Part shown: positions 1 through 64,000 of the stretch, piece by piece | Numbering within the stretch: the first letter of the stretch is position 1 | Layout: each line of letters opens with the position of its first letter | DNA from: Styela clava | Taxonomy: Eukaryota | DNA: 64,000 nt | Direction: 5' to 3' | NCBI RefSeq assembly: GCF_964204865.1 | Contig: NC_135253.1 | Coordinates: 15,314,001 to 15,378,000, forward strand | Position numbers and translations under genes: made by a program | The notes under the pieces: model-generated | Seen by the model: the letters and a program-made list of their open reading frames with translations, nothing else | Database searches by the model: none | What the model was told of the DNA's origin: nothing

Positions 1-24
1 TTTGATATTCAGTTCGAAATATGA
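1..24 (+). CDS. 3' end of an upstream sulfotransferase paralog (…FDIQFEI*)
   Basis: TTTGATATTCAGTTCGAAATATGA matches the end of SULT-A (7262-7285). The following 3' region (25-570) aligns with 7286-7650. Confidence 0.8.
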   Translation, partial: FDIQFEI

Positions 25-688
25 ATTCCAAGAATTCTTCACTGAGTCCATGTTAGCTAAATGAAGAAGTATAGGGATTCAAATCGAACGTTAAGATTAT
101 GTACGTGCTTTGACTTATACAAATTTACACTTTCCATTTAAAAACAAGACTACAAACTGCTTTTAGGAAGCTAGTTTTTCTGTGTTTTTTTTTGTTCTCT
201 CAAGCTGTTATACCTATCAATAATGATTGCGCGAACATTTCTGTGTGTATCTCCTTGTTCTGTTTTTTTAATTGAGATGTACATATACATCAAGATTACG
301 CAACTAATAGTTAGTCTGTTATATTTGTATAAGCATTTAGAAGACGATTTGATACTTATTACATTTGCCGGTGCAGTTCTGACAAATACAAGACTTTTAT
401 ATGCATTAAAATTTTCATTCACACTCATTTTCATTCACCCTTTTTGTGTACCTACTTTCCACATCTCCACGTTTACTATTTTCGTTCTTGTGAAATTTAT
501 TTTAACTTTGGCTAATAAAGAAATCTTACCAATTTTGATACATGTACTGGGTGTACGTTAAGTCTGGACACATGTTTAGTTTTATGAACTTGGCTTCTGT
601 TTTTTATGTCATAAAGTAATTACATTTTTTGAGTACGATCGATAATTGATTGTAATTGCGAGGAGTACATAAATCCCATGCTCTAGTT

Positions 689-2956
689 CAGGGGTGGCCA
701 ACCAGTCAATTAAAGCAGTCGTCGACGATGTAATCTGTGGCGTTTTATCTGCACTTAAATTACTTCACTCAAATGGTAAACTTCGTGTTTGCCGCCGGAC
801 TTAATTTTCGATACGATTGCGACAGCCGTTGTAGTGCAGGGTTGCCAACTGTTCAGTGATAAAAAAACCTAGAATGTTAACAAAAAATATCTAGAATATT
901 CTAAATTCAAAAAATAATAATCTAAACATACCAAAGTTACATTTTCAAGCATTTTATAAGAATGTAGCGTACCGGCAGTCTATGTGATAATTATCCAAGT
1001 TCAGAATATCTTCCAAACATGATCTGACGCCAAGATTCCTCTCACTATTCACTTCAATTTATATTATTTTATTTATTAATTAACAATCTCAACACAACCA
1101 AATACTCCAAACAAAACGACAAGCATACAATAAAGCGTGCCAGGCAGCACAATGCAAGAAAGCAGAATATACACAATAAAAGCACTTTGAACAGTACTGA
1201 TGATTGCTGATTCCCTGACAACAACCAAAAATACAACGCTAAAATAACTGCAATGGCATTGTACTGAAACAACAATAATATCAGCCTACTGTCTAGCATA
1301 AAAACATCCAACAAACCCCCATCCCGCAGTCACAAAACCACAAACAAACATCCCTGATAACTCACCGGAGACCAGAGGCACTCCCACAGACACCCATGAC
1401 CAGAATCCAACCACACTGTACGGGTACAAACCACATCACACCAAAGCACACCCAAAGAACACAACCGGCAGTGTCACAGCGCCCCCAGTGTCCCCAACAC
1501 CAAAATACCAAATAAGGCAATAATATCACATGACAGCATTTAACAGATAAAACAAGGGTCGTCACAAGAATAAAGAATGGAATCTCGGCCCTCAGTTGTG
1601 CACGAACACCCATATTTATGCCAATCATCACACTCGCATTATCTGTTCTGATTGCTAAAAGATTCTTCAAACTCAATTTATGTGAACCGAGTACATTCTT
1701 TAATAGCTATAACATTGTGTTGAGCACACAAGCTGTAAGTTCCAGATAGGTTGACACAATCTTTTTTTTGGACATGCTGAAATAAACTATTGATATACCT
1801 AGTAATTTATGCACAGTTATATCTGTGGACTCATCTATTAGAATGCTAAATCTGCCATCACCAATATCTCGTCTTAACCAAAGTTACCCCAGCCCACACT
1901 CGCTCATCCTGACGTCAACGAGTTAACCAACTATTTTACAGACTTTATAAACGTTAATACATAAAAACTTGGTGGCTCTAACAATATAGAGACCATATCC
2001 TAGGTCTGTTTTAAAATGCTCACACAGAGTACCGTATTTCTTATGACAGTATGATAAGGGTACATTTCTGCATTTAGTTTGGTGCATTTTCATTTCGAAC
2101 ACTGTTTTGTTTGTAGGGAGATTTATTTTACATAAATCAACTAAATGGCCACGATTCTGTAGTTAGAAATAGCTGAGTGACAACATAAAAATGTGGAAAT
2201 AGACGCTTCCAGCTCTGCTATTTCGAAGTTTTTAAGAGTCATAAATGAATCAAGAGTCCTGGTAATGACGGGACAAGCTTTCAAATGTTTCTGGCTCTTA
2301 GTATGCTGCTTCAAATCTTGATATTTTGCTTTGACTTCACATTTACAGAACTTGCAGAATGCCCTAGATTCATCAGCAGCCATGGGCGCTAACTACTCTT
2401 TCAGCAAGTCATCCTTTAGCCACTATTTTTAAAATTTCTGGCCATATCGTTTGCCACTTCTGCACTTGTTTCTTTAGACATTCTTATAGGATAGAATTAG
2501 TGAACAACAGTCTGACAGTATTTCCTGACTTCAGATTTTACCATAACAACAGCGTTCAATTCACGCTACTTTTAGAGTAATAGCCTAATAATAATTGCCA
2601 ATACAATATTTTGGCGAACCTCCCTTGTTGTTTTGAGCACTATTACCCTAACTTCGATTGGAAAACTTTTTTGTATTTTATATCTACAAATGTTAGGTAC
2701 TGGTGAACTTCACTTCTTTGCCACTAGAGAACAATGCAAAATAACATTTGTAAAAATAATCTAAATATAACAAAATGGATGCTGAAATAATCTAGAAAAT
2801 AATCTAACATCTAAATGGGTATTTCTTACATCTAACATACATAGTATGTTTAATCGAAACATGATGAATTGTAGTTGCAACTTATTTTTTTCTTAAAATA
2901 CCCATGGCGAAAAGAGCCACATGAAACCGGGGCAAGCCGCGGGTTGGCCACCCCTG
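689..2956. mobile_element. hAT-family DNA transposon (composite, carries a nested decayed hAT transposase)
   Basis: TIRs CAGGGGTGGCCAACC / GGTTGGCCACCCCTG; 8-bp TSD CTCTAGTT / CTCCAGTT; second hAT-like end CAGGGTTGCCAAC at ~837. Confidence 0.85.
1560..2481 (-). pseudogene. decayed hAT (ZNF862-like) transposase
   Basis: Zn-finger AFCKFCKCEVKAKYQDLKQHTKSQKH, FSILIDESTDIT (first catalytic D region) and TDNASVMIG motif; interrupted by stops, frameshifts and deletions. Confidence 0.8.
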
Positions 2957-3119
2957 CTCCAGTTCCTTGAATCCACGAATTTTTCAACTATCTATCGTCT
3001 GCTTTATACGATTCATTAGTAGGTTAGTTGCTGCTAGTACTGCAGTGTACTATAACAGTGGAGTTCTTCGAATGTTTTCGCCTTCGTGGGCGATGTCGTT
3101 GGCAAAGCCATAGGATATA

Positions 3120-3450
3120 TTCATGACCGAAACAACAGTAAACAGTTTAACCAAGTCGAGCTAAAGTATGAACTCGGTTACGGAAGTCGTTAGTTGGTAT
3201 CAAATTTGTGTTTTAGTCGATGAAGATATTCATATTCTCTGCTATATTTTCAACTTAGCGGTGCAATATTGGGGTCTCACGGGCGATCGTAGGTATACTT
3301 TGGCAAGCTCTGTGACGTCCGAATATTGTGTAGTCGATCACGTCAACATTCATAAGTTAGTAAAAATTTGGCATCCCACCACAACCACACGATGTCACGA
3401 CGTTAAACGTCATCCGTACATTTCCATATACCGGCACGTATCGAACAGAT
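3120..3450 (+). pseudogene. possible highly decayed Ac/ZBED-like hAT transposase fragment
   Basis: HILCYIFNLAVQ resembles the CxxH-region consensus HIRCxAHILNLAVQ; DVTT..N resembles DVxTRWNS. The match is weak. Confidence 0.3.
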
Positions 3451-3611
3451 TTCAAGTCAATCATAAGGTATTGCACCACTATGGCGCGCTCGACCGTATT
3501 GACCACGTCATTTATACAAACGATAAAATTTCGTCGACGCAGCCTTTATTAATAGCACCTCAATTTTGTCTACACATATCAATTGGTCAATTTAATGAAA
3601 AAAGTTTGCAA

Positions 3612-3865
3612 TATTACTGCAATCTCCCTATAATATAAATTGGAATTCACATATAAATCCAAGAGACAAACTAGTGTAACGGACCTATTACAGTAATTAA
3701 TGTAATATCCCTATAATAAAAATAGAATTTCACAACGATATATGAGAGACAAACTAATGTAATAACTAGTTTATTACATTAATTACTGTAATCTTCCTGT
3801 AATATAAATAGCAATTCACACCGAAATAGGAGGGATAAAATAGTTTAACGGACCTATTACAGGCA
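3612..3865. repeat. degenerate minisatellite, 3 x ~85 bp
   Basis: AATCTCCCTATAATATAAATTGGAATTCAC-like unit recurs at ~3621, ~3704 and ~3790. Confidence 0.7.
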
Positions 3866-5202
3866 AATCCGTAAACTCAGGATACCTAGAGTGAATATTG
3901 CCGGAATGTAATTTGCAACACTATCATACACCAAGTAAAAATAGCAGTAGGCAGTTTTGAAAATTACTATACACAACAAATAAATTTGCAATTTTTTTTT
4001 ACCAAAACTCAGTGCGTCATTGTTGCATCATTATCTCAATTTTTGAAAGACAAAAGTCACATAGTTCCGAAAGGACATTTATAACGAATCTTAATCGAAA
4101 GATGTTCATTTAATATAAGTCACGAGTGACTTATGGAACTCAACATCGAACAACCTTACTTTGTAATACTCAAATAAGCGTTGTTCTCTAACAGTGAAAC
4201 TATTCAATACACACAGGAATGTGGCATTGCATGCCGTGTGTTGGTAGGCAAAGGGGAGGTTAGTCTAGCTCAGTCAAGATAAAGGTATTTTAGACTGTTC
4301 AGAAATAGCAGACCTACTGTTTAGCAAGAGAAACATGAGTAGGCAACCATGCATCATTTCGGCTCTAAACATTATCGAATTTGTTTCAACAAAAGACATT
4401 TCTTTCTAGTTACAAATCTCGTATATATATATTCATATTCGCAAATAGCCAAACAAGTTATTTATAAAGTCACATAATACTACATGGACTCAATTAACTC
4501 TATTTCCATTCAACACACTTGAGTCAAAGTGATTTTATTGAAAAAACTCAAATTTTGACCCGTCAATTAGTTACAAATATAAGGACAATTCCCTCTATCT
4601 GAAGCTTTTAGAGCTAAGTACACTCAGGCGTCGTTTAACTCGGTTCAGTGATTTTAAGCATTAAACATTAAGCTGTCTTCAGTACAGTACATACAATATC
4701 GCGTTAGGTATGACAGGAAGTATCGCCTTCGGACCTTTTAGTATTCCGAACTGGACGTTTGGCTGTGTTAAATGTTTTAGTTGAAATAACTTGAGGCCCG
4801 CAACATGACAAACCGTATCTCGTTGGCAATTGTCAATTGATACAATTTCACATATATAGCGGTTTTGCTTGCTTCCCAGAATTACTTGCTCATAGTCAAA
4901 ACTCGACAGTGAAACAGAATGGTCGCAAAATTATTGCTAGAGATAGGTTATAGGTGTTAAAAAGTTGGACATGGTTGTGCCAGGATTAATAATGGCACCA
5001 ACTGCCTGTTTATTAAGCCTTTTGCATAGCCGTATTTTATCAGTACATTACAGGATGTAACGTAAACTATTTTCAAACTGAGTCTCTTCGCGCCCAAGGC
5101 CAAATCTTTTTTATATCAGGTTGAATAATCTATTTGAAGCATGAACTAATTCTTTTCAGGTAACATCGAATTATCTACTGTAACTCAATATTTAGAAGCA
5201 AA

Positions 5203-7285
5203 ATGATGTTAGAGTTAGCAGTTTCCGCGACCGCATCGGCCTTGTTCGCTGTCATTGCCTACTTCAAATTGAAATCAATGAGAAAAGTTGACAAATTGAA
5301 ATTGCGTAAGTATAACGGCTGTGGTCCCGAGTTTATCAATTGTTCTAGGGTTACTGTTAAAATTATTTTCACGCTGTGTTTTCAGAATTGCAAATTTTAT
5401 TTTATTTCATGTTATAGAATTTATTATATCTCAATCGAATTATAACTATCGAAGGTATAGGAACATTCATACGGCGGTTTACTTTGCATGAGTATGATTT
5501 TAATACGATGAGCTAAGGTTTCAATATCTGGCGTCGACAGCCCTTGTCGTAATATTTTTTTATTTTTCTCTTTTAAGTACTTGCGATACTGGGAAAGTTG
5601 AAAATTCTACAAATGCTTCGTCTAACGGGACTAGATGTGCGGATGAGGCCAAAATTAACTGAAGTCACAGCTTCGAATGGATTCAAACTTCTTCTGCCTC
5701 CAATGTTAACTGTTACAGTTGAGGAAGTTTTAAAATTCAAAGTGAGAGAAGACGATGTATACGTTCTTACATACCCCAAGGCAGGTGAGAAAATATGGCG
5801 GCAAGTAGACTTTTAACCTCAGTTCGAAATTGAAAAATCCGAGAAACAATATTTATTATAAAATAATATAAAATTCATTGTATCCTTATTGTAATGTCAG
5901 GGACAACTTGGATGCAAGAGATAGCATGGCTGTTATGCAACAACGGAAATATCGATGAAGCAAAGAAACAGTCAGTCGCAATAAGAAGCCCGATGCTTGA
6001 AGCAGTAGATTTTACTATTAGCAATGGAATTCAGTCTCTAGAAACATGGCCGGAAAATAAGCAAAGGTATTCAATTATTTATGAAGCAGGAAGCAGTTTC
6101 CCCCTTTGAAACACACGCGGAAGTCTTCAGAATGATTTACAGCATTTTTCAAATTCTTTTGAATCAAAGTTTGTGAACATCGAATTGCCTTTCCCGAGTG
6201 TTCATTAGTTAGCACTTGTTTTGTTTAGCTTATGTTCATTTTTGCTCATAGGGAGAATTTCATGAGATCTATTCTAAAACATCAATATTGTTACATATTT
6301 TGCGCAAAAACCAAAGGTGGGTCAGAATTACGCTTCGCTAACGTTGCAATAATGAATGACTAAAGAGAAACGGCACAGGCAACAAAAGTAAAACTCTAAG
6401 TTGTGGATAATAGCCAGAAACAATTATTTCGTAAATCACAATCATACCAACACAAGCTTCAACATATAATCAGAAATTCACATTTAACGTTTCTATTCAT
6501 TAAAAAAAACGCATTTTTCATAGAGTGATAAAGACTCATTTTCCGTACGAACTGTTACCAGAAGACATCAAAAACGGGAAGAAATGCAAAATTATTTACG
6601 TAGCAAGAAATCCAAAGGATTTATGCGTTTCGTACTATCATTTCCATCGTATGATTACAGGAATGCCTGACCCTGGAACATGGGAAGAATTTCTTGCAAA
6701 ATTCTGTTCTGACAAACTAGGTTACGGAAGTTATTTTGACCACACTTTACAGTTTTGGGAGGTTGGTAATGGATAAATTATCATCTTTTAATTAAAATAC
6801 ATTTACCTTCTTGTATTTTATCTTGTGTATCTAGTGAAAACGAAATGTCTTGGCAATAATGGCAGCAACAGATGCGTATGTATTTTAATAATATAAGTAG
6901 TGCAATTGATCAGAATGTTATTTCATACTTTTAGAAATATCTAGACGACAAGCAACGTATATACTTCGTTACGTACGAAGACTTGAAAAAAGATCTTCGA
7001 AAGGAAGTTGAATCAATAGCGAAGTTTCTCGAAAAAAAGTTGTCGGATAAACAGATGGACGCCATTTCGGAACATTGTACGTTTGGCAGCATGAGCAAAA
7101 ATAAGAGCACTAACATGTCTGCTTCTGCAAAATATGGCATGGATCTGACAAAATCCAAATTTATGAGAAAAGGAGAAGTAGGCGACTGGAAAAACCATTT
7201 CACAATAAATCAAAGCTCAGCTTTCGATGTGATGTATCAAGACAAGATTAAAGGAACGGGATTAGATATTCAGTTCGAAATATGA
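5203..7285 (+). CDS. SULT-A: cytosolic-family sulfotransferase with N-terminal hydrophobic anchor, 354 aa; exons 5203-5305, 5578-5784, 5901-6066, 6524-6761, 6935-7285
   Basis: GT-AG introns keep frame (1065 nt). PSB loop TYPKAGTTW, catalytic His in IKTH, 3'-PB RNPKDLCVSYYHF and RKGEVGDWKNHFT are all present. Confidence 0.93.
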
Positions 7286-7950
7286 GCTCTAAGGATTCTT
7301 TATTAAGTTCATGTTGGCTAAGTGATTCAAATCCTCAGTTATCATTATGTACGCGCTTTGACTTATACAAATTTATACTTCCCATTTTTCCTGCACATTT
7401 TAGACAATGCAATTATTAATTAATGTGTTATATTTGTGTAGAAATTTAGAAGACAATTCAATACATACTTTTATATACCTAAAATTCCATCTCCCATTTT
7501 AATTCGCACTTTTTTATAGCTACTTTCTACATCCTCCCGTTTATTATTTTCGTGCTTGTGAAATTTATTGTTTGAAATTTATTTTAACTTTGGCTAATAA
7601 AGAAATCTTACAAATTGTGATACATGTACAGGGTGTACTTAAAGTCCATACACAGGAAATAATTCGATATTTTCAGTATGTAATTAAAACTAATGTTGCT
7701 CTCAAATGAAATTGGATGCATTGTACACTTGCTAAACCAATGATAAACCAACTGGTGAGTAGCTACCCTATACGCTGTATAATAATTAATTTTATTTATA
7801 CCAACAGTTAAAACAGTAGATTTTTGTGGATGATATGAGCTCTTGCGTCGAGTTTTTGACAATGCGTTGTATATTCCAATAGTCTGTCTCTAGTTTGTGA
7901 ACAAGAAGCGTTTAAAATCGATCGTTAAAATTTTTCAGAATTGTAATCTA

Positions 7951-10105
7951 ATGTTTGCGAATTTTGGGAACAGCAGCGGCTTTTGCTTCCATAGTTTACT
8001 ACAAGGTGAAGTCAATGAGACTCGTTGATAGATTACAACTCATTAGGAATCACAATATATTTCTATACTTATTGAATTAGATGTCATCTCCTAGTAATTA
8101 ATATTCAGCATGGCTGAATAATGTTTTATTATGAAGCGCGATATCGAATAACCATGCCGCTGACGTAAAAAGCTCGGATCAACAACATCAATTATAAAAT
8201 GTTCTTACAAACAAGTTTAGTTTTATGAAACTTGGCTTCTATTTTGAAGTCATAAATTAATTACACTTTTCAAGTACGGTCGATAATTGATTCCAATTGC
8301 CAGGATTCTCCTAAGTACACTACATTCCACTACAAATATTACTTATTAAAATACCTTCGACGTATTTCTGGTAATTTTCATGATTTTAGTTATGACGATG
8401 ACGAAGATGTCAAGTTTTACGAATACTACAGATGGCCGGACTGGATAACAGGATAAGCTTAATTTCAAAATTTTGCTGTTTCCGATGTATGCTGCTGCTG
8501 TTATGAAGTTTAGAAGTCGACGAGGACGATGTTTTCATCGTAACATACCGGAAAGGAAGTAGTGATTATATGATGAGTTTTGATGACATAATTGTCGCAA
8601 ATTACATTGAGTCATGTGTTAAGTGGGGAAAGTGTTTGAAAATTTTCACCCAATGGCATTTATTATTTGACATGAACTGTACAGTTTGTGTATTTCGGCT
8701 TTGCAAGTCCGTTTTCTCTGCAACTCATGAATCAACTGTCTTGAAATTTGCAGTGCTTGAAGATGGATACACCGCTAGATGGCTATTTTTTTTTAAATTT
8801 TTTTTCATCGTACCGGGCTCGATAATTCACCAGCATACTTTGCTATTACTACGAATATTGCACCATCGTCCTACCGATGGTGGTCCAGTTCCTACCGGTT
8901 ACTATATATGTGAATTTCCATCTTAATGGAACTTGATGATCAATGTTGATTTGAATGTTTTGAAAGCTCAAATCATAGATTACAGTGTTTATATACTGCA
9001 TAGGCTACCAGTAGCCTACCGTGTCCAATTATTGGCATTTCATGTCTCTCTTTTAACAAATTCAACGATCTATAAATATATATAGTTGATTCAAAACTGG
9101 TTTAGTGTAAGGCTTGTGACATTGTTTGGTGGAAGGTTTTACCTCAACTGAAGTCCGTTAAAGAGGAAGTATACCGCCATTCAAGGAGCATAGAGTTATG
9201 TAAGTGAAACAACTCGTAAAGATGCTTTAAATTGACTTGAAACGTTTTTCAACTCCAATCTCTTCCTTTCTTTAAAGGGTTCAACAAATATTTGTTTTTA
9301 CTTTTGGTATTGTTATAACAAAATTTGTTTACCGAGTAGTGAAGACTCATTTACCGTATGAACTTTTGCCTGAAGATATCAAAAATGCAAAATATCATAT
9401 GCAGCAAAAAAACCTGAAGATTTATGCGTTTCCTACTAGCATTTTCATTGAAGGTTTACAGATATGCCCGACCCCGGAAAATGGGAAAAACATTTAACCA
9501 ATTTTTGCTCTGGAAATTTATCCTTCGGTCGTTGTTTTGAGCACACTTTAAAGTTTTGGGAGGTTGGTTCAAAATTATTTTTGAATATGTTTTGAAAAGT
9601 TTAATATTTTCTAGCTTAAACAGCAGTATATATATATAAAGGCTTTTAATCGATTTCCGCATGTTTTTGAAAATAAATAAATATCAGAAAACACGAGATG
9701 TCAAGATAATGATTGGGACTTTGGACTTAAATAATGGATTCATAATAACGCTGTATTTTAACAGAAACATCAAGATAGCAAGAAACAAATATTTTTTGTC
9801 ACGTACGACGATTCAAAAAAAAAATGTGCGAAAAGAATTCGAATCGATATTAAAATTTATTGACATAGAATTGTCGGATCAACAGACAGAATTAATTTCA
9901 GAAAAAAGACCTTACTTTTGGCAACATGAGAATAACAAAACTACAGTGTCTAATTCAGCAAAATTTGGCATGGATCTTGATAATATTATGAGAAACGGAG
10001 GAGTAGGTAACTGGAAAAACCATTTCACAATAAATTATAACTCATTTTTCAATTTGATGTATCAAGAAAGAATTAAAGGGACGGGTTGAATATTCTGTTA
10101 GAAAT
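7951..10105 (+). pseudogene. SULT-B pseudogene
   Basis: Remnants of exon 1 (~7951-8042, YYKVKSMRLVDRLQL), exon 2 (~8390-8557, EDDVFIVT), exon 4 (~9336-9563) and exon 5 (~9764-10105, RNGGVGNWKNHFT) carry frameshifts. Exon 3 was not found. Confidence 0.85.
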
Positions 10106-10938
10106 TCAATATTTGGTTATGATATATGATAAATTCATACAAATCAGCATATATATATTTCATATATATATGCGAATATCTGTTTCATTACATATCTATT
10201 GACAAATGTGGTATAAGTAAATTTTAAATTGTATGAGTACGGAACCAAACTTTTAGCGCCAAATGCCTAAATTACCATATTTTCATATAAATTGAAAATT
10301 TTTTAGTTTGTTTTTCGCTTCTGCTCAACTTTTTGTAGTTGCTTTTCATATTTGGTAACATTTGTGTATAACAATCTTGATTTCAAACGATAATTATATA
10401 TGTTGTTTTAAGTAAGAACCAAAGTCCGAACATGTGATCTTGCCAAGTTGCTGTAGGCCTATTATGTTGATTATTTAACTAAAATGCCACAATCCGTATA
10501 TACAGGTACTAGTTATACATTAACTTGTACTGTAACTGTCCTGACTAAGCTGAAGCAGTTTATACTGATTGCGGTTGCGCCATACTATGTTAAGTTTCTT
10601 GTATCATAGACCTATGTAGCTTCTGGTTTAGACCAGGTAGAAGTTAGTCCATAAGTATCCTTATATACATACACATTATATGAGCTGTAGAATTATATCC
10701 GTTGTAGAGGCATCCGCTGTGTCAGTCCAAAGATCTTATATCTTATTCACACAAGCAGATTAGGTAAACAAGCGAACAATATTTGGAAACACTTGCCAAT
10801 CCCTTCAATATGTTACTGAATATTTACGTTACATATTTTGTTCTTTACGTGGTCAAATGAAGTTGAAACGTTTGATATATTATTGCTTCACAGATATCGA
10901 TACCAGGTTCATTATTTTGGATTATATTTCGCTCCAGC

Positions 10939-13900
10939 ATGATGATATTTGCAATCTCGGGAACTGCAGTGTCTTTATTTGCTTTCATTGTATACTATAA
11001 GGCGAAGTCAATGAGGCTCGTCGACAGAATGCAACTATGTAAGAATCACAAAATATTTCGCACGTGTCAATCACCAATTACGGTGAATATTTTATGGTCT
11101 CTCTGTTCTTGTCTATATATATATATATATACATATATATAGATGTTGAAATCAATAGACCATGCTTCGTGGCCATACCATACATGCATACAAGTTAGGG
11201 TTCGGGGTGCGAATATTTGTATTTGTTTACTTTTCACATTGCGTAATATTAACACCCAGCACCAACATACAATAAACCAGAAACTGAAAATTCGATCATG
11301 TTGACTATCGCACCCTTAATCGTTGTCTACAAAGAACATTTGTACGCAAAAATGTATTCGTGCCACCAAGCATTTCACCCATAAAGTTTTTCAATCATAA
11401 TTATTTGTGCCCACAAAATTGTACTCCGAAACATTGCCTACAAAACCTTTCGGTAGAACTGTACCTGTACGTAAAGGAGAAAGTACTAGGAGTTGATGGT
11501 TCAAACATAAATTGGAACAAGTGTTTCCTGATGTAAATAATCTTGTTAAATGGGAAAAAGTTATTGGTGAAATTGTGCAAACATGCATCGCCGACGACGA
11601 TTGTACATTTCACCGAATTCCGGGCGGTATAATTGGAATGCCTGGAATCCAGGCAAAACTATATATATACCGAGTTGATCAATTACAGTAATTCAGTTCA
11701 ATTACAAATATAATTACTCCCTTAAATATTTCAATTACATTACAATTACTCCGTGCAAAAAAATAAAATTACATTTACGATTACAACAGAGCAATGCTCA
11801 AATATATGGACACGTTTCACAGAGCGAAGCAGTCTTTACCCTTGACGCTACCACTACCCTCAAAAAAATTCCGAGTTTCGCGTAGCAAGAATTTACAGAA
11901 TCAAACCAGACAGCCAGTGTTTCCATATGGATTTAGCCTATTTTATCACAGCTATTTCTAGCCTAATTTTTGATTACTACTATTTATTGAACTACAACTC
12001 CTAAGAAGACTATATGATGATTCACTTATTTGATTCAAACTTAAATTTCCGAAACACAACTAAAAACTGAAGAATAGCATTCGAAATCGCAAAATGAGAT
12101 ATTATTACAACCACGTCTGAAAATCTGCCTGAGTGTCTTAACGGATGCGAAAAGGCATATTGTTATATCACTTTTTCGCATCTTGCTGATTGGCTAATGT
12201 TAAAAAATAAAAAAGGAAGGCGATTCTCGGAAAACGCCCCTTGGAAAAAGTTTCGCCTTTTTTCGTGTTATTGCGGGCCAGATGAAAGAACGCCGTAGTT
12301 TGGTGACCCCTGGTGTAATTGAATGTGTGATTGAGCCAACATTTTAGCAAATTACAATTACATTTACAATTACACAGAATGAAAATGCCTCAATTGCATT
12401 ACAATTACATGAAAAACTGTAATTAATTACAATTACAAATAACAATTGATCCAACTCTCATATCAACCTGGCGAAAATTTGTCGAACAGCGTTTAATTTT
12501 ACTCAACAGAAAAGTTTTTGAACTAGAATTTTCATTAAAAACAAAACGTATGTACAGACGGCATTTGTGGAAATTTTTCGTTTTTGTTTTCAGTACTGAT
12601 GATACTAACAAAATTGAACGTGATGAAAATACTTCAAATAACCGGACTGGATCAGAAGATGAGACCTGGATTAACTCATTTCACTGCTTCGAATGGTTTT
12701 AAAATTATGCTGACTCCAATTTTCGCTTCTGTTGTTAATGAAGTTTTGAAGTTCAAGGTTAGGGAAGACGATGTTTTCATCGTAACTTACCCCAAAGCAG
12801 GTAGGATTTATAACATGCCGGTAATTGTGTCGAAACGAATGTGACATGTGTTTAGAAATGTAAAAATTAAAGACCGCTAATATATCCTAGTATTTTTGTG
12901 TGTTTAAGGAACAACTTGGATGCAGGAGATAACATGGCTGATATGCAATGACGGAAACATAGATGGAGCAAAGAAAGAGTTAATTACAGTGAGGAGCCCG
13001 TTTCTGGAGACAGTGGACATTTCCATAAGCAAAGGGATTCAGTTTCTAGAAACTTGGCCCCAAAATAAGCAAAGGTTTGTAAGAATTCTATCTCAAAATG
13101 GAATGTTATTGTCGTCAAAGATCAAAATTATTCTTTACATTTGAATATTGTACCTGAACAAATGTAACCACGCGGTGCAACACTAAAATGAATATTTTCG
13201 TTTCCCATACCCGTGGGCATCGTAGGGTCTTATATGTGCAATATTTACCTCCTTAGATCCATGAGTCAGAATACAAGTAAAAAATTGTCGTGCCGAAAAA
13301 ATTGGACTCTTATCTTTGTTAGAAATTATACACCTTTCACAATCCTATTTACTCTTGTTTGGGTTGATGCTTTCGTTTTATTTACAGAGTAATAAAAACT
13401 CATCTGCCATACGAAATTTTACCAGCAGAAATCAGAAACGGTAAAAAATGCAAAATAATATATGTAGCAAGGAATCCCAAGGACTTATGTGTTTCTTATT
13501 TTCATTTTCATCGCATGATTCCGGGATTACCAAACCCAGAAACTTGGAGAGAATTTTTGTCGAAGTTTTGTTCTGATAATGTAGTGGGCGGAAGTTGGTT
13601 TGATCACACTCTGAAGTTTTGGGAGGTTGGTCTAAAATAAATTATTTATAATTTCAGTTTTTTGAAAAGTAGTCGGTAATTGCACTAGTTTTGTTATGAC
13701 GTCCGGTAATTGATGAGTTTGTATCAAAAAACATGTAGCTATTTCGAGGAAACTGGCTGCAATGAAATAACGAGATTTTCAAAAAATAAATTTGGAATGC
13801 TAGAGTGTACATTCGTGTCAAACTGATCCGAAATTGTATTGTATGTATTTTATCAGAAATATCAAGACGACAAGCAGAGAATATACTTTGTAAAGTATGA

Positions 13901-14207
13901 AGATTTGAAGAAAGATCTTCGAAAAGAAGTTGAATCTATATCAAAATTTCTTGGAAAAGAATTGTCTGGTGAACAGATGGACGCTATTTCAAAACACTGT
14001 ACGTTTGGAAGCATGAGAAAAAATAAAAAGACTAATATGTCCTCTTTAGCAAAGTATGGAATGGACGTGGCCAAATCAAAATTTATGAGAAAAGGAGAAG
14101 TAGGCGACTGGAAAAATTACTTTACTATAAATCAAAGCTCAGCTTTCGATATGATGTATCAAGAAAAAGTTGAAGGGTCGGGTTTGGATATTACCTTTGA
14201 AATGTAG
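10939..14207 (+). CDS. SULT-C: sulfotransferase with N-terminal anchor, 353 aa; exons 10939-11038, 12594-12800, 12909-13074, 13388-13625, 13857-14207
   Basis: Exon sizes 100/207/166/238/351 with GT-AG introns and an open frame; all PAPS-binding motifs and the catalytic His are present. Confidence 0.93.
11671..12459. mobile_element. non-autonomous hAT-like element with AATTAC subterminal repeats in SULT-C intron 1
   Basis: Ends GAGTTGATCAATT … AATTGATCCAACTC; clustered CAATTACA repeats at both ends. Confidence 0.65.
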
Positions 14208-14326
14208 TTTTGTTTAGTCGTTGCCAACAAATTATTTCATTAACCATATAAGACATTTATAAATCGATATGCAAAAAATTATCAAAATACAGTGTTTTAT
14301 ATATAGTGAAATGTCACATAAGAAGT

Positions 14327-16100
14327 AGAGATGTACCGATGTATCGGTATTGGCAATATCGGCCAATTTTTCGGTGTAGTGTATCGGTATCGGCTAAATA
14401 AAGACCAATATTTCCGATATGTTTACCTTTTTGATATGATCCAGAATGTTTTAAAATAAAGTTGGAATACTGATGTTTAAGTTATTTTTTGCTCGGGGGA
14501 ATCGTAAACTAGGAGCTACACACGTCCCCACCCCCGCGAGTAGAAACGAGTATGGGATTCTGACCTGTTCTTAGTTATTTATCAGTCAAACGCTCAACTA
14601 ATTTGGCTATTTTTACTGTCAAATTTTTACATTGACGTTTTTAATATTACATAGTAATAATGAATAAATATATCAATCAAATATTAGTAGATTTTCTAAT
14701 GTGTAAAATACAAAATATGTCGTTATATTGGAACAAAATCGTGCGCACGTAACTCAATGTATCAACTTGATAGGATAAGTAGGCTAATTATTTACTTATT
14801 TCACCACCCTGGTAGCAAAACCTTATGAGCAGGGATGGCCATATCCATCGACAATTTTTAATACTTTTTAAAAATATTATCGATACTGAAATTCCGAATG
14901 CATTGTATAATCCCCCACAATTCACTTTCCTAAAATCCAGGGAAATATAAATTGAACTTTCATAATGTTATCATTGTAAAGCAGTCATAAGGCATGTATG
15001 ATATAAATGAAATTGCTTTAAGAAAGTAGACTTAATAAGCATTACAGCACAAAAATAAGAGCAACTAGGCTCCCAGTTTCAAATGATAGTGTAGAAACGT
15101 CTTTACTGACAGCATACGCACTTTTTGGCACGGTTATAAATTCTGACTGTTTATCGTTAAGCGCTGGTGTCATTTAGTCCATCGACATCTTTAAGCTAAA
15201 TTCCGACTCAATTATCTCTCTACACAGGTATTAAATATTGTGATTCCATTAATTTTAATTTTGTTCAACTACACGATAATATTTGCGATATATTATGAAA
15301 TAATAAAATCAGAAACATCCTCGACATGTTATAGGTATTTTCTAGCCAGCGCTGATTGAAATCCTCTCATGTCGATTGTAATTTATTGTCGCGACTCACG
15401 ATTATGATAAAACATAAAGCGAAATATATGCGAAATGTTTTCAAGTAAAACGTGGACGACGGCGCTACAATGTGTGGTCGATATTCGATATTCTTATAAT
15501 ACGATATTCGAAGGTCGCGTTATTACTATTAAATTCGAATTGGACATCCCTTCCATATTTGTGAAGAATTGAACACCGAGATTACGAGCTTCAGTACACA
15601 ATGCATCTGAATCAATTAACGCATTTGAATCCCAAACATTAATTTCTTATGATGTATTATCTAGGGCTGGGAATTTCGGAGAAAACACTTTAACCGTTAA
15701 CCGGGTAAAATTAACCGGTTAATCGCAGCGTGACATTTGACGTAATAATTTACAATTTTAGCTTGTTACGTCACAATGGTTACATATCAATTTTGAGTAT
15801 TCTTATCCTGGTATCGCTCAAAATTATTCACGAATGGAGATAGTTTCATGATCGCTCTGCTGCAAGAGATATGCAGCGTGCTTCGAACATATGGAGGTAT
15901 TTTAGTAAAACCTGAATCTGTTATTAAATGTCATTTATGTCAGGGGTGTCAAGCTTGCGGCCCGAGGGCCGCAGGCGGCCCCAGAGAACTGCCAATGCGG
16001 CCCGCGAACACTCAACAATAATTGTGTTTTTTTTGTAAGTTTTTTATTTATTTAAATAATCGTCAAAGTTTTGCAATAGTTTTGCAGTATTAAGAAACTT
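14327..16100. mobile_element. cluster of hAT-type MITE fragments
   Basis: TAGAGATGTACCGAT (14327); CAGGGATGGCCA…TGGACATCCCT pair (14830-15551); TAGGGCTGGG (15662); CAGGGGTGTCAAGCTTGCGGCCCG Charlie-like end (15940). Confidence 0.65.
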
Positions 16101-17913
16101 TTTTTGGGTCGAGGGTCGGGGAAACATCCATCGACTCGCACTATATTTATTATATTTTCTAAATTGGATTAATCCAGCACTTCATATTGATATACCCTAA
16201 TTCTTTATATTGAAGTTTGTGTAACGTCGTCTGTATCTCAACTCAGCAAATACAGTGTCACTGATACGATGACTTGTAGTCTTGCACGGCCCTCGTCAAT
16301 TGCGGAAATATTGCATGTCTGTTTATTCAATTGAACTTTTGTATTGTTATTTTTATTTTAATTGTGTCGATACAATATTCCATGCACGACGAAATAAACA
16401 TCTGAATCTATTACAGGGATGAAATAGGAAGTTTGCTTAAGATTGTTAAATGGCATACTGATACCGGTATTCATTTCGTCACACTGATTGCATAGGCAGA
16501 ACATAGACGTAGTTAATCTTAATATAGATCTCCTTCTTATAGAGCCAGGTCTAACAGACTTTCATCACGTTCAGTTCGCTAGTGGAGCAATGTTCAAATA
16601 TCTAAAATCCAAAAGGAGTACAACCGTGAAGGCCGCGCTCGAGGAAATTAAAACAGTATTCCAGTGAATCAAAATGAAACAGCAAAATTTTGAATATGAT
16701 ATTGGGTGTCAATAAATCAGAAAAATTCAGATGGAACGTAACAGCTTTTTGGCGAGTTCTGATAGCCTTGTTCCACGGTATGCTCCGGTCCTTAGGGATT
16801 GGCGATGTTGCCGAATAACCAAGTTCAATATTCAAATACCTTATACCCGCCCGGTAACCAGGCGAGAAGGTATGCTAATACTTGAGTTTAAAATGAGTAA
16901 GCCTGAATAAGAAACAGTCCCAAGTGAATACATGAAGCTCGATGGTCGGTTACCTACAATTTTATTTTTCAGCATAAAATTTTGTGTGTCAATTTAATAA
17001 ATCATTAACAAATACGCTGAATCAAATGCGCTCGCTGACCTAGTAATATCGCACCTTGAGGTACCACAGCAGCAACAATTGCGCTACGATTGCAAATAAA
17101 AATTAATGGTTCGCGTGTTGGTTGGTAACTTTAGTCAGGTGCCCTATTAGGAATATTATTGGACACGAAATGTACATATGAATCGTTTAGTTATTATTAT
17201 GTTGTTGTTCTTGTTGCTATTTTAAATATTACTCATTACTCCTGTTTTTCTATATAACAAAATTGGACGGTAAAATTTGTGTGAAAGTTTACAACTTACA
17301 GTAGAATCACCGTCCTCTGTTGGCGGATTGAATTGCCACTTACTTAAGTATGATTCACCACAAAGTATTCTACTGAAGCGAATGTACATTGTAACCATGA
17401 ATTTCAATGTTATTTAACCCCTCAATAGTAATAGTATGTTGAAGTAAATGGAAATACGTCATTCTAGCTACTTCCCTGATGAAGAGTTGTCGCGACAGCT
17501 CCAAGCATTAGCTTTTTGCATATAACCTTCTTTGTGTTTCCGGCTTCGTCTGAGTGTTGAAATAATAGTGTTTGTCATGTTCTTGTGATTTTGCTTTGGA
17601 TTCGACCGTATAACTGTAATAAGGTTTAAGTGTGTATTTGTTTTTGGATTCTTTAATAATTGGATTGTGCATATTTATAATATACGAAAATTTGGCATTA
17701 CAATACATTGTGTGCTTATTGACTTCTGAAGAGTTTAGATCGGAGTTACACTCTATTAAACGTGTGTCAACCCAATAACACGTGAGTGAAGCGCAGATAG
17801 GGATCCTCTCCCCTATACTACTCTGTTTGTATTTGTCAAGTCTTTATCCAATATTATGCTCTTCGCCAAGCTCAGAAAATCAGTATCAGTAGATTAGTAT
17901 AAAAGTTGTGAGG

Positions 17914-20900
17914 ATGCTGGTATTGACAGTGGCAGGAATCTTAGCAGCCTTGTCAGGCGTCGTTTTGTACTTCAAGTTGAAGTCTATGAGACTTGTCGAC
18001 CGAGTGAAACTACGTAAGTGTTTTATTAATAATGTAATAGTGCCTTACCTCAAAGCGTCAATCCCGAATTCTAATTATCGCTCAGGTCGCAGATACGATC
18101 GGTTTATAAATTTTTTATGATTGGATTGGGTCCAAAGTTGCAGTAATGACTTTTATAATTTCACACTAAATTTTGCTCGTTTTTATAATTAACGGGCTCC
18201 TATATTGTATTTAAGAAATGGCAATACATGCAAAGCTGAGGATTCCACAATTATTTCAACTAACCGGACTAGATACACGGATGAAGCCAAAACTAACCCA
18301 ATTCACGGCTTCGAATGGTTATAAAATTCTGCTGCCCTCACCGTTTACTGTTGCAGTTAATGAAATTTTAAAATTCAAAGTAAGAGAAGACGATGTTTTC
18401 ATCGTAGCTTATCCCAAAGCAGGTGAGGAAGAAAAGTAAAATGAAGGAATCGCGTGGTTTGTTAAACAACAAATTACAAAACTGAAAATGCCTATTTGTC
18501 TACCGTGTTTTCCCGAAAATAAGACAGTGTATTATTTCAATTTTCTTTCGAAAAATACCATTGGATCTTATTTTGGGGGGATGTATTTTATTTTCATTTA
18601 GAGAATTACGAGATTTTCAAATATACAAAATATGAAAACCGATATCCATTTACTTATAAACAACACGTTCTTATTTAAAATAACTACTAAACATAGATTC
18701 CTTTTAAACGAGTAGGAAAAATTTCTTGCTATCGAATAGGTCAAAAAAATTTGCGCTGTCGACTAGGTCTTATTTTAAAAGGGTAGGGCATATATTAAAT
18801 GATTTTAAAAATTTATGATAGGTCTTATTTTCATGGTAGGTCCTTTTTTCGGGGAGATCCGGTAGTACCAATGGAGCGGGATTCGATTTTTTGTGTGTGA
18901 TGAACGTCATCAAAATTAAAAATTGCGCAGCATGTATCGGTTCTGCGATCGCGATCTAGTGGTCAGGCGACGTCGGGAAGACCTCGTACCAAATCAAGTC
19001 AATTGGTACTGTGAAATATTAGATAGAATTATTAGAATACTTATATTGTATTACCTCGTTTTGGCTTTCGTGTCCATATATTTGAGCATTGCTCTCTTGT
19101 TGTAATAGTATTCGAACTTATTCCACATAAATTCATAAAGTCTATATGTATTGATGTTTGCTTTGTGTTATTTTTGTATTTTACAGGAACGACTTGGATG
19201 CAAGAAATTGTGTGGTTAATATGCAATGATGGAAATATAAAAGAAGCAAATAAACAATTGCTTACATTGAGAAGTCCGTTTCTGGAGATAGTGGATTGTC
19301 ATCTTCGCAATGGATTTCAATCTTTAGAAAATTGGTCAAGAAATAAACAAAGGTATATACCGTCACGCTAATACCCAAATTGCGTAAGTCATATTCAGCA
19401 ATTTTGAGAAAAACGTAATAATGATATTGTTATGCCATTGAGAGTAAATAATTTCCCATGGTTCAATTTTTTAGTCGTCTCCGAATTTGAAATTTATTTG
19501 TATGATGTAGGCACGTGACGTCATAATGGCACACTGTGACTTATGCAAAATGTGCCTATGACTTGGGAACATAGCAATTTTGCAACTTGATTTTATCCAT
19601 CAGTCCTGAAAATCAAACATTCGAAAAACATATGTAATTTACATTATTCACGATGTCTAAACCCCTAAACAGCCTATCTGTTTTAACTATTATTCTTTTT
19701 ATGTTTGATATATACAGTGATGAGCTGGAAAGATCGTAACAACCGGAACGCACCAAATTCGTGAAAATTTAATATATATATATTTACAACACGACGCTAC
19801 CAGTAATTTTGTCTGTGGTAAGATAGAGCCGAAGAACTACAATGAAATATGAAAAAATTATCTGAAATATGACTGTTTAAAATTGAAAGAATCTTCATAC
19901 TAATTCAATACAAATGTTATTATTAGATAGATATTCACGGGGTCAAAGGTCGGCGAAATATCCATTAAACGTTACTGCTGTGCACCAATTATTTGCCAGC
20001 TGTAATGTAAAAAGAATTATGATGCAACAAAACATCAATTAATAACTAAGTTTCCCGCAGAAACTAGACTTTTCGAACCATAATTTTATTTTAACAACAG
20101 GAACGCAAACGCGATAAAACGTCCAACAACCGGAACGCCGTTCCGGTTCGTTCCGGCTACAGCTCATCACTGGATATATATATATATATTTCATCAATAT
20201 AACGCACTCTGTACACCCACCGAAAATAAGACTTTCCCTAAATAATAAATATAAAGAATAAAAAAGAAATGAATGAATCCTTAAATAAAAGCCAACCAAT
20301 ATGAATTGGACTTAGAAAGTGGATATCACACGTGCTCACTTCACTTTAACAATTGCAATAATGTGCACGTCACATTAATCTCCATTTTATGCGTTTCGGA
20401 ATCCTTGGGATAAAATCTGAATTAACTGACAGGTGCGCAATTCGGTTATTAGCCTGACGATACACCTTTATTAGTTGATTCTAATGATGAAACTAAAACA
20501 AACAAATACAATCAAAATGTGAACATTGTATCACGGTCACATTCTATGCAAATTTCGACAGTGAATAGTTTTATTGAAATAATGATATATTATGATGGTC
20601 TCTCTGTATCCCATTTATTTCATTACCGAAGTCGATTCAATTCCAGCCAAACTAAAAATTTGGAATTTTCATTATATCTTTGTTATTTATAAAAAAAAAA
20701 TCCGGGGCTTTTCAGCATTAGGAAATAATAAAAACTCCATATTACTTACTAACAGCTTACCCACAACGTTTTAATGTATCGTTGAGTAACGCAATTAATC
20801 CTTTAATTTTTCTTCAAATGGTTGAATTATATTCAGTTAATAAATAGGTCACAAGAACTTTAATTTCAGAGTGATAAAGACTCATCTTCCGTACGAACTG

Positions 20901-22061
20901 TTACCAGAAGACATTAGGAAAGGAAAAAGATGCAAAATTATTTACGTAGCAAGAAATCCAAAGGACCTATGCGTTTCATACTATCATTTTCATCGCTGCT
21001 CTAAAATGTTGAAAGACCCAGGAACGTGGCCAGAATTCTTCGCAAATTTCTGCTCACACAGAGTAGGATTTGGAGATTGGTTTGACCATACGCTAAAATT
21101 TTGGGAGGTTGGTTTGTAATTAATTTTTGTGAAAATTATTATTGAATAATACATTTAACTTGTGGTTTTCAAACTTTCTGACGGAGCGAAACCGCAATGA
21201 AACATTGCGAAGGCTCGAGGAACGTTTGTGCAATACCTGCGAGGTAGTAAGAATGATTGTATAAACTATATATATATATGAGCAAACTTAATGCTGACAA
21301 AACAAAATAATCTTTAAAATGCAGCAAGTTTGATCAAAAAAAAAATTCATAAATCTGATAATATATTATACGTTTCCGGAAAATTCGCCGCAGGAAATTT
21401 CGCCGTAGGAAATCTCGCCGCAGGAAATTTTGCAAAGGGTATTCAAAAACCAAACTGTTGTTATCAAAAATACTTGTTTTACAGCAAAATGCTCTTGCAG
21501 CGAATTTTCATGCGGCGAAATTTCCTAGAACCATATTAACTCTCGGCTTTAGATGTAAACTCCCGGAACCTCTGGTTGAAAATCAGAATATATGTTGACA
21601 TGCTTGTATTGTTTATTCGATAATGGTTCACATATATTTATATATAGATCACGAAAATAAATTTATTCAAACTAAACACTCACGTTACTGATTCATGTTA
21701 TTAGAAATATCAAGAAGACAAGGAAAAAATATATTTCGAAACTTACGAAAATTTGAAGAAAGATCTTCGAAAAGAAGTTGAATCAATGTCAAAATTTCTT
21801 GAAAAAAAATTGTCGGAACAACAACTGGACGCTATTTCTGAACATTGTACATTTGACAGCATGAGTAAAAACAGAAGCACAAATATGTCAATGTTAGGAC
21901 AAAATAGTATTTCCACGAAGAAGTCAAAGTTCATGAGAAAGGGACAGGTTGGTGATTGGAGAAATTATTTTACGATAAATCAAAGCTTGGCCTTTGATGA
22001 GTTATACCAAGAAAAATCAAAGGAACGGGATTTGATATTTCTTTTGGAAATTGAATTTTAA
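17914..22061 (+). CDS. SULT-D: sulfotransferase with N-terminal anchor; exons 17914-18013, 18216-18422, 19187-19352, 20870-21107, 21705-22061; last ~13 codons frameshifted
   Basis: GT-AG exons 100/207/166/238 nt with intact motifs AYPKAGTTW, IKTH and RKGQVGDWRNYFT. One A is missing in the run at ~22012-22016 relative to SULT-E. Confidence 0.9.
18503..18862. mobile_element. Tc1/pogo-like MITE in SULT-D intron 2
   Basis: TA|CCGTGTTTTCCCGAAAATAAGAC … TTTTTTCGGGGAGATCCGG|TA; related copy in reverse orientation at 37057-37321. Confidence 0.75.
19715..20172. mobile_element. hAT MITE in SULT-D intron 3
   Basis: Perfect TIR CAGTGATGAGCTG / CAGCTCATCACTG; perfect 8-bp TSD GATATATA. Confidence 0.9.
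21161..21585. mobile_element. Charlie-like hAT MITE with a nested 15-bp-repeat (GGAAATTTCGCCGCA) element; shared with SULT-E intron 4 (~30627-31275)
   Basis: GTGGTTTTCAAAC … GGTTGAAAATC ends; inverted GGAAATTTCGCCG arrays at ~21371-21532. Confidence 0.6.
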
Positions 22062-22751
22062 GTTAAATATCATTATTCTGCATTATGATTGGGAAAGGAA
22101 TTTACAAAGATAATTATTACACACCATTGTATCCACGAATAAAAATGATTCAAATATTGAAAAATTCTGTATGTTTCAATCGAAATAGTTGACGGGAAAC
22201 ACTGCATTTTTTAAAGTTCAGACAATTTTCTATTAGGCTACATGAAGCATGGAATAAATCATACTCTTGGGACACGAAATGTACTTATGGATCGTTTTGT
22301 TATTATGTTATTGTTCTTGTTCGTTATTCTATTTTCTTGTTGTTGTTACAAAAAAATTACTTTTTCGTGGGTAAAAGTTGTATTTTTACCAATCATTTAT
22401 TTCAAAAATTTCTGCGGGCCCAATAAGAATCGTCATTTGTGTGCGATGGAGCTATCAAATTGCCCACCTTGTGGCAATTTCGCTTTCACGGTCAAGCGAA
22501 TTCATGAAGACTGCGGTGCCGGTGGTATAATATGACAGATTGCATGCCCGTATCACTTCGTTTTGGCCTTAATGTTCATATATTTGAGCATGGCTCTCTT
22601 TCTTCTTATATATTTGTGACAAAGACACAAAAATTTAAATTCGACATTCTTGATCAATGAGGATGAAGAAGCAGATATTTGTATATATATATATAAATTA
22701 TTATTCTATTGTTATATATTATAATCACATTTAAAATGAAATAAAATCCAT

Positions 22752-25700
22752 TTATTGTCCTCCAATCATAACATCAAGAACTTTTTTAAAGAACTGCTTC
22801 GGTTCTTCCAATTCATGAAACAGCAGGTCGGCGACATCATTATTCGCCAGGTCTTCATTCTGTAGAAAGAAAGCGTGTGCTTTCTGAAACATCGTACCAG
22901 AGAAAAGGTGGCCAACTTTTGAATTGGGTATTGGGCATCCTAAGAGGTTGTTTAGTCGCATTGCTTCGCAAATAATGGTTTGCCATTGTGCAGAAAAGTG
23001 CAATGCTACCTTGTCATAACTGCTTTTAGGTATTTGACGAAAAGCATCTGGCAAGGAGTCACCACCGATCTCATTGTAAGAACACGAAAACGTCAGTGCT
23101 AGTGCTTTACACACTTCGTCTAGTGGTGCCTGTTCTTGACATCTTGCCCAACTGTAAATACTTAAAACGAGAAGCTTGTTTTCCTCGCCAAGAACAGCTG
23201 CATCTGAAAAATCCGCATTCTGTATCATAGCTTTCGTAAGATATTCTTCTCGTGCGGCCATGATCACTTCACAAGTGTCGCATGCTCTTAATTCATCCCG
23301 TGTCATTTCAAGATGTAATTCTTCTGTTTGGTCCGCGTTTGGAACTGTCACTGCCATCACGTTTGCTGCATAATTTTGTCCTATTCGATCCATTTCTACA
23401 ATATGACGTTCAACCACATTATCATTTTCCTCCCTGTTAAAATGGATGATACATCCCAATTCGTAGAGCGATTGGCGAATCGAAAACGATGCTACATGGG
23501 AAGTGTTGTTCTCTGGGTTATCCACCATAAGCGGCATGAAACTCGCTGGGTCTTGCATTCCTTCGACGATCTCAAAACAATCTGGCTTTACGTCAGCTGA
23601 TTCGCCACCGTTAAGCAATGTATCCACATAGGTTTGAATATCAGGAAGCTGTTGATATATACGTAAAAATTCTCTGAATCTTTCTTCTGGAAAGTTTGGA
23701 TTGTTTGCCACGAATAATCGGATAATTTGATCGTTACTTTGATAACGGGCCAGCCACACCAACGCACATTCAATTGCATTTCGGAGATTCCTCGGACGCC
23801 TTACTTCCTGTAAAACAACGTTTGCTGTTATTAACTATGTAATTGATGCTTCGACTGATGCTCACCCACTATTAAACTATTTTACTGTTTTTTTTTCTGT
23901 ATATATATGTATATATATATATATGCATTGTGAATCACTACAAAGTCACGAAAGTTGCTTTAGTGAAAAATACATTGGAAAAAAATGTTCTGCGTATCTC
24001 GAGCTCCACAAGAGGGTAGAAAATTGCGACATTGCAAATAGTTCGCATAAATGTACATAGTTTGGCTATTATTATATTTTTCAAAAATTCCGGGGTATAT
24101 TGCTAGTGATTGTACAATCTCCCAGTTACAGATTTAAAACCATACCCAATGACTTATAGTGATTACTAAATCAAAAGTTTCCCATTTAATAATGAATATT
24201 TTCAGTCTCACTTTCCATATAAGACCTCATTGATTCCATCTAGAACCTAATTTCACCTTATGCCATTCTAAACATGGATATTTTATAGTTATTCACCCCA
24301 GGAAAAACTTGCAAGAAATCCTCAAAGTTTCCACCGAGGATTCCGTCTTGTGTGCTCATCAATGCCCCGAGAACAGATAACGCATTCCTCGGAGTTTCAA
24401 ACGTAATTTCCAAGATTGACTGACGAAATATTTTCCCTCGACAAGACCGTTGAGGTCGTTTTACCTAACAATGAATGTGAAATAAAACCCCAAGATCGAC
24501 TTTGATATAAAATGAAGCATATTTGTGAAAAGAATATAGAAATGAGATTTAACAAATTAAATAAAAGTAATATATATATTCATTATAAAATTATATCTTA
24601 TTATATTTTCGTGGCCAAGGCTCCCTCCAAGGTGCGCAGTACCAACGACCATTTGCGCAGTAAAATCTATATGGCTCGTGGCCCTCTTTGGAGGCTTTCA
24701 GCACTCATGGCCCTCCTGTTTAACAATTCAGTGGCATTTATATACTTTGATTGGTAGATTCCAAATTCCATTATGATCAAACAGTTCATGCCCATCAAAG
24801 TGAAAACACCCCATGATATAACTAAGCAATGAAACTTTAGGAAGAACGGGGAGGAATAATATTGTGAATTAAAAAGGAAAATCTGTCGGAAACCGTTGGT
24901 CTGACCAGGCCTGTCCGTGGGAATAGAATTCCCATCAGAATCCAATGGTTTGGAATGGGACAGCACACATTTTTATATCCCATGGGACACGAAAACCGTA
25001 TGATTTTCGGGGAAATGATGGTAAAACACTTCGTTATGGACTTCGTTTCCATATATTTGAGCATATCTCTCTTGTTAGGTATAAAGAGCCAAATATATTC
25101 ACCATCAACAATATACTTCGTGATGGGGCTGATGGACACATTTATAAGGGTTTCACCACATTTGAACCCACGTACATTTGAACCCACAACAATTGCACCT
25201 GTATACTATTTTTTGTTTACGGATATTTGAACCCATGCTAACCCTAACCCATGAATTTTAGCACCCTCATATATATTGAACCCGCGGATATACGGGTGCA
25301 AATGTATGGGTTCAAATGTACGCGGGTTCAAATGTACCGTCACCATGTATAATAGTTATGAATATAAAGTTAACAAAGTCCGTAAACTTGGTTATTTTGT
25401 ATGTCTATTCGTACATGTAGTCATGTTTAGTAGACGCTAAACCCAAATTTAACAATTTTTATCGAATTTCATTCCAATGGGATGGGCTGGGACAGGCATA
25501 ATTGCTATGGGATGGTATTGGAACAAAGAATATGTTCCATGGACAAGCCTGGGTCTAACTCTAACCTAACTAGAAATGCCTATTCCACGTTTCAGTGCTG
25601 TATCTTGGTTATCACTGTTGATTGTGATGTCACACACGTGTATGTTACGGCCTAGTTCTAGTATCTCTATTTATCTATACAAGCGCGGTCGGAGTCGCAT

Positions 25701-27927
25701 TTCGAAATCTTGAACAAACGATATGGATTTCTTGCTACGTCGGGAAAATTTGTCGGTTGCTCGTAGCCGTGTGGTCATGGTCTAAAATGGTCGGAATTTG
25801 AATAAGTTTACGGGACTGCTAGCGCCGTCAGCTCTTAGGCCTCGAGTTTCGGCACACGTGGCCATGGGATTTTATACTAAATGATATCAGTGTTATAATA
25901 TAAAAAAATTATGTTTACCAGGAATATGAGTTGAATGTGTACTTTGTTCGTATTCTGATAATATAATATAACATTGTAATATTTTACAAAGTCTGTAAAT
26001 CATTCATTTATGCTCAGGTTTAAAATATCCATGCCTATTTACAAATATTTGCTGAGTGTAAAGTTCTTATATGGAACATGGGTCGTGACATCATACCATT
26101 AATATTGCGTCGCCAGAAAACGTACGCATGTTTACTTCGGCATTGTAAATTAAACATATTCAAAATAATGGTGGACTGTTAGGGACGGATTCATGCTTGA
26201 CAAAAAATGCAGAAATATATAAAAAAAAAATTAATATTAGCTTTTGTGAACTGTAAACCTAACTACATCGGAGTAACTCTACATCTTGCTTCAAATACAA
26301 AAACATTAACATTGTAAAACAATGTCTACTGCACTATAATATTACCTCTCGCCATTTGAAGTCGCTCATAAAAAGAAATCCCTTGTTGACGTCAAATATA
26401 CAGAAATCAGTGTCCGACGCAAGAACCATCGCGTCAAGTTCGTTGGCAATTGCGGCGATTTGGGCATCAGCATCTCCAGGAACAACAATGAAAGGGACAC
26501 CAAGTTCAGTTAAAGTTTGCCTCAACACATCCTCTAGAAAATTTTGAAAAAAGATGATAAAATTTAAACTATCATACATACTTGCAATGAAAAACAATTG
26601 AACAAATTGCATTAGCAAGCTAGTCACGTGACTGATATGGGAAACGGTTTATATGACGTGTTGCATGCACCATTCCCCGCGGTAAAATGGCAAAACATCT
26701 CTCCGCGCACCATCGCTGTTAATGGATGTTTGCTTGCTACGTTATGTCTTAATAACCGTTTATTTCACGAATAAAATTTGGCGCTTCCGACGTATGTGCA
26801 CCAAGATGGCGCACAACCTGAACCCTAACCTGGTACACATACTATGTTCAGGTTGTGCGCCATACTTCTGGAGCTCCTAAAATTTAAACTGACTTCCAAG
26901 TAAAGGCTTTTCTTGTATTCTTGAATTCTCAGAGTTCACCAGTTCTCTTATACCACCCAATCTGGCAGTTTTCTCTTCGAGAAATCTTGTTATGTTGTTT
27001 CTCGATTTGAAACTAAAAACAATATCACGATAAAAGCACAACCACTGATTTATTTTTGTCATGTGGAAAAGTAGAAAACATATATTGATTAGTTATGGTT
27101 AAGTTATTACCGCGAAATAAGAAGAAAATAAATGACAAAAATCTTTTGAAATAGAGCAGTTTAAAAATATAAAATTTTATCGTTATAGTTCAAATGAGCT
27201 AGCCGCAAATAGCGCCGCATCTCAAGTTATATGTGTTAAAGTTATGGAATACTATATTGCTATAGTTCAACAAACTAGTAGAGCCCTTTTCAATAATATT
27301 TTGGTAGATTGTAAATTTGTTCTTGTTTACCTGTCAAATACCACGTAAGGTTGAATACGGCAACGGTTCAATACTTCGACAAATTGTTCTATTGTAGATC
27401 GAAATGACGTATAATCGCCGCCACGCCTGAAAATATTTTAATTGAAAGGGACTAACAATGAAGTAAATTGTGAGGCTATACATTTTGCGTGGGTAGTATT
27501 TTGCAAAGCTTCATTAGTTTTTCGTCGGTAATGAAATAGTATAATTCTATTTATACCTTCAACGTGAAACATGTATGACCCGTACGGTCGTACCCATTTT
27601 TCGGAATACACGTTTGTTATGCAATCAGAGTTTTATTTTGAAATATTACCTGCAATCTTATTTACAAAGATATCTGACATAGCTGAATAATCAACCGTAC
27701 ATAATCGAGCTAAATGTTCAATGATTGCTACAATAAATGTATTCAAAATATATACCGGTATATTAAATTGCAATATTCTACCTGGAATCCAAATGGCCAC
27801 AATCAAAGTAAAGAAAATACAGCAATTCTGATCCATCGATGATAACGTTTGTGTCACTCACATTGATATCTTCTAATAAAGGTTTGGGGTATTTGTGAAC
27901 GAAACCATGCAATCCTTTGACTCCCAT
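22752..27927 (-). CDS. ASTE1: asteroid homolog 1-like XPG/PIN-domain nuclease, copy 1, 590 aa; exons 27782-27927, 27331-27426, 26894-27012, 26346-26533, 24297-24464, 22752-23807
   Basis: Spliced ORF of 1773 nt. Hallmark ASTE1 motifs: MGVKGLHGFV…VIIDG…GGDYTSF…PYVVFD…GDADAQIA…VLASDTDFCIFD…HFSAQWQ…LNNLLGCP…LFSG. Confidence 0.9.
24906..25551. mobile_element. hAT MITE in ASTE1-1 intron 4
   Basis: TIR CAGGCCTGTCCGTGG / CCATGGACAAGCCTG; TSD GGTCTGAC / GGTCTAAC; empty site GGCCTAAC in copy 3 (~45353). Confidence 0.88.
25149..25344. mobile_element. MULE-like MITE (ACATTTGAACCC subterminal repeats) nested in the hAT MITE
   Basis: GG…CC ends; degenerate 9-bp TSD ATTTATAAG / ATGTATAAT; same family as 59190-59373 in reverse orientation. 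Confidence 0.75.
26780..26877. mobile_element. ~100-bp palindromic MITE (GG…CC ends, 8-bp TSD)
   Basis: ATGGCGCACAACCTGAAC / GTTCAGGTTGTGCGCCAT inverted repeat; TSD TAAAATTT on both sides; absent from the other ASTE1 copies; related copy at ~30955-31064. Confidence 0.85.
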
Positions 27928-28359
27928 TGCCACACCTCTCTACGTACCCCAATTTGGATAATGACGGTATGATGATCCCACGATATAGTTTCAGCCTCCG
28001 TACAGGAAGAGTAATCCTTTACTTTCACCCCGCCAGCATACGATAAAACTAGATCTAATAGTGATGCAAGTAGGCCCGCCCAACGTTGGTAAATAAATCC
28101 TAACTAGAACACACCACACTCTCGTGAGAAGGAATCTCCCTGTGTGGGAACATGGTGCGAACGCGCAGCGCTGGTAGGATGCGGTTGAGAGAACATTTAT
28201 TTGAAAGTCAATACAATTATGGAACGCTGATGGATGAGGTATGATTCACCACATAACCCAAGCAGTGTATTCACCTTCAGTGATATTTTGCAAATCTTCA
28301 TCCAATATTATGCTCTTCGCCCAAACTCGGTGTATCATATTAGGATAAAATTTGCGAGG

Positions 28360-31300
28360 AAGCTGGTATTGGCCGTGACAGGAACCTTAGCAGCCATGTT
28401 AGCGCTCATTATTTACTTCAAGTTGAAGTCTATGAGATGTGTCCACAGAGTAAAATTACGTTAAGTGTTTTCTCAATATTGTAAATAGTGCCTGTCAAAG
28501 AGTTGATCATTAATTTCAATACTTGCTTTGTACCGTCAAACTTTACACAATTTACGTTTTTAATGATATCTAATTTGATATGTCTTTTCGCGAATAGTCG
28601 AAAACCTTCTTTTTTCTTGATTTATGGACAGGCACTATACCTATCGATCGTCTTAAGAAATTGGGTTTGTTCTGATTGAAATGGGCCCAAATATGGAAAA
28701 TGTTACTATATAAATAACTTTTATGTTTTCAAATTCTTTTAATCCTACGAGGCCACATATTTCACGCTGAATTTTGCTGGTTTTTATAACCCACGGGCTT
28801 CTATCTTGTATTTAAGAAATGGCAATACATGCAAAGCTGAGGATTCCACAATTACTTCAAATAACCGGACTAGATACACGTATGAAGCCCAAACTAACCT
28901 AATTCAGGGCTTCGAATGGTTTACATCGTTTTAAATTAAAAGTAAGAGAAGACGATGTTTTCATCGTTACTTATCCCAGGGCAGGTGAAGAAAAAAAGTC
29001 AAATACCAGCATCACGTGATTTAGTAACAACAAATTACACGACCGGACATGCCTATTTATTAAGTAGCAATAGGACCAAATATTCCACCCAAAACTCTGG
29101 TGTTTTTATGGTTAACGGGTATATGACATTCGATACAATTATTTTATAAATTACCATTGTCATAGTCTTTTGACTTCGCGTCAAATTTTTTGAGCATTTC
29201 TTTTTTGTGGAACACGGAGTGGACCTATAGATTATTTTGTTGTCGTTGTTGTTAAAAAAAATTTGTTGTTGTAATGAAAAAATTGCTTTTCTATTTAATT
29301 ACTTTTAATTTTCAGGGGTCAAAAATTGGTGTTGTCGTTAGAACGCTATTACTTTTATTCATTTCTAACATTTCTGTGGTCTCTGCGGGATTCGATTTTT
29401 GTGTGTGATGACGTCATATAAATTAAAAATTGAGCACCTCATATCGGCTCTGCGTTCGCGATCTGGTGGTCAGGCGAAGTCAGGAAGACTCCGTACCAAA
29501 TCAAGTCAAGCTATACTGTGTAATATTAGATACTACTTCGTTTTGGCCTGCGTGTCCATATATCTGAGCATTGTTCCCTTTTTGTCATAGTAGTCGAACC
29601 TATTCCAAATAATTCCAAGTTTATATGTTTTGACGTTTACTTGGTGTAATTTTTGTATTTTGCAGAAACGACTTGGACGCAAGAAATTGTGTGGTTAATA
29701 TGCAATGATGGAAATATGGAAGAAGCAAATAAACAATTGCTTACACCGAGAAGTCCGTTTTTGGAGATAGTTGATTGTCATCTTCGCAATGGAATTCAAT
29801 CTTTAGAAAATTGGTCGAAAAGTAATCAAAGGTATGGTGCCTTCATTAGTTGATTCTGTCAATTCTAATGATGAAGAGAAACGAATCTGTATCTCCGACA
29901 CTTTCTTTGCACATTTCGACGGTGAAGTTTTGGTGAAATAACGATATATTATGATGCATCTTCTATATTCCAGGTATATTCACTACCGAAGTTTGAGATG
30001 TGGGTTCGATTCAATTTCGGCCAAACTAACAAGTTGGAATCTTCATTATTTCAAAAAAGGAACAACAGTGCTTTTTTGCATTAGTAGATAATGAACAACT
30101 TCTTATTACTTACTAACGGCTTACCCACGACGTGAAAGGAAAACAGTTTAGTTTCAATGTAACGTTAAATAACGCCATTATGTGTGTCATAAAGATTAGG
30201 AGATAATAAACATCTTGTTATTTACTTACTAACGGCTTACCCGCGGCGTGAATAGCACACAGTTTAGTTTTGCAGTTAAATAACGCAATAAATAAATTTT
30301 GTTCTCTTTAATTGGTTTAATAATACTTTTATTTAGTGATGAAGACTCGTTCTCAGTACGAACTGTTACCAGAAGACATCAAACAAGGAAAGAAATGCAA
30401 AATCATTTACGTAGCAAGAAATCCAAAGGATTTATGCGTTTTAAACTATCATTTCCATCGTATGCTTACAGGAACGCCTGACCTAGTAACATGGGAAGAA
30501 TTCCTCGCAAATTTCTGCTCACACAAAGTAGGATTAGGAGATTGGTTTGACCATACACTAAAATTTCGGGAGGTTGGTTCTAATTAATTTTTGTGGAAAT
30601 AATTATCGAAAAATAAATTTAGCTTAGTGGTTTCCAACCTCTTTGACGGAACGGAACCCCAATTAAACATTGCGGAGGCTCCAGGAACGCTTGTGCAATA
30701 CCCGCGAGGTAGTAAGAAAATATATATATATATATATAAACAAACTTTATGCTGGCACAACAAAAAATTTTTTAAAATGCAAAAGTTTTTAATGATATAT
30801 ATAAATATTTCATAATTCTAACAATATAATATACGTGTCCGAAAAATTCGCGCATGAAAAATCGCCGCAAGAGCATATAGCAGTAAATCAAGTATTTGTG
30901 ATGGAAACAGGTAGGATAACAGGGTTAGGGTATGCTCTCAAATAAAGAATCCTTGGTACTCCTAGAGTATGCGCACCAAGATGTCGCACAACCTGAACCC
31001 TGACATGGTACACAACCTGAGTTCAGGTTGTGCGCCATCTTGGTGCGCATACTTCAGGAGGTCCCCCTTTTTAAAATATTTAAAAATAAGAGGTATCTCA
31101 AAAAAATTTAACTGTTTTTATCACAAATACTTGTTTTACAGCAAAATGCTCTTGCGGCGAAGTTTTATTCGGCGATTTTTCCTATGCGGCGAAATTTTCT
31201 GCGGTGAATTTTTCTATGACCATATTATGAACTCTCGGCTTTAAATGTAAACTCTCGGAACCCCTGGCTGAAAAGCAGGCTATATGTTAACATGTCTGTA

Positions 31301-31718
31301 TTGTATATTCAACAAAAGTTCACATATAGGTCACAGAAATAAGTTTATTTAAAACTAAATACTCACGTTACTGATTCATGTTTTAGAAATATCAAGAAGT
31401 CAAGGAAAGAATATATGTCGTAACTTACGAAAATTTGAAGAAAGCTTTTCGAAAAGAAGTTGAATCAAAAAAATGTCGGAACAACAACTGGACGCTATTT
31501 CTGAACATTGTACATTTGACAGCATGAGTAAAAACAGAAGCACAAACATGTCAATGTTAAGACAAAATAGTATTTCCACGAAAAAGTCAGAGTTCATGAG
31601 AAAGGGACAGGTCGGTGATTGGAGAATTTATTTTACGATGAACCAAAGCTTGGCCATTGATGAGTTATACCAAGAAAAAATCAAAGGAACGGGATTTGAT
31701 ATTTCTTTTAGAAATTGA
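28360..31718 (+). pseudogene. SULT-E pseudogene (SULT-D duplicate)
   Basis: ATG changed to AAG (28360); exon 2 has CAA>TAA and a deletion; PSB Gly>Glu; catalytic His>Arg (KTR); exon 5 has a deletion and frameshift. Confidence 0.9.
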
Positions 31719-32451
31719 ATTTTAGGTCAATTATCAACATTGTGCATTATGATTGGTAGAGAAATTTAGAAAGGTAAATATTTACACACCATTGTAGCCA
31801 CGAATAAAAATTATTTAAAGATTGAAGAATTATGTATGCTTCAGTCGAAATAGTCGATGGGAAACACTGCATTTTTTAAAGTTCAGACAATTTTCTATTA
31901 GGCTACATGGAGCATGGAATAAATCATACTCTTGAAACACAAAATGTACATATGGATCGTTTTGTTATTATGTTGTTGTTCGTGTTCGTTATTCTATTTT
32001 CTTGTTGTGGTTACAAAAAAATTACTTTTCTCACCAACTACGGGACCAATTGCTTTGAAATTTTTCATGGCTAAAAGTTGTATTTTTACCAATCATTTAT
32101 TTCAAAAATTTCTGCGGGCTCAATAAGATTCGTCATTTGTGTGCGATGACGCTATCAAATTGCACAGCTTGTGGCAATTTCGCTTTCGCGATCAAGCGAA
32201 TTCATGAAGACTGCTTGCCGGTGGTCTAATATGACAAATTGCATACCCGTATCACTTCGTTTTGGCCTTAATGTTCATATATTTGAGCATGGCTCTCTTT
32301 CTTCTTATATATTTGTGATAAAGTCGCAAAAATTTAAATTCGACATTCTCGATCAATGAGAATGAAGAAGCAGATATTTGTATATTTAAATATATAAATT
32401 ATTATTCTATTGTTATATATTATATTCACATGTAAAATAAAAAATATCCAT

Positions 32452-35400
32452 TTATTGTCCTCCAATCATAACATCAAGAACTTTTTCAAAGAACTGCTTC
32501 GGTTGTTCCATGTCATGAAACAGCAGGTCGACGACATCATTATTTGTCAGGTCTTCATTCTGTAGAAAGAAAGCGTGTGCTTTCTGAAACAACGTACCAG
32601 AGAAAAGGTGGCCGATATTTGAATTTGGTATTGGACATTCTAGAAGGTTATTCAGTCGCATTGCTTCACAGATAATGGCTTGCCATTGCGCAGAAAAGTG
32701 CAATGCTACCTTGTCATAACTGCCATTAGATATACGACGAAAAGCATCCGGCAAATATTTATCACTAATATCATGGTAAGAACACGAAAACGTCAGTGCT
32801 AGTGCTTTGCACACTTCGTCCTGTGGTGTCTGTTTTTGACATCTTGCCCAACTGTAAATACTTAAAACGAGAAGTTTGTTTTCCTCGCCAAGAACAGCTG
32901 CATCTGAAAAGTTCTCATTCTGTATCATAGCTTCCGTAAGATATTTTTCTCGTGCGGCCATGATTACTTCACGAGTGTCGCATGCTCTTATTTCTCCCCA
33001 AGTCATTTCAAGATGTAATTTTTCTGTTATGTTTGTGATTGGAACTTCCACCGTCACCACTCTTTCTCCATAATTTTGTCCAATTCGATCCCATTCAACA
33101 ATACGACGTTCCGCCACATTATCATTTTCTTTCCCTTTACAGTCGATGATGCATCCCAATTCGTAAAACGAATGGCGAATAGGAAACGATGCTGCATGGG
33201 AAGAGTCGCACTCTGGGTTATCCACCATAAGCGACAGGAAACTCACCGGTTCTTGGATTCCTTCGATGGTCTCAAAACAATATGGTTTTACGTCAGCTAA
33301 TTCGCCACCTTTACGCAATGTATCCACAAAGCTTCGAACGTCAGGAAGCTCTTGATATATACGTAAACATTCCCTGAACTTTTTTTCTGGAAAGTTTGTA
33401 GTTTTTGGCTTGATTAATCGGATAATTTGATCGTTACTTTGATAACGGGCGAGCCACACCAACGCATATTCAATCGTAATTTCACCACGAAATACACTGG
33501 GAAGATTCCTTGGAAGCACTACTATCTGTAAACCAAAATATGCTGATACTAACTATATATATAATAAATGATCTGACTATGGCATTCAATATTAAATTAA
33601 TTTGCTGTTTGTCTTGATCTATATATATATATATATGTATTTTCAACCAGTACAAAGTCACAAATATATTGAAAAATGTTATGCGCATCTCATACTCAAC
33701 AAGCGGGTAGAAAATTCCGACATTGCGAATAAGTCGCAAAAATGTAAATCTATTTTTATTATTTTATCATATTTTTACAATCTCGCAGTTACCAGTTACG
33801 CATAATTAACTATACATGCAATGGAACCATACGCAATGACTTATGTCTTATAGTGATTACTAAATTAGAAGTTTCCCTTCTAATATTAAATCCTTTCAAC
33901 CTCTCTTTCCAAGTAGGACCCTCATCGATTCCATCTATAAAAACTAATGCAACATTCACCTTATGCAACTACAAATCTGAATATTTTATGCTTATTCACC
34001 CCCGGTAAAAGTTGCAAGAAATCCTCGAAGCTTTTACCGACGATTCCGTCTTGTCTGCTCAACAATGGCTCGAGAACAGATAACGCCTTCTTCGGAGTTC
34101 CAAAGGTAATTTTGAAAATTGACTGACGAAATATCTTTCCTCGGCAAAACCTTTGAGAACTTGTTACCTAAAAGTAGATGCGAAATAAAACCCCAATATC
34201 GGCTTTGATATAAAATGCACGATATGCGTATAGAAAAGGATATATAAATGAGATTTAACAAATTTAATCAATAAAAGAAATATGTATACATATAAACTCA
34301 CATCTTATTTTTGTTGTACCCAAGGTACCTTCAAGGTGCGCAGTACCAACAGATCATTTGCGTTGTAAAATCTCATTCTTGCGCACTTGCAACATTACGT
34401 TTTACAAATGTGGCTCGTCATATTCTATAAGGTGTCAGCACATTTTCACCCACGTACCTATGCACCCGTAAACTGCACCCAGGACATTTGCACCCAGCGA
34501 TATTTGCACCTACGTACATTTGTACCCATGCACCCACTTACATAGGCACCCGTAAACTGCACCCAGGACATTTGCACCCGGCGATATTTGCACCTACTTA
34601 CATTTGTACCCGTGCGCATTTGTGTCCATGCACCCACGTACATTTGCACATCTGCATCCATCGACGTTTGTTCTCATGACATTTTCACGCATATGCATTC
34701 GCCTCATGAACGCACCCACAGTCATGTTCGCAAATAATCGTGTTTCAGACAAACTTTAATTACCAACTATAAATATATATTCGAAATGAAGACGGATTAA
34801 AAATTTCAAGTAGCTATTATTATTGGAAGGGTAGCTACGTTTTCACCGTCGTTGCGAGTTACAATCCTTTCACTTTTATCGGTAATTTTTCTTTCGATTG
34901 AATTAACGCAAACGTAGTACGGTGGTTAGTAGACGATGGCGAAAAAAAGTGGTCGAAGAGGTGCTTAGAGAAAAGAAAAACAGACAGAGAGAAACGACCT
35001 CGACTTTGTGAAAGCTGGATTTGTATGGAACAAATTGTTTACAGCACTTTTCTACTTTTTGTATCATCGCGTCATAATGGCGTCTACACCGATGCGGGTT
35101 GTTTTCCTCGATCTGAGTTAATGGTTGGAAATCCAAATTATTTGCGTTCGAGCCATTACTATTCCTCATTACTATGCATAACATTAGGATGTCCCTATTT
35201 CGGCGCAAATGGCAATAGAACCACTTAAATGTACGCGGGTGCAAATTTCCGGGGATGCAAAAGTTTGCGGGTGCGAACGTACATGGGTACAAATGTACGT
35301 GGGATCAAATGTCCATGGGTGCAAATGTACGTGGGGGTAAATGTCCATAGCTGCAAATATCCATGGGTGCAATCTGTATGTGGTTGCTAAAATCTGCGGT

Positions 35401-38400
35401 TGCTAAAATCTGCGGGTGCAAATGTATGGGTGCAATTGGTCATGGGTTCAAATGTCCGTAGATGCAAATGTATGCAGGTGCAATTGTCCTGGGTGCAAAT
35501 GTACATGGATGCAAAGAAAATAAAACCATTTTATATTGCCTAGCCAGAATGTCCGTTCCACGCTTCTGTACAGTATTTAGGTTGCGATTGTTCATGGGAC
35601 ACACGTGTCTGTTACGTCCAAGTACCTCGCTTTCTCTATGCAAGCGTGCGCCAGTGTCGCATTTAAAAAAAATTATCAAGCGCTCTGAATTTTGTGTCGT
35701 CGCACCGGAAAAATTTGTTCGTAGCGTAGTCCAGTGGTTTCCAAACTTTTTTTTCGCGACCCCAGTTTTCGTGAAATCAAAGCCTACAGATACTCGCGAC
35801 CCTACAACTAGAAACGTTCAGCAACTTCAAAATCAATATATATATATCAGTTGCAATTGCCTCAATGGGAACAATTGTACCTGTATATATATCAGGGTCC
35901 GGCAAGCTGCGGCCCACGAACTATTTTTTTTGCGGCCGCCGAACGACCCGACTTTTAAGGCATAAAACAAAAATTGATCCAAAAGTCATTATTTTTTCAC
36001 GCGGATTTTTGTGGTAACAAGTGCTGCTGTACGGCGCTTGGCATTCGAACTCAACACTTTGGCCTTGACACAGAAACAACATCATCATTCACATCGATAA
36101 GAAGTAAATGAAAACAATGTATTGTCTGATAATATATTAAAAAAGGCCATGAATACGTTTCATTGTTGCGGGCTCTTAACACAGTAATAGAAGATGCGCC
36201 GAAAAAACTTCGGAAGATTTGAAGACACATGGCATCGTATGTAAACCACGATGTAAAAATCTATTAGATCAGAATTATAACGGTTCTTTGGCGAAACATA
36301 GACGCACTTGATAAAATGTGGTAGATTGTAAGGAAGCGTACGAATGCTTAGTGTAATCCAACAGTGTCGTTATTATTTTTAGTTTAATATTAACATATTA
36401 CAGATTGCTCCATTATTGATTCGAAAGTAAAACAGAGCATGAAAGTGAAATAGAAAAAAACGTGTACGTACTCACATCTTTTCAATCAATGCCATACTTG
36501 TCAAACACCTAATTAAAAGCCAATCGCCAAATAAAGCAACTTTGCTTTGTATATTTGATAACCAAGCGGCTATACACTGGTACAAAAAAATAACAAACCA
36601 ACATAATTTCTCGCAGCTTGTCAAAATCCGTTTTGCGTAACAGCGGGTCAACTACTCATTTGGATGTAACATGATTTAAACAACTATAAAAAGAAAAATA
36701 TTATTGGCGCACGTAACACTGTCACTCAATTACATTTACTCATATTGGTACATGTCGACCAGTTGAAAAGAGGGTATTACATGAAAGTTTTACCGTGCAA
36801 TTTTGGATCGTTTGGACAATAAATAGTCGAGTTTTAATAATAGCTATTTGAGGTCACAATGATGGTACTCACTGTTTGTTACAGGGAATTTGATGGTTGC
36901 TCGTAGCTGTATGGTTAGGCTAGGATAGTTGAGATTTGAAGGAGGGCTGAGCTTACGGGAGTGCCAGCGCCGTCGGTTAATAATCTACTAGCTTCGGGCA
37001 CAAGTGGCCATGAGTTCATACGAAATGATACCAGTGGTAATTATAATATAATAATACCGTGTTTTCCCGATTTTTTTTTAAACCTAGTCGATAGCGAGAA
37101 ATTTCTCCTACACGTTTTAAATGATAAATAATCTATGTTTTGCAGTTGTTTTGAATAAAAACGTGTTATTCATAAGTAAATGGATATCGGTTTTCATATT
37201 TTGTATGTTTGAATATCTCGTAATTCTCTACTTTGTAATTTTGTTTTTGATAAATAAAAAAAATAAGACATCCCCTAATGTTATTATTTGGAAGAAAATT
37301 GAAATTTCAAGGGAAACCTGGTACTTATGTTTACCAAAAATTATTAAAAAGGGTTTTACCCTTTTTCATATTCAGCAGGTTACTAGAACAGGTTGTTTAT
37401 TAACCAAAACCAATATACCAACGTTTTTATCTGACGTGCAATTAAAATTCAAGAAAGCTTTTGCCATTCCGCGCAGTGGCGCAGCATCCACCCCCGCAAC
37501 CACCGCGGTCGCGGGAGGGCCCACAGCGCAAAGGGGCCCAAGCGGTTAGAATTTAGTAATTTGAGCCTCGAAACCAAAAGCTGCATTGCAAAACCAGTAA
37601 TGCACATCTTATAACGTTGATGTTAGTTCAGCTCAAATCGTTTTGTTACGTAACAATGCCAGGGAGTCGTCGACTTTCGGCGTCTTGTGGTTTGATCGCA
37701 CCGACAATATTACGAAAGCTGTCAGAATGATGTCGAAAGCAAAACCGTTCAGTGGCGCACAGAAACGCAAAAAAAAGGCAAAAGAGGATGCACGTATGAA
37801 AAAAATTATTTAAGTAACCAAGATAAACTGCAAATTTTAGGTTACCATTGCCTTTCAATAGCGACATTTATGCTCAGTAAGACGAACATTTGCTCAGTGT
37901 AAAATTTTCTTAGAAGGAACACTGGTCGTGACATACTATTAAAAATGAGTCACTGGAAAACGTACGAATGAGTAACCTTACTTCCGTATTGTACAGTAAA
38001 CATATTCAATATAAAGGTTGACTGTTAGTGAAGTATTCATGCTTGACATAAAATGCGAAAATAAATACTCAACAACTAACTCTTTTAATCTTAGCTTTTT
38101 TAAACAGTAAAAATAACAACACCGGGGTAACTACACATCTTGCTTCGATTATAAGAGCATTAAAATTGTAATACAATGTCTACTGCTTTATAATATTACC
38201 TCTTTCCATTTGAAGTCGTTCATGAAAAGAAATCCCTTTTGGACTTCAAATATACAGAAATCAGTGTCCGAGGCAAGAACCATCGCGTCAAGTTCGTTGG
38301 CAATTGCGGCGGTTTTGGGATCAGCATCTCCGGGAACAACAATGAAGGGGACACCAAGTTCAGTTAAAGTTTGCCTCAACACAACCTCTAAAAGATTTTG

Positions 38401-38942
38401 AGAAATGTGATATAATTTAAACCTTTATACACACTTGCAATGAAGTATGATTGAAACAAATTGCATTAGCCTGCTAGTCACGTGACTGATGTGGCAAATG
38501 GTATGTATATAGGAGGTGTTAAATGTGCACTTCCCCGCGGAAAAATGATATATATAACTTCTTTCCGCGCACCATCGCTGGTAATGTATGTTTGCTTGCT
38601 ACGTTGCGTCTTGGATGTTTGCTTGCTACGTTGCGTCTTAGTAACCGTTTATTTTACAAATAAACATTAAACTGACTTGCAAGTAAAGGCTTTTCCTGTA
38701 TACTTGAATTCCACGTGTTTACCAGTTCCCTTATACGACCCAATCTGGCAGTTCTGACTTCGAGATATCTTTGTATGTTGTTTCCCGATTTGAAACTGAA
38801 AACAATACCACGATAAAGAGCACAACCACCGATGTATTTTTGCCATGTGTGGACGTAGTAACACATACATTCGTAAGAGCATGAATACTTATTATCGCAA
38901 AATAAGAATAAAATGAATGATAAAAATCTCTTAAAATAAGGC

Positions 38943-38981
<39 letters not shown>

Positions 38982-39786
38982 CCATCATTTTATGGCTAGT
39001 TCAAATGAGACAGTCGCATTGAATATTGCCGCATGTCAAGTTGTATGTTTTGAAGGTATGAAATACAATATTACTATATATAGTTCAAGAAGCGAGTAGA
39101 GCCCATTTCAATCAGTTTTCGGTCGATAATACATTAACTGCTGATATTTTGTTTACCTGTCAAATATCACGTAAGGTCGTATACTGCAACGCTTCAAGAC
39201 TTCGACAAATTGTTGTATTGTAGATCGAAATGACGTATAATCGCCGCCACATCTGAAAATATTTCAATTGAACGAGTAATTTGTGACGCTATACAATATA
39301 CAGAATTGAATGGGTGCTATTGCAGAAATTTTATTAGTTTCCTTTGAGAATGAAATAAAATAATATTTCATACCTTCAATTTGAAACGTTTATGAACCGT
39401 TTCTATTCATCGGAATACACGTTCGTAATTAACCAATCGGAATTTTCTTGTGAAATATTGCCTCCAATCATATTTATATAATAGCGGTAGACAAAGCTGA
39501 ACAATCAATCGTACATCATCCTAAAGCCTAAGTTGCTATTGGTAATAGATTATTCATGCTTGAAAATGGTTACTCGAGCTAGTTGTTTAGTGTTTTGTCT
39601 ATTAAAGATATTCAAATTATACTAATTTGCAATATGCTACCTGAAATCCAAATGGCCACAATCATAGTAAAGAAAATACAGCAATTCTGATCCATCGATG
39701 ATAATTTTTGTGTCACTCACATTGATATCTTCTAATAAAGGTTTGGGATATTTGTGAACGAAACCACTCAACCCTTTGATTCCCAT
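32452..39786 (-). CDS. ASTE1: ASTE1-like copy 2, 596 aa; exons 39641-39786, 39157-39252, 38677-38795, 38200-38387, 34000-34167, 32452-33525
   Basis: Exon sizes 146/96/119/188/168/1074 with GT-AG introns and no stops. Confidence 0.9.
34431..35527. mobile_element. MULE-like element with inverted arrays of ~15-16-bp ACATTTGCACCC repeats
   Basis: Starts GGTGTCAGCACATT, ends AAAACC; degenerate 9-bp TSD ATTCTATAA / ATTTTATAT; core shared with 41131-41660 and 52160-53120. Confidence 0.75.
35732..37860. mobile_element. stack of transposon fragments in ASTE1-2 intron 4 (Charlie-like ends, pogo-like MITE 37057-37321, hAT 5' end with transposase start)
   Basis: CAGTGGTTTCCAAAC (~35732); CAGGGTCCGGCAAGCTGCGGCCC (~35893); CAGTGGCGCAGC (~37474); MSKAKPFSGAQKRKKK (~37730), typical of a hAT transposase N-terminus. 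Confidence 0.65.
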
Positions 39787-40482
39787 TGCTACACTTTTCT
39801 ATTCGTACCCCAATCTGAATAATTATAGTATGATAATCAAATGATAAAGATTTAGCCTCCGTGCAGGAAGAGTAACCCCTTACCTTCACCCCGCCAGCAG
39901 ACGATAAAACTAGACCTAACACTGGTGCGGGTAGGCTCGCTCAATTTCAGTGAATGAATCATGAATATACACCATACTCCCATAAGAGAGAATTCCCCTC
40001 TGCGGGAAACACAGTGCAAACGCTTCCCTCATAAGATTCGGTTGAGAGAACATTTTTGAAAGTCAATAAGGACGAACAGAAAGCAGCTAACTATAGTATG
40101 AAAAAATCAAAACCGCCAAAGAGTGACTTACGCAATTCGGTTATTAGCCTGACGACACCTTTATTAGTTGATTCTAATGATGAAGCTAAAACAAACAAAT
40201 ACAATCAAAATGTGAACATTGTATCACGGTCACTTTCTATGCAGATTTCGATAGTGAATAGTTTTATTGAAATAATGATATATTATGATGGTCTTTCTCT
40301 GTATGCCATTTATTTCACTACCGAAGGTTAAGATGTGCGCTCGATTCAACTCCGGCCAAACTAAAAATTTGGATTCTTTATTACTTCTTCGCCATTTATA
40401 AAGAAATGCCGGTGCTTTATTGCATTAGGAAATAATCAACAACTTCTTATTACTTACTAAAGGCTTACCCACGACGTTTTGA

Positions 40483-40716
40483 CCCTCTACTGGACACAAA
40501 ATCTCTCAAGACCAAGGTTTTTTATTGGAAATTTTCGAAATTTTGTCGCATAAAAAAATATTATTGGAGGAGTGTGTTTTAAAGATATATCGCTGAATAG
40601 AACTATAGCACACGCTTATAAAAAGCCATGAGAGAAGCTTTAGGGCATGGTTGACGAAAAAAATTATTTTAAAAATACCCATGCAAAATGGCTTTAGAGA
40701 AGCGGCCTGAAAAAGG
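40483..40716. mobile_element. piggyBac-like MITE
   Basis: TTGA|CCCT … AAGG|TTAA; the paralogous SULT-D intron (~20770) has a single empty TTAA site. Confidence 0.7.
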
Positions 40717-40749
40717 TTAATGTACCGTTAGATAACGCAATTAATCAAT

Positions 40750-40937
40750 ACTTATCGATCTTGATAGGTATTTGTCTGTTTGTCTGTTAGATATACGCGA
40801 TATCTCACGAAAGCGAAAGTTGAATTATGTCGTATAATTAGCGAGATATTAATTATTTAGTGATGGGACACGCGGTGTCGCTCTTAAGTCAAGGCGAAGG
40901 ATACACGCCGCTAGATCGATAAGTCGGCGGTCTCCGA
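40750..40937 (+). mobile_element. Helentron-associated (HINE/DINE-1-like) element; second copy at 51348-51622 (-)
   Basis: subTIRs ACTTATCGATC / GATCGATAAGT, GTCTGTTTGTCTG microsatellite and a short 3' stem-loop (TCGG…CCGA). Confidence 0.65.
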
Positions 40938-40940
40938 TAA

Positions 40941-41660
<720 letters not shown>

Positions 41661-43214
41661 CCCCTAGGCGTTGCAGCGCAAAAAGATTGAAATTACTCGC
41701 ACGTACCAGATTTAACTAAATTATAAACTCGTTTGGCAGGCGCCCACCATTCAAAACTGGCCCTTCTCCTCGGACCGAACAATTTTTCCTTGTGGGCCGC
41801 ACTTGGTCCGAGGGACGCAGGTTGCACGCCCCTGTTATAAACTATACATATATTATATATAAGCAAACTTAAACCTGGCAAAACAAAATAATCTTTGAAT
41901 TGTAGCAAGTTTGATGAAATGTATGCGTATGCATATTTTATAACATCTAATAATACAGACTCACGGCTTTAGATGTAAACTTCCGGGACTTTCCTTGGCT
42001 GTAAAGCAGGCTATATGTAAACCTGATTGTATTATATATATATATTCGATATAGGTTCACATATAGATCACAGAAATAGATTTAATTTTTAGTAAACACT
42101 CACGTTACTGATTCATGTCTTTCATGAATACAAGGAAAGAATATTATTTGTAACTTTTGAAGATTAGAAGAACTATCTTCGAAAAGAAATTGAATCATTA
42201 ACAAAATTTCTTGCAAAAAATTGTCGGAATAACAACTGGACGCTATTTCTGAACATTGTACATTTGACAGCTGAGCAAAAACAAAAGTATAAATATGTCT
42301 AGCCATGCAAATTTTATGGATTTGACAAAGTCTAAATTTATGAGAAAGGGACAAATTGATGATTGGAAAAATTATTTTACGATAAATCAAAGCTTGACTT
42401 TTGATGAGATGTATCAAGAAAAAAATCAAATGAACGAGATTTAAAATTTCTTTTGGAAATTGAATTAAAGATTACATCATTATTCTTTGTTAATATTTGT
42501 AAATAAATTTAAAAGGGTAATTATTTACATTGCAGCTACAAACAGAATAACTGATACAATAAAGGAGTCGATATGTTTCAATCGAACTCATCGGCTTGCA
42601 ACAGTGTACTTTCACAGTCAATTTTCCATTAGGCTACATGAAACATGGAAACAAACATACTTTTTGGACACGAATTGTACATATTGATCATTTTGTTGTT
42701 TTTCTTTTTAGTCATTCTTTTCTTCTTGTTTTTATATATGTAAAATGGCTTTTCTCATTAACTACGGGGCCAACTGCTTTGAAATTTCTGGTGGTGAAAG
42801 ATTGTATTTTCCGCTTGAAGACATTTATTTATTTTTCAAAACTTCCATTTATTTCAAAAATTACTGGGGGCTCCACGAGACTCGTTTTTTGTGTGCGATG
42901 ACGTCATTAAAATTGCACACCCTGTGGCGGTTCCGCTTTCGCGTTGGTGGTAAGCCTACGTCGTGGAGACGGCTGTGCCGGTAATATGCTGTGACAGATT
43001 GCATACCCGTACTACTTCGTTTTGGCCTTCATGTCCATATATTTCGGCATCACTCTCTTTTTTCTCATATATTCGAAATAAGGTCACAAAAATTTTAATT
43101 CGATATTGTCGATCACATCAATCAAGAAGAATGAAGAAGTGAATATATGACAGTTTATATATATTAAATAATATTTTATTTATTATAATCACATATGATA
43201 TGAAAAATATGCAT

Positions 43215-46200
43215 TTATTGTCCTCCAATCATAACATCAAGAACTCTCCCAAAGAATTGCTTCGGTTGTTCCGAATCATGAAACAGCAGGTCGACGACAT
43301 CATTATTTGTCAGATCTCCATTCCGTAGAAAGAAAGCGTGTGCTTTCTGAAACAACGTACCGGAGAAAAGGTGACCGACTTTTGAATTGGATATTGGACA
43401 TCCTAAGAGATTATTTAGTCGCATTGCTTCGCAAATAATGGTTTGCCATTGCGCAGAAAAGTGCAATGCTACCTTGTCATAACTGCTTTTAGGTATTTGA
43501 CGAAAAGTATCTGGAAAGGAGTCTCCACTAATCTCATTGTAAGAACACGAAAACGTCAGTGCTAGTGCTTTGCACACTTCGTCCAGTGGCGCATGCTCTT
43601 GGAATCTTGTCCAACTGTAAAGACTTAAGACGAGAAGCTTGTTTTCCTCGCCAAGAACAGCTGCATCTGAAAAATCCGCATTCTGTATCATAGCTTCCGT
43701 AAGATATTTTTCTCGTGCGGCCATGATTACTTCACGAGTGTCGCATGCTCTTAATTCTTCCAGAGTCATTTCAAGATGTAATTCTTCTGTTTGGTCCGCG
43801 TTTGGAACTGTCACTGCCATCACTTTTGCTGCGTAATTTTGTCCAATTCGATCCCATTCAACAATACGACGTTCCACCACATTATCATTTTCCTCCCCGT
43901 TAAAATGGATGATGCATCCCAATTCATAGAGCGATTGGCGAATCGAAAACGATGCTACATGGGAAGAGTTGTTCTCTGGGTTATCCACCATAAGCGGCAT
44001 GAAACTCACTGGGTCTTGCATTCCTTCGACGATCTCAAAACAATCTGGTTTTACGTCAGCTGATTCGCCACCGTTACGCAACGTATCCACAGAGGTTTGA
44101 ATATCAGGAAGCTCTTGATATATACGTAAACATTCTCTGAATTTTTGTTCCGGGAAGTTTGGAGTTTTTGCCCCGAATAATCGAATAATTTGATCGTTAC
44201 TTTGATAACGGGCGAGCCACACCAACGCACATTTGATAGAGTTTAGAAGATTCCTTGGATGCCTCACTTCCTGTAGACCAAAGTTTGCTATTATCAATTT
44301 AAAATTTAAGGTTCGACTAATGCTCACCCAATGTTAAACTATTTTACTGTTTTTCTGTATATATATATATATATGCATTTTGAATCAGTAAAAAGTCACG
44401 AAAAGTTGCTTTAGTGAAAAATACATTGGAAAAAAATGATATGCGTATCTCGTGCTTCACAAGAGGGTAAAAAATTCCGACATTGCGAATAGTTCGCATA
44501 AATGTACATGTACAGTTATTATTAAATTTTTTCAAAATTCCGGGGTATATCGCTAGTGATTGTACACAATCTCACAGTTACAGATTTAACTATACGTGCA
44601 CTGAAACTATACCCAATGAATTATAGTGATTACTAAATTAGAAGTTTCCCATATGGTAATGAATACTTCCAGTCTCTCTTTCCATATAGGACCTCATCGA
44701 TTTCATCCAGAACCTAATTTCATCTAATGCCATTCTAGATCTGGATATTTTATAGGTATTCACCCCAGGAAAAACTTGCAAGAAATCCTCGAAGCTTCCA
44801 CCGAGGATTCCGTCTTGTGTGCTCATCAATGCCCCGAGAACAGATAACGCATTCTTCGGAGTTCCAAACGTAATTTCCAAGATAGACTGACGAAATATCT
44901 TCCCCCTACAAGACCGCTGTGGTCGTGTTACCTAACAATGAATGTGAAATAAAACCCCAAGATCGACTTTGATATAAAATGAAGCATATTTGTGAAAAGA
45001 ATATAGCCTATAATTATAAATGAGATATAACAAATTTAATAAAAGGAATATATGTATATACAGTATAAAATCACATCTTATTATATTTTCGTGGTCATGT
45101 TCCCACCAAGGTGCGCAGTATCACCGATCATTTACGCTTTAAAAATCTTTATGGCTCGTGGCCCTCTCCCGGAGGCTTTTAGCACTCATGACCCTCCTGT
45201 TTGTCATTTCAGTGGTATTTATATACTTCGATTGGTCGATTCCAAATTCCATTATGATCAAACAGTTCATGATGATATAACTAAGCAATGAAACTAAGGA
45301 AAAACGGGGAGTTATATTGTGAAGTGAAAAGTGAAATCCGTCAGAAACCGCTGGCCTAACTAGAATGCTCGATTCACGTTTCAGTACAGTATTTTGGTTA
45401 ATACTGTTCATTGTGATGTCACACACGTGTCTGTTACCGCCGAGTATCTCTATTTCCCTATGCAAGCGCGGCCGTAGTCGCATTTCGAAATTTTTATCAA
45501 ACGATCTGGATTCTGTGTTCGTGTCGGGAAAATGTGTCGGTTGCTCGTAGCCGTATGATAAGTCTAAAATAGTTGGAATTTGAATGAGGGCTGAGTTTAC
45601 GGGACTGCCAGCGGCGTCAGCTCTCAGGCCTCGAGCTCCGACACACGTGGCCATGGGATTATACTGAATGATACCAGTGTTATAATATAAAAAAATTATG
45701 TTTACCAGGAATATGAGTTAAATGTGTACGGTTCGCATTCTGATAATATATTATACTATTGTGGTATTTCACAAAGTCTGTATATCATTCATTTATGCTG
45801 AGGTTCAAAATATTCATGCTCATTTACGAATATTTGCCGAGTGTAAAGTTTTCTTAGATGGAACACGGGTCGGGACATACTATTTATACTGCGTCGCCAT
45901 AAAACGTACACATGGTTATTTCGGCATTGTACATTGATCATATTCGAAAAAAGGTTGAATGGTAGGGACGGATTCATGCTTGACATAAAATGCGGAAAAA
46001 ATAACCAATTTTTTTTTTAATTTCAGCTTTTGTGAACTGTAAACTTAACTACATCATAGTAACTCCACAACTTGCTTCGAAAACAAAAACATTAAAATTG
46101 TAATACAATGTCTACCGCACTATAATATTACCTCTTGCCATTTGAAGTCGCTCATAAAAAGAAATCCCTTGTTGACTTCAAATATACAGAAATCAGTGTC

Positions 46201-47595
46201 CGACGCAAGAACCATCGCGTCAAGTTCGTTGGCAATTGCGGCGGTTTCGGCATCAGCATCTCCGGGAAAAACAATGAAAGGGACACCAAGTTAAGTCAAA
46301 GTTTGCCTCAACACATCCTCTAAATAATTTTGAAAAAGGTGGTAAAATTTAAACTTTCATACATACTTGTACGGTAGGTTAATTGAAACAAATTGCATTA
46401 GCAAGCTAGTCACGTGACTGATATGGGGAAACTGTTTATAGGACGTGTTGCATGCATCACTCCTCCGCGGTGAAATGGCATAACATCTCTCCGCGCACCA
46501 TCGCTGTTAATGGATGTTTGCTTGCCAAGTTGCGTCTTAGTAACCGTTTTGTTTTACAAATAAAATTTAAATCTGACTTCCAAGTAAAGGTTTTTCTTGT
46601 ATTATTGGAATCCCCGTGTTCACCAGTTCTCTTATACCACCCAATCTGGCAGTTTTCTCTTTGAGAAATCTTGTTATGTTGTTTCTCGATTTGAAACTAA
46701 AAAACAATATCACGATAAAAAGCACAACCACCGATTTGTTTTTGTCGTATGGAAAAGTAGAAAACATAAATTGGTTAGTTAGTTAGAGCATGGTTAACTT
46801 ATAACCGCGAAATAGGAATAAAATAAAAGACAAAAACTCTTGAAATAGAGCAGTTTATAAATATATAATTTTATCGTTAGTTCAAATGAGTCAGTCGCAA
46901 ATAGCACCACATCTCAAGTTATGTGTTTTTAAGTTATGGAACACTATATTGCTATAGTTCAAAAAGCGAGTAGAGCCCATTTCAATAAGTTTTTGGTAGA
47001 TTGTAAATTTATCCTTGTTTACCTGTCAAATACCACGTAAGGTTGAATATGGCAACGGTTCAATACTTCGACAAATTGTTGTATTGTAGATCGAAATGAC
47101 GTATAATCGCCGCCACATCTGAAATATTTCAATTAGAGAATGAATAAGTAATTTGAGACGCTATACATATTTGAATGGGTGGTATTGCGGAAGTTTTATT
47201 AGTTTTTCACCAGTAATGGAATAGCATAATTCTTTTTATGCCTATAACTTGTCCCATACGGCCGTACCCATTCATCGGAATACAAGTTTGTTACTAAGCA
47301 ATCAGAGTTTTACTTTAAAATATTTCCTCCAATCTTACTTACAAAGATGGCTGGCATAGCTGAATCAATCGTACATAATCGAGCTGAATGAATGTTTAAT
47401 GATTGCTCTATTAAATGTATTCAAAATATACTAAATTGCAATATTCTACCTGAAATCCAAATGGCTACAATCGAAGTAAAGAAAATACAGCAAATCTGAT
47501 CCATCGATGATAACGTTTGTGTCACTGACATCGATATCTTCTAATAAAGGTCTGGAGTATTTGTGAACAAAACCACTCAACCCTTTGATTCCCAT
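43215..47595 (-). pseudogene. ASTE1: ASTE1-like copy 3 with a single nonsense codon; exons 47450-47595, 47023-47118, 46578-46696, 46132-46319, 44764-44931, 43215-44270
   Basis: All splice sites and frames are intact, but GAA>TAA at 46291-46293 gives QTLT*LGVP. Confidence 0.85.
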
Positions 47596-48254
47596 TGCTA
47601 CACCCTTCTACGTACCCCAATCTGGATACTTACGGTATGATGATCAATTAATATATGTTTAGCCTCTGTGCAGGAAAAGTAATCCTTCACCTTCACCCCG
47701 CCAGCAGACGATAAAACTAGACCTAGACCTGATATTGATGCAAGTAGGCCCGCCCAACTTCGGTAAATAAATCCTAACTAGTATACACCATACTCTCGTG
47801 GAAGGGAATTTTCCTCTCCATGGAAACACGGTGCGAACTACCACTGTGAAGCTAGCAGCAATTTGACCTTTGTGTGCGGCGAAGCGGAAAGGCGAATATT
47901 CACGGCAGAAATGGAGGCGGGTCAGATTCTACACCCGATAAAATAAAGATAAACGAAATTAGCATACTATCCTCGGAAATATGTTTATCATTTAGGAAAA
48001 ATAACAAATATATAGCAAAAAATAAATAATAAAAGCTTGAAAAAAGAATGAAATAAAAAAAAACAAAAAAAAGGGAAACGAATTTTATTTAACTTCCTTT
48101 GAAAGAGCAGATAAGAAATTCCCTACCTAAAGCAATTCCCTAGTACAGTAGAACAAAACAGGGGAGATGGAACACGAGAATGAAAAATGGGGTCCCGGCG
48201 TTCCCTTTCAAGCAATTTTTAATAATGAAGAGGGTTAAATGATGTTTTTCAAAA

Positions 48255-48565
48255 AAACTAGAACCTAAGCCTTCTAAAACTTTTAATTTAAGGTATTCTT
48301 AGGGCGAAAATGGCTTTATTTGCAAAATATATTTAAGTTTTTCACACAACTAGAACCCAAGCCTTATTTATTTTAGAATCTAAGGTATTCTCATGGCGAA
48401 AATGGCCTTATTTGGAAAAATTACGTATAACGAAAAAAGTTAAGTTAGTCAATTTTGAAAGCTCAGCGGCAAATTCTTCCGCACAAGAGGCATCCAATTT
48501 GATTAATCAATATTAAAGAGATTTATCTGAAGTTTTTCACACAACTAGAACCTAAGCCTTTTTTC
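48255..48565. repeat. degenerate direct repeats (AACTAGAACCTAAGCCTT…TAAGGTATTCT…GGCGAAAATGGC), 2 full copies and 1 partial
   Basis: Unit starts at ~48256, ~48347 and ~48543. Confidence 0.6.
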
Positions 48566-48572
48566 TTTTTCA

Positions 48573-49345
48573 TTATTTGTGAACGAAACCATGTAAACCT
48601 TTCATTCCCATTGCTACACCCTTCTACGTACTTCAATCTGGATAATTATAGTATGATAATCAAATGATATATGTTCAGCCTCCGTGCAGGAAGAGTAATC
48701 TTTTACTTTCACCCCGCCAGCAGACGCTAAAACTAGACCTAAAACTAGATTTCTAGGTTTTTATTTCAAGTCTGAAAGATTATGTTTCCTCAGCGGCATT
48801 GTAGATGAGAAACTGATAAAATGCAAAGTAGCATCTAGTTCTCGTATAAACCCTGAAACAGCATGCAGGTGCACTTCCGAAAGAGACAAGACGTTGCGAA
48901 AAATGAACAGATCAATTGCATTGTTATATCATAAACGATGTCAGAGCCAATAGCTGAATAGAGGTACACATCGGTGCAGACATGCGTCCAAGATTAGGGG
49001 TTTTGAAAATTACCATACCGGCCTGGAAATATAAACTTGATTATGAGCGATCGCAGCCTTGACTGCCCAACTGACATTACATTATAATAGTTTAGTTATT
49101 GCTAGATTAATTTAAGGCCGGTTTTATCAATTTTTATCACTGATATGTTAGCATTTTTTATTTCATTCGTGCCTTGGTGGGTCACGAATAAAACCAAGTG
49201 GGTCACTTTGTGACCCGCGGGTTAGCTGTTCGCCATCCCTGGTATACACCATGCTCTCGTAAGAGGGAATTTCCATCTCTATGGAAACACGGTGCGAACA
49301 CAGCTCTGATTGGATGCGGTTGAGAGAACATTGCTTTGAAAGATA
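48573..49345 (-). pseudogene. fifth ASTE1 5' fragment (first codons MGMKGLHGFVHK plus leader), split by a hAT-type insertion ending at ~49241
   Basis: 48573-48745 aligns with exon 1 and the proximal leader; 49242-49345 aligns with the distal leader; GCCATCCCTG hAT-like end. Confidence 0.8.
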
Positions 49346-50361
49346 ATACAGTAATGACAAAAATTATTACCACAAGTTGATGACGATATAAAGTAAAAAA
49401 AAACTTATTCCACATAAATTTCCAAGTTCATATGTATTGACGTTTATTTTGTGTAATTTTTGTATTTTTCAGGAACGAAGAAAACGCAAGACGCAAGAAA
49501 ATATGTGGGTAATATGCAATGTTGGAAATATAGAAGAAGCAAATAAACCGTAAATATAAACAATTGCTTACACTGAGAAGTTCGTTTCCGGAGATTGTCA
49601 CCTTCGAAATGAAATACAATCTTTGAAAAATTTGTCAAAAATTTCTTCAAAGGTATAATTTCTTTATTAGTTGATCCTTGAATCTCCTTCACATTCTATG
49701 CAAATTTCGACAGTGAATAGTATTTTGTGAAATACCAGTATATCATGATACTCTCTCTCTCTATCAAAGGTTAGGATGTGCACTCGATTCAATTTCGGCT
49801 ATACAAAAAATTGAAATCTTAATTATATCTTCGTTATTTGAAAAAATTATTGTGCGTTTTTGCATTATGAGATAATGAACAACTTCCTGTTATTTGCTAC
49901 TGGCTTACCCATGACCCGAAAAAACACAGTTTAGGTTTAATGTACTGTACTATTAACTGGCGCGGGTAAAATTTTATTTTTCTTCAACTGGGTTAATATA
50001 TAATATAAAGCTAATAAATATGTCACAAAAAGTTTAATTTACAGAGTGATAAAGACTCATCTCATCCGCACGAACTGTTTCCAGAAGACATTAGGAAAGA
50101 AAAGATATGCAAAATTATTTAGGTAGAAAAAAAAATTCAAAGGACCTATGCGTTTCATACTATCATTTTCGGTGACGGCAGATTTGCACCCACGCCATTT
50201 GCACCCGTGAACTGCATCCAGCACATTCGTACCTGCATAATATATTTGCACCCAGCGATATTTGCACCCATACATTTCCACCCATAAATTTTAGCACCCG
50301 CGGACATTTGCACCTATGTGCATTTGCACCCACGAACATTTTCACCCATAGACGTTTGCAC

Positions 50362-52158
50362 CAGCGCCGGATTAACCATTAAACAATATAAGCACGTGCT
50401 TAGGGCACCAAGCAAAGAGGGGCACCACAGAAATTTTAGAGCAGAATTTTATATAGTTTATCGGTATTTATTAAAATATTAGGAGTTCACCAGGCGACTC
50501 AAACTTCAAAATGTTCGCTTATTTTTGTCTTCAAGTATCATATTAACCTTCTTTACTAAAAACAAACACTGAAACTTATTTATTGGACACGAAATGGGCC
50601 TATGAGTCGTTTTCTTAAATTGTTGTTGTTTTTTCTTTCTAGTATTCACCTTGTTTCTGCATTTTTTATTTTTGAAAAAATTTCTATTCTCTTCAACAAT
50701 TGAACCAAAAAACTATTTACACTATGTGGCGGTTCCACGATCGCATTTCAACGATATATTGGTCAGCAAAGTCGGGAGTTTCTTGATAAGGTAGACCAGG
50801 GTGGTCCAAATTCTGTCATGCTGATACATTCCGTGCGGCTCACAGAACAAATTTAGCGTATATTTGTATCTAATGGAGTAATGTTTTTGAGTTTTTTTTC
50901 AACTGGGGTTGGAATCCCGAGATTCAAACCCCTTTTTCTAACGCTCTGTGCCTTTATTTTAGTAAAACCATTCCTCTGTTTACAAGCGTCGGCCATGTGA
51001 CAGTAGTGACGAAACGCAGAACCGACTTAACGCCGCGTAATCCTTTTTTTTAACTAGGTCCCGAAAACCAACTTAGACTGACTTGGTTGGTATTTGACGA
51101 TGTCACTAAGCTTGCTCACGCTGTAAGTTTTTAAATTACTCAATATAACAATTCGTAATAAAATGAGTGTCGCAAGAAAGGTGACATAAGAGAACACGGC
51201 GGAAATGTATTTCCTTGCCCATCACGCAGTGTCTGGTATGATTTCAAGTAATATCTGTCACGACAGAATATAATTTGAAGCGACATTAAACGCGAGATGC
51301 TCAAAATACAACGGTAATTCTCGGGAATTAACTTTAAAACTAGAATATCGGTTAGAAACCGAAGACTTATCGATCGAAGGTTAGGGGATCCCGCAAAACA
51401 GTGGTCTTACTCCATAATGACATCATGTGTCCCATCACTAATTAAATAATAACTCGCTACTTATAAGACATAATCCATCCAAAATCAATAGGCTCCTGAT
51501 CCGAGCTATGATAAATGCACATGCAAAATTTAGAGCAGATTCAACCTCGCTTTCGTGAGATATCGCGTGCGTATCGTATCTAACATACAGACAAATACCT
51601 TAATATCTTAAGATCGATAGGTAATAACTGAAGGCTTTATATATCTTCTTTAAACGAACGCCAACCATGCAACATAATAAGAGTCTGATTAGAACGGTAA
51701 ACTCTCGTTGTTTATTAAATTTAAAGTAAGTAAACTCGCGATATTTTGATCACTTTTGGGTTTTCTCCGACTTGCGGCCCGCGATACCTCCTCAAAAGTT
51801 TTTGCGGTCCTTCAACCTAGCAACCTTGAACCACTCTGAGGTAGACTACTAGGTACCGGTAAAATTTCAAACTACAGTTGTGAATCTTTATTGTTACACT
51901 TCCTCAGGATTATAGCTCAACCGATATAACGGCCCGATATTGCGTGTTTGCATATATATATTATCGGCAGTAAACGGCCGATATATATATCGGCTATATA
52001 TAACAGTTAAAAAACCTAAAAATGTTCGCAAAAGTTGTTTATTTACTGTTGGTTGTGATTATTTTTAATGAATAATAATACACTTATGTGGTTATATTGT
52101 TTTTATAATCAAATTACACATGAGGGGGCACCAAAGTCTTCAGTGCTTAGGGCACCAA
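50362..52158. mobile_element. hAT element (Tip100-like ends)
   Basis: CAGCGCCGGATTAA / TTAATCCGCCCCTG; perfect TSD GTTTGCAC. Confidence 0.9.
50797..51838. mobile_element. Charlie/SPIN-like hAT derivative with a transposase 5' remnant
   Basis: CAGGGTGGTCCAA / TTGAACCACTCTG; perfect TSD AGGTAGAC; remnant QCLV…EYNLKRH at ~51225-51290. Confidence 0.85.
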
Positions 52159-54322
52159 AGGGGCTTAATCCGCCCCTGGTTTGCACCCATGTACATTTGC
52201 ATCCACCGATATTTGCACCTACGTACATTTGCACCCATGTATATTTCCACTAATGTACGTTTGTATCCGTGCACCCACGTACATTTGTATCCATACACCC
52301 ACGATTATTTGTACTCATGACATTTTCCCCATGTTCATTCGCCTCATGAACGAATCCACAGGCATGTTCGCGAATAATCGTGTTTCAGACAAACCATAAT
52401 TACCAACTACTGTATACATATATATTCGGCATGAAGGATTCCAAATTTTAAGTTGACTGTATTCTTGGTGAGGGTTACTATGTTTTTTTACTGTCATTGC
52501 GAGTTATAATTCCATTCCCCCTTTTGTTGGTCATTTTCTTTCGATGAAATAACGCAAACGTAGTCGAATGCACGGTGGTTGGTCGACGGTGGCGAAGAAG
52601 ACTGGCCGTACATAGTTAATCAAGTCAGTGGTAAACTAATTGTACAAGACTAGAGAGAGGTGCTCAGAGAAGGAAGAATTGAGAAGAAAAGAACAGAGAG
52701 CGACAAACGACCTCGACTTGGTGAAAGCAGGATTTTTATGGAACGAGTTGTTAACAGCACTTTCATAGTTTTTGTATTATTTCCTTATAAAGGTGTCTAC
52801 ACACGGGTGGTCCAAACCCAGGCCCGCGGGCTTCATCATCTGTGGTCGGCGTCGCATTCGGAGAGAAATCTACACCGATGCTGGTCGTTTTCCTCGATCT
52901 GAGTTAATAGATAAAAATCCAAAATAATCGTGTTCGGGTTTGCAGTGAGTTCGTCCCCGTTCCTATTCATAACATTTGGATGTCCCTATTTCGGCGCAAA
53001 TGGCAATAGAACTTCTCACTTCAAAGACTTGTATCAATGGGTGTAAATGTTGACGGGTGCAAAATTCCATGGGCGCAAGTGTCCATAGATGCGAATATCC
53101 GGGTTTGCAAATGACAAAATTTTGTTGCGCATACTACAGGAGGTCCGTTTAATGATATATATACGGAAATTTTATAAATCTAATAATAATACTAACCACT
53201 AACGGCTTCCGGGACTTCCCTTGGCTGAAAAGCAGGCAATATGTAAACATGACTGTTCTATATATGCGATATATGTTCACATATAGATCACAGAAATAAA
53301 TTTAATTAATACTCACTTTACTGATTTATGATGTCTTTGGAAATATCAAGAAGACGAGGAAAGAATATTTTTTGTAACTTACGAAGATTTGAAGAAAGAT
53401 CTTCGAAAAGAAGTTGAATCAAAATTTCTTTCTTAAAAAAAAATTGTCGGAACAACAACTCGACGCTTTTTCTGAACATTGTACATTCGACAGCATGAGC
53501 AAAAATAAAAGTATAAATATGTCTAGTCATGCAAATTTCAAGGATTTGAAGAAGTCAAAATTTTTTGAAAAGACAATTTTTTTTTTCCGCTAAATCAAAG
53601 CTTGGCTTTTGATGAGTTATATCAAGAAAAAAATCAAACAAACTGGATTTGATATATCTTTTGGAAATCGAATATTAAGTTAATTGTCATTAATATGCAT
53701 TATAATTGGTAAAAACATTTACAAAGGCGATTATTCAAACACGATTGTAGCCACAAACAAAAATAACTCAAACAATAAGGAATGCTGTATAAATGTTAAA
53801 TGAACATAATTTTTGGATACGAAATGTACATATGTTTTTTTTATATTGATGTTATAAAAAATGGGTTTTGTCATTATCACAGGCCAGTTGCTTTGAAGTT
53901 TCTGGTGGTTGAAGATTGTATTTTCCGCTAGAAGGTCATGACTTTTATTTATTTCAAAAATTTTTGTAGGCTTTATGGTATTCGTTTCTTGTGTGCGATG
54001 ATGTCATCAAAATTTTACATTCCGTGGCTGTTCCGTGTTCGCGTCATTGGTCAGGCTACGTTGTTTGGAATGCTGAGACGGTAATCTACTGTGACAGATT
54101 GCATGCCTGGGCTACATCGTTTTGACTTTCATGTTCATATATTTGAGCATTGCTCACTCTCTTTTCTTATATATTCGACATGAAGTCACAAAAAATATCA
54201 TGTCGATATCCTATGGACCTATATCAATGAGAATGAAGATGTAAATATAGGTACCGTGTAGGTATATTGAATATTATTTTATGTTATATATTATAATCAC
54301 ATATGATATGAAAAATATGCAT

Positions 54323-57300
54323 TTATTGTCCTCTAATCATAACATCAAGAACTTTCTCAAAGAATTGCTTCGGCTGTTCCAAGTCATGAAACAGCAGGTC
54401 GACGACATCATCATTTGTTAGGTCTTCATTTTGTAGAAAGAAAGCGTGTGCTTTCTGAAACAACGTACCAGAGAAAAGGTGACCGACTTTTGAATTTGGT
54501 ATTGGACATTCCAAGAGGTTATTTAGTCGCATTGCTTCACAGATAATGGCTTGCCATTGCGCAGAAAAGTGCAATGCTACCTTGTCATAACTGTCATTAG
54601 ATATACGACGAAAGGCATCCGGCAAAGATTTACCACTAATATCATGGTAAGAACACGAAAACGTCAGTGCTAGTGCTTTGCACACTTCGTCCAGCGGTGT
54701 CTGATCCTGACATCTTGCCCAACTGTAAATACTCAAAACGAGAAGCTTGTTTTCCTCGCCAACAACAGCTGCATCTGAAAAATCTCGATTCTGTATCATA
54801 GCTTTCGTAAGATATTCTTCCCGTGCAGCCATGATTACTTCACGAGTGTCGCATACTCTTAATTCTTCCCGTGTCATTTCAAGATGTAATTCTTCTGTTC
54901 GGTCCGAGTTTGGAACTGTCACCGTCATCACTTTTGCTCCATAATTTTGCCCAATTCGATCCATTTCTACAATACGACGTTCCACCACATTATCCTTTTC
55001 TTCTCCCTTAAAATCGATGATGCATCCCAATTCGTAAAACGATTGGCGGATTGAAAACGATGCTGCATGGGAAGAGTTGTTCTCTGGGTTATCCACCATA
55101 AGCGGCATGAAACTCACTGGTTCTTGCATTCCTTCGATGGTCTCAAAACAATATGGTTTTATGTCAGCTGATTCGCCACCGTTAAGCAACGTATCCATAA
55201 AACTTTGGATGTCAGGAAGATCTTGATATATACATAAACATTCCCTGAACTTTTCCTCCGGAAAGTTTGTAGTTTTGGCCTCGATTAATCGGATAATTTG
55301 ATCGTTGCTTTGATAACGGGCGAGCCACACCAACGCACATTCAATCGTATTTGGACGACGAAATTTTCTGGGAAGATTCCTTGGAAGCCTTACTTCCTGT
55401 AAACCAAAGTTTTCTGATATCAACTATGTATTTAATGGTTCGACTAATGCTCATCCAATATTAAACTATTTTACTGTTTTTCTGTATATATGTATATTGA
55501 ATCAATACAACGCAACGTAATCCTGCTTTAGTGAAAAATACAATGAAAAATCTTATGAGCATCTCGTGCTCCAAAAGCGGGTATAAAATCCCAAAATCTG
55601 AAAATTATATAGTTATTCACCCGCGGTAAAAGTTGCAAGAAGTCCTCAAAGTTTTCACCGATGATTCCGTCTTGTTTGCTCATCAATGGCTCGAGAACAG
55701 ACAAAGCGTTTCTCGGAGTTCCAAACGTAATATCGAGGATTGACTGACGAAATATTTTCCCTCGACAAGACCGTTGAGATTCTGTTACCTATAAATAAAA
55801 CCTTAAGATCGGCGTTGATATAAAATGAAGGACATTTCTAAAAAAGGCTAGGGCCGTGTCATCTGGACCAACTCATAATGGTCAAGTCTGTCATGACCAC
55901 AGCATCAGAAACAAAGATGATGTAGATAATAATGAATCAGTAACATATCAAGATCCAGTAATAGACATGGACAAAGTGTATAAACATTGGAAGAGCGTGA
56001 GAACAAGGAAAAGCTATTTGAGTTAAATGTGTACTTTGTTTGCATTCTGATAATATATTATACTACTATTGTAATATTTCACAATCTTTGTAAATCATTT
56101 AGAACTCTGCTTAGTCTTAAAATATTCATGCTCAGTAAAACAAACATTTTTTCAGTGTAAACTTTTCTTAGAGGGAACACTGGTCGTGACATATTATTAA
56201 TAATGCGTCACCAGAAAACGTACAACTGATACCCATTTACTTCCGCATTGTATATTGAACATATTCAAAATAAACGTTGACTGTTATGCGTGACATAGAA
56301 TGCAGAAATAAATACTCAACAACTAGTTTTTGTAATATTGGCTATTTTAAACAGTTAACACAACCACATCGGAGTAACTCTACATCTTGCTTCAAATACA
56401 AAAACATCAAAATTGTAATACAATGTCTACTGCGCTATAATATTACCTCTTGCCATTTAAAGTCGCTCATAAAAAGAAATCCCTTCTTGACTTCAAATAT
56501 ACAGAAATCAGTGTCCGACGCAAGAACCATCGCGTCAAGTTCGTTGGCAATTGCGGCGATTTTGGCATCAGCATCTCCGGGAACAATTATGAAAGGGACA
56601 TCAAGTTCGGTTAAAGTTTGCGTCAACACAACCTCTAGAAAAGATAAATTGAAACTTTTATACATACTCGCAAGGAAGAATGATTGAAACCAATTGCACT
56701 AGCTAGCTAGTCACGTGACTGATATGGCAGAAGGAGGAAACAGCATATAGGACGTGTTGTATGCATCACTCCCCCGCGGTGAAATGGTATAACTTCTTTC
56801 CGCGCACGATCACTGGTAATGGTGTGTATGCTTGCTACGTTGCGTCTTAGCAATCGTTTTGTTTTAAAAAAAAGGTACAAATAAAATTTAAACTGACTTC
56901 CAAGCAAAGGTTTTGCTCTTATTCTTGTATCCCCCGTGTTCACCAGTTCTCTTATACCACCCAATTTGGCAGTTCTGTCTTTGAGATATTTTTGTATGTT
57001 GTTTTCCGATTTGAAACTAAAAACAATATCACGATAAAAAGCACAACCACCAATAAAAGATAAAAATCTCTTTAATATAGCGGTTTATAAATATATAGTT
57101 CCATCATTTTATCGCTAGTTTAAATGCCGCATTAAATAGCGCCGTTTGTCAAGTTATAGGTTTTGAAGTTATGGAATACAATATTGCTATAGTTTAAGAA
57201 GCGAGTAGAGCCCATTTCAGTCTGTTTTCGGTGTATTGTACAGTACACTAACACCTGACATTTTGTTTACCTGTCAAATACCACGTAAGGTCGAATACGG

Positions 57301-57867
57301 CAACGGTTCAATACTTCGACAAATTGTTGTATTGTAGATCGAAATGACGTATAATCGCCGCCACATCTGAAAATATTTCAATTGAATGGGGCTGAGAATG
57401 AATGAGTAATTTGTGAGGCTATACATTTTGAATGGATGCTATTGCAAACGTTTCATTAGTTCTTCATCGGTAATGAAAAAGCACAATTCTTTTATACCAT
57501 CAATTTGAATCATTTATGACCGATACGGCCGTACCCATTCATCGGAATACACGTTTGTTATCAAGCAATCGGAATTTTACTTTGAAATATTTCCTCCAAA
57601 CTTACTCACAAAGATGGCTGAGAAAGCTGAATAATCAATCGTTCATTATCGGGCTGAATATTTAATGATTACTTTATTGAATATATCCAAAATACCGGTA
57701 TGCTAAATTGCAATATTCTACCTGAAATCCAAAGGGCCAGATTCATAGTAAAGAAAATACAACAATTCTGATCCATCGATGATAACTTTCGTGTCGCTGA
57801 CATTGATATCTTCCAATAAAGGTTTGGGGTATCTGTGAACGAAACCACTCAACCCTTTGATTCCCAT
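54323..57867 (-). CDS. ASTE1: ASTE1-like copy 4, 596 aa; exons 57722-57867, 57271-57366, 56898-57016, 56447-56634, 55621-55788, 54323-55396
   Basis: GT-AG exons 146/96/119/188/168/1074 with an open frame and ASTE1 motifs. Confidence 0.9.
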
Positions 57868-58044
57868 TGCTACACTTTTCTATTCGTACCCCAATCTGGA
57901 TATAGTATGATAATCAAATGATAAAGATTTAGCCTCCGTGCAGGAAGAGTAACCCTTTACTTTCACCCCGCCAGCAGACGATAAAACTAGACCTAATACT
58001 GGTGCGGGTAGGCTCGCTCAATTTCAGTGAATAAATCATGAATA

Positions 58045-58095
58045 TACACCATACTCTCATAAGAGGGAATTCCCCTTTGCGGGGAACGCGGTGCA
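58045..58095 (-). promoter_or_regulatory. candidate structured RNA element (three-way junction) in the ASTE1 5' leader; also at 28110-28160, 39968-40019, 47784-47835 and 49245-49295
   Basis: Three stems can be drawn in all five copies, with compensatory or G-U-tolerated changes that work only on the ASTE1 sense strand. Confidence 0.5.
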
Positions 58096-59189
58096 AACTC
58101 AGCGCATATAAGATTCGGTTGAGAGAACATGTTTTAAAAGTCAATAACGACGAATAGAAAGCAGCGACCCGAGAAACTTTAATGAATGAACCGTGTTTTA
58201 CTAAAGGTTGCTGGCGATGACTAAAGTAACAATAGTGGCGTGAATTGAGTTTTTAACGTACATTCCTCTTGTTGCCACAAACACAAGTTATTTACGACAA
58301 AATAATATAACTCATGGATAGCATGCGCTCTTTAATGATTGTTTCAAAATCATAATATTCATTGTTATTATATGTATTTTATTGTAACAGACTGTGATTA
58401 TAGTTCGGTAATCTATATTTGCAGCAATGAAAAACTAGCTGTTGCATCTTTTCCACAGGTCGTATAATCCTCGGGAACGGTTATTGCTCTGTATTTGGAT
58501 CAGCTTTCGACCGCAGTAAAGCCTCTACCATCCTTCACTGGTATTTTAGGTCATTTAAACATATCAAATTTTGCCAAACGCAACTGTATGCGCGAATAAA
58601 CAGCAAACTGGCATTAAATTCTCGTATAACCCCAAACATAGATTCATGCATTCGGGTAAGGTTGCAAAAAATGTACAGATCAAATGAATTATTGTATCAC
58701 AAACGTTGTAACTGCATCGTTGCAATATAATTCCTTAATTAGCTGGTTTTTCTATCAATTTTTGTCACTGAAATGATGGTATGCTTTTTGCACTAATTCG
58801 TAACATGGTGGGTAAATTTACGACCCGAAACATTTTAATTCAGTTGAATAACATAATGAGAAAAAGTCCAAATATTTTATAGTATTTCTGTCGTTATAAT
58901 TTAATAAATTTACTGTGTGATCTCCGCACATTACACTGCACAAACTAGTAATCGAAAATATAGCTAAAAGTCTCAACTACTGTCGAACCTGACTCGATCA
59001 TAGCCGTTCATAATCTGTCAATATTGTTAATGTAGTCACTAACCAGGAGTCAATGACAAAGAACGGACAAGCACGGCAGAACAAAAAAATTAGGACGTGG
59101 AAACGAACAGGGCAGCGCCAAATACTAGACGAAAAAAACCTCGCCAGCAAACTACGTGTGGTGTACATTTCAGAAAAACTATAATATCT

Positions 59190-59373
59190 GGTGACCGTAC
59201 ATTTGAACCCATCCTATATCCGCGATTCAATCTATTTGCCGGGTGCTAAAACCCATGGGTTAGGTTTAGTATGGGTTCAAATATCCGTAAAACAAAAAAA
59301 TCCTTAGGTGCAATAGTATGCAGGTGCAATTGTCGTGAGTTCAAATGTACGTGGGTTCAATTGTACGGGAACC
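59190..59373. mobile_element. MULE-like MITE
   Basis: GGTGACCGTACATTTGAACCC … GGGTTCAATTGTACGGGAACC; perfect 9-bp TSD ATAATATCT. Confidence 0.88.
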
Positions 59374-59805
59374 ATAATATCTATGATGAAATAAAATGGA
59401 GTTACCTAGTGAGAAAACAACTAGCAAAAACAGCGATCGCTGAGCTATATCAGTAAGTTGCGAAAACGTTGTAACGCGAATAAATGAACAATAGTCGATG
59501 AAAGTAACAATAAAAAATATCATTCAGCTTCATATATGCCGTTTTTTATTTCATATCTTAATTATTATAATATAAGTCTTTTTTGACAATTACAATTCTA
59601 ACGAAATACATGCTTTTAGAGGTATTTGAAGTTGTTGGAACATATAGAATAATTTCATTTTAAGTGTTGGCCTTGCGCCAAATGAAATCAAGCTGGAAAC
59701 CCCTAGTTGAGATTCAGGCAAAATAATAATTTGAATTATTTGTTACCGAAACAAACATTGGAAGTGGCGCTCTAACTTTGCAAAATTTGCGACCATGGAT
59801 CACTT

Positions 59806-59969
59806 TGAGTGTCTCAAAAATGTCACGTCCAAAGTGTCCCACTTATATGCGGGACGTGACCCACTCGTTCCAATGGAAGAATAGGACACGTTGGACAAGT
59901 AGAACTATTTGGACACGTGGTGCAAATGGGACAAGTTGGACATGCGGAACACGACATTTTCGAGACACC
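59806..59969. mobile_element. MITE with GGACA subterminal repeats
   Basis: GTGTCTCAAAAATGTC / GACATTTTCGAGACAC inverted repeat; flanking GGATCACT duplication. Confidence 0.75.
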
Positions 59970-60029
59970 GGATCACTACTAATTGTTTTATCCTGTCGTC
60001 TCAAACCTTATACATCAATGGATTGTAGA

Positions 60030-60315
60030 CCGGCGTGAAAATAAGGAAAGCCAATAAGACGGCTTAATCATATGGCGAATCACGTCCTCTCGTCCGTTTA
60101 CCAGCCCAAGTCGGGTATGGGATTAGTTAGCCAGGTATTTGTTTTCGGAAGCATGGACTTGATAGAATAGGAATCAGTAACCGACCAGCGGTGAATCACC
60201 CTACGGTGGCGAGGAGCATGGGATTCGTTCTTGCGAACAAAGGAGGGAAATCAGAGGTGCAGTGGCGAGCGTATTCCTATTTCCTACCGCTTTATGACGT
60301 CGCGCCACACAGCCG
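60030..60315 (-). mobile_element. probable tRNA-derived SINE
   Basis: GC-richer ~290 bp. The minus strand begins GGCTGTGTGGCGCGACG (A-box-like) and later has GAACGAATCCC (degenerate B-box). Confidence 0.45.
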
Positions 60316-60674
60316 AACACCATAACAAGTTCAATTCTCTCGAAACAAAATATTTATAAGAACTCTGACAATTCACAACACACATTATATATTACGCGTG
60401 ATGTTAGGTTTATTTATTTCATTCGTTTAGTGATGATGCAACCAGAATATTCCAGTAATGGAAAAAGAATGTAATAGGAGTAATGTTAGGTTTATTTATA
60501 TCATTCGTTCAGTGATGATACAGTCGGAAAACTACAGTAATAAAAAAAGAATGTCCATTACCGATCTGAAGCACACTCCTAGGTAGCACTAATAATAAGA
60601 GATGAATACTGTATTTTAAGCAGAAAACAAATAGAAGTAAGTAATCAAATAAAAAGTATATTATGGCTTCACAG

Positions 60675-62453
60675 CTAAACACCCAACACAAAAGCCTGCT
60701 TATTCGTTGAAATTCTACCCGTATCAATCGCAGGTGCGACTGGGTTGTGTAATGTGGCATTGAAGGTTCCTTGTAAAATTGTATTGGCTAGCAATGGACT
60801 GAGTTCATAAGCACCAGGGCCAGGTACTTCATCTTTTTTATGTTGCTTAAATCGTTCATCTTTCGTGACCATCAGAGCTAGAGCAACTTTGTTTTTAGGA
60901 GATTCTTCATTGTATGTGCCTGGACCTGGAACCTCACTATCTGGTCGGTGTATCACAATATCACGAGGCGGTGCAAATCGGTCCGATGATGATAAGAATG
61001 CCCTATTTCGCTGAAGAGCTGCCTTTGTCCTCGGATGCATTGAATTTCTTTTGTCCTGTGTTTTCTTAAAGGAATGTGCCACTTCATATGAGCCCGGAGG
61101 AGGATTTTCTTTCAAAGTTTGAGCAACTGGTGAGTGCAAACGATCAGTCAAAGATGAGAAAGCAGATGTTAGTTGCTTTTTATATCGTTCCTCAGGTCGA
61201 TCTTTCGGCTGATAATGTGAAGGCCCAGGGATTGAAACTTGTTGCCTTTTTATAACAGGCATAACTCTTGAAGAAGTAGTACCGAAAGCGCCCCTTCGAG
61301 TGCTCTCCAAATATGCTTTCTTCAAGCTCTCCTGTGCCACCCCATAACTGAATATATTGTAAGCTCCAGGTCCTGGTGTATGTTTAGTCTTTGTCTCAGT
61401 ATGAAACCGAACTGCCGTTTGTCCGAAAGGACTTCGTTTCATTCCTGTTATTTTTTTAAGTGCTTCCAAGGCATTTCGTGGGTCGTTGTATGCCCCAGGT
61501 GAAGGAGTGATTTTCGAATCGTTGTCAAATCTTTTAGCTTGAGACATGAAGGGTGGATGCTCTACTTCAAGTCCTTCCGTATTTACGGGTGCTGGCTTTT
61601 TTGCGAACTGTCCAGATATATCATACTTGCCAGGCCCAGGAACAGCCTTTTTCTCTTCTTCTTGTGCTACAATTTCATGATATCTTGGCAACCTAGATTC
61701 AAACTTTTTACCGTCTGGATTTACCAGCTGAATTAGGTTAGTTTGAGACTTATCTTCACCATCTTTGAAAGGATTATAATCACCAGGCCCAGGCCCTGTT
61801 TTTCCAGAAAATTTTATTCGAGATGACCTTAGTGCTCCAAAGTGGACCCCTTTGTATTTGGCTGTGGTAACAGTGTCTACTTGTTTGGGGTTATAGTATG
61901 CTGGACCCATTGTTTTATCTTTCTGTGGAGGAGACTGTTTTTGAAGTGTGCCATCATCAGTCTCCTCATACCCATATGCTTGTCCGGGACTTGGAATGGA
62001 AGGAGCATCAGGCTGACGTAGGTATTTTACCTTGCTTGTGATAATTACTTTATGATGTTTTTGTGGATCATCGGTAATCTGCGCTGCAGGAGTTGGCGCA
62101 GTTTTTATCCAGTCATGTTTTTTTGATAAATTATAGCTTCCAGGGCCTGGAGTCATGCGATGTTCTGATGCTATGTTAGCAAATCTGCGTTCTTGGTTAG
62201 CCAGAGTGCGACCACCTCTTATTGAGAATTGAGGATTCTTAGGGTCATATGCTCCTGGACCAGGGGCGGCCATGACCGAGTCACCAACATGAAACATAGT
62301 CTCTCTCCCAGACATTGATAAGAATGGGGCATATCCATCTGCTTTCAGCCACTTTGCGCTTGGTATACGAGGATCGTATGTACCTGGACCCACATTGTCT
62401 TTTGTACTACCAACAAGATAGTTAGCTGTTGGTCTTGGAGCTCTATCATACAT
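60675..62453 (-). CDS. STPG2: sperm-tail PG-rich repeat-containing protein 2 (SHIPPO repeats), 592 aa, single coding exon
   Basis: Starts MYDRAPR…GST…VGPGTY…APFLS as in STPG2; contains ~10 PGPGxY repeats and PSIPSPGQAYGYE. Confidence 0.93.
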   Translation of the reverse strand: MYDRAPRPTANYLVGSTKDNVGPGTYDPRIPSAKWLKADGYAPFLSMSGRETMFHVGDSVMAAPGPGAYDPKNPQFSIRGGRTLANQERRFANIASEHRMTPGPGSYNLSKKHDWIKTAPTPAAQITDDPQKHHKVIITSKVKYLRQPDAPSIPSPGQAYGYEETDDGTLQKQSPPQKDKTMGPAYYNPKQVDTVTTAKYKGVHFGALRSSRIKFSGKTGPGPGDYNPFKDGEDKSQTNLIQLVNPDGKKFESRLPRYHEIVAQEEEKKAVPGPGKYDISGQFAKKPAPVNTEGLEVEHPPFMSQAKRFDNDSKITPSPGAYNDPRNALEALKKITGMKRSPFGQTAVRFHTETKTKHTPGPGAYNIFSYGVAQESLKKAYLESTRRGAFGTTSSRVMPVIKRQQVSIPGPSHYQPKDRPEERYKKQLTSAFSSLTDRLHSPVAQTLKENPPPGSYEVAHSFKKTQDKRNSMHPRTKAALQRNRAFLSSSDRFAPPRDIVIHRPDSEVPGPGTYNEESPKNKVALALMVTKDERFKQHKKDEVPGPGAYELSPLLANTILQGTFNATLHNPVAPAIDTGRISTNKQAFVLGV

Positions 62454-63335
62454 GATTCAATTTAAGTAAGATTTCGCCTGGAAAATATTTTTGTGGTACT
62501 ATGTTATTCAATATATGGTTACCCAACGACAAGACTAGTAATTTCTACATTTTTACCATATTATGTTATATAAACTCTGAATTTATAGAAAATATAATAA
62601 ATACACTATATAAATGCATACAAATCATTCATAATTCAAATTTATATTAACTCGGTAAAGTAAAAATATTTTAAAAGAATATTCGTTTCACTTTATATAA
62701 AATATTTAAAGATAATAGCTAATATTTCTTTCGACCTAAATGTTTTGAAATAATTTGACTGTTGTCTGAGCCAGATAAAACTCATTTTATCGCAAAATTT
62801 ACTTCACTATTTGATGAGTTTTGCTACTAAAAAACATGTTTCACTTGAGTAAATGAAATTTCGAAAGTGGGCCTGCAATCTATTAAGGTAAATTACTATC
62901 TCAGAGCGTACAGTATTCTAACAACAAAACAAAGCCTAAATAATAAATGTTTCACACGTTTGTGTTCAAATAAAGAGTATATTTTACATCTTCAACCTTA
63001 ATCCGAGTGATATAATTTAGCAAAGCATTTATCATAAGAATCCCGCTAGGATATTTCAAGCCAAGTTATAAACGTGAATTGGTTAGAATTCGAAATTCAC
63101 ATCTATTGAATCGCAAGTCATTAAAACTCTTATCTCAATGTTACATCGGAAATATTGTGCTAAATACTCTAATGTTAAGTGTTGGCAGATTTAGAGCACT
63201 GCCACCAAGAGTACCGGTACCACGATTCGGCTAACAACACTGTCAGTGCTGCTCTAAAACAACATCGATAATGCGGAAAGACCTACTCGGCATAGTCGCG
63301 TAAAATGACAAAAGCTGTGGCATCCGAAGGCGAGC

Positions 63336-63348
63336 GTCGCTTGGCAAC
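63336..63348. promoter_or_regulatory. candidate RFX X-box upstream of STPG2
   Basis: GTCGCTTGGCAAC fits GTNRCY-N-RGYAAC. It lies ~50 bp upstream of a candidate 5'UTR donor (GTAGGT, 63281-63286, minus strand) that could pair with the acceptor TTTTCCAG at 62478. Confidence 0.45.
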
Positions 63349-64000
63349 AAAACATGTAGTGACTGGAGTATATGAGGATAATAATGTTTTTGCTCTAAAC
63401 AAAATTAAATGATATCGTCATAGTTTCAAGTCGCGATGCGTAAATAAATGTTTGTGTATATATTATAACTTATCCAGGTAATGACTGATACCTCCTGGAT
63501 ACAGTATGCCAAGTATCGTATCGAAGGCATTGATAGTTTTAATAACTCTGATAAAAAAGGCCGCCACCAAGCATCGCAAATCAACTGTAACAATTGGCGC
63601 GACATAAACTGAAAATGCACAACAAGAGCCGACCATACGAAAATTACGTCACTACACTAGACCCCTGGTTTTCTGCTTACCGCACGCTTACCAAAGCATT
63701 TCAGTTGAGCGAGCAAAAAGTCTGCAAAATCGAACCCTTGACATCGTCCGACACGCATGGTGGTACTATAAAATCCGTGCTACCACCACAGAGATATATA
63801 AATATACATTTTTCCAGTTACCACAAATAAACACAAAACAGAGAAATTTGGGGTGAAATATCAGAACTCTAAAGTAAATTTAATCAATCCATCAATCATT
63901 TCATCTCTGAATTTGGGAATAAATAAATGGAATAGCCTTCTAGTGGTAGTTTAAAAACTACCACATGATATACATATATTATTCATCATAATTATACATC

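What the first reader, a model, noticed from the sequence alone, without database searches (positions are those of the whole stretch)
5203..22061. A family of 'cytosolic-type' sulfotransferases carrying an N-terminal membrane anchor on its own exon
Seen: SULT-A, C and D (and dead B and E) have the motif set of soluble SULT1-like enzymes (YPKAGTTW, KTH, RNPKDxxVSY, RKGxxGDWxNxFT). Each begins with a 100-103-nt exon encoding ~19 hydrophobic residues followed by a conserved basic patch: MMLELAVSATASALFAVIAYF-KLKSMRK; MMIFAISGTAVSLFAFIVYY-KAKSMRL; MLVLTVAGILAALSGVVLYF-KLKSMRL. An amphipathic helix follows (LLAILGKLKILQMLRL). Hydrophobicity is kept while the sequence diverges. Established: cytosolic SULTs normally lack transmembrane segments, and Golgi sulfotransferases are type II proteins with basic residues before the TM. 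Inference: basic residues after the TM predict a P450-like N-out/C-in signal anchor, i.e. a cytosol-facing microsomal or outer-mitochondrial SULT for lipophilic substrates such as sterols or alkyl/phenolic metabolites.
Basis: partly seen in the sequence, partly recalled or inferred. Interest (0 to 1): 0.75.

Follow-up and report, generated by a model that had tools for sequence, protein, structure and literature searches.

The report
Membrane-anchored SULT1-like sulfotransferases in sea squirt
The sea squirt Styela clava carries a large, expressed family of enzymes that look like ordinary soluble sulfotransferases but start with an extra exon encoding a membrane-spanning segment, which suggests they work tethered to an internal membrane.

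Summary
The window is Styela clava chromosome DNA. Genes A, C and D are intact 5-exon SULT1-like genes of 354, 353 and 355 aa. B and E are dead. Exon 1 (103 or 100 nt) encodes Met1, an 18-21-residue uncharged apolar run, and a conserved Tyr..[KR][ST]M[KR]xxD motif. RNA contigs confirm the exon 1-2 splice of A in 3 of 4 runs and of C in 1 run. C and D equal RefSeq models XP_039249224.2 and XP_039248395.2, named only "sulfotransferase 1x-like".

The family has at least 21 exon-1 copies on five chromosomes. One ortholog with the same N-terminus comes from another, unnamed species. The anchored proteins form one clade (92/90). Among 241 other full-length homologs only 3 have a hydrophobic N-terminus, all borderline or of a different kind.

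Exon 1 is under purifying selection (pN 0.28-0.40 against pS 0.61-0.72). The flank after the run is net positive in 13 of 14, which fits a P450-like anchor with a cytosolic catalytic domain. Topology, compartment and substrate remain untested.

The "amphipathic helix" is not supported: its helical moment is below shuffles. Ten paper searches found no description of such an enzyme. Verdict: new variant of a known kind, moderate interest.

The parts
5203..5305 (+). SULT-A exon 1: Met1, apolar run, KLKSMRKVD motif (103 nt, phase-1 donor GTAAGT)
   Evidence: joint 5305>5578 in RNA contigs of X2, X3 and in variant form in X6
5578..5784 (+). SULT-A exon 2: linker and start of the SULT domain up to YPKA
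5901..6066 (+). SULT-A exon 3 (GTTW PAPS-binding loop)
6524..6761 (+). SULT-A exon 4 (KTH, RNPKDLCVSY)
6935..7285 (+). SULT-A exon 5 (RKGEVGDW) and stop
7955..10086 (+). SULT-B, dead copy: no start ATG, exon-1 donor lost, stops and frameshifts, exon 3 not found
   Evidence: no spliced RNA contig
10939..11038 (+). SULT-C exon 1 (100 nt), anchor exon
   Evidence: X1 contig continues into exon 2
12594..14207 (+). SULT-C exons 2-5 (12594-12800, 12909-13074, 13388-13625, 13857-14207)
   Evidence: each exon peptide exact in P0270 = XP_039249224.2
17914..18013 (+). SULT-D exon 1 (100 nt), anchor exon
   Evidence: exact in P0272 = XP_039248395.2
18216..22061 (+). SULT-D exons 2-5 (18216-18422, 19187-19352, 20870-21107, 21705-22061)
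28363..31709 (+). SULT-E, dead copy: start codon reads AAG, stop and deletion in exon 2, KTH reads KTR, frameshift in exon 5
41010..42423 (+). SULT remnant F (parts of exons 4 and 5, with stops)
49494..53662 (+). SULT remnant G (decayed exons 3-5)

Best explanation
These are working members of a family of PAPS-dependent, SULT1-like small-molecule sulfotransferases, so far seen in Styela clava and one unnamed further species. An extra first coding exon supplies an uncleaved N-terminal signal anchor. The anchor is 18-21 apolar residues directly after Met1, closed by an invariant Tyr and a basic [KR][ST]M[KR]xxD motif. About 40 linker residues follow, then a complete cytosolic-type catalytic domain.

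Inferred mechanism: the apolar run inserts into the ER membrane with its short N-terminus in the lumen. The positive flank and the catalytic domain stay on the cytosolic face, where PAPS is made. The enzyme would then act at the membrane surface on lipophilic acceptors.

Shown: gene structure, splicing, expression of A and of the first two exons of C, conservation and selection on exon 1, one clade. Inferred: that the run is not cleaved, the orientation, the compartment and the substrate.
For: - Exon models and the first in-frame ATG.
- Splice joints in RNA contigs from two studies.
- Identity of C and D with RefSeq proteins that include exon 1.
- 13 aligned proteins share M1, Y19, M25 and D29, while the apolar run varies in sequence.
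- 21 exon-1 copies on chromosomes C1, C3, C4, C5 and C6. The 19 copies listed are all followed by a GTAAGT-like donor in the same phase except dead B and C4:15290189.
- 18 of 27 exon-2 matches have a recognisable exon 1 upstream.
- No K, R, D or E in the run in 13 of 14; A has one Glu at position 4. The 15-residue C-flank is net +1 to +5 in 13 of 14.
- For exon 1 (codons 1-20, holding the run), pN is 0.28-0.40 against pS 0.61-0.72.
- P0163, from another species (58-76% identity to the P0157 locus), keeps the run and KSMRKCD.
- The anchored rows form one clade at 92/90 on a tree that dropped the run's columns.
- Catalytic motifs are intact. PDB best hits are all cytosolic SULT1, and the match begins at residue ~72.
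- Single-exon SULTs of the same genome lack any apolar N-terminus.
Against:
- P0168 has a net -2 flank.
- There is no Pro-rich hinge like that of P450s.
- RefSeq predicts isoforms lacking exon 1, so soluble forms may coexist.
- 9 of 27 exon-2 copies have no exon 1 found within 4 kb.
- Some Sulfotransfer_1 enzymes do work in the Golgi lumen, so a lumenal domain is not excluded by cofactor supply.
- The RNA runs are labelled only 'RNA?', though the spliced joints argue for RNA.
Confidence: 0.55

Rival explanations
1. The apolar N-terminus is a cleavable signal peptide or a type II anchor. The SULT domain would then be lumenal or secreted and use PAPS imported into the Golgi, like carbohydrate or heparan sulfate sulfotransferases.
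For: - An N-terminal hydrophobic stretch directly after Met1 is also what signal peptides look like.
- A few copies have small residues near the end of the run (A reads ..VIA-YF, P0004 reads ..ISA-MY).
- One amphioxus model (P0090) of the wider family has a signal-peptide-like N-terminus.
Against: - The run is 18-21 residues, long for the hydrophobic core of a signal peptide (recalled rule).
- There is no basic residue before the run and no conserved small-x-small site.
- The flank after the run is net positive in 13 of 14.
- Tyr19 and the motif after it are invariant, which would be odd for a discarded peptide.
- The domain is closest to cytosolic SULT1.
Confidence: 0.2
2. It is a signal anchor for another cytosol-facing membrane, such as the outer mitochondrial membrane (Tom20-like), peroxisomes or lipid droplets, rather than the ER.
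For: A short N-terminus, a single TM and a basic C-flank are also the recalled signature of outer-mitochondrial signal anchors.
Against: The mean hydropathy of the run is high (Kyte-Doolittle 1.8-3.0 over 17 residues). By recalled work on Tom20 this favours ER targeting. No direct evidence points either way.
Confidence: 0.12
3. Exon 1 is not translated into the working enzyme. The functional product would start at a Met in exon 2 and be an ordinary soluble SULT, with exon 1 acting as a 5' leader.
For: RefSeq lists an isoform of C that starts in exon 2 (P0271, 318 aa) and 279-aa isoforms of other members.
Against: - The exon-1 ATG is the first in frame, with a stop upstream.
- Frame, phase and a protein-level motif are kept in 21 copies and in another species.
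- pN is below pS in exon 1.
- The dead copies B and E lost exactly this ATG.
Confidence: 0.08

Closest known systems
Vertebrate cytosolic SULT1 enzymes (solved: SULT1C3 2reo, SULT1C2, SULT1B1, SULT1A3, SULT1D1, SULT1E1)
   Same: Full Sulfotransfer_1 domain with all PAPS-binding and catalytic motifs. E 4e-71 to 1e-62 against solved chains, and 41-47% identity to vertebrate SULT1.
   Different: About 50 extra N-terminal residues with an apolar membrane-length run, encoded by an extra exon. Five coding exons. Sister position to vertebrate SULT1 is weak: 83 in one quick tree, unresolved in the careful tree.
Golgi type II sulfotransferases (heparan sulfate and carbohydrate sulfotransferases)
   Same: Sulfotransferase fold tied to a membrane by a single N-terminal segment.
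   Different: Those enzymes have a cytoplasmic tail with basic residues before the TM and a lumenal domain (established knowledge, recalled). Here nothing precedes the run and the charge lies after it. The catalytic domain matches cytosolic SULTs, not these.
Microsomal cytochrome P450 N-terminal signal anchor (works like; recalled)
   Same: The apolar run starts right after Met1, basic residues follow, and the predicted topology is N-lumenal with a cytosolic catalytic domain.
   Different: Unrelated fold. No Pro-rich hinge. An invariant [KR][ST]M[KR]xxD motif instead.
Membrane-bound versus soluble catechol-O-methyltransferase (recalled)
   Same: A small-molecule conjugating enzyme that exists with and without an N-terminal anchor through alternative starts. 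RefSeq predicts both kinds of isoform here.
   Different: Different enzyme family. Here the anchored form is the main model in every paralog, and the soluble isoforms are only predictions.
Tail-anchored PF17784-type sulfotransferase-like array in the same genome (earlier scan note s1-825804)
   Same: A second expanded, membrane-tethered sulfotransferase-like family in Styela clava.
   Different: Different Pfam family, with the anchor at the other end. Not examined here.

Membership tests
Cytosolic sulfotransferase, Pfam PF00685 Sulfotransfer_1 | Significant full-length match to the domain model | tested here: met
   P0270 residues 92-346 match at E 2e-82, and P0272 at 2e-80. Exons 3-5 of A match singly.
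Cytosolic sulfotransferase, Pfam PF00685 Sulfotransfer_1 | PAPS-binding and catalytic motifs: PKxGTTW loop, KTH with the catalytic His, RNPKDxxVS, RKGxxGDW (motif names recalled) | tested here: met
   Present in A, C and D. K101, G103, T104, T105, W106, K161, T162, H163, R186, N187, D190, S194, R315, K316, G317, G320, D321 and W322 are invariant in 13 sequences. Dead copy E reads KTR.
SULT1 family in the SULT nomenclature | At least 45% identity to family members (rule recalled) | tested here: inconclusive
   41-47% identity to vertebrate SULT1B1, 1C and 1D1 over about 78% of the query. The clade with vertebrate SULT1 has support 83 in one quick tree and is unresolved in the careful tree.
Cytosolic sulfotransferase as a soluble enzyme | No transmembrane or signal segment | tested here: not met
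   Uncharged run of 18-21 residues from Met1, Kyte-Doolittle 1.8-3.0 over 17 residues, in 14 of 14. Other full-length homologs with such an N-terminus: 2 of 72 representatives, 0 of 105 and 1 of 52, all borderline or of another kind.
Golgi type II sulfotransferases | Short basic cytoplasmic tail before the TM, lumenal catalytic domain | tested here: not met
   The run begins at residue 2 and the charge follows it. The orientation of the domain is not testable here.
P450-like N-terminal signal anchor (works like) | Apolar run at the extreme N-terminus followed by a net positive flank | tested here: met
   13 of 14 are net +1 to +5; P0168 is net -2.
P450-like N-terminal signal anchor (works like) | Uncleaved, ER-resident, catalytic domain on the cytosolic face | not testable with these tools
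Fractionation and protease protection are needed.

The most novel reading that the evidence does not exclude
Styelid sea squirts turned their whole SULT1-type repertoire into ER-anchored, cytosol-facing enzymes. These would be the missing biosynthetic sulfotransferases for the abundant alkyl (and possibly sterol) sulfates of ascidians, acting at the membrane where fatty alcohols and sterols are made. The invariant juxtamembrane motif would dock them to a partner there.
Probability: 0.15. Interest if true: 0.75.

Novelty: new variant of a known kind. Interest (0 to 1): 0.55.

Why it matters
Cytosolic SULTs are defined as soluble enzymes. Here a whole expanded clade carries a conserved membrane anchor on its own exon. 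That clade holds at least 21 exon-1 copies and includes every S. clava protein of 349 aa or more found by the SULT1-type searches.

This would be a natural case of a soluble phase II enzyme re-targeted to a membrane. It gives a simple system for asking how tethering changes access to lipophilic acceptors.

It also offers concrete candidate genes for the unexplained biosynthesis of ascidian alkyl sulfates. I read passages of PMC6780655 and PMC13390645. They describe these compounds as abundant, and neither passage set names the enzyme that makes them.

The gene models themselves are already in RefSeq, so what is new is the reading, not the sequence.

Tried and rejected
- **Amphipathic helix.** I tested helical hydrophobic moments of the best 18-mers (14 sequences) and of the first 15 residues of exon 2 in A, C and D. 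None exceeded shuffles, so I rejected it as stated.
- **Other tunicates.** A region search with residues 1-100 of P0154 found only 3 S. clava proteins among 58 candidates. A profile of 13 anchored proteins listed no further anchored species besides P0163. The top cluster representatives are echinoderm, hemichordate, amphioxus, lamprey, shark and arthropod proteins, none tunicate. This does not show absence in Ciona or others. Only the best 120-150 hits are listed and the word search is length- and word-limited.
- **Origin of exon 1.** The C exon-1 peptide matches only SULT loci on C4 and C5, 9 of 9. This gives no clue to a donor.
- **Species of P0163 and P0174.** Genome searches only show that neither is encoded by this genome.
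- **Literature.** Ten searches found no paper on a TM-anchored cytosolic-type SULT. "Membrane-associated SULT" in the hits refers to Golgi enzymes. I saw search listings and abstract starts only, plus passages of PMC8704543, PMC3377690, PMC4245547, PMC13390645 and PMC6780655. Supplements were closed and may hold tunicate gene lists.
- **Sister position to vertebrate SULT1.** Support was 83 in the first quick tree, which included the long amphioxus P0090 row. It was unresolved after I dropped that one row.
Full report
**What is there**

The window has about 35% G+C and carries intron-rich genes. Reading 5100-7400 and checking in a script gives a five-exon gene, SULT-A: 5203-5305, 5578-5784, 5901-6066, 6524-6761 and 6935-7285. 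That is 1065 nt or 354 codons, with GT..AG at every intron. Pfam PF00685 (Sulfotransfer_1) hits exons 3, 4 and 5 singly.

A tblastn of the five exon peptides of A against the window finds seven copies:
- A is intact.
- B (7955-10086) is broken.
- C (10939-14207) and D (17914-22061) are intact.
- E (28363-31709) is broken.
- F (41010-42423) and G (49494-53662) are remnants.

The models of C (353 aa) and D (355 aa) have the same exon phases. In all three intact genes the exon-1 ATG is the first in frame, with an in-frame stop upstream. B has no start ATG and has lost the exon-1 donor. In E the start codon reads AAG, exon 2 has a stop and a deletion, KTH reads KTR, and exon 5 is frameshifted.

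For full-length analyses I used proteins that the database searches returned.

**Organism and annotation**

A search with exon 5 of A against the cluster representatives gave one full-length relative of the same length, P0004. The word search named P0004 as Styela clava.

Every exon peptide of C is an exact substring of P0270 (XP_039249224.2). Every exon peptide of D is an exact substring of P0272 (XP_039248395.2). The window is G000:C4:15314001-15378000. The genes are therefore already modelled in RefSeq with exon 1 included, under names such as "sulfotransferase 1E1-like". A itself was not among the listed proteins.

**Expression and splicing**

Thirteen runs hold part of the stretch, and nine small-share runs are guessed to be RNA. 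I laid contigs of four of them on 5190-11180.
- All four introns of A are skipped at the predicted sites.
- The exon 1-2 joint 5305>5578 is exact in X2 and X3 (same study), in contigs with 0 mismatches that also run upstream of 5190.
- The joint appears in a two-letter variant form in X6 (another study). It is not seen in X1.
- A contig of X1 covers C exon 1 up to 11038 and continues with letters identical to 12594-12623, the start of C exon 2.
- B has no spliced cover.

The spliced joints show these contigs come from RNA. Contigs cannot give levels or transcript starts.

**The N-terminal segment**

I aligned thirteen proteins with the same architecture: twelve from S. clava plus P0163 from a Logan assembly.
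- M1, Y19, M25 and D29 are invariant. S24 is present in 12 of 13.
- Residues 2-18 vary but stay apolar.
- Counting window gene A as well, 14 of 14 have an uncharged run of 18-21 residues from Met1. The only charge is Glu4 in A. Kyte-Doolittle means are 1.8-3.0 over 17 residues.
- The next 15 residues are net +1 to +5 in 13 of 14. P0168 is net -2.
- Pfam finds nothing in residues 1-86.
- Solved SULT1 chains align only from residue ~72. The extension is therefore about 50 residues beyond a normal SULT1 N-terminus.

It is never above shuffles. I do not support that part.

**Selection**

I ran Nei-Gojobori counts between A, C and D.
- First 20 aligned codons of exon 1, which hold the run: pN 0.28-0.40 against pS 0.61-0.72.
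- Catalytic exons 4 and 5: pN 0.09-0.19.

Synonymous sites are near saturation, so the ratios are rough. Exon 1 is clearly constrained, though less than the catalytic core, and replacements keep it apolar.

**Family size**

A profile search of the whole genome finds clusters on C6 (3.29-3.54 Mb), C4 (15.29-15.37 Mb), C1, C3 and C5. In the fetched clusters plus the window I found 21 exon-1 copies:
- 19 by a motif scan. The 17 that are intact or paired are followed by a GTAAGT-like donor in the same phase; dead B and the copy at C4:15290189 are not.
- E, found by tblastn.
- One more with Glu in the motif.

Of 27 exon-2-type matches, 18 have such an exon upstream. Nine have none within 4 kb, and I did not study these further.

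The genome also has single-exon SULT genes on C10 and C17 (312-331 aa) with hydrophilic N-termini, Kyte-Doolittle at most 0.17. Ordinary soluble SULTs therefore coexist with the anchored ones.

**Distribution**

The table counts full-length homologs (at least 250 aa, starting with Met) that have a 19-residue window of hydropathy 1.6 or more in the first 60 residues.

| Set | With such an N-terminus | Which |
|---|---|---|
| Representatives | 3 of 73 | P0004; a borderline horseshoe-crab protein; an amphioxus model with a signal-peptide-like start |
| One search set | 11 of 116 | All S. clava or P0163 |
| New proteins | 1 of 52 | Borderline |

P0163 matches this genome at only 58-76% per exon, at the P0157 locus. 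It is therefore an ortholog from another species that keeps the run and KSMRKCD. P0174 has no apolar N-terminus, is likewise foreign (at most 54% identity) and is the sister of the anchored clade.

On a careful tree of 43 rows, built on columns that exclude the run:
- The 13 anchored rows form one clade at 92/90.
- With P0174 the support is 100/99.
- The link to vertebrate SULT1 is unresolved. It was 83 in one quick tree.

The nearest cluster representatives that I looked up are not tunicates. I could not test Ciona or other tunicates directly.

**Mechanism**

Shown: an expressed, spliced, conserved exon puts a membrane-length apolar run at the extreme N-terminus of an otherwise complete cytosolic-type SULT.

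Inferred from recalled rules:
- The positive-inside and charge-difference rules apply.
- Long apolar runs favour N-terminal translocation.
- Together these point to an uncleaved anchor with the N-terminus lumenal and the enzyme on the cytosolic face, most likely of the ER.

Rivals are a cleaved signal or lumenal orientation, another cytosol-facing membrane, or translation from exon 2. RefSeq's predicted isoforms without exon 1 leave room for soluble forms, as in membrane-bound versus soluble COMT (recalled). The invariant Met and Asp after the run are more than topology needs and remain unexplained.

**Substrates**

I read passages of PMC6780655 and PMC13390645. They say ascidians, among them the stolidobranch Halocynthia, hold alkyl sulfates in notable amounts and have alkyl sulfatases. 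In the passages I read, neither paper names the sulfotransferase that makes them. Linking these genes to that chemistry is inference only.

**Novelty**

Ten paper searches found no description of a TM-anchored cytosolic-type SULT. Supplements were closed. I rate this finding a new variant of a known kind: sequences known, feature undescribed, function untested.

Noticed in passing
window 1-21 and G000:C4:15290189-15314021: The tandem array continues upstream of the window. The last exon of another copy ends at window position 21. Three more exon-1 copies lie at C4:15290189, 15292469 and 15311857; the last is a near twin of A.
   Followed up: partly
window 23616-23795 and 44208-44258, minus strand: The same short peptide (PRNL..CALVWLAR) turns up twice as chance-level hits to the exon-4 query. 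It looks like a repeated element between the SULT copies.
   Followed up: no
window 8888-9054: One contig of run X6 lies with 0 mismatches inside dead copy B, away from any exon remnant. It may be a transcribed repeat or unspliced RNA.
   Followed up: no
L021 (G000:C10:8687501-8690000), L023, L024 (C17): Single-exon SULT genes of 312-331 aa with hydrophilic N-termini. They form a long-branched separate clade from the anchored family.
   Followed up: partly
proteins P0270-P0279, residues 19-29: An invariant Tyr..[KR][ST]M[KR]xxD motif follows the apolar run directly and has no known meaning. P0168 has an acidic flank instead of a basic one.
   Followed up: partly
P0273 (isoform of D): A RefSeq isoform joins exon 1 directly to exon 3. 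This stays in frame but removes the start of the PAPS-binding loop, so the product is probably non-functional.
   Followed up: no
window 11103-11180 and 10147-10174: Simple TA-rich repeats just after C exon 1 and after B. Read laying skipped them as repeats.
   Followed up: no

What the first reader, a model, noticed from the sequence alone, without database searches (positions are those of the whole stretch)
17800..58160. Four-unit tandem array of a convergent SULT/ASTE1 cassette: ASTE1 is preserved while SULT decays
Seen: ASTE1 stop codons at 22752, 32452, 43215 and 54323 (spacing ~9.7, 10.8 and 11.1 kb), each ~0.65-0.75 kb from a SULT 3' end. Three ASTE1 copies are fully open and one has a single stop. 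The SULT partners range from near-intact (D) to multiply disabled (E) to fragments (F, G). Established: ASTE1/asteroid is a usually low-copy XPG/FEN1-superfamily nuclease linked to DNA-end processing. Inference: selection has kept and diversified the extra ASTE1-like genes, with SULT as a passenger. Such birth-and-death expansion is typical of defence or conflict genes rather than housekeeping repair.
Basis: partly seen in the sequence, partly recalled or inferred. Interest (0 to 1): 0.7.

Follow-up and report, generated by a model that had tools for sequence, protein, structure and literature searches.

The report
Sea squirt's second ASTE1 nuclease, quadrupled
A sea squirt carries four side-by-side copies of a second, sea-squirt-specific version of the DNA-cutting gene ASTE1, separate from its ordinary copy and with a shifted motif at the predicted DNA entry gate, which likely gives it a different job, possibly in antiviral defence, while the neighbouring sulfotransferase genes were likely just copied along and mostly broke.

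Summary
The window (Styela clava by exact RefSeq matches) has four six-exon ASTE1-like genes, three open and one with a single stop, each tail-to-tail with a sulfotransferase (SULT) that is near-intact, broken or a fragment. New here: the genome has a separate canonical ASTE1 on another contig, and the array groups not with it but with divergent ASTE1-like proteins of Ciona and Clavelina (100/99; Styela-only clade rejected, p=0.004). This is an old second ascidian lineage ('ASTE1-B'). In all B proteins the helical-arch K-x6-R pair sits four residues earlier than in canonical ascidian ASTE1. Styela copies keep all seven acidic residues; Ciona and Clavelina B do not. Copies are under purifying selection (dN/dS 0.51-0.57); site tests find no positive selection. 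Copy 4 is spliced at all five introns in public contigs. SULT F and G share one lesion, supporting the passenger reading. Defence is plausible from silkworm and trout papers but untested here. The scan's index held no earlier ASTE1 finding.

The parts
22752..27927 (-). ASTE1-B copy 1, 590 aa, open; exons 27927-27782, 27426-27331, 27012-26894, 26533-26346, 24464-24297, 23807-22752
   Evidence: equals XP_039248393.2
32452..39786 (-). ASTE1-B copy 2, 596 aa, open; exons 39786-39641, 39252-39157, 38795-38677, 38387-38200, 34167-34000, 33525-32452; branch dN/dS 0.9, not different from 1
   Evidence: equals XP_077967915.1
43215..47595 (-). ASTE1-B copy 3, 590 codons with one stop at codon 130 (46293-46291); exons 47595-47450, 47118-47023, 46696-46578, 46319-46132, 44931-44764, 44270-43215; branch dN/dS 0.35, so the stop is probably recent
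54323..57867 (-). ASTE1-B copy 4, 596 aa, open, lowest branch dN/dS (0.31), spliced at all five introns in public contigs; exons 57867-57722, 57366-57271, 57016-56898, 56634-56447, 55788-55621, 55396-54323
   Evidence: equals XP_039248392.2
18218..22054 (+). SULT D, four exons, near-intact; one-base loss near 22011 in the window that two of three covering contig sets do not share; spliced
28819..31717 (+). SULT E, multiply disabled, a young copy of D (exon 4 distance 0.055)
41009..42459 (+). SULT F fragment: first 122 bases of exon 3 and a broken exon 4
49473..53668 (+). SULT G fragment: broken exon 2, exon 3 cut at the same place as in F, broken exon 4
5613..14207 (+). SULT A (5613-7285, open), B (about 8417-10100, broken) and C (12623-14207, open): the ASTE1-free part of the same SULT cluster, which continues upstream of the window

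Best explanation
The array is four tandem copies of a second, ascidian-specific ASTE1 gene lineage (ASTE1-B), separate from the canonical ASTE1 on another contig, which likely multiplied by unequal crossing-over at the end of a sulfotransferase cluster and likely works as a structure-specific nucleic-acid binder with changed or weakened cutting, possibly in antiviral defence. Shown: gene structure, the separate canonical gene, grouping with Ciona and Clavelina proteins, the FEN1/XPG-type predicted fold, seven acidic residues kept in Styela, the arch K-x6-[RK] pair at +3/+10 after the second aspartate instead of +7/+14, purifying selection, splicing of copy 4, shared SULT lesion. Inferred: ASTE1 duplicated once in an early ascidian; B slid or rebuilt its DNA entry gate and so takes a different substrate or cuts poorly; in Styela one SULT/ASTE1-B junction was copied and reshuffled by unequal crossing-over and gene conversion; copy 4 carries most of the constraint while copy 3 has just been lost and copy 2 may be drifting. 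My odds for the job: inducible handling of foreign or stress nucleic acid about 0.4, non-cutting RNA or DNA regulator about 0.3, back-up repair about 0.2.
For: Canonical ASTE1 at G000:C2:7444840-7454418 (P0049) with K-x6-R at +7 and LGND, and the same first five intron positions by eye. IQ-TREE, 34 rows: B clade 100/99, all nine ascidian rows 100/98; FastTree with 152 and 130 rows agrees; AU test rejects array + canonical Styela gene as one clade, p=0.004. Six residues are shared by 5 of 5 B rows, absent from 4 of 4 A rows and in at most 3 of 126 others. K-x6-R lies at +7 to +9 in 117 of 126 other homologues, at +7 in 4 of 4 A, at +3 in 5 of 5 B. AlphaFold with a 135-row alignment: pLDDT 88.8, pTM 0.92; best matches GEN1 (Z 15.1, rmsd 4.0, 251 aligned), FEN1, EXO1. 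Codon model dN/dS 0.57 (F3x4) and 0.51 (F61), below 1 at p=9e-7 and 1e-8; family-conserved columns vary among copies at 7 of 85 against 116 of 308 variable columns. ASTE1 bodies group 1+3 / 2+4 while SULT exon 4 and spacer group 1+2 / 3+4 (53 of 56 informative spacer sites), which needs recombination. Silkworm Asteroid is induced by virus and dsRNA and its knockdown raises viral load (PMC10298989, abstract); trout aste1 is listed among typical interferon-induced genes (PMC12934228, passages).
Against: No activity, localisation or induction data for any B protein. Site models show no positive selection. B and the Styela A gene are long branches, and A's own monophyly is weak (83/52); Ciona A scores the array's exon 4 above the C2 gene (6e-12 against 2e-7). 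Only three genera supply B rows, from the best 150 of 947 hits. The silkworm and trout reports concern other ASTE1 genes, and tunicates are not known to have interferon (recalled).
Confidence: 0.55

Rival explanations
1. Arms-race defence gene: the four copies were kept and driven apart by positive selection to recognise or cut different foreign nucleic acids.
For: A canonical copy frees B to diverge. On the branch separating copies 1+3 from 2+4, the nuclease core has dN/dS 7 (p=0.02 uncorrected) and 10 of 11 informative codons change the residue, three of them in the arch helix (89, 91, 95). Branch ratios differ (p=0.002). Antiviral reports in silkworm and trout. A clade of 10 long-branch ASTE1-like proteins, 5 of them named and all teleost.
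Against: That branch test is one of 10 made after seeing the data and does not survive correction; recombination among copies can inflate it. Whole-gene site tests are not significant. One copy has a stop. Four sequences give little power either way.
Confidence: 0.22
2. Pseudo-nuclease: B has stopped cutting and acts as a nucleic-acid-binding regulator, as proposed for FAM120A and yeast Mkt1; the copy number is incidental.
For: Ciona B lacks two of seven acidic residues and Clavelina B one, both at the FEN1 D181-like position; in FEN1, D181A lowers the rate 10^4-fold and K93A or R100A at least 2000-fold while binding stays (PMC4825025, passages). The canonical +7 lysine is asparagine in 5 of 5 B rows. 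Styela copies also replace the glycine after the second aspartate (G in 125 of 126 others) and the GND motif, and are net acidic (-1.7 to -4.6 per 100 aa, median of others -0.3). ASTE1, FAM120 and Mkt1 are proposed as one group (PMC12345631, passages).
Against: All seven acidic residues are kept in the Styela copies, and a K-x6-[RK] pair with the canonical spacing is invariant in B.
Confidence: 0.25
3. Neutral by-product: only one B copy is needed; the others arose because the flanking SULT cluster is a duplication hotspot and are on their way out, ASTE1 merely decaying later than SULT.
For: At least ten SULT copies or remnants lie within about 77 kb, several broken with no ASTE1 beside them. 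Copy 3 has a stop; copy 2's branch is not different from 1. Gene conversion from a working copy can keep paralogs open (mosaic).
Against: Copies have 16-23% synonymous divergence with no frameshift and one stop in about 7100 coding bases, while SULT E, only 0.055 from D, already has several lesions. Branches of copies 1, 3 and 4 are each below 1 (p=0.02, 0.0004, 1e-5). Copies 1 and 2 show splice junctions.
Confidence: 0.2
4. Assembly or haplotype artefact.
For: None beyond the possible one-base homopolymer error in SULT D.
Against: Copies differ far more (12-23%) than database versions of one copy (2-3%), have private insertions, and three have separate older records.
Confidence: 0.02

Closest known systems
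ASTE1 / Asteroid (Pfam XPG_I_2 PF12813, Asteroid_N PF27698), human single-strand DNA endonuclease downstream of shieldin
   Same: Full-length homology, Pfam XPG_I_2 above cut-off for 3 of 3 open copies, seven acidic residues, intron positions shared with the canonical Styela gene.
   Different: Second lineage beside the canonical gene; arch K-x6-R shifted by four residues; DG to DS and GND to [TRK]QD in Styela; four tandem copies; 23% identity to its own genome's canonical ASTE1.
FEN1 / EXO1 / GEN1 / XPG structure-specific 5' nucleases
   Same: Predicted fold and two-metal acidic site layout (PMC5499597 section 14).
   Different: 12-17% identity; gateway lysine not at the canonical place; long ASTE1-type C-terminal half.
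Ciona XP_002130091 and Clavelina CAK8692778 (annotated only as asteroid-like or unnamed)
   Same: Same clade and same arch motif.
   Different: They lack the D181-like aspartate; 26-27% identity to Styela copy 4; their copy number and neighbours were not examined.
FAM120A / Mkt1 non-repair members of the ASTE1-like group
   Same: Same overall architecture (PMC12345631 passages; Atlas structure rows 5, 7, 9 for the Clavelina B protein).
   Different: B is closer to ASTE1 (TM 0.82-0.87 against 0.68-0.79) and sits inside ascidian ASTE1 in the tree.
Silkworm BmAst and trout aste1 (virus- or interferon-induced ASTE1 genes)
   Same: Same family; give a precedent for an antiviral role.
   Different: Different lineages; no link to ascidian B was tested.

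Membership tests
ASTE1/Asteroid family | XPG_I_2 (PF12813) above the curated cut-off | tested here: met
   31.0-40.4 bits against 24.2 for copies 1, 2, 4
ASTE1/Asteroid family | Falls among ASTE1 proteins, full length, rather than FEN1/EXO1/FAM120 | tested here: met
   15 of the 20 hits looked up carry ASTE1/asteroid names in their cluster or are unnamed XPG-N proteins of animals, none FEN1 or FAM120; tree. No FAM120 row was put in the tree.
Canonical ASTE1 ortholog | Groups with the conserved single-copy gene and keeps K-x6-R at +7 to +9 and G-x-D | tested here: not met
   The C2 gene meets this; the array does not
Active FEN-like 5' nuclease | PIN/FEN fold with helical arch and H2TH region | tested here: met
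   Model pLDDT 88.8; GEN1 Z 15.1, FEN1 and EXO1 Z 14.2
Active FEN-like 5' nuclease | Seven acidic metal-site residues | tested here: met
   D31, D80, D141, D143, D161, D163, D223 in 3 of 3 open copies and in copy 3; not met in Ciona and Clavelina B
Active FEN-like 5' nuclease | Gateway lysine and arginine (FEN1 K93/R100) reaching the active site | tested here: inconclusive
   Canonical position is Asn; a K-x6-[RK] pair lies four residues earlier; distances could not be measured
Active FEN-like 5' nuclease | Metal-dependent cutting of DNA or RNA | not testable with these tools
   needs purified protein
Defence gene under birth-and-death with arms race | Tandem expansion with pseudogenes and exchange among copies | tested here: met
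Defence gene under birth-and-death with arms race | Positively selected sites | tested here: inconclusive
   Site tests not significant with four sequences; one post hoc branch test p=0.02 uncorrected
Defence gene under birth-and-death with arms race | Induction by infection or dsRNA | not testable with these tools
   Runs are coded contigs without tissue or treatment
Cytosolic sulfotransferase (PF00685) | Sulfotransfer_1 match | tested here: met

The most novel reading that the evidence does not exclude
ASTE1-B is an ascidian antiviral nuclease whose entry gate slid by one helical turn to take a new substrate; Styela split it into two subtypes (copies 1/3 and 2/4) that differ in the arch. With the silkworm and trout reports and the divergent teleost copies, ASTE1 would be a repair nuclease repeatedly recruited to innate immunity across animals.
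Probability: 0.25. Interest if true: 0.75.

Novelty: new variant of a known kind. Interest (0 to 1): 0.42.

Why it matters
ASTE1 has no solved structure among the hits and one well-described role, in vertebrate break repair. An ancient duplicate with a naturally shifted gateway motif, catalytically complete in one ascidian and incomplete in two others, is a ready test of how the K93/R100-type gate sets activity in this family, and of whether ASTE1's reported antiviral side is a separable function. The tandem array itself is an ordinary product of a duplication-prone cluster.

Tried and rejected
Pfam found nothing in the last exons alone (0 families for 4 of 4). The PF12813 genome search missed the canonical C2 gene (its score is under the cut-off) and its fifth hit read as an EXO1-like gene by recalled motifs; the canonical gene appeared only with a Ciona query, so the idea that the array holds the only ASTE1 was dropped. 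Word-based homologue searches returned only Styela proteins plus one unnamed ENA protein, so no further B members were found; this is no evidence of absence. Single-sequence fold failed (pLDDT 32). No listed run is on record as RNA; splice junctions show that RNA is in them. No junction could be assigned to copy 3, and runs were chosen with copy 4, so copies cannot be ranked by expression. A simple two-step doubling was considered from the 1+3 / 2+4 pattern and rejected as sufficient because the SULT side groups 1+2 / 3+4. A regular-expression hit for K-x6-R in Ciona B at +13/+14 is out of register and was not counted as canonical. The 2021 ASTE1-shieldin paper is not held; it was seen only as a citation. 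Literature searches for an ascidian ASTE1 duplication or for this array and for ASTE1 with immunity listed no paper on it; subscription journals and supplements, where gene lists might name these loci, were not searched.
Full report
1. Observation. Self-comparison shows four related units between about 17.8 and 58.2 kb. I modelled four minus-strand genes with six coding exons each; all 20 introns are GT..AG and exon lengths match across copies (146, 96, 119, 188, 168, 1056 or 1074). Copies 1, 2 and 4 are open; copy 3 has one TAA at codon 130. Copies 1, 2, 4 equal RefSeq proteins of Styela clava letter for letter; no record was returned for copy 3. Older database versions of three copies differ by 1.7-3.4%, far less than the copies differ from each other (11.7-23.4%), so the array is real.

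2. The SULT side. The genome has a large sulfotransferase family (156 exon-level matches). At least ten copies or remnants run from about 23 kb upstream of the window to 53.7 kb: A and C are open, B is broken, D is near-intact, E is multiply disabled, F and G are fragments. F and G stop at the same base of exon 3 (116 bases missing in both), so a unit was copied when its SULT was already dead. D is spliced in contigs of X1 and X3, which carry an extra A at 22011 that the window lacks; X9 covers the place without it.

3. A separate canonical ASTE1. Queries from the array and PF12813 found only the four copies, but Ciona ASTE1 found a gene at C2:7444840-7454418, equal to P0049 (755 aa, Styela clava LOC120336591). 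It keeps DG, K-x6-R and LGND, and its first five introns fall at the same places as the array's (read by eye), so the array came from a DNA-level duplication.

4. An old second lineage. A sensitive search gave 947 hits, of which 150 were listed. Among them are Ciona (two), Clavelina (two), Phallusia (one) and Styela proteins. In a 34-row IQ-TREE tree (9 ascidian rows and 25 others chosen by me) the array joins Ciona P0008 and Clavelina P0012 at 100/99, and all ascidian rows form one clade at 100/98; the canonical-type rows group weakly (83/52). FastTree on 152 and 130 rows gives the same B clade. Forcing the array with the Styela canonical gene is rejected (p-AU 0.004), though long branches could bias both. 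Clavelina B scores the array far above the C2 gene (4e-9 against 0.08); Ciona A also scores the array's exon 4 higher than the C2 gene, which tells against a clean reciprocal result. Six residues are private to B. Styela, Ciona and Clavelina belong to three different ascidian orders (recalled), so the duplication is ancient.

5. Anatomy. The alignment-based model is confident (pLDDT 88.8) and matches GEN1, FEN1, EXO1 and XPG. All seven acidic positions are Asp in the Styela copies; E to D at 141 is shared by all nine ascidian rows and is not special to B; Ciona B has lost two and Clavelina B one (115 of 126 other rows keep all seven). The arch differs: K-x6-R starts 7-9 residues after the second aspartate in 117 of 126 other rows and at +7 in 4 of 4 A rows, whereas 5 of 5 B rows have Asn at +7 and K-x6-[RK] at +3; copy 3 has it too. 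In FEN1 the matching K93 and R100 protrude into the active site, and their loss cuts the rate at least 2000-fold without stopping binding (PMC4825025, passages; arch lysine also in PMC5499597 section 14). Either the gate slid by about one helical turn or B cuts poorly; I could not measure this. The 135-row alignment left out short and fragmentary hits of the 150.

6. Selection. Counting gives dN/dS 0.33-0.64 with all six bootstrap intervals below 1 and dS 0.16-0.23. My codon likelihood code reproduces IQ-TREE's value (-4252.48) and gives 0.57 and 0.51, significantly below 1; M2a and M8 are not better than their nulls. Branch values: copy 4 0.31, copy 3 0.35, copy 1 0.52 (each below 1), copy 2 0.90 and the inner branch 1.29 (neither different from 1). 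Splitting the gene, the inner branch in residues 1-239 has 7.0 (p=0.02, one of 10 post hoc tests) and copy 2's last exon 1.68 (p=0.16): a hint of early divergence between two subtypes, no more. The units are mosaics: ASTE1 bodies group 1+3 / 2+4, SULT exon 4 and spacer 1+2 / 3+4, and copies 2 and 4 share a much closer upstream region (0.065). This needs gene conversion or unequal exchange and weakens single-tree tests.

7. Expression. I laid 4 of 13 holding runs (3 studies). All five introns of copy 4 are skipped at the predicted sites: all five in X5, four each in X3 and X9 counting only cleanly placed ones as listed (X3 introns 2-5, X9 introns 3-5 plus an intron-1 joint placed partly on copy 2), two in X1. 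Copy 2 shows an intron-1 joint in X9 and an exon 3-4 join in X1 and X9; a joint in X9 carries 25 letters that match the start of copy 1's last exon (my reading). Nothing could be assigned to copy 3. Contigs give no levels, tissues or treatments.

8. Mechanism and rivals. Best reading: an old, faster-evolving ASTE1 paralog with a changed gate, amplified in Styela by local recombination with SULT as passenger, held mainly by purifying selection. Its job is most likely outside routine repair, which the C2 gene can cover. An antiviral role has precedent: silkworm Asteroid (PMC10298989, abstract and outline) and trout aste1 as an interferon-induced gene (PMC12934228, two passages; PMC8619301, two passages, only lists aste1 as differentially expressed after vaccination). 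A non-cutting regulator like FAM120A or Mkt1 (PMC12345631, passages) fits the losses in Ciona and Clavelina. Neutral passenger status fits copies 2 and 3 but not the contrast with SULT E.

9. Novelty. ASTE1 and SULT are known families and three copies are already annotated. I found no paper on an ascidian ASTE1 duplication, the shifted arch motif or this array (listings only), and the scan's index had no ASTE1 finding (one unrelated nuclease-cassette note). PMC11574390 was seen as passages and added only general background. Verdict: real, a new variant of a known kind, moderate interest (0.42); the defence claim remains open.

Noticed in passing
L027:1528-7938 minus (G000:C4 about 15293528-15299938, upstream of the window): An open 2136-aa frame of a BEL/Pao LTR retrotransposon (Peptidase_A17, DUF1759, DUF5641, integrase), with a near-identical 471-bp direct repeat on either side (99.8%): a young insertion inside the SULT cluster.
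   Followed up: partly
G000:C4 about 15301984-15304521 plus (L024/L023): An 846-aa endonuclease/reverse-transcriptase-like frame (LINE-type, label recalled from its motifs) lying between exons 2 and 3 of an upstream SULT gene.
   Followed up: no
window 60675-62456 minus: A 593-aa single-frame gene with 20 sperm-tail PG-rich (SHIPPO) repeats, the right-hand neighbour of the array; beyond it lie NUBP2-like and TANGO2-like frames (labels recalled).
   Followed up: no
window 34447-35515, 41194-41447, 50244-50362, 52180-52313, 25293-25339: Arrays of a 16-bp unit and other short interspersed elements, in both orientations, inserted privately in introns and spacers; very abundant in the laid contigs.
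   Followed up: no
window 22054-22752: A SULT D contig runs on to 22645, about 100 bases from copy 1's stop and past its likely polyadenylation signal about 350 bases downstream, so the two 3' ends probably overlap in antisense.
   Followed up: partly
proteins P0018, P0021, P0036, P0053, P0079 and five more: A clade of long-branch ASTE1-like proteins; the five looked up are from teleost fish, some with altered metal-site motifs. A parallel expansion worth checking against interferon induction.
   Followed up: partly
P0007 (Tegillarca granosa, 861 aa): Holds two ASTE1 N-terminal halves in a row, suggesting a tandem ASTE1 duplication merged by annotation in a bivalve.
   Followed up: no
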